Assembly: GCA_964438085.1 (NCBI GenBank)
Contig: CAYTIU010000001.1
Location: forward strand, 1 to 30,771
Reading direction: 5' to 3'
Source: an uncultured Candidatus Saccharibacteria bacterium
Lineage (GTDB): Bacteria > Patescibacteriota > Saccharimonadia > Saccharimonadales > UBA4665
DNA length: 30,771 bases
Shown here: positions 1 to 30,771 of the stretch, piece after piece
Layout: the number at the start of each line of letters is the position of its first letter
Numbering within the stretch: position 1 is the first letter of the stretch
Made by a program: the position numbers and the translations under genes
The notes under the pieces: model-generated
The model's database searches: none
The model's input: only the letters and a program-made list of their open reading frames with translations
Told to the model about the DNA's origin: nothing

Positions 1-1
1 A

Positions 2-283
2 AATGAAAGTTGGAAAGACCGACAGTATAAAGGGGCTGTCGGGTTTAGGTGCCGGCCAATAAGGGAAGAGATAGCTGCACAATGTGTAGCCTTTTTAGAA
101 GCTTTTGATTTACGTTTTGGAACCTTCGATCTTGTTGAGACGCAAGATGGTGAAATTATATTTCAGGCATGTGAAGCCAACGGGCACTATCGCTGGTTTG
201 AAGAAAACCTTAACATACCAATTTCCGGTGCGATTGCCCATGAATTAATAAAAATCGCCGATAGCCCATTTGAGGAGCTCTGA
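2..283 (+). CDS. ATP-grasp ligase C-terminal fragment (RimK/MvdC-like), truncated by window edge
   Basis: Not in the ORF track. Manual translation from nt 2 to TGA at 281-283: ...AFLEAFDLRFGTFDLVETQDGEIIFQACEANGHYRWFEENLNIPISGAIAHEL..., matching the C-terminal pattern of peptide-modifying ATP-grasp enzymes (L.FG.FD.....G...F.E.N..G.W.W.E....PI...IA..L). Confidence 0.7.
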   Translation, partial: NESWKDRQYKGAVGFRCRPIREEIAAQCVAFLEAFDLRFGTFDLVETQDGEIIFQACEANGHYRWFEENLNIPISGAIAHELIKIADSPFEEL

Positions 284-337
284 CTGAAGCGAATATGACA
301 AGCAAAGGAGATCTCAAAAGAGAAAAGAGAGATAACC

Positions 338-772
338 TTAGCTGGTCGTATTCGCCTGTATCTGTTGCTTTTCTTTCTTTGTATGGATAAACCTCCAGAT
401 CTTTAGATAGAAAAACTGTACAATACCTTGAGCAATCGGCTCAGTAAGCCCGATTTTAATTGCAGCGTGGGTATCACCTAGTGTTACAACCATCGCCAAG
501 GCGAAGGCGGCAAAAAGGTGAAAGGTGAAGAAAAACGCTGATCCAATAAAATCAGAGTCTCCATTCCTCACCCTGTTGCCAGCCTTATGCGCCAGCTCAT
601 GGACAAAAATACCGTGCAGCGTGGCGTCGAGGACTACATAAAACGATACGACTGCAAGACTCCTGGTAGTGATATACACTACCGTCATACCAACGAGGGC
701 ATGAATAGGCGCATACAGTAGGTTATACGGACGTATGAATTTTCGAAAATGTCTGTGCAGTCTCGAGAAAAT
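338..772 (-). CDS. DUF2061-like membrane protein with two repeats; start uncertain (track ATG 688, frame open to ATT 772)
   Basis: C-terminal half FHLFAAFALAMVVTLGD...IGLTEPIAQGIVQFFYLKIW resembles DUF2061. Extending the frame upstream gives IHALVGMTVVYITTRSL...IFVHE, a similar first repeat. SD AAGGAGGTG lies at 787-779. Confidence 0.55.
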   Translation of the reverse strand: MFSRLHRHFRKFIRPYNLLYAPIHALVGMTVVYITTRSLAVVSFYVVLDATLHGIFVHELAHKAGNRVRNGDSDFIGSAFFFTFHLFAAFALAMVVTLGDTHAAIKIGLTEPIAQGIVQFFYLKIWRFIHTKKEKQQIQANTTS

Positions 773-811
773 TCAAACCACCTCCTTTTTCTCCTTTGCT
801 TGTCGAAGAAC

Positions 812-828
812 ATAGACATATTGTCTAT
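812..828. promoter_or_regulatory. Perfect inverted repeat ATAGACA-N3-TGTCTAT, candidate operator or 5' hairpin
   Basis: 7-bp arms at 812-818 and 822-828, directly downstream of the minus-strand -10 box. Confidence 0.4.
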
Positions 829-834
829 AATTAT

Positions 835-843
835 ATTATAGCA
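835..843 (-). promoter_or_regulatory. Extended -10 (TGC-TATAAT) for the DUF2061-like gene
   Basis: Minus strand reads TGCTATAAT, a consensus TGn-TATAAT, upstream of the SD. Confidence 0.5.
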
Positions 844-905
844 TAGTTTTGTATATTATTCAATATGGGTTGCTTGCAGAAGTAAAATACGTATACTAGG
901 CATAT

Positions 906-1844
906 ATGTACCAACCTACACATGAATACGAGAGCGGGGCTGACACGGAGCAATTTATGCTCGAATCGTGGCTGCCAGTTGCAGAGAAGCACGCCGAGGG
1001 CTCAAACGATGAAATCAGCGTTCTTGACATCAATCCAGAGCAATACCCAGAACAGCGTATCGGCACCTACCATATACGGGGTACTGCCCAGGCACCAGAG
1101 GTTGTTGAAATAGCCGCCAATCTGGTTGAACCACGTTTCGCAGAAGTGAGCAAACAGTTTTATAAAAGTGCGTGTAATACGGCTGTTCTCGACCAAGTTG
1201 GCGCCCTGCTTGAGTCGGGCGATAACGTTATTTTAGCGACAAATCATATGCAGCTTACTGATGTGGCTATTGCACAAGCCGGGGTTTACAATTACCTCAA
1301 GCGCCAAGGACGTGAATTTAGTACGAGCTTAATTATGAGCAAGATGATCAGTCTGCTTGCGAGCAATGCTTTCAAAGACGAGACAGGGCAGCCGATACCA
1401 GGCGTCAAGGCACTCGAAGTAATCTGTGATGACGCATATTTAAGCTACCCGAAAAGTGAGACAACCAGCAAAACAGCTATCGCGCAGTCAATGCCAGAGG
1501 TTATCAAAAGCCACAATATGATGGTGAGCAAGGCAATAGTACAAAAGCTAGGCGAGGGCGGGGTACTTCTGGCAATGTGCCCGAGTGGTACAACCGATAA
1601 CCTCCGAGATGGCGGCGCTACCTGCGTCATGCACCGTGTCCAATCTGGCACCGCACGTATTATGGCGCACGAAAAGAGCTTTGTGCTACCGATGGCCACG
1701 TATTTTGGCGAAAATGACGCGTTTATGAAAGTCAGCAAAGACATTCAGCGGGTGTCATCGCGGACTGACGCAGATATTGTGATGCAGTCTATTGCCACAA
1801 CCCTTGATGCTGCGGTACCAGAAACGCGTTTTATATATAAGTAA
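906..1844 (+). CDS. Acyltransferase of the PlsC/GPAT superfamily, plastid/Chlamydia GPAT-like
   Basis: Catalytic H-x4-D motif in NVILATNHMQLTD. KSHN...KLGEGGVLLAMCPSGTTD parallels the plastid GPAT segment around IWIAPSGGRD. Confidence 0.6.
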   Translation: MYQPTHEYESGADTEQFMLESWLPVAEKHAEGSNDEISVLDINPEQYPEQRIGTYHIRGTAQAPEVVEIAANLVEPRFAEVSKQFYKSACNTAVLDQVGALLESGDNVILATNHMQLTDVAIAQAGVYNYLKRQGREFSTSLIMSKMISLLASNAFKDETGQPIPGVKALEVICDDAYLSYPKSETTSKTAIAQSMPEVIKSHNMMVSKAIVQKLGEGGVLLAMCPSGTTDNLRDGGATCVMHRVQSGTARIMAHEKSFVLPMATYFGENDAFMKVSKDIQRVSSRTDADIVMQSIATTLDAAVPETRFIYK

Positions 1845-1849
1845 TCCTC

Positions 1850-1877
1850 TTTACATCTATGGCGAGCATGCTAAAAT
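1850..1877 (+). promoter_or_regulatory. Sigma70-type promoter upstream of the riboswitch
   Basis: TTTACA (1850-1855), N16, TAAAAT (1872-1877) preceded by TGC (extended -10). Confidence 0.55.
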
Positions 1878-1903
1878 ACAAGAGATTCTTTAATAACCTA
1901 AAT

Positions 1904-2003
1904 AAATATAAAGAGTGCAGCGAGAGACCTAGCTTTACGACCTGCCGGCAACCTGTGTAATATAAGGTGCTTCATCTAGGCCGCAGCAGACGGAAAGATA
2001 TTT
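1904..2003 (+). ncRNA. SAM-I (S-box) riboswitch aptamer
   Basis: P1 AAATAT/ATATTT (1904-1909/1998-2003); AAGAG junction; P2 GCAG/CTGC; kink-turn-like GA...ACGA; P3 GGCAACCT...AGGTGC; pseudoknot CCTAG(1928-1932)/CTAGG(1976-1980); P4 CCG/CGG; AAAGAT. The downstream gene is a Cys/Met enzyme. Confidence 0.88.
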
Positions 2004-2019
2004 GCAGAGTATGTATTTT

Positions 2020-2057
2020 ATCCTTTCCGCTTGCAAAGTAGAAGGGATTTTTTATTT
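2020..2057 (+). terminator. Intrinsic terminator of the riboswitch expression platform
   Basis: Stem ATCCTTTC(2020-2027)/GAAGGGAT(2041-2048) followed by TTTTTATTT. Its 5' arm TATCCTTTCCG can instead pair with CGGAAAGATA (1991-2000) as an antiterminator. Confidence 0.8.
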
Positions 2058-2088
2058 GGAACAACAAGTAGTAAATAAAGAAGGGTCG

Positions 2089-3216
2089 GTGCCCTGTTTT
2101 GAGTCAGTCGAAGATTGTCAGAAAAGCCTACAAGCTCGGCATACATTTGAGCCTGTAGATTTATACCACCGTGACAGTAGTTCGGAGCTATATGAACTTG
2201 AAGACCGTATTGCACGTTTTACTCGCAGTAATGCAGCTGAAACAGTTGTCTATGCGAGCGGTATGACCGCAGTAACGAGCGCTATAACAACTGGGCTTGC
2301 ACACGCGGAGCAGGAGGAGCGGCCAACTATAGCATGTGCTCAGCAAACCTACGGCCAAACAAAGCGCTACGTTAATTGTCATCTCGCACAAGACCAGGGC
2401 GCACGTGTAGTTTGGTTTGATAGCGGAAACGCAGAGGATACACAACGAGTTATCGAAACCCACCAGCCGAACATAATAATCAGCGAAACTATTGGTAATG
2501 GGCCAGAGATGCCAATACTCGATATTCCTAATTTACTGCGAAACATACGAGCTTTGAAGAATCGCCCGGTAACTATTTTAGATAATACCTTACCGCTTTC
2601 TACTGAATTGCCCGTACACGAATACGTCTCTGAAGAAGATAATGTTATCGTAGCCGAAAGCGGCACAAAATCTTACGCTTTTAACAGGGAAATGCTCGGT
2701 ATTGCATACAGTAAAAATCTAGAGCTTATAACACACATGCGCCAGCAACGGCGAGCACTTGGTACAGCGCCAGGCATATACAGCCAAGCCGCAATTAGTA
2801 CGTTTTTGCCAGAAAATATTGAGGCGTTTGATGCGCGTAACCAGAAGATATACGAGAATAATGCTACACTCGCAGAAATACTCCATGCAGTGCCAGATGA
2901 GACAGGCTTCTCAGTATCGCACCCGAGCCTACCGACTCACGATAACTACAAATTAGCAGCGGAGCGGGGGCTTGCCGTTGCCTCGCCAATGTTATTTTTG
3001 ATATGCACTGCAGATGGTATTGACCAGTTTCAGCTAAGTCGCAAACTTTACGCCTCAGAAGCCGTACGCGAACAAGTAGATATTAGCCAGAGCTTTAGTT
3101 TTGACCGCACTAAGTTGTTACCCGACGAACATAATCCCTCTATACGTATCTCTTGCGGCTACGAAACCGATGTACAACGACTCGGCAAAGCTTTGATAGA
3201 AGCCAGTGCTTACTAA
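2089..3216 (+). CDS. PLP-dependent Cys/Met metabolism enzyme (cystathionine gamma-synthase/lyase or sulfhydrylase family)
   Basis: Family motifs YHR, YASGM, TYGQT, ILDNT, SGTKSY (PLP lysine) and IRISCGYE. Start moved from TTG 2002 (inside the riboswitch) to in-frame GTG 2089, after the terminator and a purine-rich AAGAAGGG. Confidence 0.85.
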   Translation: MPCFESVEDCQKSLQARHTFEPVDLYHRDSSSELYELEDRIARFTRSNAAETVVYASGMTAVTSAITTGLAHAEQEERPTIACAQQTYGQTKRYVNCHLAQDQGARVVWFDSGNAEDTQRVIETHQPNIIISETIGNGPEMPILDIPNLLRNIRALKNRPVTILDNTLPLSTELPVHEYVSEEDNVIVAESGTKSYAFNREMLGIAYSKNLELITHMRQQRRALGTAPGIYSQAAISTFLPENIEAFDARNQKIYENNATLAEILHAVPDETGFSVSHPSLPTHDNYKLAAERGLAVASPMLFLICTADGIDQFQLSRKLYASEAVREQVDISQSFSFDRTKLLPDEHNPSIRISCGYETDVQRLGKALIEASAY

Positions 3217-3280
3217 TAGGCTCTAGCGTACGAGGAACTACAGCACTCCAGCTATACCAATATGTTATACTCCTGGCAAC

Positions 3281-3886
3281 ATGACAAATGCGTTGATATT
3301 ACACGGAAAGCCCAAAAAAGAAACATATTTTAACCGCGATATTCCATCAGCCAGTAATGCAATATGGATGCCGTGGTTACAGCAAGAGCTTTTACTGCTT
3401 GGAATACCTACGCAAACACCTGAAATGTTTAATGCTTGGCAGCCCGACTATAAACTGTGGTCAAGTGAGCTTGAAAGGTACGATGTACACTCCGACACGC
3501 TGCTTATCGGGCACAGTATGGGCGCAGGGTTTATTGTGCAGTGGCTCAGCGAGCATACAGATGTGTCAGTCCGGCATATTTTTCTGGTAGGGCCATCGCT
3601 TGGTGATAAGTTTACGCCTGAGGAAACATTTGATGATCCACCTATCGGTGGATTTTTCGAATTTGAGATTGACCCTGCATTATCCAAAAGAGCCAAAAGT
3701 ATTACAATATTCCACTCCGATAATGATAATCAGCGAGTTAATAGCGCGGTACAGTATATTCAAGAAAAGATCCCAAGCGTGGAGTATCAAAAATTCCATA
3801 ATTATGGCCACTTCCGGGGCAAACGCGACATGCCCAGCGACACTTTCCCCGAGCTACTCGAGGCAATTTCTAAAAACATTAATTGA
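3281..3886 (+). CDS. Alpha/beta hydrolase, RBBP9/YdeN family
   Basis: LILHG start, W.PWL, GHSMG nucleophile elbow, HSDND (Asp) and GHF (His). Confidence 0.85.
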   Translation: MTNALILHGKPKKETYFNRDIPSASNAIWMPWLQQELLLLGIPTQTPEMFNAWQPDYKLWSSELERYDVHSDTLLIGHSMGAGFIVQWLSEHTDVSVRHIFLVGPSLGDKFTPEETFDDPPIGGFFEFEIDPALSKRAKSITIFHSDNDNQRVNSAVQYIQEKIPSVEYQKFHNYGHFRGKRDMPSDTFPELLEAISKNIN

Positions 3887-3890
3887 ATAT

Positions 3891-3923
3891 AACAAAACAA
3901 AAAAAGACTTTCAAAAAGTCTTT
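3891..3923 (-). terminator. Probable intrinsic terminator between convergent genes
   Basis: AAAGACTTT(3903-3911)/AAAGTCTTT(3915-3923) hairpin. The A-run at 3891-3905 gives a U-tract on the minus strand. Confidence 0.5.
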
Positions 3924-3934
3924 CATAGTACTCA

Positions 3935-3943
3935 CATCTGGCT
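3935..3943 (+). repeat. 9-bp direct repeat CATCTGGCT, also at 5183-5191 across the tRNA-Gln 3' end
   Basis: Exact match seen at both positions; a possible degenerate att remnant. Confidence 0.35.
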
Positions 3944-3972
3944 GAGTATGTGAGCCTAGCACAGATTAACGA

Positions 3973-4656
3973 TTAATTGCCATACCATTTTTTACGAGCT
4001 TCTAGATACTTTTTGCGCATATCTGCGGACTTATTATTGTGCGCCGAAAGTTTATCAATAAGGTCTTGGGTTGACGTTACGTATTCGTTGTCTTGTTCGA
4101 CATAATGTGGTTTATTCCATCGTTGAAATCCTAATAAGAATAATATATCAGCAAGCGAGTTGAGGATTTCACGAATCTTCCTGTCACCAGGTGCTTGTGA
4201 GCTATTTCGTTTGTTAAGCTTCACGAAGTGAGCAAGATGATGTCTTAGGTTGTGCATCATTTCAAGATTGTCTGCCTCATTTTTTAGAAGATTTTCGAAG
4301 AGTTGGATAGCTGACTTTTTTCTTATTGTTCGTGTTCCATCGTATAGGTACTGAGCAAGGCTGCCGTGCTCATATTTCCTAGGTACCGCTTCGTGCGCCG
4401 ATGAATCCCAAAAACCACCAATAAATCCATCGAGCTCTATGTAAAAGGCTTGCGTCATTGACTCCAGACTTGTGCCAAGAAACGAACTACAGTCTCCCCA
4501 TTCATATAGGACGCTTTGATAGTATTTGGCCGTATCGGCATCGACTGATTTGTTTGTGTGAAGGCGTAATTCTGACATAACTGAATAGAGCCGCATAAGC
4601 TTCAGGTATCTAAGTGTTAGTTCGTGGTATCGTTTAGTTTTTGAAATCGTAGGCAT
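3973..4656 (-). CDS. Hypothetical protein, HEPN-like (AbiU2-like) putative RNase
   Basis: Largely helical-looking 227 aa with R-x4-H motif NLRHHLAH preceded by an SL..YL segment. Own extended -10 (TGT-TACAAT, 4675-4667). Confidence 0.45.
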   Translation of the reverse strand: MPTISKTKRYHELTLRYLKLMRLYSVMSELRLHTNKSVDADTAKYYQSVLYEWGDCSSFLGTSLESMTQAFYIELDGFIGGFWDSSAHEAVPRKYEHGSLAQYLYDGTRTIRKKSAIQLFENLLKNEADNLEMMHNLRHHLAHFVKLNKRNSSQAPGDRKIREILNSLADILFLLGFQRWNKPHYVEQDNEYVTSTQDLIDKLSAHNNKSADMRKKYLEARKKWYGN

Positions 4657-4803
4657 ATCTATATTGATTGTAACAGTTATAAACGCGACAAATGAGACAC
4701 CGCAACGAGCTGTCTAGTTCACTTAGCTCAGCACGAAGCTTTGGCGTGAAATTGCAGGATATTCCACTAGCCCATGTTAGTATCGGGATCTTTATGATGC
4801 TGC

Positions 4804-5094
4804 CTACAAATGTTTCATCAGCTGGATAAAGGAGTCATCCGCCCACATTAAGAGCCCCTTGTCGCTAAAGGTATCTTCAACATTGCGTGGGCAAATATCA
4901 TCAAGACCTTCGCCATTTTTCTTGCCAGTATAAAACCCATATGACGATTTATCATGGTGAGTGATATAGAACTTGTATTTATAGTTTGGATGCGTGTATA
5001 CACCCTCTTCGCCCCTGCCAGGAAAGCCCTTTTGTGCCTTTTGAAACACAAAGCCTTTTTTTAGTAGATGTGTTTTATATTCTTCTCGTGTCAT
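4804..5094 (-). CDS. Hypothetical protein (96 aa)
   Basis: Clean ORF with extended -10 TGA-TATACT (5110-5102) 7 nt before the ATG. No family recognised with confidence. Confidence 0.6.
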   Translation of the reverse strand: MTREEYKTHLLKKGFVFQKAQKGFPGRGEEGVYTHPNYKYKFYITHHDKSSYGFYTGKKNGEGLDDICPRNVEDTFSDKGLLMWADDSFIQLMKHL

Positions 5095-5186
5095 TAAGTA
5101 AAGTATATCATTCTATAGACATTGGAAGGTGTTCTATAAAAAGAGCCCAAGTAAAAGCTCTTTTACTTCAATGAATCTGTCGCATC

Positions 5187-5261
5187 TGGCTAGGGCGGAG
5201 GGATTCGAACCCCCGAATGCCAGGACCAAAACCTGGTGCCTTACCACTTGGCCACGCCCTA
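5187..5261 (-). tRNA. tRNA-Gln(TTG), CCA encoded
   Basis: Reverse complement TAGGGCGTGGCCAAGTGGTAAGGCACCAGGTTTTGGTCCTGGCATTCGGGGGTTCGAATCCCTCCGCCCTAGCCA folds as a cloverleaf with anticodon stem CCAGG/CCTGG, anticodon TTG and T-loop TTCGAAT. Confidence 0.97.
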
Positions 5262-5299
5262 TTATGCCATATATGCTTACGTATCCGTAAGACTAGCCT

Positions 5300-5328
5300 A
5301 TTGTACGCTGTAAAGAGCATTTTTTCAA
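5300..5328 (-). promoter_or_regulatory. Proximal tRNA promoter
   Basis: TTGAAA(5328-5323)-N17-TACAAT(5305-5300). Confidence 0.6.
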
Positions 5329-5363
5329 GCTTGTACTCACGCCTACATTTTTCTTAATTATAT

Positions 5364-5392
5364 ATTATAAAGCAAAGCATAACCTTTGTCAA
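5364..5392 (-). promoter_or_regulatory. Distal tRNA promoter, perfect sigma70 consensus
   Basis: TTGACA(5392-5387)-N17-TATAAT(5369-5364). Confidence 0.75.
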
Positions 5393-5414
5393 CATACCCT
5401 AGATTTGTTATGAT
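5386..5414 (+). promoter_or_regulatory. Promoter of the SLT gene, predicted leaderless
   Basis: TTGTCA(5386-5391)-N17-TATGAT(5409-5414) with a TG extension; the ATG is 6 nt downstream. Confidence 0.6.
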
Positions 5415-5420
5415 ATAAGC

Positions 5421-6113
5421 ATGGGCAAGAGAGGTATAAAACTTAGCAAACGCGATGTAGCCATGCTTACCAGCGGGGCGCTTGTTACGCTTGTGGGCGC
5501 GCTACTTATAACAGCGGTAGAACACACCGAAAAGCCCTTGCAGGCAAAATCATCGCGCATTACTATCCCGTGGATACCTGCTACAGTTAAACAGTGGGAA
5601 AAACCTATTACCGAAAACGCCAAAAAATATGATCTTGATCCAAACCTGATCGCCATTATTATGACACTCGAATCTGGTGGTTATACCAAAGCCCACAGCG
5701 AGGCAGACGCCCAAGGGCTCATGCAGGTAACGCCACCAACTGCGAATGATATTGCTGAAAGATACCTCAAAAAACCACAAGAGCGATACGATCTTTATAA
5801 GCCCGAAACCAGTATAGAATTTGGTACTGCATATCTGGCAATGCTCCGAGACGAGTACGGCACTGCCAAGCAAGGGCCAAGCTGGAATGTGACAGTAGAG
5901 CTGCTAGCTGCTGCATACAACGGCGGTTTTTCGGCAGCCAATGCAATCGAAAAGGGCGAAGGGCTGAATGATACGCAAACGCTCAACTATTCACGCGATG
6001 CGTTCAATATGTGGCGCGAACGCCACGCGCAGAAAAGCCCAACCTTCGAACGCTGGAAAGAACGTGGCGGCATAGAGCTTATCGAAGCAGCCCAGGCAGA
6101 AAAGCAACAGTAA
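5421..6113 (+). CDS. Lytic transglycosylase (SLT domain) with N-terminal membrane anchor
   Basis: IMTLESGG (catalytic Glu), AQGLMQV and AAYNGG motifs; one N-terminal TM segment. Confidence 0.9.
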   Translation: MGKRGIKLSKRDVAMLTSGALVTLVGALLITAVEHTEKPLQAKSSRITIPWIPATVKQWEKPITENAKKYDLDPNLIAIIMTLESGGYTKAHSEADAQGLMQVTPPTANDIAERYLKKPQERYDLYKPETSIEFGTAYLAMLRDEYGTAKQGPSWNVTVELLAAAYNGGFSAANAIEKGEGLNDTQTLNYSRDAFNMWRERHAQKSPTFERWKERGGIELIEAAQAEKQQ

Positions 6114-6125
6114 AATCTTACGCTA

Positions 6126-8315
6126 TCAAGCTATCAAATGCCGCGCCAGCGCAAGCAGTGTAGCTATATCTTGCACTTGGTACTGGGCATCGGTATTGCC
6201 AAGCCCAACCTTAATCGTTACGGCGCGTTTAGGCAGGGTGGTAAACATGTCTTCATCGGTGTAATCATCTCCAGCACACAGTACAAAATCAGCAGGATAT
6301 TCTTTTAATAACCGTGCTGCTACCACCCCTTTATTGATCTGTTCTGGCTTAATCTCAATAACTTTATTGCCAGCGTATACCTTAATGTCTGTACCCGCAA
6401 CAACCGCTTGCAAGTCACGCCACACATTGACATTTCGGACATAGGCAAGCTCAGTCGGCACATTGCGATAATGCCATACCAGTGCATGGTCTTTTTCCTC
6501 AATTTCAGCGCCCGCCGTCCGGTTAGCGTATTGGCGCAGTACCGCCAAAAGCTCAGGTTTGTGGTGGCTAAAGCTACTCTGTGCATGCGCCCACTCAGCA
6601 GTACCAAATTTATACGCCGCACCGTGTTCAGCCACGAGCATAACCGGGTCATTACGAAACCACCCCTCGAGCGCGCTGCGCGTACGGCCGCTGATAATAC
6701 ACACTTTCGTGTTGGGTGTGTGCGCCAAAGAGCTCAATAAGCGTTTCAACGCTATAGAGGGTTTAGCTTTATTTGGGTCAGGACTGGAAACAAAACCCCG
6801 GAGCGTGCCATCATAGTCAAAAATCAATAAACGCTTATCGGCCTTGGTATATGCCTCTTTAATTTCGGAAAACGTATCGGCACGTAAGATTTTCTTTTGC
6901 TGTGAATGCTGATGGTCTTTGACAGCAGATAACTGTTCAATAAAATCCGCAGCCCAACGCTGCACTGTGTACGTCGCGATACGTTTACGCATCGCTCGCA
7001 GCTTTTGCCGCTTTTCTTTCTGCGACATCGCTAACGCTTCTTGAATACCGTTCTTTATAGATTGCCTGTCATTCGGGTTTACACGGATTGCTTCAGGCAG
7101 CTCATCAATCGCTCCAGCCAGCTCGCTCAAAATCAGCACGCCATCACCATAGGGTTTAGACGCAATATACTCTTTTGCTACAAGATTCATGCCGTCCCTG
7201 AGCGGCGTAACCAGCGCAATATCGGCACATGCATAGAGTGCAACAACTTGCTGAAACGGAAGATTCTTAAACTGGTATGACACAGGATTCCAGTCAACTG
7301 TTCCATACGTACCGTTGATGCGGCTCACAAGTTGCTCCACATCATCACGCAGCTCTTGGTACGTCTGAACTGCCGTACGCGAAGGTACAGCAACCATCAG
7401 TAAGGAAACTTTTTTATGCTGGGACAGATTTTCTTTCAGAAAGAGATCATATGCTTGCAAACGTTGCTTAATACCTTTTGTATAATCAAGCCGATCGACC
7501 GAAAGTATTATTTTCCTGCCTTGGTGCGTTTCTGTGATAGTCTGCATTTCAGCCTGGGTCTCTGGCTGCTTCAACGTCTCTTGAAACTTCTGGTAATCAA
7601 TACCTATTGGAAACGCATCGGCTAAAATTGTTCTGCCCTGGTAGTCAATCATGCCGTAACTACTCTCAACCCCGAGCATACGCAAACAACTACTCAAAAA
7701 ATGCCGGGCATAGTCGTAGATATGAAAGCCAATCAAATCAGCGCCAAGCATGCCGCGCAAAATCTCGCTGCGCTCTGGCAGCAACCTAAAGATCTCATAC
7801 GATGGAAAGGGAATATGTAAAAACAACCCTATGGTTGTGTGCGGCATTTTTTGCCGCAGCATCGCGGGCAATAATAGAAAATGATAATCGTGAATCCATA
7901 TTGTTGCGTGGCTATGTGCACACCGCTGTACAGCCTTTTTAAATAGCTTATGCGCTGTTTTATAAGCCTGCCAATACGTTTCGTCGTATTGCGCCGATTG
8001 TTGAAAATAATGAAACAACGGCCATAGCGTATCATTCGCATATCCTTCGTAAAACAGTTCGATCAATTCTTGCGGTAAATAAACCGGGTAGCAGTTTTTC
8101 TTACGCAAGGTTCTTGTAACCATACGCTTTTCGACTGGCGTCAACTCCTTAGGGTCAATCCCCGGCCAGCCAATCCATACCGTATCCGACACCTCAAGTG
8201 AAGACATTGCCGTTGCCAGACCGCCAGAACTTTCAGAAAACTTTAAAACGCCATCTTCTTTACGTACGGTTATCGGCAACCGATTTGAAACAATAATAAA
8301 TTTACGAGTACTCAC
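6126..8315 (-). CDS. otsAB: Bifunctional trehalose-6-phosphate synthase/phosphatase (OtsA-OtsB fusion)
   Basis: GT20 motifs VSNRLP, GGLA, WIHDYH, FLHIPFP, VDRLDYTKG and RDGMNLVAKE; HAD motifs DYDGTL, ISGR and GDDYTDEDMF. Confidence 0.95.
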   Translation of the reverse strand: MSTRKFIIVSNRLPITVRKEDGVLKFSESSGGLATAMSSLEVSDTVWIGWPGIDPKELTPVEKRMVTRTLRKKNCYPVYLPQELIELFYEGYANDTLWPLFHYFQQSAQYDETYWQAYKTAHKLFKKAVQRCAHSHATIWIHDYHFLLLPAMLRQKMPHTTIGLFLHIPFPSYEIFRLLPERSEILRGMLGADLIGFHIYDYARHFLSSCLRMLGVESSYGMIDYQGRTILADAFPIGIDYQKFQETLKQPETQAEMQTITETHQGRKIILSVDRLDYTKGIKQRLQAYDLFLKENLSQHKKVSLLMVAVPSRTAVQTYQELRDDVEQLVSRINGTYGTVDWNPVSYQFKNLPFQQVVALYACADIALVTPLRDGMNLVAKEYIASKPYGDGVLILSELAGAIDELPEAIRVNPNDRQSIKNGIQEALAMSQKEKRQKLRAMRKRIATYTVQRWAADFIEQLSAVKDHQHSQQKKILRADTFSEIKEAYTKADKRLLIFDYDGTLRGFVSSPDPNKAKPSIALKRLLSSLAHTPNTKVCIISGRTRSALEGWFRNDPVMLVAEHGAAYKFGTAEWAHAQSSFSHHKPELLAVLRQYANRTAGAEIEEKDHALVWHYRNVPTELAYVRNVNVWRDLQAVVAGTDIKVYAGNKVIEIKPEQINKGVVAARLLKEYPADFVLCAGDDYTDEDMFTTLPKRAVTIKVGLGNTDAQYQVQDIATLLALARHLIA

Positions 8316-8481
8316 GGATATATTATTCCTCTACGTTCTTAGCTTACAAACTCCATTCCGCTATAACTGTAAGAAATGATACTTATTTTTGCCATAATAC
8401 ACCTTATATACACAAATTATTGGTTGATATCCCCATAATTTGCCATAATATATGGGTACGTAAAACAGGAACCATCATTAC

Positions 8482-9678
8482 ATGGGAACACCCAAGAAGA
8501 AATCGTTAACTAAAACCCAGTCATACAATGCGATTATGAATACCGCTTACCAGCCAGCTTCCGCTGCCAGGCAAAGGAAGCGGCTTAACGGCTCAGAAGC
8601 ACCGGTTCAAGCCGCGCCGCGCCAAAAGGAAAGCAAGCGTTGGCTGACATGGAAAAAGGCAATTTTACTCCTTTTCCTACTTATATTGACCCCCTTTCTT
8701 GTTATTGGTATATGGGATTTGCATAATTTTTCAAATGCCACGCAAAAGCTCTTTGGAACAAGCAATGCATTTGGTATTCTTGCACACACACCGCCAGATA
8801 GCACTGACGGGCGCACCAATATATTGTTAGTAGGTTATTCCGCAGATGACCCTAACCATGGTGGAGCCACACTGACAGACTCAATCATGATACTAAGCAT
8901 GAATAAAGATAAGAAGTCCGGCTACATGCTCAGCGTACCAAGGGATCTATACGTTATGATTCCTGGACACGGCAGGGCAAAGATCAATGAAGCCTATCAA
9001 GACGGCGAACGAGCTGGATTTGCAGAAGAGGGCTATTCGCCAGGCGGTATCGGTTTGCTGGAAAAGGTGATTGCAGAAAACTTTGGTATTACTATTCATA
9101 ATTATGCGTTAATTGACTACGCAACCGTTCGAGGCGTCGTCGACGCGCTTGGCGGTGTGGCAGTTACGATTGATAGCCCTGATGAACGTGGTATTTACGA
9201 TCCAAATTTCCAACCAGAAGAGGGCGGACCACTAGAACTGAGTAACGGGCAGCATACTATAGATGGGCAAACTGCCCTCCGGCTCACGCGCGCCCGCGGT
9301 GCAACATACGGTTCATACGGTTTCCCGCAATCGGACTTTAACCGCACCCAAAACCAACAACAAGTGTTAGCTGCTATTAAAAATGAACTTAATTGGACGC
9401 TTGTATTAGACCCGCGTACAAACGGCAAAATATTTAGCGCTGTAGGCGATAATGTCAAAACAGACATTAAGCTCTCCGAAGTAATCCCGTTGTATCGGAT
9501 GTTCACAAGTATACCGAGCGATAAGCTGCAATCAGTAAGCCTCCATGATATTGATAAGAAGAATCTACTGCGCGGATACCAAACACCGTCCGGACAATCC
9601 GCAGTTATACCAGTGGCGGGTATATCTAACTATGACGACATTCAAGCTGCGATCGAACAGTTTAACACCACGTATTAA
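8482..9678 (+). CDS. LCP (LytR-CpsA-Psr) family cell-wall glycopolymer transferase
   Basis: Basic N-terminus and one TM, then NILLVG, TDSIMI, SVPRDLYV, KINEAY, LTRAR and DFNR. Confidence 0.92.
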   Translation: MGTPKKKSLTKTQSYNAIMNTAYQPASAARQRKRLNGSEAPVQAAPRQKESKRWLTWKKAILLLFLLILTPFLVIGIWDLHNFSNATQKLFGTSNAFGILAHTPPDSTDGRTNILLVGYSADDPNHGGATLTDSIMILSMNKDKKSGYMLSVPRDLYVMIPGHGRAKINEAYQDGERAGFAEEGYSPGGIGLLEKVIAENFGITIHNYALIDYATVRGVVDALGGVAVTIDSPDERGIYDPNFQPEEGGPLELSNGQHTIDGQTALRLTRARGATYGSYGFPQSDFNRTQNQQQVLAAIKNELNWTLVLDPRTNGKIFSAVGDNVKTDIKLSEVIPLYRMFTSIPSDKLQSVSLHDIDKKNLLRGYQTPSGQSAVIPVAGISNYDDIQAAIEQFNTTY

Positions 9679-9696
9679 TTTAGTTACGTTAATTAA

Positions 9697-10785
9697 TTAC
9701 TTAGCAGGTTTAGCTTTTGGCGCTGAAGCTGTCTTCTGTACGTTCACGTACGTTTGAATTGTCGTAACAATTAAAATCATAATGACTGGCCCAATAACAA
9801 TACCAAGAAAACCGAACATTGTAAGTCCAGCAAAAACTGAAACTAACATTAGTGCTGAGTCTAAGCGCGCCGTTTTTGGCACTAAACGCGGGCGCAAAAT
9901 ATTATCAACATTGGTAACAAGAATAATATGGCCGAGTATTACAAGTAAGCCGCCCCAAATATTGCCGAATAGCATCATGACAATACCGATTGGGATAGTA
10001 ACGATACCACTCCCTAGCGGAATTATTGACAGTAAACTCAATATCAGCAAAAACACGAAGAAGGCTTCGTGAATACCACCAATATAAATTGTCAGAGCGC
10101 CGACAGTACCTTGGCAAAGGGCAATGATAAATTGGCCGCCAACAGTGCCGCGAACCATAGCAGCGGTTTTCTCTAAGTACGCATCAGATACTTCGTCGCC
10201 AAGCGGGTTTAACTTCTTAAATAGCGTCACGATTTTATCGTGGTTTATAAGCAATGATAAAAAGATATAGATATAAATGATAACACCCGTAATCAGCCCA
10301 AAGACACTTGTAAGAGAATTCGTAATGTAGTTAAGTAACGCGGCTCCTGCTGTTTGCGCTAACGAGGTAAGATTATCGGTCAAAGATTCTGTGGAGACCT
10401 TGTAATCAACAAACGGTATCGACGCTAATATGCCATTAATAAAATCGATAACTTCATCGCCAAGCTTTGATATATCAGTTCCATGCAAAACATCGCCCAC
10501 ATATCCTGCCACATGTGTCAGCTGCGCAACACAAAGAGCAATAATCAGCGCGACCGGAATCACTACTGCGAGCAGCGAGGCTAATAATGTAACTGCAGCT
10601 GCACTGCCACGAGACATTCTTTTCTGAAGCCGTTTGTATAAGGGTGCGAATGTATAGCCAATAACAGCCGCTAATACAAAGGTAGTAAAGTAGTCACGCA
10701 AGAAATAAGCTGCAAACACAAGAGAAATAACAGTAGCGATAGTAAGTGCTTTCTTTTGGGATTGCGTAATTGATGTATAGGTCAT
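9697..10785 (-). CDS. AI-2E family transporter (UPF0118)
   Basis: Multi-TM 362 aa with family motifs F.P.Y..L, SIIPLGS, DNILRP and G.F.G...GPV. Confidence 0.9.
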   Translation of the reverse strand: MTYTSITQSQKKALTIATVISLVFAAYFLRDYFTTFVLAAVIGYTFAPLYKRLQKRMSRGSAAAVTLLASLLAVVIPVALIIALCVAQLTHVAGYVGDVLHGTDISKLGDEVIDFINGILASIPFVDYKVSTESLTDNLTSLAQTAGAALLNYITNSLTSVFGLITGVIIYIYIFLSLLINHDKIVTLFKKLNPLGDEVSDAYLEKTAAMVRGTVGGQFIIALCQGTVGALTIYIGGIHEAFFVFLLILSLLSIIPLGSGIVTIPIGIVMMLFGNIWGGLLVILGHIILVTNVDNILRPRLVPKTARLDSALMLVSVFAGLTMFGFLGIVIGPVIMILIVTTIQTYVNVQKTASAPKAKPAK

Positions 10786-10880
10786 ATCTGACGAGTCTTT
10801 TATATTGTTAGCTTACTGCATTAGATATAAAATTACTAGAGGCTTGCTATTAAGAATTAAACTGTATAATAGCTCTTATA

Positions 10881-11642
10881 ATGAGTGGTGAATTTACACT
10901 TCCGGTAACCTATGACTTGATCGCAACTGTACTGTTTGCGGCTACTGGGGCGCTTTTGGCAGTCAAAAAAGGCTACGACGTACTTGGCATGGCACTGATC
11001 GCTATCATTAGCGGTGCGGGCGGCGGTATTATTCGTGATGCAGTCTTTCTTAATATCCAACCCGCATTTATTACAAATTGGCGCTATATTGCTGCCGTCT
11101 TGATTGGCGGAGGGCTTGTCATTGTTGCGCGCTCCCTCTTTAAAACTGCTTTTGTTGGTAACCTTGTCATGCTTGTTGACGCACTTAGTATTGGTATGTA
11201 TGGCGTGTTTGCGACTCAAAAATCGTTAACATTTGGATTGAGCGTATTTGCTGCGGCAGTTGTGGGCGTCGTTGCTGCTACCGGAGGTGGGTTGATACGA
11301 GATGTTTTACTCCGCCAAGACCCAAGAAATCTCTTACCCGGCCAACTCTACGGCATACTCGCCGTGATCGGGGTACTTATATTCTTAACTGTTGACATAT
11401 ATTTTGGCACTAACTCACACGTTGCAGCGTGGATAGCAATCATTACTGTGTTTATTACGCGCCTGCTTGCTATTAAATTTAACTGGCGTACCCGCGCTGT
11501 TATAGACATGAGCGATCCAAGCGAGCTGCTTGTTAACCAAATGAGGCCTTTTCCGCATACGTTCAAAGGCCCCTTATACAAAACTGAAAACGCAATTCCA
11601 GTAAGAGAAAAGGAAGCCAAACGCCGCCCAGACCATGAGTAA
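10881..11642 (+). CDS. TRIC / UPF0126 (YadS-like) membrane protein
   Basis: Duplicated repeat: FAATGA...[11 protein letters not shown] and [10 protein letters not shown]...[11 protein letters not shown]. Confidence 0.9.
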
Positions 11643-12450
11643 GAAACTTACTATCTACGGCAGCCGACTAGACCGTATCGATACATTTGTACTAGCCGGA
11701 GTCATGACAATATTCATAACTAGGGCATTTTTGGCTATCGCAGACTATCCAAAGATCGGCGATGACTCACTCCATATTGCACACGTTTTGTTTGGTGGTA
11801 TTTTCTTAACTATGGCATTTTTGCTGTTGCTACTCGCAGATAAGCCCAATAAGCTGTTCGCGAGCCTCCTCGGCGGCATTGGCTTTGGGTTGTTTATAGA
11901 CGAAGTTGGTAAATTTGTTACCAACGACAACGATTATTTCTACCAGCCAGCTGTCGGTATTATGTATGTGTCGTTTTTGCTCATTTGGTTTATATGTAGA
12001 CTTATTATTGTCCGTAACGAAAAGCTGCCTTTCTTATCTCCGGCTGAATGGCCGGATAAACTTTGGATGAAGCAGCTTATTATTGGCTGGAGTATTATCC
12101 AGGTTATTGTAGGTGTAACAGTTTTAGCTATTGTAATTATAGGCGGGCTCAGCTCGGCAAATGAGCTATTACGCATCACTATACTCGGCATTATAAGCGG
12201 GCTTATCTATGCTGGCGCTGTAGCACGCGGCATATACCAATACTATTATCGTAATATAAGCGATGCCGCCCACACGCTGCGCGGGGCAACGCTGTTTTGT
12301 ATTGTGGCATTTTATCCGTTTCTGTATTTTAAATATCCGCTCGAGGCAACGGTTGGGCTATTGCCAACATTCTTGGTAGCAATTGGCTTGTCAGAGATTT
12401 CCGTCGTAAGCTTACTAAAGAAATTACTGCTCAAACAACACAAACTGTAA
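11635..12450 (+). CDS. Conserved-looking hypothetical multi-pass membrane protein
   Basis: About 8 hydrophobic segments with polar motifs [10 protein letters not shown] and [22 protein letters not shown]. Its start overlaps the upstream stop by 8 nt. Confidence 0.75.
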
Positions 12451-12513
12451 CATAGGTTATATCGCACAATTCTTTTGTTGGTATACTAAGGATATATAAG
12501 CGGAGGGAATTTT

Positions 12514-13107
12514 ATGTTTACACTACCAGATTTGACGTATAACTACGATGCGTTAGGAAAATATATCAGTAAAGATATCATGGAGCTGCACCACAGCAAG
12601 CATCACCAGACATATGTTGATAAATTAAATGCCGCACTCGAAAAAGCGCCCGAACTACAAGATAGGCCGCTTGCTGAACTTATTAGTAATCTCGATGCAG
12701 TACCTGAACAGATACGCGTAGCGGTGCGTAATCATGGCGGCGGACATTATAATCACACGCAATTTTGGCAATGGATGTCTCCAGAAGGCGGCGGCGAGCC
12801 AACTGGCGAACTAGCAGAGGCACTAAAAGAAAAATATGGCAGCTACCAGCAGTTTATTGACGCTTTCAAAGAAAAAGCACTGGGTGTTTTTGGTAGCGGC
12901 TGGGCATGGCTACAACCCGACCTATCTATTACAACCACCGCAAACCAGGATTCGCCAATTATGACAGGTGATAAGGAGCCGCTCCTCGGGCTTGATGTAT
13001 GGGAGCATGCTTACTACCTTGATTACACCTACAATCGAGGTGACTACATTGATGCGTGGTGGCATGTTGTAAACTGGCAAGAAGTAAGCCAGCGATTCGG
13101 TAGATAA
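12514..13107 (+). CDS. sodA: Superoxide dismutase, Mn/Fe family, Mn-type signature
   Basis: HHSKHH, NHGGGHYNH, NQD and DVWEHAYY motifs. Extended -10 TGG-TATACT (12479-12487) and SD GGAGG (12502-12506). Confidence 0.95.
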   Translation: MFTLPDLTYNYDALGKYISKDIMELHHSKHHQTYVDKLNAALEKAPELQDRPLAELISNLDAVPEQIRVAVRNHGGGHYNHTQFWQWMSPEGGGEPTGELAEALKEKYGSYQQFIDAFKEKALGVFGSGWAWLQPDLSITTTANQDSPIMTGDKEPLLGLDVWEHAYYLDYTYNRGDYIDAWWHVVNWQEVSQRFGR

Positions 13108-13120
13108 TCGCAGGCCAAGC

Positions 13121-14065
13121 TTAGATATATTGCTTTTTTTGAATATATAAAAATGCAAAAATTCCCGGTATAATCGGCAGCCAGTACGATGCCAGCCTGT
13201 AACTTAAGGCTATTGCCAGTGCTACGCCGCTATCAATGCCGTAGGCAACAAGCACTGCGGTAATGCCCGCTTCTGCGCCCAACACTCCGCCGGGCGTTGG
13301 TGTAACTGTTGCCGCAAATACGCCGCCAGAAAGTATAATAAGTATCGTTTCCAGGGGCAGAGTAACCGAGAAAGCTCTCATGACAAGCGTCAGTGCTAGC
13401 GCATGAAGCAGCGTATTGAGCATGGCGCACACGAGCGCACGGCTCACTGCCAGCTTTCGGGTTCTGTATAGTAATAGTGTTGCGAGTAACTGATGGAAAA
13501 AGCTGCTAATCCGCCCAGATGGTTTGTTACGATAAAAGATAACAAACAAGAGTCCTGCAATGCCGGTAACTACAGCTGCATATATCCCTATCTTTTGCAT
13601 ATCCAGCGTATGCTCGGGCAAAATGCTCATTCCAAAAACAAGCAGCACAAGAATAACAAGCATAATATGGGCACAAAGCCCTACAGCTGTGTTCATAGCA
13701 ACCACTGCAGATGAGCGAGCGAGCGTATGGTGCTGTTTATATAGAAAGCGTATAAAAAGGCTGATTCCGCCAATTCCTGCCGGTACAAGCCGGTTAATAA
13801 ACATGCCGGCATACTGTACAAGCGCTAATCTAGAAAATCGAATCGGCTTAAAAATTAACTGGCTATACGTCAAGGCAGCACTTAAGCCAGCGAGTAGTAT
13901 TGCCGCATAGGCAGCAACGATAAACTCAACTCGAGCCGTTTTAATGGCAGTAATACTGTTATGAAACTGCCCGAGCTGCGGAATAAGCACATATGCCGCA
14001 AGTACAATAATGATAAAAAATACAAGTTGACGCCAGTTGGCCTGAATAAGAGGTTTTTGTTTCAT
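13121..14065 (-). CDS. Flippase-like / lysylphosphatidylglycerol synthase TM domain protein (UPF0104)
   Basis: Multi-TM; N...PAG.GG, TPGG.G.AEA and LSYRL..YW.P..PG motifs. Confidence 0.85.
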   Translation of the reverse strand: MKQKPLIQANWRQLVFFIIIVLAAYVLIPQLGQFHNSITAIKTARVEFIVAAYAAILLAGLSAALTYSQLIFKPIRFSRLALVQYAGMFINRLVPAGIGGISLFIRFLYKQHHTLARSSAVVAMNTAVGLCAHIMLVILVLLVFGMSILPEHTLDMQKIGIYAAVVTGIAGLLFVIFYRNKPSGRISSFFHQLLATLLLYRTRKLAVSRALVCAMLNTLLHALALTLVMRAFSVTLPLETILIILSGGVFAATVTPTPGGVLGAEAGITAVLVAYGIDSGVALAIALSYRLASYWLPIIPGIFAFLYIQKKQYI

Positions 14066-14140
14066 AATGACACGTATAGTATAGCAAAACTTACCTGCAT
14101 ACTACGCAATACTAAGCGCTTATGCTATCATTATAGTAAT

Positions 14141-15037
14141 GTGAAACGTAATCTCTATCGGTTATTCTTAGGGGGGCTGTGCGTACTTGGTGCGTACCTT
14201 TTGTACTGGGTGTACCAAAACTGGCACATGCTAGATGTCTTAAATCCGGCCGGCTCTATTGCCAGCGATCAGCGTAATATATTATTTTTCGCGTGCGCAC
14301 TAAGCCTTATTGTGATTGTGCCGGTGTTTATCTTAATCTTCTTTATAGCCTGGAGATACCGCGATACCAACAAGAAACAGGTGAAGTATTTGCCAAAATG
14401 GGATCATAACCATAAGCTTGAAGCTATCTGGTGGGGAATTCCGATTATTTTAATCCTTATTCTAGCTGTTGTCACTTGGGTTAGTTCACATGCACTCGAC
14501 CCATATAAACCACTTGCTTCCACAAAGAAACCGCTCACTGTCCAAGTTGTTGCGCTCGACTGGAAATGGCTGTTTATCTACCCTGAGCAGGGAGTTGCGT
14601 CTGTTGGACACCTCGAGATACCTGAAGAAACGCCTATTAATTTCTTGATAACTTCAGATGCACCAATGAACTCTTTCTGGATACCTAAGCTCGGCGGACA
14701 AGTCTATGCTATGGCAGGTATGCAAACAAAACTCCATTTGATTGCTAATGAAACTGGCACCTATAATGGCATGTCTGCAAACATCAGCGGCGAGGGGTTT
14801 GCACATATGCGATTTACCGTGAACTCCGTAACTGAGGGTAAATTTGGCGAATGGGTGAATAATACGCGCCACTCACAAAATATTTTGAACAAGCAAACCT
14901 ATGAAGAGCTTGCTAAACCAAGTATCAAGCACCCAGTAACTCTCTACTCTTCGGTTGAGCCAGGCCTGTATGATACAGTGTTAATGAAATACATGGCTCC
15001 GCCAGCAGATAAGCGGGAGGAGAGCAGTAATGACTAA
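14141..15037 (+). CDS. cyoA: Cytochrome bo3 quinol oxidase subunit II
   Basis: LNPAG, WKWLFIYP, MNSFWIPKLGGQVYAM and SANISGEGF; no CuA Cys/His motif. GTG 14141 is preferred over the track ATG 13961, which overlaps the divergent gene. Confidence 0.95.
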   Translation: MKRNLYRLFLGGLCVLGAYLLYWVYQNWHMLDVLNPAGSIASDQRNILFFACALSLIVIVPVFILIFFIAWRYRDTNKKQVKYLPKWDHNHKLEAIWWGIPIILILILAVVTWVSSHALDPYKPLASTKKPLTVQVVALDWKWLFIYPEQGVASVGHLEIPEETPINFLITSDAPMNSFWIPKLGGQVYAMAGMQTKLHLIANETGTYNGMSANISGEGFAHMRFTVNSVTEGKFGEWVNNTRHSQNILNKQTYEELAKPSIKHPVTLYSSVEPGLYDTVLMKYMAPPADKREESSND

Positions 15038-15055
15038 AGAAAAACAGGGGACACT

Positions 15056-17017
15056 ATGCTAGGGCGACTAACTTGGGATGCATTACCGCATGACATGATT
15101 GTACTTGGCGGCGCTGTATCAATGATACTTGGTGCGCTTACAGTTATCGCTGCCTTAACGTACTTTAAAAAATGGAAATGGCTCTGGAAAAACTGGATTA
15201 CTTCTCTCGATCCGAAGAAAATCGGTATTATGTACGCCATTGTTTCAGGCTTGATGCTCCTTCGCGGCGCAACCGATGCCGCAATGATGCGGACACAGCA
15301 AATCCTTTCAACTGGCGATTCCCAAGGCATATTAAGCTCCGACCATTTCCAGCAAGTATTCTCCGCACACGGTACCATTATGATTTTCTTTGTTGCCATG
15401 GGGCTTATCTTTGCGGTTATGAACTTGATCGTACCACTACAGATAGGCGCCCGCGACGTAGCGTTTCCGTTTATGAACTCAGTGAGTTTCTGGTTGTTTG
15501 CAGCTGGCATGTTGCTCGTAAACCTTTCGTTAATGCTCGGTGAGTTTTCGGCGGCTGGTTGGCTAGCATACCCTCCATTATCCGGGCTCGAGTACAGCCC
15601 GGGCGTTGGTGTTGATTATTGGCTCTGGGCACTCCAGATTGCTGGGGTAGGAAGCTTGCTGTCAGGTATAAATTTCTTTGTGACTATACTCAAAATGCGC
15701 GCCCCAGGTATGACACTCATGAAAATGCCAATATTTGTTTGGAGTATCGTAGGTAGCGTTATATTGATCATGGCTGCATTTCCTATCCTAACCGCAACAC
15801 TAGGTATGCTCTCGCTTGATAGGCTACTCGGCATGCATTTCTTTACCTCAGGCTCCGGCGGCAATCCAATGATGTATATTAACTTGATTTGGGCGTGGGG
15901 ACACCCAGAAGTATATATTTTAGTGTTACCAGCGTTTGGAATTTTCTCAGAAGTAGTAGCCACATTCTCTGGTAAGCGATTGTTTGGCTACACCTCGATG
16001 GTTTGGGCAATTGCTGCTATTACATTCTTGTCATTCACCGTATGGCTCCATCACTTCTTCACTATGGGTTCTGGTGCTAATGTGAACGCTTTCTTCGGTA
16101 TTATGACGATGATTATTGCCGTTCCAACGGGTGTAAAAGTCTTTAACTGGCTCTTTACTATGTACCGCGGAAAAGTACGCTTTAAAACACCAATGCTTTG
16201 GTTTATGGGTTTTGTGACGTGCTTTACTATTGGTGGCGTAACAGGCGTACTTTTGGCTGTGCCAGCGATTGATTTTCAGGTACACAACAGCCTATTCCTT
16301 GTTGCACATTTCCATAACATGATTATCCCTGGAGTAGTGTTTGGTATGTTTGCCGGGCTTACCTATTGGTGGCCGAAATTCACTGGCTTTACGCTCAATG
16401 AAACACTCGGGAAATGTGCATTCTGGTGCTGGTTCGTTGGGTTCTTGTTGGCATTCATGCCGCTGTACGTACTTGGCTTTATGGGTGCTACAAGGCGAAT
16501 TGATCATTACGATGCATCGCTTGGCTGGCAGCCGCTCTTTATTGTTGCCGCTATTGGCGTAGCCGTTATCGGACTGGGTGTTGCATTCCAAATAGTACAA
16601 CTTGGCTACAGCATTTGGAAACGTAACGAAAACCGCGTCGGTGATGACCCATGGAACGCACGCACGCTCGAATGGAGCACCAGCTCGCCACCACCAGCTT
16701 ATAACTTTGCCACCTTGCCACAGGTAACCGAACGTGATGCGTTCTGGGAGATGAAAGAAAGCACGAAGAAACCTGATAAGCAAAAAATACAAGATATAGA
16801 AATGCCCAAAGATACTGGTGCCGGATTTATTATTGCCACCTTTTCACTTGTAGCTGGTTTTGCACTGGTGTGGCATATTTGGTGGTTGGCGCTTGTTGGC
16901 CTCGTTGGCATCATAACAACGCTCATAATTCACTTATCAAAAGACGATTTCGAGCACACAATAACTGCTAAAGAAATTTCCGCCACAGAGGCAGTGGCAA
17001 AAAGGAAGCACGCATGA
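15056..17017 (+). CDS. cyoB: Cytochrome bo3 quinol oxidase subunit I
   Basis: Heme/Cu ligands in SAHG, WGHPEVY, WLHH and AHFH; quinone-site motifs RGATD and HFQQ; proton-channel residues in RDVAFP and TGVK. Confidence 0.98.
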
Positions 17018-17601
17018 GCCAACATAAAGACACTCACCACGTAGACGCTACCTCGAAAACAATGTTTGGCTTTTGGTCGTATATCATGACTGATCTCATT
17101 CTCTTTGCAAGTATCTTTGCTACCTATGCAGTGCTACGCAACAACACGTTTGGCGGTCCATCTGGCAAAGACATCTTTGACATGCCGTTTGTCTTAACCG
17201 AAACGATGCTGCTGCTTACCAGCAGCTTTACTGCTGGCCTGGCAATGCTAGCAATCTACCGCAAGCATACGCGAGCTGCGTTGGCACTCTTTGCAATAAC
17301 ATTTGCACTCGGAGCTGGCTTCTTGGCTATGGAATTATACGAATTCAATCATCTCGTGCACGAAGGGTACAGTTGGCGAGAAAGCGCCTTCTTATCAGCA
17401 TTCTTTACACTTGTCGGTACGCATGGGTTACATATTTTATCTGGACTTATTTGGCTCGCGGTACTCATGTTCCAAATAAAACGCCGCGGCATTACCGTTC
17501 ACACCGCGCGGCGGGCAGGCTTATTTAGTTTATTCTGGCACTTCCTTGATATCGTCTGGATATTTATCTTTACATTTGTATATCTCATGGGGGTACTGTA
17601 A
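17014..17601 (+). CDS. cyoC: Cytochrome bo3 quinol oxidase subunit III
   Basis: [21 protein letters not shown] and FWHFLDIVW; ATGA overlap with cyoB. Confidence 0.96.
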
Positions 17602-17963
17602 TGGCAAAAAACACACAACACCACGGCACCGTTACCTCATACATTATTGGATTCACGCTGTCTGTCGCATTCACGTTACTTGCGTTTTATATCGCCACTA
17701 GCAACGGGCTCGCCGAACGCTCAGCATTCGTGCTCATTGTTATCCTAGCGATAGCCCAACTCCTCGTACAGCTCTTCTTTTTCCTCCATATGGGCAAAGA
17801 ATCCAAACCACGCTGGAATCTTATGATGTTCGGTTTTATGGCTGTGGTAATCGGTATCGTAGTTATTGGTTCGCTGTGGATTATGCATAATCTCGACTAC
17901 AATATGATGCCCCAGCATACTATGGACCAGCACATGCTAGAAGAGAGTAACAAAGGGTTTTAG
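17601..17963 (+). CDS. cyoD: Cytochrome bo3 quinol oxidase subunit IV
   Basis: YIIGF.LSV.FT, QL.FFLHM and GSLWIMHNL; TAATG overlap. Confidence 0.95.
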   Translation: MAKNTQHHGTVTSYIIGFTLSVAFTLLAFYIATSNGLAERSAFVLIVILAIAQLLVQLFFFLHMGKESKPRWNLMMFGFMAVVIGIVVIGSLWIMHNLDYNMMPQHTMDQHMLEESNKGF

Positions 17964-17965
17964 CC

Positions 17966-18835
17966 TTGTCAGTGCTACACAAGTATTACTTGCTCACAAA
18001 GCCCGGTATTGTACGCGGCAACCTCATGACAGCCGTTGCAGCTTTCTTTTTTGCTGCCAACGGTACTATAGATTGGCTGCTATTCGCAGCGATCGCGATT
18101 GGTACAACTTGTATCGTCGCATCTGGCTGCGTATTCAATAACTACCTCGATCGCGGTATCGATAAAGTGATGCTACGCACCCAAAAACGTTCGCTTGCCG
18201 CCGGAGATATCCCTAATATGCATGCTCTCGTATACGCAACTGTGCTTAGCATCATCGGCTTTGCCTGGCTCATTTTATTCACCAACATAATCACCGTACT
18301 GTTGGGGCTTATAGGTATTATTGGTTATGTATTGGTGTATGGCTGGGCAAAGCGGAACACTGTTCATAGTACGCTCATTGGCAGCATACCCGGCGCGACC
18401 TCGCTGACAGCCGGCTATACTGCCGTAACCGGGAGCTTCGACCTTATCGCATTACAGCTTTTTATTGTTATGGTCTGTTGGCAGATGCCACATTTTTACG
18501 CCATCGGCATATATAGGCGCAAAGATTATGCTGCCGCAGCACTGCCGATACTTTCCGTCAAAAAGGGCATTGCCGCCACCCGCCAAGAAACCCTCTTATA
18601 CATGATCGCGTTCGCTATTGCTACGTTTGGGTTATTCATCGTAGCCGATATGAGTTATACCTATTTAATTGTTATAGCACTGTGTAATATATGGTGGCTG
18701 CGTGTTGCGATACAAGGATTTAGCACCAAAGCAGGGAAAGCAACCATCACATGGGCGCATAAAATCTTTGGAATATCACTTTTGATACTGATGCTGTTTT
18801 CAGCTCTTATCGCGTTCAACTACTGGCTACCGTAA
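17966..18835 (+). CDS. cyoE: Protoheme IX farnesyltransferase (heme o synthase)
   Basis: LTKPGI, NNYLDRGID..M.RT..R and WQMPHF.A motifs; TTG start. Confidence 0.95.
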   Translation: MSVLHKYYLLTKPGIVRGNLMTAVAAFFFAANGTIDWLLFAAIAIGTTCIVASGCVFNNYLDRGIDKVMLRTQKRSLAAGDIPNMHALVYATVLSIIGFAWLILFTNIITVLLGLIGIIGYVLVYGWAKRNTVHSTLIGSIPGATSLTAGYTAVTGSFDLIALQLFIVMVCWQMPHFYAIGIYRRKDYAAAALPILSVKKGIAATRQETLLYMIAFAIATFGLFIVADMSYTYLIVIALCNIWWLRVAIQGFSTKAGKATITWAHKIFGISLLILMLFSALIAFNYWLP

Positions 18836-18939
18836 CCTAAAACAACACAGAAAAAACACAGCCTATAACTCTTCTTATTATAAGATTATACCATAGTTCT
18901 TATGGTAATACAATACCTAAGGAAAAGTAGAGAAACGTA

Positions 18940-20604
18940 CTAAAAGTTCTTGCGAATGTGCTTGAAAGAGTAATCCCAGGTAGCATTAGCCTTTTTGCGG
19001 GGGTTAAAGATACCGTCCGGGTCAAAAATATGCTTTGTTTCTTTGAAATAACCGAGAACCTTTTTGCCATACATTTGTTCAAGCCACGGACCGCGAACCA
19101 GGCCATCGTTATGCTCACCCGAGAGAGAGCCGCCGTATTTTAGGACAAGATTATTTACTTCTTTCATGGCAGGCAAGATCTTATCACGTTCTTCTTCTAT
19201 TTCGATGTTCATAAGGGGTATGATATGGAAATTACCGTCGCCCATATGTCCAGCAATGGTAGCAAAAAGCTTGTATTTCTTAATTATTTTTCTGATTTTA
19301 GGCAGGAATTCTGCAAGGTGTTCGGGGTTTACAATAAAATCGTCAATAAATGGGGCAGTGTGCTTGTCTTTAACTTTGCTGCGCAAGATCTGGAAACTAT
19401 GGCGGCGCATAATCCAAAACTTTTCACCTTTTGCCTCAGTTGGAGCCTCCTCAAACCCGGTGATGCCATAGTACTTGCTCTTAGATTCCAGTTCTTTACG
19501 TAAAGCATGGATTTTATCAGCTATTTTCTTAGTATCGTTCCCTTTGATCGAAACCATTAAGATAAGCTTCGGTATGCCTCGCAGGAGCATGAGTGCTTCT
19601 GGCGTAAGGCTCAAGAGAAGACGAACGAACTTCCGAGGCCCAAGTAACTTTAAGAACGCGGGCATGAACCTCATTGACAGCCAGAGCGTATTATCGTCAA
19701 AGGCTTCAAATCTGGATGGTTTTTTATCAACAACTACTTTTATGAGTTCGCCCAGGTGCTTCATGTCATTCATAAATATCACTAGCAAGCCCTCGTCAGA
19801 GCGCGCATCAGTAAGACGAAACTCTATATCGGTAATAAGGCCGAGCGTACCCTGGGCGCCTACAATAGCTTGTGTTAAGTCAAAAACACCCTTTTCGCGG
19901 TCCCAGACATTCCATAAATGGTAACCGGTTGAATCTTTGCTGACGTTAGGCTTGGCTGCCTTGATGGCGTCATAATTATCGTCAAGGAGTTTAAACATCT
20001 TCTGGTAGACTTCGCCCTCGAAGTCTTTTTGTGCCATTTTTTTGTCTAGCTCAGACTTAGTGAGCGGCTTAACAATACGCTTCACTCCATCGGCAAATAC
20101 AAATTCAAGTTGGTTAACAAAATCCTCGGCTTTGCCGTATTCGATAGATTTTTCGCCGCCTGAATTGTTGCTAACCATACCGCCAACCGTACAAAGCTCC
20201 CGAGAAGCTGGGTAAGTGGGCATAAGGACGCCTTTTTTCTTGGCTTCCGCATCAAAATCCCGGAAAAAAACGCCGGGCTGAACCTGGGCTGAGTGATCAT
20301 CAATGCGCTCGATCTTTGTGAAATACTTCTTAAAATCAACAATCACTGAATCGTTAATCGCGCCGCCGCTCATGTCAGTTCCGGCTGAGCGCCCAGTGAG
20401 AGAAAGGTTAGGGATATGCTTTTTTTCTTGCCGGGCAAGTTTTACTAAAATGGATACATCTTCAGTATCTTTTGGAAATACAATAAGTTCTGGCACGATT
20501 TCAAACAAGCTGGCATCGTGGCTGTAAAAATCTTTGGCGCTTGCACTGTCGTCGAGATCACCCTGAAAACCAGCGTCGCGTAATTTTTGTTTAAACCCGT
20601 CCAT
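18940..20604 (-). CDS. FAD-linked oxidase/dehydrogenase (GlcD/Dld/YdiJ-like 2-hydroxyacid dehydrogenase), no Fe-S tail
   Basis: FAD_binding_4 motifs RSAGTDMSGG, VQPGV and TVGGMVSNNSGG; C-terminal GHMGDGNFH, SGEHNDG and FDPDGIFNP. Confidence 0.88.
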   Translation of the reverse strand: MDGFKQKLRDAGFQGDLDDSASAKDFYSHDASLFEIVPELIVFPKDTEDVSILVKLARQEKKHIPNLSLTGRSAGTDMSGGAINDSVIVDFKKYFTKIERIDDHSAQVQPGVFFRDFDAEAKKKGVLMPTYPASRELCTVGGMVSNNSGGEKSIEYGKAEDFVNQLEFVFADGVKRIVKPLTKSELDKKMAQKDFEGEVYQKMFKLLDDNYDAIKAAKPNVSKDSTGYHLWNVWDREKGVFDLTQAIVGAQGTLGLITDIEFRLTDARSDEGLLVIFMNDMKHLGELIKVVVDKKPSRFEAFDDNTLWLSMRFMPAFLKLLGPRKFVRLLLSLTPEALMLLRGIPKLILMVSIKGNDTKKIADKIHALRKELESKSKYYGITGFEEAPTEAKGEKFWIMRRHSFQILRSKVKDKHTAPFIDDFIVNPEHLAEFLPKIRKIIKKYKLFATIAGHMGDGNFHIIPLMNIEIEEERDKILPAMKEVNNLVLKYGGSLSGEHNDGLVRGPWLEQMYGKKVLGYFKETKHIFDPDGIFNPRKKANATWDYSFKHIRKNF

Positions 20605-20696
20605 TTATACTCAAGCATAACCTGTATAGGCTATTTTTGCAACACGGTTATGGTTAGTGGTATACTACTGGTAAGAATGGGTCTGAATATATAGCT

Positions 20697-21893
20697 ATGG
20701 CGAAACAAAAAATAGTTGTGGTCGGTGGTGGATTTGGCGGTGTTAAGGCTGCGCTTGAACTGGCCGAAGACAATCGGTTCACTGTAACACTTGTATCAGA
20801 TAGGGATTGTTTTGAATACCACCCTACGCTTTATCGCACAGCAACCGGCGGCCTTACCAGCCAATCGCAAATTCCACTCAAGACAATTTTTACCGGTAAA
20901 CCAGTGAAGATTATTATTGATACAGCTACAAAACTTGATCGCAAGCAAAAAACACTTACCACCAAGGGTGGTAAAAAAATGAGTTACGACGACATTGTTT
21001 TATCACTCGGTACGGTTACTAATTACTTCGGTATTAAGGGTTTGGCGGAATATACGTTTGGTATAAAGTCAATTAAAGATATTGAGAAATTTAAATCGCA
21101 TATCCACCAGCAGCTTAATGACAAGCTTGAACCAGATTTGCGCTATATTATCGTTGGCGGCGGCCCAACAGGTGTTGAGCTTGCCGCAGCTTTGCCGTCA
21201 TATTTGTATCGCATTATGAAAAATCACGGTATTCGCGGGCGAAATGTTAAGGTACACCTGGTAGAGGCAGCGCCTCGTTTAATGCCAAATATGCCAAGAT
21301 CAACTTCGCGGGCAATTAGGCGCCGGTTGCGCATTTTGGGCGTTACGCTTCATCTTGGCAAGCCAGTTGAAGGCGCTACTGCCGACAGCTTAACTGTTGG
21401 TGGCAAATCTATTCGAAGCAACACCATTGTCTGGACAGCTGGAACTGCTAACAATCCGTTTTTTGCAACAAATAACTTCGCTTTTGGGCCACGTGGTAAA
21501 GTGGCAGTGAATGTGTACTTGCAGGCAGATGAGCATATATACGTACTTGGCGACAATGCAAACACCCCTTATAGCGGCATGGCGCAAACTGCCATATTGG
21601 ACGGCATGTTTGTAGCAGAAAATATTAAACGCGCAGCAAGCGGCAGGGACCTCAAACCTTACAAGCCAAAAAAACCTATCTATGCGACTCCTGTAGGATA
21701 TGGATGGGCAGCAGTGCTCTGGCGGAAAATGGAAATTTTTGGCATATTCGGTTGGGCGCTCCGTAAGGCAGCCGATGCAAAGGCATTTAGTGAACTCCAA
21801 CCAGCGCTCCAGGCAACTCGGCAATGGTTTACTGAATTCGGTGAGCAAGAAGACTGCAGCGTATGCAGTAAAGTGCTGACAAAAGCCAAATAG
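20697..21893 (+). CDS. ndh: Type II NADH:quinone oxidoreductase (NDH-2)
   Basis: Two Rossmann motifs VVGGGFGG and IVGGGPTGVE, acidic LVEA (NADH preference), LGD and AQ.A...G quinone-site motif. Confidence 0.85.
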   Translation: MAKQKIVVVGGGFGGVKAALELAEDNRFTVTLVSDRDCFEYHPTLYRTATGGLTSQSQIPLKTIFTGKPVKIIIDTATKLDRKQKTLTTKGGKKMSYDDIVLSLGTVTNYFGIKGLAEYTFGIKSIKDIEKFKSHIHQQLNDKLEPDLRYIIVGGGPTGVELAAALPSYLYRIMKNHGIRGRNVKVHLVEAAPRLMPNMPRSTSRAIRRRLRILGVTLHLGKPVEGATADSLTVGGKSIRSNTIVWTAGTANNPFFATNNFAFGPRGKVAVNVYLQADEHIYVLGDNANTPYSGMAQTAILDGMFVAENIKRAASGRDLKPYKPKKPIYATPVGYGWAAVLWRKMEIFGIFGWALRKAADAKAFSELQPALQATRQWFTEFGEQEDCSVCSKVLTKAK

Positions 21894-21925
21894 ACACTAG
21901 GCAGAGTGCTACAATAGAGATAGAT

Positions 21926-24900
21926 ATGGGAAATGAATTTGAAGCCGCCTATAAACTGGTGAGCAAAAACAAGGAGCAAAAAAAAGCGGTTGATACAACC
22001 GAAGGTCCGCTTTTGGTTATTGCAGGGCCGGGAACTGGAAAAACGCAAATACTCAGCGTGCGCGTTGGTAAGATTTTGCAAAATAATCCCACTATTCTGC
22101 CAAGCAATATTTTGTGCCTTACATTTACCGAAACTGGAGCTACAAATATGCGCGAACGGCTCACGCGTTTTATCGGGCAAGATGCGTACAGTGTGACTAT
22201 TAGTACGTACCATGCATTTGGTAGTGAGCTAATCCGGAGGTTTCCAGAATATTTCACCGAAACCCGTTTGCAAAATCCGGTTGACGAGCTTGGTAAATAT
22301 CAGATTTTCTCTGATATTGTTGACAGGCTAAGCTACCGAAACCCGCTCAAGCAGACACGACATCATATCCGTGATCTTATGAGTACGGTAAGCGAAGTAA
22401 AGCGTGCCTTACTTTCAAGCAGCGACCTTAGAAATATCGCCGAAGAAAATCTTGTAACTATACAGGCGCTTAATAAAGATTTGGCAGGTATCTACGCTGA
22501 TTTCAAAAGAATGCCACGCAAATTAGATGAAGCGCTACCGTATTTCATGCAAACACGCGAAGTGTTGGCTGGAGCTCTTCCGGCGCAACCGGCACATAAA
22601 AATTTCGGTAGCCTGGCAAGCGTTGCGCTACAAGAACTCGATACTGCGCTCGAGGCAGCAGAGTCTATGGGTAAGCCAAATGCATTAACTGCCTGGAAAA
22701 ATACCTGGCTTGCAAAGAGTAGTGATAATACTTTTGTACTCGTAGGGGAACTTGCATCTAGACGCCTACAGGCGCTTGCAGATATCCTAGATTCGTACCA
22801 AGCCGCGCTTGAATCACGCGGGCTCTATGATTTTGACGATATGATCCTACGTGCCATTGAAGCCTTGCAAAAGCATGATGATCTCAAGTATACGCTCCAG
22901 GAGCAGTACCAATACATTTTATTAGATGAATTTCAGGATACTAACAAATCACAATTACAACTTGTGCAACTACTTACCGATAATCCTGTGCACGAAGACC
23001 GTCCAAACGTTATGGCAGTGGGCGATGACGACCAGGCAATTTATGCATTCCAGGGCGCGCAATACTCTAATATGGTTGACTTTTATTCGCTTTATACAGA
23101 TGTTGCGTTAGTTAATTTAAGCAAGAATTACCGTTCCCATACGCATGTTTTAGAAACTGCCGCGCGTATCACCAGCCAAATTGAAAATCGAGTCTTTTCA
23201 AAACTCGAGAATATGACAAAACAGCTCGTTGCTGCAAACAAGGATTTACCAGCTGCCGAAATAGACCGAGTTGAGTTTGCAAGCGACATTGCACAGTATG
23301 ATTGGATTGCTGATCAGATCGAGCAAAAAATTAAAGCTGGCGTGAAGCCAAGCGAAATCGCGGTGCTCGCACCGCGACACAAACAACTGGAGCCTCTTGT
23401 TGCATGTCTCAATAACCGCGATATTCCACTGCGTTACGAGAAACGGGAAAACATCTTGGATGCGCCGGTGGTAAAGCAGATTATTATCATGAGTAAGCTT
23501 GTCCACGCCCTAGCTGACGAAAATTTGAGTGTTGCAAACGCGCTCTGGCCACAAGTGCTCAGTTTTGAGTTTTGGCAACTTTCAACCAGCCGTATCTGGG
23601 AGCTTTCGTGGCAAGTCCAAGATAGCAAGGGGCGTTCAAACTGGAGCAAAATACTTCTTGAAAATGAGGATACCGCACTGCGATCAGCAGCTTTACTCTT
23701 TTTAAAACTGGCGCATCTTGCCGGAAATACACACTACGAAACAATGTTGGATTATCTGATTGGCAACGCAAAACTTGATACCGGAGAAGCTGATTTACCG
23801 CAAGTACTCTCGCCGCTGCGCGACTACTATCTAAACAGCAATGTCCAAAAAAACTACGCTAACTTGTTTTATGAAACCATTTCACACATTACTGTACTAC
23901 GAGCTACGCTACATGAATATCAGAGTACGCAAGATACGGCATTACTGCTTAGTGATATGCTTACGCTCATAGAGCTGTATGAGTCTGCTGAACAGCGCAT
24001 GATAAACACCAGTCCTTACACACAACACGCCGAAGCAGTGCAGCTCATGACAGTGTTCAAGGCTAAAGGTCTTGAGTTTGAGCACGTCTTTTTACCATCA
24101 TGCCAGGATGATGTCTGGGGCGGCTCAGGTTACGGAGGCAGCAACAAACTTACGTTGCCAGCAAATATTATGCCCATACGCCACAGCGGCGCAACAGATG
24201 ACGAACGTTTGCGCATCTTCTTCGTAGCGATTACCCGGGCAAAATATGGGCTCCATATTTCTAGCTACACAAGCACATACGCTGGCAAGGCAACGAAACG
24301 TCTCAAATACCTTGACGAGCAGCAACAAACAGACCAAAGCTTTAAGACGCTTATACTACCTGAACCGCGCCAGACAGTCCGGCACGTCGACCATGAGCCG
24401 CCAACCATTGAGAGCCTGGAACTTAATTGGTATGCCCGCCACCTTGCATTTACTGGTGACGTTAAGCTCTATACGCTCCTCAAAGACCGTCTGGCGCTAT
24501 ATCAGCTAAGCCCAACGCATTTAAATACGTTTACCGACTTGCTCTATGGCGGGCCGCACGCGTTTTTCTTTAATATCTTGTTACGTTTTCCGCAAGCGCC
24601 TTCGGTTGACGGGCAATTTGGAAGCGCAATTCATGAGACATTGGAATGGTTCCAGTATCAAGTTGATGAACAGGGCAAACTACCCGATAAGCAAGCCGTG
24701 ATAAGCTTTTTTACGCATCGCATGAAAGCTAAAAAACTGCCAAAGTGGCAGCTCGATATAGAAGTTGAACGCGGCGAGAGCGCACTTAAAAGCTATCTTA
24801 CGCAGCGCGGGCATATCTTTAAGCCAGGCGATAAAACTGAGGTTAATTTCCGTAATGAAAATGTAGTGATCGACGAAATACGCATGGCTGGCAAAATAGA

Positions 24901-25288
24901 TCGGCTCGAAATTGACACAAAACAAAAGACTATCACTGTTATTGACTACAAAACGGGGAAGAGTTTTTCGTCATGGGCAAACGACGCTAAGCTCCATAAA
25001 TATAAACAGCAGCTGTATTGCTATAAGCTACTTATAGAACATTCGAACACTTACCGTGATTATACGGTTACTGAGGGGCGGTTAGAATTTATTGAACCAA
25101 ACGATGAAGGTAAGATTATGCACTTGCCATTGGCTTTCGAAGATGCTGAGTTGGCAAAAACCAGGAAACTTTTACAGGCTTTATGGCACGCCGTCCAGGA
25201 GTTACAGTTTCCAGACACAAGCAGCTATCCCGCCACACTCACGGGTATAAAAGCCTTTGAAAAAGAGCTACTCGATAATCTCGAGTAG
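21926..25288 (+). CDS. UvrD/PcrA-family helicase fused to a PD-(D/E)xK nuclease (AddA/AdnB-like)
   Basis: AGPGTGKT, LTFT, LLDEFQD, VGDDDQAIY, NYRS, KAKGLEF and FVAITRAK; C-terminal GKIDR...IDYKTG...QLYCY. Confidence 0.93.
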   Translation: MGNEFEAAYKLVSKNKEQKKAVDTTEGPLLVIAGPGTGKTQILSVRVGKILQNNPTILPSNILCLTFTETGATNMRERLTRFIGQDAYSVTISTYHAFGSELIRRFPEYFTETRLQNPVDELGKYQIFSDIVDRLSYRNPLKQTRHHIRDLMSTVSEVKRALLSSSDLRNIAEENLVTIQALNKDLAGIYADFKRMPRKLDEALPYFMQTREVLAGALPAQPAHKNFGSLASVALQELDTALEAAESMGKPNALTAWKNTWLAKSSDNTFVLVGELASRRLQALADILDSYQAALESRGLYDFDDMILRAIEALQKHDDLKYTLQEQYQYILLDEFQDTNKSQLQLVQLLTDNPVHEDRPNVMAVGDDDQAIYAFQGAQYSNMVDFYSLYTDVALVNLSKNYRSHTHVLETAARITSQIENRVFSKLENMTKQLVAANKDLPAAEIDRVEFASDIAQYDWIADQIEQKIKAGVKPSEIAVLAPRHKQLEPLVACLNNRDIPLRYEKRENILDAPVVKQIIIMSKLVHALADENLSVANALWPQVLSFEFWQLSTSRIWELSWQVQDSKGRSNWSKILLENEDTALRSAALLFLKLAHLAGNTHYETMLDYLIGNAKLDTGEADLPQVLSPLRDYYLNSNVQKNYANLFYETISHITVLRATLHEYQSTQDTALLLSDMLTLIELYESAEQRMINTSPYTQHAEAVQLMTVFKAKGLEFEHVFLPSCQDDVWGGSGYGGSNKLTLPANIMPIRHSGATDDERLRIFFVAITRAKYGLHISSYTSTYAGKATKRLKYLDEQQQTDQSFKTLILPEPRQTVRHVDHEPPTIESLELNWYARHLAFTGDVKLYTLLKDRLALYQLSPTHLNTFTDLLYGGPHAFFFNILLRFPQAPSVDGQFGSAIHETLEWFQYQVDEQGKLPDKQAVISFFTHRMKAKKLPKWQLDIEVERGESALKSYLTQRGHIFKPGDKTEVNFRNENVVIDEIRMAGKIDRLEIDTKQKTITVIDYKTGKSFSSWANDAKLHKYKQQLYCYKLLIEHSNTYRDYTVTEGRLEFIEPNDEGKIMHLPLAFEDAELAKTRKLLQALWHAVQELQFPDTSSYPATLTGIKAFEKELLDNLE

Positions 25289-25314
25289 CTCTAGTTATAG
25301 AAAACGCACTATTT

Positions 25315-26049
25315 TTATTTCTTTTTCTTGGCTGTCGTTTTCTTGCGTGTAGCTTTAGTCTTAGCTTTAGCTTTAGCTGCAGGTTCAGCAACAATAGCTG
25401 CTTTACCAGCTCTTGCTACTACTGATGGCTTGTTAGTCGAAGCAAAGAGTAGGTTATAAAGATTGAAACCAATAATTGCGCCAAGGACAGGACCGAGTAC
25501 ATAGGTACCCCATACCCATGAGTGTGCGCCAAGTGCCACTGCTGGGTTTAGGAAACCAGAAGATGCCACAGATGCCACCATAATACCAAGTGTTAGTGAG
25601 CCGCCAATTGTGAGCGCTTTTGCTGCATCATCGAGCTTTTGGAATAGTGCAGCAGCAATACCAAAGGCAAATACTGCCGTACCCACTACTTCTGCTACGA
25701 GAATTTTTGTGTCATATTCGCCAGCGTTAGCCCAACTCTTTTCGGTTAGGTAACTAAAGAGCGCGTATGCTGCTAAACCACCGAGCAACTGAACAGCAAT
25801 GTAGAGCACTGTTTGCAACGTACTTAATTTACGTATTGTCCAAAGTCCAACCGCAATCGCCGGGTTAATAACAGCTCCAGATACGTTGCCAATTGCAAAT
25901 ACCATCAAAAGCATCGCAAGGCCGGCGCCAAACGACACAAAGTATCCTATCCCAATATTTGATGTACTTACTGCTAATACCGTGAGTGCGAGCAGTGCCG
26001 TCCCGAGAAACTCCGCCACGAGCGCAGCAACCTTTTGCTTAGTAAACAT
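25315..26049 (-). CDS. MIP-family channel (aquaporin-like) with atypical filter and Lys/Ala-rich tail
   Basis: AEFLGT and AEVVGT motifs, two NPA boxes (GAVINPAI, GFLNPAVA); SD GGAGG. Confidence 0.9.
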   Translation of the reverse strand: MFTKQKVAALVAEFLGTALLALTVLAVSTSNIGIGYFVSFGAGLAMLLMVFAIGNVSGAVINPAIAVGLWTIRKLSTLQTVLYIAVQLLGGLAAYALFSYLTEKSWANAGEYDTKILVAEVVGTAVFAFGIAAALFQKLDDAAKALTIGGSLTLGIMVASVASSGFLNPAVALGAHSWVWGTYVLGPVLGAIIGFNLYNLLFASTNKPSVVARAGKAAIVAEPAAKAKAKTKATRKKTTAKKKK

Positions 26050-26115
26050 AGAAACCCTCCGTTAGTTATATGGGTATAGCATAACGACTCAGATAAAAAA
26101 CCGCAAGGGATTTAT

Positions 26116-26531
26116 TTAGCGGCGGCGGCGCAGTTGGGCAACGTGCAAGCGAACCTCTTGGCGATCTACGATACTTTGCGCATGCTCAAGTTCAGTTTGG
26201 TTTTTTGCGTTTGTAAGCATAGCTTGTGCGGTGGCACGAGCTTTTTCGGCTTCTTGCTCATTAATATCATCACCAGCATCAGCCTCATCGACTAATACCG
26301 TAACTCCATCACCTGTAATTTCAAGTACACCGCCGTATGTCGCAAAGTGCTCTAGCAGTTGGTCTGGATCATTCTTTTCTTTACGAATTGTCACAACCCC
26401 AGGTTTTAAAACACTAATTAATGGCTCGTGACCAGGGAATACGGTAATTTCGCCAGCCGCGGTTGGCAGCGTGATAGAATACGCATCTTGGCTAAACTTT
26501 ACGCCTTCTAGTGCTACTAATTGAAACTTCA

Positions 26532-26532
<1 letters not shown>
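26116..26532 (-). CDS. atpC: ATP synthase F1 epsilon
   Basis: LPT..GE.TVFPGH.PL motif, C-terminal helical hairpin and operon position. Confidence 0.95.
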
Positions 26533-28117
<1,585 letters not shown>

Positions 28118-28990
28118 TTATTTTATTGCCTCCGTACCGCCAGATATTTCAGCTAATTCTTGCGTAATTGCTGCCTGGCGCGCCGTATTAAACTCTAACG
28201 TTAAATCCTCTACAATATCGGTTGCGTTATCGGTTGCGTTCTTCATAGCTAGCATGCGCATTGAGTGCTCACTAGCAGCCGTTTCAAGCAGTATTTGATA
28301 GAGCTGGGCTTCCAGTAGCCGTAAGGTTGCTGCGTCTAAAAGCTCTTCAACAGAAGGTTCTATCTCAGCGCTGGCAATGTCGGCAGACACTTCTTCGGTC
28401 TCAAAGCCTGCAGGCAAAAGCGGCTGCACTTTAACTTCTTGACGGATAGTTGATATAAATTGGGTGTAAATAATATCAACTGCATCTATTTTTTTCTCAA
28501 CAAACAACTCAACGACTGTATTGAGCAGGGGGCGCAATTCATTCGCAGTTGGCTTGTCAGGAAAATCTTGGTATACCGCTATAACATCTTGTTTTGCTAA
28601 GCGGGTCGCTGCATTAGCAGCTTGACGCCCAACTGCAATTAAAGAGGTTTTTACGTGCTTTTTATCGTCTTCGAGCAACTCCCGTACCGTTTGGCGAGTA
28701 ATATTTGAGTTATAGGCACCAGCAAGCGTTTTATCGCTGGCTATCATGATGATTGCCCGATTTTTAATTGGCCGCTCTTCAAACAAAGCGCCTCCTTGTG
28801 CAGCTGTCGTGCCAAGGCTTTTGAGATGTGTTAGTATCTCGCGGGCGAGCCGTGCATACTCACGAGGACCCTCAGCAGCTTCTTGCGCCCGGCGCAGTTT
28901 ACTCGCAGCGACCATCTGCATGGCACGTGTAATCTGCTTCGTATTCTTAACCGAAGTAATCCGTCGTTTAATTTGCTGCCGAGATGCCAT
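28118..28990 (-). CDS. atpG: ATP synthase F1 gamma
   Basis: SVKNTKQITRAMQMVAASKL and SEHSMRMLAMKNATDNA...RQAAITQE. Confidence 0.98.
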   Translation of the reverse strand: MASRQQIKRRITSVKNTKQITRAMQMVAASKLRRAQEAAEGPREYARLAREILTHLKSLGTTAAQGGALFEERPIKNRAIIMIASDKTLAGAYNSNITRQTVRELLEDDKKHVKTSLIAVGRQAANAATRLAKQDVIAVYQDFPDKPTANELRPLLNTVVELFVEKKIDAVDIIYTQFISTIRQEVKVQPLLPAGFETEEVSADIASAEIEPSVEELLDAATLRLLEAQLYQILLETAASEHSMRMLAMKNATDNATDIVEDLTLEFNTARQAAITQELAEISGGTEAIK

Positions 28991-28995
28991 ATATA

Positions 28996-30525
28996 CTAAT
29001 CCTTAAATCCTTTAGCAATTTTTTTAGCAGCTTCAGTAATTGTTTTGACAATTTCGTCAGTCGGCTTATCGCCCTTGTTCAACGTTTTAACTACGTCTTT
29101 ATGGTCATTCTCAATGACTGCCAAAATCTGCTCTTGCGCATCTTTAATAGCCCCAATAGATACCTCATCAAGTGCGCCATGAGTCGCAGCAAGCAAGGTA
29201 ACAACCTGTTCAGCAATACTCATTGGCTGATATTGTTTCTGCTTAAGCAGCTCTGTTAAGCGCTGGCCGCGATCAATCGTCTTCTTAGTTTCAGGATCAA
29301 GATCACTGCCAAACTGAGCAAAGCTTGCAAGCTCACGGAACTGCGCTAATTCAAGGCGCAGGCTTCCGGCAACGCTCTTAACAGCTTTTGTCTGTGCGCT
29401 ACCACCCACACGTGATACTGAAAGTCCAACCGAAATTGCCGGGCGCACGCCCTGATAGAACAAGTTTGTTTCAAGGAAAATCTGGCCGTCAGTAATAGAA
29501 ATTACGTTGGTTGGAATGTATGCTGAAATATCACCAGCCTGCGTTTCGATAATTGGCAGGGCAGTTAGTGAACCACCGCCAAGCGTATCGTTAAGTTTCG
29601 CTGCACGCTCCAATAAACGAGAATGAAGGTAGAAGACATCGCCTGGATACGCCTCTCGTCCTGGCGGGCGGCGAAGCAAGAGCGACATCTGGCGGTAAGC
29701 AACCGCGTGTTTAGAGAGATCATCAAAGATGATAAGCGCATGCTCGCCATTATCGCGGAAATATTCGCCCATCGCTGTACCAGCATACGGTGCGAGGTAG
29801 AGCAGTGGAGCCGGATCTGCGGGACTGGTAGCGATCACAATAGTCTGATCCATCACGCCTTCGCGTTTTAGGCGCTCTACAAGTGCAGCAACCTTTGATA
29901 GTTTCTGCCCAACTGCAACATATACGTTAATCACGCCTGTCTTTTGCTTGGCTTGGTTGATCATAGTGTCAATTGCAATTGCAGTTTTACCTGTTTGGCG
30001 GTCGCCAATAATAAGCTCACGCTGGCCGCGACCAATTGGCACCATAGTATCGATTGCCATAATACCGGTCATGAGTGGCTCATGGACGCTCTTGCGATCC
30101 ATCACACCTGGAGCAGAACGCTCAATAAGACCATTCTGTTTGGTTTTAATAGAACCCTTGCCATCAAGCGGGCGCCCGAGCGGGTCGACTACGCGCCCAA
30201 CGAGTTCTGGACCAACCGGAACAGATAATACTTCACCTGTAAGCGTTACTTGCGCGCCTGCGGTTACCTCAGCATCATCGCCTAAAATTACTGCGCCAAT
30301 TTCGTCTTCAAGTAGGTTCAATGCAAACGCATCAACCTTGCCTCCATCAAGCGTGTCGATTTGTACCACGCTATTATAGCCAGCTTCACGTAAACCATAA
30401 ATCCACGCCACGCCATCACCGACACGGGTTACAATACCGCTTTTTTCTAAGCCTTCGCGATGTTCAAGCTTACTGATCGCATCGCGTAATTCTTGGGAAA
30501 GTTCTTTAATTGCTAATTCTGCCAC
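28996..30525 (-). CDS. atpA: ATP synthase F1 alpha
   Basis: [28 protein letters not shown] and SVSRVG. Confidence 0.99.
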
Positions 30526-30537
30526 GTATAACTCCTC

Positions 30538-30771
30538 TTATAATTTTGTCGTCGCTACCAACTGCTTTAATTTACTCCGTACCGAACTGTCGAATGTATT
30601 GCTCGGGGTATATACAACCACACCACCAATCATATCTTCATCAATAGTTTCACTCGTGATAATAACTGACGAAGCTTGCTCAGCTCGCTTGATAAAATCA
30701 ACTAACTGCGACCGCGTGTGGTCATCTGCCGGGCGGGCAGTCGTCATGTGTGTTGATACAACGCCGTATTT
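30538..30771 (-). CDS. atpH: ATP synthase delta, C-terminal part (runs off window edge)
   Basis: Frame open to 30771 (KYGVVSTHMTTARP...); IDEDMIGGVVV...FDSSVRSKLKQL is the typical delta C-terminus, directly upstream of atpA. Confidence 0.85.
   Translation of the reverse strand, partial: KYGVVSTHMTTARPADDHTRSQLVDFIKRAEQASSVIITSETIDEDMIGGVVVYTPSNTFDSSVRSKLKQLVATTKL

What the first reader, a model, noticed from the sequence alone, without database searches (positions are those of the whole stretch)
1850..2091. Complete SAM-I riboswitch transcription attenuator hidden inside the called ORF start
The promoter, aptamer with a 5-bp pseudoknot (CCTAG/CTAGG), antiterminator (1991-2000 with 2019-2029) and U-tailed terminator are all visible. 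SAM binding should stabilise P1 and terminate transcription. Metabolite-sensing control of an amino-acid gene is unexpected in a lineage regarded as largely auxotrophic. It also corrects the gene start to about 2089.
Basis: partly seen in the sequence, partly recalled or inferred. Interest (0 to 1): 0.7.

Follow-up and report, generated by a model that had tools for sequence, protein, structure and literature searches.

The report
SAM-I riboswitch before Saccharibacteria PLP enzyme
This is a genuine but ordinary S-adenosylmethionine-sensing RNA switch, common in this group of tiny-genome bacteria, that turns off an uncharacterised methionine-family enzyme when SAM is plentiful; the enzyme it controls is more interesting than the switch.

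Summary
Window 1903-2004 (+) is a full-length SAM-I (RF00162) aptamer. It scores 39.5 bits, below Rfam's 44.4 cut-off, so default annotation misses it. A lineage model built without this copy gives 87.8 bits. The same aptamer precedes orthologues of the downstream gene in 14 of 18 related genomes, 13 above the cut-off. P2, P3, P4 and the pseudoknot covary.

A terminator hairpin (2020-2048) with a U-tract, and an antiterminator (1986-2000 with 2019-2034), are present and conserved. This is the classical OFF-switch layout.

First, the start codon is most likely TTG 2056, right after the U-tract, with its Shine-Dalgarno inside the terminator's 3' arm, not GTG 2089. The hairpin could therefore block both transcription and translation. 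Second, the switch is not unexpected in this lineage (Candidatus Saccharibacteria). SAM-I occurs in 28 of 36 family genomes and 30 of 150 phylum genomes searched, mostly before metK. Earlier follow-ups in this scan had already seen it in other CPR genomes.

The regulated gene is a very divergent Cys/Met-family PLP enzyme. It is sometimes in an operon with metK, in genomes without a recognisable methionine synthase.

The parts
1850..1877 (+). Sigma-70-type promoter: -35 TTTACA (1850-1855), 16-nt spacer, extended -10 TGc-TAAAAT (1869-1877). The predicted transcription start is near 1884-1890.
   Evidence: 10 of 12 matches, TG present. A TGn-TAnnnT box lies at the equivalent distance upstream of the aptamer in the orthologue leaders. 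The start site is inferred, not shown.
1889..1898 (+). Degenerate copy (TTTAATAACC) of a lineage-conserved leader motif (A/C)TTAACAAT(T). The motif sits between the -10 box and P1; its function is unknown.
   Evidence: The exact 8-mer is present upstream of 11 of 21 lineage SAM-I leaders and near-matches in most others. Genome-wide there are 47 copies, about the number I estimate from base composition, so it is not a general genomic motif.
1903..2004 (+). SAM-I (S-box) aptamer. P1 is 1903-1909 with 1998-2004. P2 is 1915-1946, with tandem GA/GA of the kink-turn at 1922-1923 and 1939-1940. P3 is 1947-1971. P4 is 1975-1996.
   Evidence: RF00162 39.5 bits, model 1-108. Lineage model R1, built without this copy, 87.8 bits, E 8e-29. 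Covariation.
1928..1932 (+). Pseudoknot 5' strand (P2 loop, CCUAG).
   Evidence: Pairs with 1976-1980. The four canonical pairs are 100% paired, with 3 of 4 covarying across 25 aptamers.
1976..1980 (+). Pseudoknot 3' strand (J3/4, CUAGG).
1986..2034 (+). Antiterminator helix. The 3' strands of P4 and P1 (1986-2000) pair with the 5' arm of the terminator (2019-2034); -13.5 kcal/mol. It is mutually exclusive with both P1 and the terminator.
   Evidence: Minimum-free-energy folds and energy evaluation. 88% of cells are paired across 16 leaders against 40-57% in slid controls, with no significant covariation.
2020..2057 (+). Intrinsic terminator. The hairpin is 2020-2048 (8 bp, a C-A mismatch, 4 bp, a triloop; -11.2 kcal/mol). 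The U-tract is 2049-2057 (UUUUUAUUU).
   Evidence: The stem is 97% paired in 16 leaders. All 14 orthologue leaders have a comparable hairpin (-8 to -16 kcal/mol) plus a T-run.
2041..2047 (+). Probable Shine-Dalgarno (GAAGGGA), lying inside the 3' arm of the terminator hairpin, 8 nt before TTG 2056.
   Evidence: Positional homology with AGAAAGGA in 14 orthologue leaders and in the genome's own metK leader. The anti-SD could not be checked because no 16S 3' end is in the assembly.
2056..3216 (+). Regulated gene: a divergent Cys/Met-metabolism (gamma-family) PLP enzyme of 386 aa, most likely starting at TTG 2056. GTG 2089 is the in-frame alternative.
   Evidence: PF01053 79 bits. It lies far below every NCBIfam equivalog cut-off. 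Invariant Y-x-R, SGM, DNT, S-x-T-K and C-terminal Arg motifs appear in 17 orthologues, and the N-termini align with TTG 2056.

Best explanation
Window 1903-2057 is a SAM-I (S-box) riboswitch acting as an OFF switch on a divergent Cys/Met-family PLP enzyme gene of a Candidatus Saccharibacteria bacterium.

Transcription starts at the promoter at 1850-1877.

When SAM is scarce, the 3' strands of P4 and P1 (1986-2000) pair with 2019-2034. This antiterminator prevents the 2020-2048 hairpin from forming. RNA polymerase reads through, and the Shine-Dalgarno at 2041-2047 is free for initiation at TTG 2056.

When SAM is bound, the four-way junction, the pseudoknot and the weak all-A-U P1 are locked. 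The 5' arm of the hairpin is then released. The hairpin plus U-tract terminates transcription, and in any full-length transcript it also sequesters the Shine-Dalgarno.

Shown here: the aptamer architecture with covariation, the mutually exclusive helices, their conservation, and the link to metK and methionine genes. Inferred: SAM binding, termination in vivo, and the choice of start codon.
For: (1) A full-length RF00162 match of 39.5 bits, E about 1e-7. A lineage-specific model built from 25 other aptamers scores this one at 87.8 bits.

(2) Orthologues of the downstream gene carry the same aptamer directly upstream in 14 of 18 family genomes, 13 above Rfam's cut-off. The same holds in 22 of 32 named Saccharibacteria or Daviesbacteria records.

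(3) Covariation across 25 aptamers: 91% of cells are paired against 35-41% in slid controls. Fourteen pairs carry compensatory changes, including 3 of 4 pseudoknot pairs. None of 500 shuffles reaches the observed score. The 16 full leaders agree.

(4) The highly conserved consensus positions are kept: UAU...AUA in P1, AGAG in J1/2, GCAACC and GGUGC in P3, and GA/GA in the kink-turn (alignment). By recalled knowledge of the SAM-I crystal structure, these include the ligand-contacting nucleotides.

(5) Energetics fit an OFF switch. The ON conformer is -21.6 kcal/mol and the ligand-free OFF conformer -18.2. P1 alone is +2.1, so it needs ligand and tertiary contacts.

(6) The terminator and antiterminator are conserved in all orthologue leaders and in the genome's own metK leader.

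(7) The regulon makes sense. The genome's other SAM-I copy precedes metK. In six related genomes metK is adjacent to this PLP gene on the same strand.
Against: The Rfam score is 4.9 bits below the curated gathering score.

This copy has the shortest P3 and an irregular P4 (3 bp, a bulge, 1 bp) among the orthologue leaders, and its P1 is made only of A-U and G-U pairs.

The terminator and antiterminator are conserved mainly through sequence identity, so covariation does not prove them (183 of 500 shuffles do as well).

The T-run also serves as the SD-to-start spacer, so its conservation does not by itself prove termination.

There is no experimental or transcript evidence; no RNA run was listed.
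Confidence: 0.85

Rival explanations
1. The aptamer is a real SAM-I sensor, but control is purely translational. The 2020-2048 hairpin works only as a Shine-Dalgarno sequestor, and the T-run is merely the SD-to-start spacer, not a terminator tail.
For: The probable SD (GAAGGGA 2041-2047) lies in the 3' arm of the hairpin, and the likely start, TTG 2056, directly follows the T-run. The same compact design is seen in 13 of 14 orthologue leaders and the metK leader. The 5' arm AUCCUUUC resembles an anti-SD-like strand.
Against: A hairpin of -8 to -16 kcal/mol followed immediately by 5-7 U meets the usual criteria for an intrinsic terminator in every leader. The two mechanisms do not exclude each other.
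Confidence: 0.1
2. The aptamer is a decaying, non-functional relic of a SAM-I riboswitch, and the gene is now expressed constitutively or attenuated constitutively.
For: It has the lowest RF00162 score among the orthologue leaders (39.5 bits against 40-58). P3 is shortened, P4 is irregular, and the upstream TTAACAAT motif is degenerate.
Against: All invariant core positions of the 16-leader alignment are kept. P2, P3 and the pseudoknot are fully paired, and the pseudoknot even gains a fifth pair. Terminator and antiterminator are intact. The lineage model gives 87.8 bits. Other orthologue leaders also fall under the cut-off (L042; L068, L069, L059, L075), so a low Rfam score is a trait of the lineage rather than a sign of decay.
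Confidence: 0.04
3. It is a chance resemblance, or a member of another class of the SAM clan (SAM-IV or SAM-I/IV) rather than SAM-I.
For: The score is below the cut-off. One lower-scoring match to a family of the same clan overlapped it and was suppressed.
Against: E is about 1e-7 with a full-length model match. RF00162 was the best-scoring clan member. A P4 stem sits in the SAM-I position. Orthologue leaders are above the RF00162 cut-off, and covariation supports the SAM-I architecture.
Confidence: 0.01

Closest known systems
SAM-I / S-box riboswitch (Rfam RF00162), e.g. the Bacillus subtilis metK, yitJ and metE leaders and the Thermoanaerobacter tengcongensis metF-H2 aptamer
   Same: It has the same four-way junction P1-P4, a kink-turn in P2, and a pseudoknot between the P2 loop and J3/4. 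The conserved core is kept (UAU/AUA in P1, AGAG, GCAACC/GGUGC). The P1 3' strand is shared with an antiterminator that competes with an intrinsic terminator. It uses OFF logic and controls methionine/SAM genes.
   Different: It scores under Rfam's cut-off. P1 has only A-U and G-U pairs, P3 is short and P4 irregular. The pseudoknot is CUAG/CUAG rather than the consensus GG/CC type. The expression platform is very compact: the terminator's 3' arm carries the Shine-Dalgarno and the U-tract is the SD-to-start spacer, so the start codon follows the terminator directly. A lineage-specific TTAACAAT motif lies just 5' of P1. The regulated enzyme belongs to no characterised subfamily.
SAM-I leader of metK in the same genome (contig 57, 744-850, minus strand) and metK leaders of other Saccharibacteria and CPR bacteria
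   Same: The aptamer sequence is nearly identical, with the same AUCCUUUC...GAAAGGA terminator/SD hairpin, the same T-run followed directly by the start codon, and the same upstream TTAACAAT-type motif. The two are probably paralogous leaders.
   Different: The metK copy passes Rfam's cut-off (59.9 bits) and has a regular P4. It controls SAM synthetase rather than the PLP enzyme.
Cys/Met-metabolism PLP enzymes (Pfam PF01053): methionine gamma-lyase, cystathionine gamma-lyase/synthase, cystathionine beta-lyase, O-acetylhomoserine sulfhydrylase
   Same: The regulated protein has the family fold signature, with invariant Y-x-R, SGM, DNT, S-x-T-K (the PLP lysine) and a C-terminal Arg. A profile of 17 orthologues hits methionine gamma-lyases best in the PDB (72 bits).
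   Different: It reaches only 63 bits or less against NCBIfam equivalogs whose cut-offs are 366-790 bits. It has Y-x-Q-T where, from memory, canonical members have Y-G-G/C-T. It occurs in genomes where no MetE, MetH-type domain, AhcY, LuxS or Pfs was found. Its reaction is unknown.

Membership tests
SAM-I riboswitch (RF00162) | Score at or above Rfam's curated gathering cut-off of 44.4 bits. This is an operational criterion, not a structural one. | tested here: not met
   39.5 bits, model 1-108. Thirteen of 14 orthologue leaders pass. A lineage model built without this copy gives 87.8 bits. The shortfall comes from a shortened P3 loop and an irregular P4, not from the core.
SAM-I riboswitch (RF00162) | A four-way junction with helices P1-P4 supported by covariation. 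| tested here: met
   91% of cells paired and 14 pairs with compensatory changes, in P1, both parts of P2, P3 and P4. None of 500 shuffles reaches the score, and slid controls give 35-41%. The window row fits the same columns.
SAM-I riboswitch (RF00162) | A pseudoknot between the P2 terminal loop and J3/4. | tested here: met
   1929-1932 pairs with 1976-1979, plus a fifth pair 1928-1980. The four pairs are 100% paired in 25 aptamers, with CUAG/CUAG changing to CUGA/UCAG and GAG/CUC.
SAM-I riboswitch (RF00162) | A kink-turn in P2 (tandem sheared G-A pairs). | tested here: met
   GA at 1922-1923 faces GA at 1939-1940, between the two parts of P2. These columns are conserved in the leaders. This rests on sequence only; the geometry was not tested.
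SAM-I riboswitch (RF00162) | Conserved ligand-pocket nucleotides: the P1 A-U/U-A pairs, G of J1/2, the A-A-C and U-G of the P3 internal loop. | tested here: met
   UAU 1907-1909 and AUA 1998-2000, AGAG 1912-1915, GCAACC 1948-1953 and GGUGC 1966-1970 all match the upper-case consensus positions. They are invariant in 16 leaders. Their assignment to ligand contacts rests on recalled knowledge of the SAM-I crystal structure.
SAM-I riboswitch (RF00162) | Selective binding of S-adenosylmethionine. | not testable with these tools
   This needs in-line probing, ITC or equilibrium dialysis.
S-box transcription-attenuation leader | A P1 3' strand shared with an antiterminator that competes with an intrinsic terminator. 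| tested here: met
   Antiterminator 1986-2000 with 2019-2034 (-13.5 kcal/mol). Terminator 2020-2048 (-11.2) followed by UUUUUAUUU. ON is -21.6 against OFF -18.2 kcal/mol. Both are conserved in 16 leaders. Termination itself was not tested.
S-box regulon | Location upstream of methionine/SAM metabolism or transport genes. | tested here: met
   The downstream gene is a Cys/Met-family PLP enzyme. Lineage SAM-I leaders precede metK, a homocysteine S-methyltransferase and a canonical PF01053 enzyme. metK is adjacent to the PLP gene in six genomes.
Characterised Cys/Met PLP subfamilies (MGL, CGL, CGS, CBL, OAHS) | A score above an NCBIfam equivalog cut-off. | tested here: not met
   The best is 63.2 bits against a cut-off of 440. 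The enzyme is filed only at the superfamily level (PF01053).

The most novel reading that the evidence does not exclude
The riboswitch marks a new, lineage-restricted family of gamma-type PLP enzymes that supplies methionine for MetK by a route needing no methionine synthase. Examples would be gamma-replacement on a scavenged homoserine or homocysteine derivative with methanethiol, or conversion of another host-derived sulfur amino acid.

The grounds are as follows. The gene is switched on only when SAM is low. It sits in an operon with metK in six genomes. It is the only Cys/Met-family enzyme in this genome. And 17 of the 18 related genomes that carry it show no MetE, MetH-type domain or MetE-like protein.
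Probability: 0.3. Interest if true: 0.55.

Novelty: new member of a known kind. Interest (0 to 1): 0.3.

Why it matters
The switch itself adds little, since SAM-I is among the best-understood riboswitch classes. Three points have practical value.

(1) Rfam's cut-off misses this copy and several orthologous ones. Riboswitch counts in Saccharibacteria and other CPR genomes are therefore underestimates, and gene callers extend ORFs into the leaders.

(2) The compact platform merges the terminator, the Shine-Dalgarno and the start-codon spacer. It is a tidy natural design that could serve as a small regulatory part for genetic tools in Patescibacteria. A 2024 review names riboswitches as promising candidates for inducible expression there (PMC11665869).

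(3) The switch points to an uncharacterised PLP enzyme as part of the SAM-shortage response of bacteria thought to depend on their hosts for methionine. This gives a concrete, testable entry into how these epibionts obtain methionine.

Tried and rejected
- The default Rfam scan at gathering threshold found only a tRNA. The aptamer appears only with permissive filters.
- The simple terminator scan did not list the 2020-2048 hairpin because of its stem mismatch. It listed a weak 2082-2095 hairpin instead, which I do not regard as functional.
- The whole-leader fold is not more stable than shuffles (z = -0.4). This is uninformative for a bistable, AU-rich leader.
- RNAalifold on the aptamer alignment recovered P2, P3 and P4 but not the AU-rich P1. 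P1 was therefore imposed from the Rfam architecture and tested by pair counts.
- The first pattern-based search for relatives of the enzyme in genome contigs found nothing. The alignment-based search worked.
- Transcript evidence: no RNA holder listed, and no reads were laid.
- Literature: five full-text searches combining riboswitch with CPR, Patescibacteria, Saccharibacteria or TM7 found no paper describing natural SAM riboswitches in these lineages. The passages checked were irrelevant to SAM-I in CPR. The library lacks many subscription papers.
- No 16S 3' end was found in the assembly, so the anti-SD could not be confirmed.
- The neighbouring genes in the window (acyltransferase 906-1844, alpha/beta hydrolase 3281-3886, ORF 3973-4656) are not conserved next to the orthologues, so they were rejected as operon partners.
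- The second PF01053 match in the genome (contig 17) is a DegT/PseC-type sugar aminotransferase with no SAM leader. It is unrelated to methionine.
- ATG 2011 and TTG 2002 were rejected as starts because they lie inside the aptamer or antiterminator.

Full report
**1. What is in the sequence**

The intergenic stretch after the stop of the upstream ORF (906-1844) holds a sigma-70-like promoter. It consists of TTTACA at 1850-1855, a 16-nt spacer, and TGc-TAAAAT at 1869-1877, matching 10 of 12 consensus positions.

A scan of the whole window against Rfam at gathering thresholds finds only a tRNA at 5190-5261. With permissive filters on 1780-2150, there is a full-length match to RF00162 (SAM-I, model positions 1-108) at 1903-2004. 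It scores 39.5 bits against a gathering score of 44.4, with E = 1.1e-7. The same hit appears in a whole-genome search at E = 5.9e-8.

The alignment keeps the highly conserved consensus positions: UAU/AUA in P1, AGAG in J1/2, GCAACC and GGUGC in P3, GA/GA of the P2 kink-turn, and GAAAGAUA at the 3' end. The score is lost in a shortened P3 loop and an irregular P4.

**2. Is it more than chance?**

Yes, on four independent grounds.

(a) The same 816-kb genome (66 contigs, 92% complete) has a second SAM-I copy that passes the cut-off (59.9 bits). It lies directly before metK, and its sequence is very close to the window's copy.

(b) Orthologues of the downstream gene (30-44% identity) exist in 18 of 150 genomes of the same family. 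Fourteen of the 18 loci have an RF00162 match directly upstream, 13 of them above the cut-off. Two of the four loci without a hit end at a contig edge.

(c) In named public records, 22 of 32 loci encoding this protein have the aptamer upstream, including one Daviesbacteria MAG. These records overlap in part with the 18 loci above.

(d) A covariance model built from 25 lineage aptamers, excluding the window's copy, scores the window at 87.8 bits (E about 8e-29). It finds exactly two copies in the genome.

**3. Structure and covariation**

On 25 aptamers, the Rfam-type architecture (P1-P4 plus pseudoknot) has 91% of cells paired, against 35-41% when partners are slid by 1-3 columns. Fourteen pairs carry compensatory changes. 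None of 500 shuffles reaches the observed covariation score.

The pseudoknot covaries: CUAG/CUAG becomes CUGA/UCAG or GAG/CUC. The 16 full leaders, window included, give the same picture.

**4. Expression platform**

The 3' strands of P4 and P1 (1986-2000) can pair with 2019-2034. This gives 14 pairs with C2022 bulged, at -13.5 kcal/mol.

The stretch 2020-2048 can instead form a hairpin of -11.2 kcal/mol, followed by UUUUUAUUU.

Without ligand, the antiterminated conformer (-21.6 kcal/mol) is favoured over aptamer plus terminator (-18.2). P1 alone is unstable (+2.1). This is what a ligand-dependent OFF switch should look like.

Both helices are conserved in all orthologue leaders: the terminator is 97% paired and the antiterminator 88% paired, against 40-57% in slid controls. 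Because the sequences hardly vary, covariation does not add proof for these two helices.

**5. The start codon**

The longest ORF starts at TTG 2002, inside the leader.

In 13 of 14 orthologue leaders, and in the metK leader, an in-frame ATG lies 0-6 nt after the T-run, with AGAAAGGA in the 3' arm of the hairpin. The window has an in-frame TTG at 2056, 2 nt after the T-run, with GAAGGGA 8 nt upstream.

With this start, the N-terminus has 11 residues before the conserved V-P-x-F motif, against 9-11 in the orthologues. GTG 2089 has only 3-4 nt between its GAAGGG and the start codon.

I put TTG 2056 at about 0.75. The consequence is that the terminator hairpin also sequesters the Shine-Dalgarno, so transcriptional and translational control are probably combined.

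**6. Lineage, and whether this is surprising**

Record titles of the orthologue loci name Candidatus Saccharibacteria / Saccharimonadales.

RF00162 matches occur in 28 of 36 genomes searched in the same family and 12 of 24 searched in the rest of the order. They occur in 30 of 150 genomes sampled across the phylum, 20 of them above the cut-off.

Most copies precede metK. Others precede this PLP enzyme, a homocysteine S-methyltransferase, a canonical PF01053 enzyme, and an unassigned protein of about 320 aa.

Earlier follow-ups in this scan had already reported SAM-I leaders before metK in Parcubacteria and Saccharibacteria, and before an unknown CPR protein.

I found no open-access paper that describes these leaders.

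**7. The regulated gene**

It belongs to the Cys/Met PLP superfamily (PF01053, 79 bits). It is far below every NCBIfam equivalog cut-off. A 17-sequence profile reaches only 72 bits against the nearest solved structures, which are methionine gamma-lyases. The atlas has a Saccharimonadota-rich cluster with only a generic name.

The catalytic motifs Y-x-R, SGM, DNT, S-x-T-K and the C-terminal Arg are invariant.

metK lies next to it on the same strand in six genomes, downstream after 10-85 nt in five and upstream in one.

In the window's genome I found no MetE, MetH-type domain, AhcY, LuxS or Pfs, and no homologue of the other lineage Met genes. The only other PF01053 hit is a sugar aminotransferase.

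Of the 18 related genomes with the enzyme, none has PF02574. Only one (G149) has MetE-type proteins, and there they sit in a cluster with the enzyme and metK.

OFF logic plus linkage to metK suggests that the enzyme supplies methionine or a direct precursor when SAM is low. Which reaction it catalyses is unknown, and this remains inference.

**8. Verdict**

This is a genuine SAM-I riboswitch, a new member of a well-known class. It has a compact combined terminator and SD-sequestering platform, and it sits just under Rfam's cut-off. The most interesting open question is the function of the enzyme it controls.

Noticed in passing
window 1889-1898; L033-L050 and L001-L031, immediately 5' of each aptamer: A conserved (A/C)TTAACAAT(T) motif lies about 7-11 nt after the -10 box and just before P1 in most lineage SAM-I leaders, before both metK and the PLP gene. 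It should therefore be at the very 5' end of the transcript. The window has a degenerate TTTAATAACC. Genome-wide the 8-mer occurs 47 times, about my composition-based chance estimate, so it is specific to these leaders. I found no convincing pairing partner.
   Followed up: partly
G000 contig 57, 744-850 minus strand (L001): A second SAM-I riboswitch in the same genome (59.9 bits) precedes metK. It has the same terminator/SD hairpin, and its ATG directly follows the T-run.
   Followed up: yes
L033, L040, L042, L048, L059 (metK downstream); L037/L061 (metK upstream): In six Saccharibacteria genomes the divergent PLP gene and metK are adjacent on the same strand, with gaps of 10-85 nt where metK is downstream. 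This implies a PLP-metK operon. In four of the five with metK downstream the PLP gene has a SAM-I leader; L040 (G149) and L037 (G091) show none.
   Followed up: partly
L012:1667-2608 and L030:451-1467 (minus strand): An unassigned protein of about 320 aa with no Pfam hit sits behind SAM-I leaders in two genomes (39% identical to each other). In G149 a relative lies next to a Meth_synt_2 (MetE-type) gene, the PLP gene and metK. It may be a MetE-associated or MetE-like component.
   Followed up: partly
L049 and L050, downstream of the PLP gene: In the more distant subclade of orthologues (about 30% identity, with longer N-termini), the next same-strand gene begins with a threonine-synthase N-terminal domain in L049. 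The L050 neighbour looks similar but was not scanned. This hints at a link to phosphohomoserine chemistry.
   Followed up: no
L033 (G121) leader: This orthologue leader has the aptamer and terminator but no in-frame ATG, GTG or TTG between the T-run and the conserved V-P-x-F region. Its start codon is unclear.
   Followed up: no
L070, L073: Orthologues sit on contigs labelled Candidatus Dormiibacterota and Candidatus Micrarchaeota archaeon. These are probably mis-binned Saccharibacteria-like contigs or transfers. L073 has no SAM-I hit upstream.
   Followed up: no
window 5190-5261 minus strand: A tRNA gene (63.6 bits) is the only Rfam match in the window at gathering threshold.
   Followed up: no

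Follow-up and report, generated by a model that had tools for sequence, protein, structure and literature searches.

Respiratory gene sets of the kind reported here have been described in Saccharibacteria since 2013 and are common there. The cluster is ordinary for its lineage, and the whole idea behind it has already been published (Kantor et al., 2013; Starr et al., 2018; Nicolas et al., 2021; later surveys). In RAAC3_TM7, a complete cytochrome bo operon whose functional residues are intact adjoins a type II NADH dehydrogenase (NDH-2) in an otherwise fermentative background that includes a bifunctional trehalose synthase/phosphatase, and the cyo-ndh cluster was read as oxygen scavenging (Kantor et al., 2013; PMC3812714). 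For Candidatus Teamsevenus rhizospherense, a linear chain was proposed that runs from NDH-2 through scavenged quinone to a bo3 oxidase with scavenged heme; CyoE is the sole step of the heme pathway, and an F-type ATPase and a superoxide dismutase (SOD) are present (Starr et al., 2018; PMC6031116). A study of soil CPR bacteria reports cyoABCDE in E. coli order with an extra oxidoreductase ORF at several loci, co-occurrence of NADH dehydrogenase and F-type ATPase, and absence of quinone synthesis genes, and proposes lateral transfer of cyo from Proteobacteria or Chlamydiae (Nicolas et al., 2021; PMC8407418).

The locus analysed here resembles these systems in the gene content listed. It differs from RAAC3_TM7 in two ways: the gene for an FAD-linked 2-hydroxyacid dehydrogenase separates cyoE from ndh, and the atp operon follows 7 kb downstream. 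Teamsevenus has a Ni-SOD, a NuoL-like protein, a blue-copper protein and several ubiG/ubiE-like genes; searches of the present genome showed none of them. In the portions available, Nicolas et al. (2021) neither name the extra oxidoreductase as a D-2-hydroxyacid dehydrogenase that resembles half of YdiJ and is paired with NDH-2, nor note a swap of bo3 for bd beside the donor pair.

The window, meaning the whole stretch of DNA analysed (30,771 nucleotides), belongs to a Saccharimonadia MAG of 0.82 Mb (816 kb) with a completeness of 92% and a contamination of 0.05%. An earlier reading of the sequence only had suggested a CPR host. Indeed, the host is a CPR bacterium: its genome is small, biosynthetic pathways are missing, and its gene order is common to the sample of the class. 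The top relatives of both CyoB (MAGs) and the FAD-linked dehydrogenase are named Saccharibacteria. The sequence-only reading had also noted that cyo operons occur in some Saccharibacteria, in line with the published record. Using Pfam and NCBIfam models, we found every gene that it named to be present and intact, with coordinates that equal or lie close to those given. The respiratory block is not contiguous, as genes for an LPG_synthase_TM-family protein, an AddA/UvrD-type helicase-nuclease and an MIP channel lie between its members.

Table 1. Genes of the respiratory locus and their neighbours, with the matches on which the assignments are based.
Gene or product	Position	Strand	Evidence and remarks
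Fe/Mn-family superoxide dismutase, Mn-type signature	12514..13107	+	Pfam Sod_Fe_N + Sod_Fe_C; best NCBIfam match SodA [Mn]
LPG_synthase_TM-family membrane protein	13121..14065	-	Pfam PF03706, 88 bits; divergent to cyoA
cyoA, quinol oxidase subunit II	14141..15037	+	TIGR01433 CyoA, 293.9 bits (cut-off 266.2)
cyoB, subunit I (heme b, heme o3, CuB)	15056..17017	+	TIGR02843, 1074 bits (cut-off 1020)
cyoC, subunit III	17014..17601	+	TIGR02842, 256.3 bits (cut-off 223.75); 4 nt overlap with cyoB
cyoD, subunit IV	17601..17963	+	TIGR02847, 104.2 bits (cut-off 81.45)
cyoE, heme O synthase (protoheme IX farnesyltransferase)	17966..18835	+	NF003348, 304.9 (cut-off 285); TIGR01473, 247 (cut-off 210)
FAD-linked D-2-hydroxyacid dehydrogenase	18940..20604	-	Pfam FAD_binding_4 + FAD-oxidase_C
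Type II NADH dehydrogenase (NDH-2)	20697..21893	+	Best solved relatives YjlD and C. thermarum NDH-2
AddA/UvrD-like helicase with PD-(D/E)XK nuclease domain	21926..25288	+	Pfam; DNA repair
MIP-family channel	25315..26049	-	Pfam MIP, 76.6 bits
atpC, F1 epsilon	26116..26532	-	Pfam ATP-synt_DE_N
atpD, F1 beta	26532..27923	-	Pfam
atpG, F1 gamma	28118..28990	-	Pfam ATP-synt, 282.8 bits
atpA, F1 alpha	28996..30525	-	Pfam
atpH (delta), 3' part only	30538..30771	-	OSCP, 42.8 bits on this part

The proposal of a complete bo3 oxidase with its own heme O synthase was confirmed. Each of the five proteins CyoA to CyoE scored above a TIGR or NF equivalog cut-off (NCBIfam), and the gene order, the metal-ligand, proton-channel and quinol-site residues, and a subunit II without CuA are shared with E. 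coli bo3 (PDB 1fft, 8f68). CyoB matched E. coli CyoB (8f68/1fft) at 910 bits, and all 19 of the key residues checked were conserved (E. coli numbering): the heme and CuB ligands H106, H421, H419, H284, H333 and H334; the cross-linked tyrosine, Y288; the D-channel and K-channel residues D135, N124, N142, E286, K362 and T359; the high-affinity quinol-site residues R71, D75, H98 and Q101 (4/4); and R481 and R482. Cys is absent from the periplasmic cupredoxin domain of CyoA, which thus has no CuA site, and the window's subunit II scored above the cut-off of the CyoA model and below that of the CoxB model. Unlike in E. coli, CyoA has no canonical lipobox, and neither heme nor quinone is made by the host. 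At its longest, the cyoA reading frame begins at 13961 and overlaps the divergent gene upstream of it; the true start is probably the GTG at 14141, because the NCBIfam match begins at residue 91. Heme A synthase (COX15/CtaA) was not found in the host genome or in four same-family genomes. Judged by this and by the presence of CyoE, the oxidase is of the bo3 type and not of the aa3 type. Cytochrome bd was not found in the host genome. The E. coli-like cyo operon was, we infer, acquired laterally, and the CyoB tree computed here agrees with the transfer proposed by Nicolas et al. (2021).

Both of the candidate quinone reductases that had been proposed are encoded. NDH-2 was assigned by homology: its best PDB matches are B. 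subtilis YjlD and C. thermarum NDH-2 (E values of 1e-41 to 1e-42), and it carries two GxGxxG motifs, GGGFGG and GGGPTG. Its quinone-site motif, AQxAxQ, reads AQTAIL, with the second Gln replaced by Leu, and its C-terminus, rich in Trp, Phe and Lys, gave a weak score in a simple scan of hydrophobic moment. For the FAD-linked dehydrogenase, whose gene is divergent from that of NDH-2 with 92 bp between, we only infer that quinone is the electron acceptor. Its best match was the FAD half of YdiJ-type D-2-hydroxyglutarate dehydrogenases, with collinearity to YdiJ positions 18-542 (NCBIfam), and its PDB relatives are D-lactate dehydrogenases and D2HGDH. An AF2 model (pLDDT 83) gave TM-scores of 0.82-0.83 against YdiJ-type proteins. 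With E. coli YdiJ (P77748), the FAD-binding and cap domains and a helical insert superpose over residues 3-537 (TM 0.82) at an identity of 24%. The window protein ends at residue 554, where the 4Fe-4S/CCG half of YdiJ starts. Membership of the YdiJ family was considered and rejected, as the protein is like the FAD half only.

The sequence-only reading had placed SOD, oxidase, donors and F1Fo ATP synthase together in about 18 kb. SOD, cyoABCDE and both donors are indeed there. The window contains only the F1 part of the ATP synthase, namely atpC, atpD, atpG, atpA and the 3' part of atpH; the remainder of that gene, followed by atpF, atpE, atpB and atpI, lies just beyond the window end on the same contig, which thereby carries all eight subunits (a, c, b, delta, alpha, gamma, beta and epsilon) and atpI. 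A 10-N scaffold gap inside atpH at the window end has the same 9-mer on both sides, and the frame continues across it. AtpD is 74-81% identical to its relatives. Helix 2 of subunit c has an Asp within VDA, without an adjoining Ser/Thr; going by c-subunit motifs, coupling may be of the H+ type. A second, divergent F1-like ATPase cluster was observed elsewhere in the genome.

The window had been described as holding no gene for quinone or heme synthesis. This holds genome-wide: ferrochelatase, MenA, MenB and UbiD were found neither in the whole host genome nor in four high-quality same-family genomes, and a search of 251 genomes of the class gave no HemB. At 92% completeness, gene absences in the host genome alone are soft. 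A search for FPP synthase, as had been suggested, yielded a short-chain prenyl diphosphate synthase gene adjoining uppS, a possible source of FPP. Supply of quinone and heme from outside the cell is hypothetical.

Linkage and presence were evaluated in a class sample of 251 Saccharimonadia genomes. CyoB was present in 86, NDH-2 in 128 and an ortholog of the FAD-linked dehydrogenase in 120. Among the 86 cyo-bearing genomes, NDH-2 was present in 82 and lay at most 10 kb from cyoB in approximately 56 (hand count). In all 11 cyo-bearing genomes of the same family, including the host, cyo, NDH-2 and the FAD-linked dehydrogenase were within 10 kb. Both donors occurred without cyo in 22 sampled genomes, only three of which had bd; thus, the donors are not strictly dependent on a terminal oxidase. 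The sequence-only reading had argued from physical clustering to a functional circuit. The clustering of cyo with the two donor genes was conserved across many families, and the adjacency of the atp operon and of SOD was not conserved. Specifically, the atp operon is next to the cyo block only in the host and three close relatives; elsewhere, it lies at a distance of 30-43 kb or on a different contig.

Based on gene content and conserved residues, we read the locus as the respiratory module that is usual in environmental Saccharimonadia (CPR) and propose, at a probability of roughly 0.55, that its chain works as follows. NDH-2, and probably also the flavoenzyme, would reduce a membrane quinone for which the cell has no synthesis of its own. 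The bo3 oxidase would oxidise the quinol and reduce O2 to water with proton pumping, using imported heme b, part of which CyoE would convert to heme O. The ATP synthase could run on the resulting proton gradient, or the cell could save the ATP with which a fermenter has to maintain one, and NAD+ would be regenerated along the same chain. Heme, quinone and probably isoprenoid precursors would be obtained from the host or the surroundings.

Alternatively, the chain may serve only to scavenge oxygen and recycle NAD+, shielding an essentially fermentative cell with an insignificant contribution to ATP and with F1Fo acting chiefly as an ATPase that pumps protons. This was the first interpretation and is still commonly cited (PMC3812714); PMC9938205 describes it as detoxification. 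Complex I, bc1 and a TCA-type donor set are all absent, NDH-2 is non-pumping, and the linkage of the atp operon to cyo is inconsistent. Moreover, F1Fo occurs without any oxidase in most Saccharimonadia: AtpD was present in 5/5 relatives searched, against 86/251 for cyo. We nevertheless consider scavenging alone to be the less probable account. Because the D- and K-channel residues required for pumping are all intact, reduction of O2 by bo3 would build a gradient regardless. In E. coli, the low-affinity bo3 oxidase scavenges O2 poorly in comparison with cytochrome bd, yet cyo is some fivefold commoner than bd in the class (86 versus 18, n = 251). Scavenging and energy conservation are not mutually exclusive. 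A narrower doubt concerns the flavoenzyme. As a D-2-hydroxyglutarate/D-lactate dehydrogenase or oxidase, it might pass electrons to O2 or another carrier, leaving NDH-2 as the sole donor and their adjacency as a matter of co-regulation. The protein lacks the Fe-S/CCG half, and no CCG-domain protein was found in the host genome or in four genomes of its family; the flavoenzyme is without a transmembrane segment and shows only a modest hydrophobicity signal; 38 of the sampled genomes have an ortholog and no cyo; and nearly every genome of the class carries a paralog. Such an acceptor is possible but, in our view, rather unlikely: the divergent pair with NDH-2 is widespread and conserved over many families, beside cyo or, in one genome (G058), abutted by cydA instead, and an ortholog is present in 82 of the 86 cyo-bearing genomes. 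The basic-hydrophobic insert of three helices at approximately residues 304-341 is likewise conserved and occurs in the quinone-linked YdiJ.

That the cluster is a non-functional relic, or was binned from a proteobacterial contaminant, might be suspected from a cell unable to make the cofactors and from a CyoB approximately 60% identical to a proteobacterial (Enterobacter) CyoB. This reading is effectively refuted by synteny and conservation and is very improbable. The same gene order recurs in other Saccharimonadia genomes, closed ones among them; the frames are all intact, and no catalytic residue is lost at 55-71% identity across the class. The GC content of the window's contig, 0.443, equals that of the whole genome, whose contamination is 0.05%, and the Saccharimonadia CyoB branch apart from the Proteobacteria clade with 100% SH-aLRT support.

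The remaining genes of the window appear in Table 1 as neighbours. The LPG_synthase_TM-family protein has a doubtful link with the chain: some genomes of the same family carry homologues at 0.3-11 kb from cyoE, and their position is not fixed. The SOD is Mn-type, as had been proposed, with the motifs GGGHYNH and ANQD present. It adjoins cyo only in the host and not in syntenic relatives, and the distribution of the Fe/Mn SOD family does not track cyo. SOD, AddA and MIP are neighbours and not members of the chain; the AddA/UvrD-like gene (in L009, L088 and L095) and the MIP channel are syntenic in close relatives.

The genes under study were located by ORF listing and profile searches, and their coordinates are collected below together with those of minor features.

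Features of the window and of other contigs of the source genome G000 (positions refer to the window unless a contig, C, or locus, L, is named)
Feature	Position	Strand	Basis
Bifunctional trehalose-6-phosphate synthase/phosphatase (Glyco_transf_20 + Trehalose_PPase)	6126-8315	minus	
Fe/Mn-family SOD	12514-13107	plus	ORF listing, profile searches
LPG_synthase_TM-family membrane protein	13121-14065	minus	ORF listing, profile searches
cyoABCDE	14141-18835	plus	
cyoB	15056-17017	plus	
FAD_binding_4/FAD-oxidase_C protein, 554 aa	18940-20604	minus	ORF listing, profile searches
Promoter-like site upstream of ndh	20637-20666		
Pyr_redox_2 protein, 398 aa	20697-21893	plus	ORF listing, profile searches
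UvrD/AddA-type helicase with PD-(D/E)XK nuclease domain, 1120 aa	21926-25288		Profile searches
MIP channel	25315-26049	minus	ORF listing, profile searches
atpC, atpD, atpG, atpA	26116-30525	minus	ORF listing, profile searches
64-aa acidic ORF	27923-28117	minus	
10-N scaffold gap in atpH	C1:30772-30781		
FAD-dehydrogenase paralog	C7:22034-23593		
UbiA-family prenyltransferases (L084, L085)	C23:10742-11422; C19:5122-5814		
Second F1-like cluster, spanning a contig break	C13:17054-20001 to C10:1-3522 (L108:7054-10001 and L109:1-3522)		

The genes named in the sequence-only reading were correct, but three unrelated genes interrupt the cluster and, of the ATP synthase, just the F1 half lies in the window. 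The window makes up the first 30,771 bases of a contig of 51,998 bases, on which the reading frame of atpH continues beyond the scaffold gap at the window's end, and the C-terminal part of its product exceeds the OSCP cut-off. Because the same 9-mer, AAATACGGC, flanks the gap on both sides, the gap is probably an assembly artefact whose two ends overlap. Further downstream are atpF, atpE, atpB and atpI, followed by a glutaredoxin gene. By homology, a complete F1Fo enzyme is predicted to be encoded. Its subunit c has an Asp in helix 2 with no adjacent Ser or Thr, a pattern that may point to H+ coupling. The SOD scored best against the SodA family and carries GGGHxNH and NQD patterns, which we take to be those of a Mn-type enzyme. 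Within the atp operon, the 64-aa ORF occupies a 195-nt gap between atpG and atpD. Since the syntenic relatives L088 and L095, in which atpG and atpD abut, encode no similar peptide, it is not a conserved gene of the operon.

Each of CyoA-E passed its NCBIfam equivalog cut-off, and E. coli CyoB matched the window's CyoB at 910 bits. Aligned with enterobacterial CyoB, the window's protein keeps every one of the 19 residues checked: those of the D and K channels, the ligands of heme and CuB, Y288, two heme-propionate arginines, and R71, D75, H98 and Q101 of the quinol site. The periplasmic domain of CyoA has no cysteine and thus cannot hold CuA. The true start of cyoA is probably GTG 14141, as a longer frame would run into the gene upstream, which is transcribed divergently, and residue 91 is where the family match starts. 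On the strength of this homology, the operon is predicted to encode an intact, pump-competent bo3 oxidase with its own heme O synthase. The adjacent LPG_synthase_TM gene was considered as a cyo accessory. In some relatives its homologues are found 0.3-11 kb away from cyoE and, because they hold no fixed position relative to it, the gene was dropped from the module.

Of the two candidate electron donors, the Pyr_redox_2 protein is most similar to NDH-2 enzymes of known structure, from B. subtilis and Caldalkalibacillus thermarum (E about 1e-41). Both GxGxxG motifs are kept, and its quinone-site motif reads AQTAIL as compared to AQxAxQ. The FAD enzyme is collinear with the first half of YdiJ, the E. 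coli D-2-hydroxyglutarate dehydrogenase, and terminates where the Fe-S/CCG half of YdiJ starts. Neither G000 nor four good genomes of its family encode a CCG-domain protein. A structural model of the FAD enzyme (pLDDT 83) matched YdiJ-type D-2-hydroxyglutarate dehydrogenases with TM scores of 0.82-0.83, versus 0.68-0.72 for D-lactate dehydrogenases and GlcD. The predicted identity of the enzyme as a D-2-hydroxyacid dehydrogenase is well supported. That it may also reduce quinone, as the sequence-only reading had it, we infer. The enzyme contains a conserved basic, hydrophobic three-helix insert (about residues 304-341); simple hydrophobic-moment scans of this insert and of the NDH-2 tail gave signals that were not decisive. 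Scans for promoters and terminators between cyoE and the FAD dehydrogenase gene found nothing convincing. Upstream of ndh there was a single promoter-like site, and such sites were rarer than in shuffled sequence.

G000 also encodes a paralog of the FAD dehydrogenase (32% identity). The paralog group, at about 35% identity, is found in the majority of the Saccharimonadia sampled, among them lineages that lack cyo or NDH-2. In close relatives, the MIP channel gene accompanies the ndh-addA-atp block. Some bacterial aquaglyceroporins are permeable to lactic acid or H2O2, and it is conceivable that this channel supplies substrate to the hydroxyacid dehydrogenase.

Synteny was evaluated by reading 39 Saccharimonadia loci around cyoB, at which cyoABCDE was mostly complete and invariant in order, and by surveying 251 evenly sampled genomes of the class. 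CyoB occurred in 86 of the 251 genomes (10 of the 11 from the window's family), NDH-2 in 128, the FAD-dehydrogenase ortholog (best E below 1e-150) in 120, and cytochrome bd in 18. Among the 86 cyo-bearing genomes, 82 had NDH-2 and 82 had the FAD-dehydrogenase ortholog; Fisher values for this co-occurrence overstate the case because the sampled genomes are kin. By a hand count of coordinates, about 56 of the 86, from many families, had NDH-2 no more than 10 kb from cyoB; in the others, the two genes were mostly on separate contigs. The FAD dehydrogenase and NDH-2 genes form a divergent pair, spaced roughly 70-240 bp apart, in many lineages. The pair lies downstream of cyoE, as in the window, in genomes G067, G233, G163, G212 and G244 and at locus L009, and upstream of cyoA in G154, G079, G188, G203, G240, G094, G151 and others. 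In the window's family, all 11 cyo-bearing genomes, G000 included, carry cyo and both donor genes within 10 kb. The pair is also found near cydA: directly adjoining it in G058, which lacks cyo, and sharing a span of 14 kb with bd and bo3 genes in G251. This proximity to cyo or cydA supports a functional tie of both donors to a quinol oxidase. Counting against a strict tie, 22 of the 251 genomes have both donors without cyo, and only 3 of these 22 have bd.

The proposed linkage was thus borne out for cyo, NDH-2 and the FAD dehydrogenase, which are widely associated, but not for atp, whose clustering had been taken as a further sign of a circuit, nor for SOD. The full order of cyo, dehydrogenase, ndh, addA, MIP and atp recurs only in G004 (L009), G067 and G233. 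In G002 and G003, atpD is 30-43 kb from cyoB, and in G001 and G005 it is apparently on another contig. G067 and G233 have the Fe/Mn SOD gene on other contigs. The family distribution of this gene also departs from that of cyo: in family f25, 29 of 32 genomes have the SOD and 1 of 32 has cyo, while in f27 the corresponding values are 1 and 21 of 26. Because the adjacency is rare and the SOD distribution does not match that of cyo, the proximity of atp and SOD reflects local history and is no evidence for a circuit.

The genome was searched for cofactor-synthesis genes, with control genomes giving matches in the same searches. HemB, ferrochelatase, MenA, MenB, UbiD, cytochrome bd and heme A synthase (CtaA) were not found in G000. 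Four genomes of the same family, each 99-100% complete, likewise lacked MenA, UbiD and CtaA, and HemB was found in 0 of the 251 class genomes, 210 of which are of high quality. Matches to UbiE were short, generic methyltransferase matches. Besides CyoE, G000 has two UbiA-family prenyltransferases. Considered as quinone prenyltransferases, they gave weak generic, chlorophyll-synthase-like or GGGP-like NCBIfam matches and none to MenA or UbiA, and their gene neighbours were uninformative. A short-chain prenyl diphosphate synthase gene adjoins uppS, so the FPP that CyoE uses can be produced from IPP. As for IPP itself, the genome search gave neither IspH nor mevalonate diphosphate decarboxylase, and the only DXS candidates, 287-aa split-transketolase-like frames scoring 35-47 bits, were not convincing. 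A working oxidase would leave only the earlier suggestion, that the cell takes its cofactors from outside.

The possibility that the genome is non-CPR and has full cofactor pathways does not apply. The assembly (816 kb, 66 contigs) is 92.1% complete and 0.05% contaminated, and the contig equals the genome in GC content. In a species-level genome collection, the closest CyoB sequences were from Candidatus Saccharibacteria/Saccharimonadia MAGs (64-70% identity), followed by Chlamydiae and Proteobacteria (about 60-65%). In a quick maximum-likelihood tree of 98 CyoB sequences with SH-aLRT support, all Saccharimonadia rows fell in two groups: a 33-row clade (99%) that includes one Kaiserbacteria row and one unnamed MAG, and a 4-row clade that includes one Paceibacterota row. 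Both were separate from the Proteobacteria clade (100%), with Chlamydiae between. The tree agrees with the lateral transfer proposed by Nicolas et al. 2021 (PMC8407418). The window's CyoB grouped with rows of another family (98%) and not with same-family genomes of the same gene order (rows compared: L088, L095, L098, L006 and L017), which hints that the operon may have been exchanged within Saccharimonadia.

The cluster noted in the sequence-only reading is confirmed, its interpretation is supported in part, and the arrangement was already known. Kantor et al. 2013 (PMC3812714) described a TM7 genome in which a complete cytochrome bo operon, its residues intact, lies next to NDH-2. Starr et al. 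2018 (PMC6031116) proposed a linear chain from NDH-2 through scavenged quinone to bo3 with scavenged heme, together with an F-ATPase. Nicolas et al. 2021 showed, for soil CPR, cyo operons of lateral origin accompanied by an oxidoreductase ORF, and no genes for quinone synthesis. In a 2024 genome survey, over half of the environmental Saccharibacteria had the complex, and a 2025 study listed the families carrying it. The question of respiration was posed in 2013 and repeated in several papers; the window is one further example. The donor-pair and oxidase-swapping details are modest additions. A literature search on Saccharibacteria gave nothing specific on the hydroxyacid dehydrogenase/NDH-2 pair.

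We give an energy-conserving chain a probability of roughly 0.55. NADH and hydroxyacid would reduce an imported quinone, bo3 with imported heme would pass the electrons to O2, and F1Fo would draw on the resulting proton gradient. A more specific and tentative version is a cofactor-parasitic respiration, in which NDH-2 and a membrane-docking D-lactate/D-2-hydroxyglutarate dehydrogenase that has shed YdiJ's Fe-S half feed host quinone, and an interchangeable terminal oxidase, bo3 or, in some lineages, bd, uses host heme. Hydroxyacids excreted by the host would then yield a proton gradient and ATP; the new element would be the donor pair itself and its occurrence in oxidase-less genomes. Taken separately, a flavoenzyme that reduces no quinone is a less likely possibility, and the pair's position beside cyo or, in G058, cydA counts against it. 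We also consider it less likely that the chain is valued mainly for O2 removal and NAD+ recycling. Kantor et al. read their operon as oxygen scavenging and a detoxification reading is still held by others (PMC9938205); the residues conserved in the window's CyoB include its D and K channels. A relic or an artefact is very unlikely, given an operon with every checked CyoB residue retained. No RNA run was listed for the cyoA-to-ndh stretch or for cyoB searched by itself, and only four DNA metagenome runs, all from a single study, contain the sequence; this is uninformative on expression.

Should such chains be functional, obligate fermentation is not universal among CPR bacteria and some would respire on host-derived cofactors, with a bearing on CPR life in oxic soil, groundwater and activated sludge. 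The comparative increments, namely the NDH-2-cyo linkage, the pairing of a YdiJ-half-like enzyme with NDH-2, bd beside the pair in one genome and HemB in 0 of 251, point to the oxidase operon, NDH-2 and the flavoenzyme as concrete targets.

Outside the window, G000 has a second, divergent F1-like ATPase cluster of seven genes. The first encodes a c-subunit-like protein of 295 aa with a signal peptide and a C-terminal two-helix hairpin, linked by a GRNP loop, whose helix 2 has no acidic residue. The second encodes a b-like protein of 225 aa with one transmembrane helix and a coiled coil. The remaining products are weakly delta/OSCP-like, alpha-like, gamma-like, beta-like (41% identical to AtpD) and epsilon-like, and no subunit a was recognisable in the cluster. 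No mention of an F1-like cluster of this sort in Patescibacteria was found in the searchable literature. The cluster is reminiscent of the 'F1-like X0' ATPases, also of seven genes, which have been described as mycoplasma-specific (PMC3369863). Relatives of G000 also carry extra beta-like and alpha-like copies. Finally, the Glyco_transf_20/Trehalose_PPase fusion in the window is the same as that noted in the RAAC3 TM7 genome (Kantor et al. 2013, PMC3812714).
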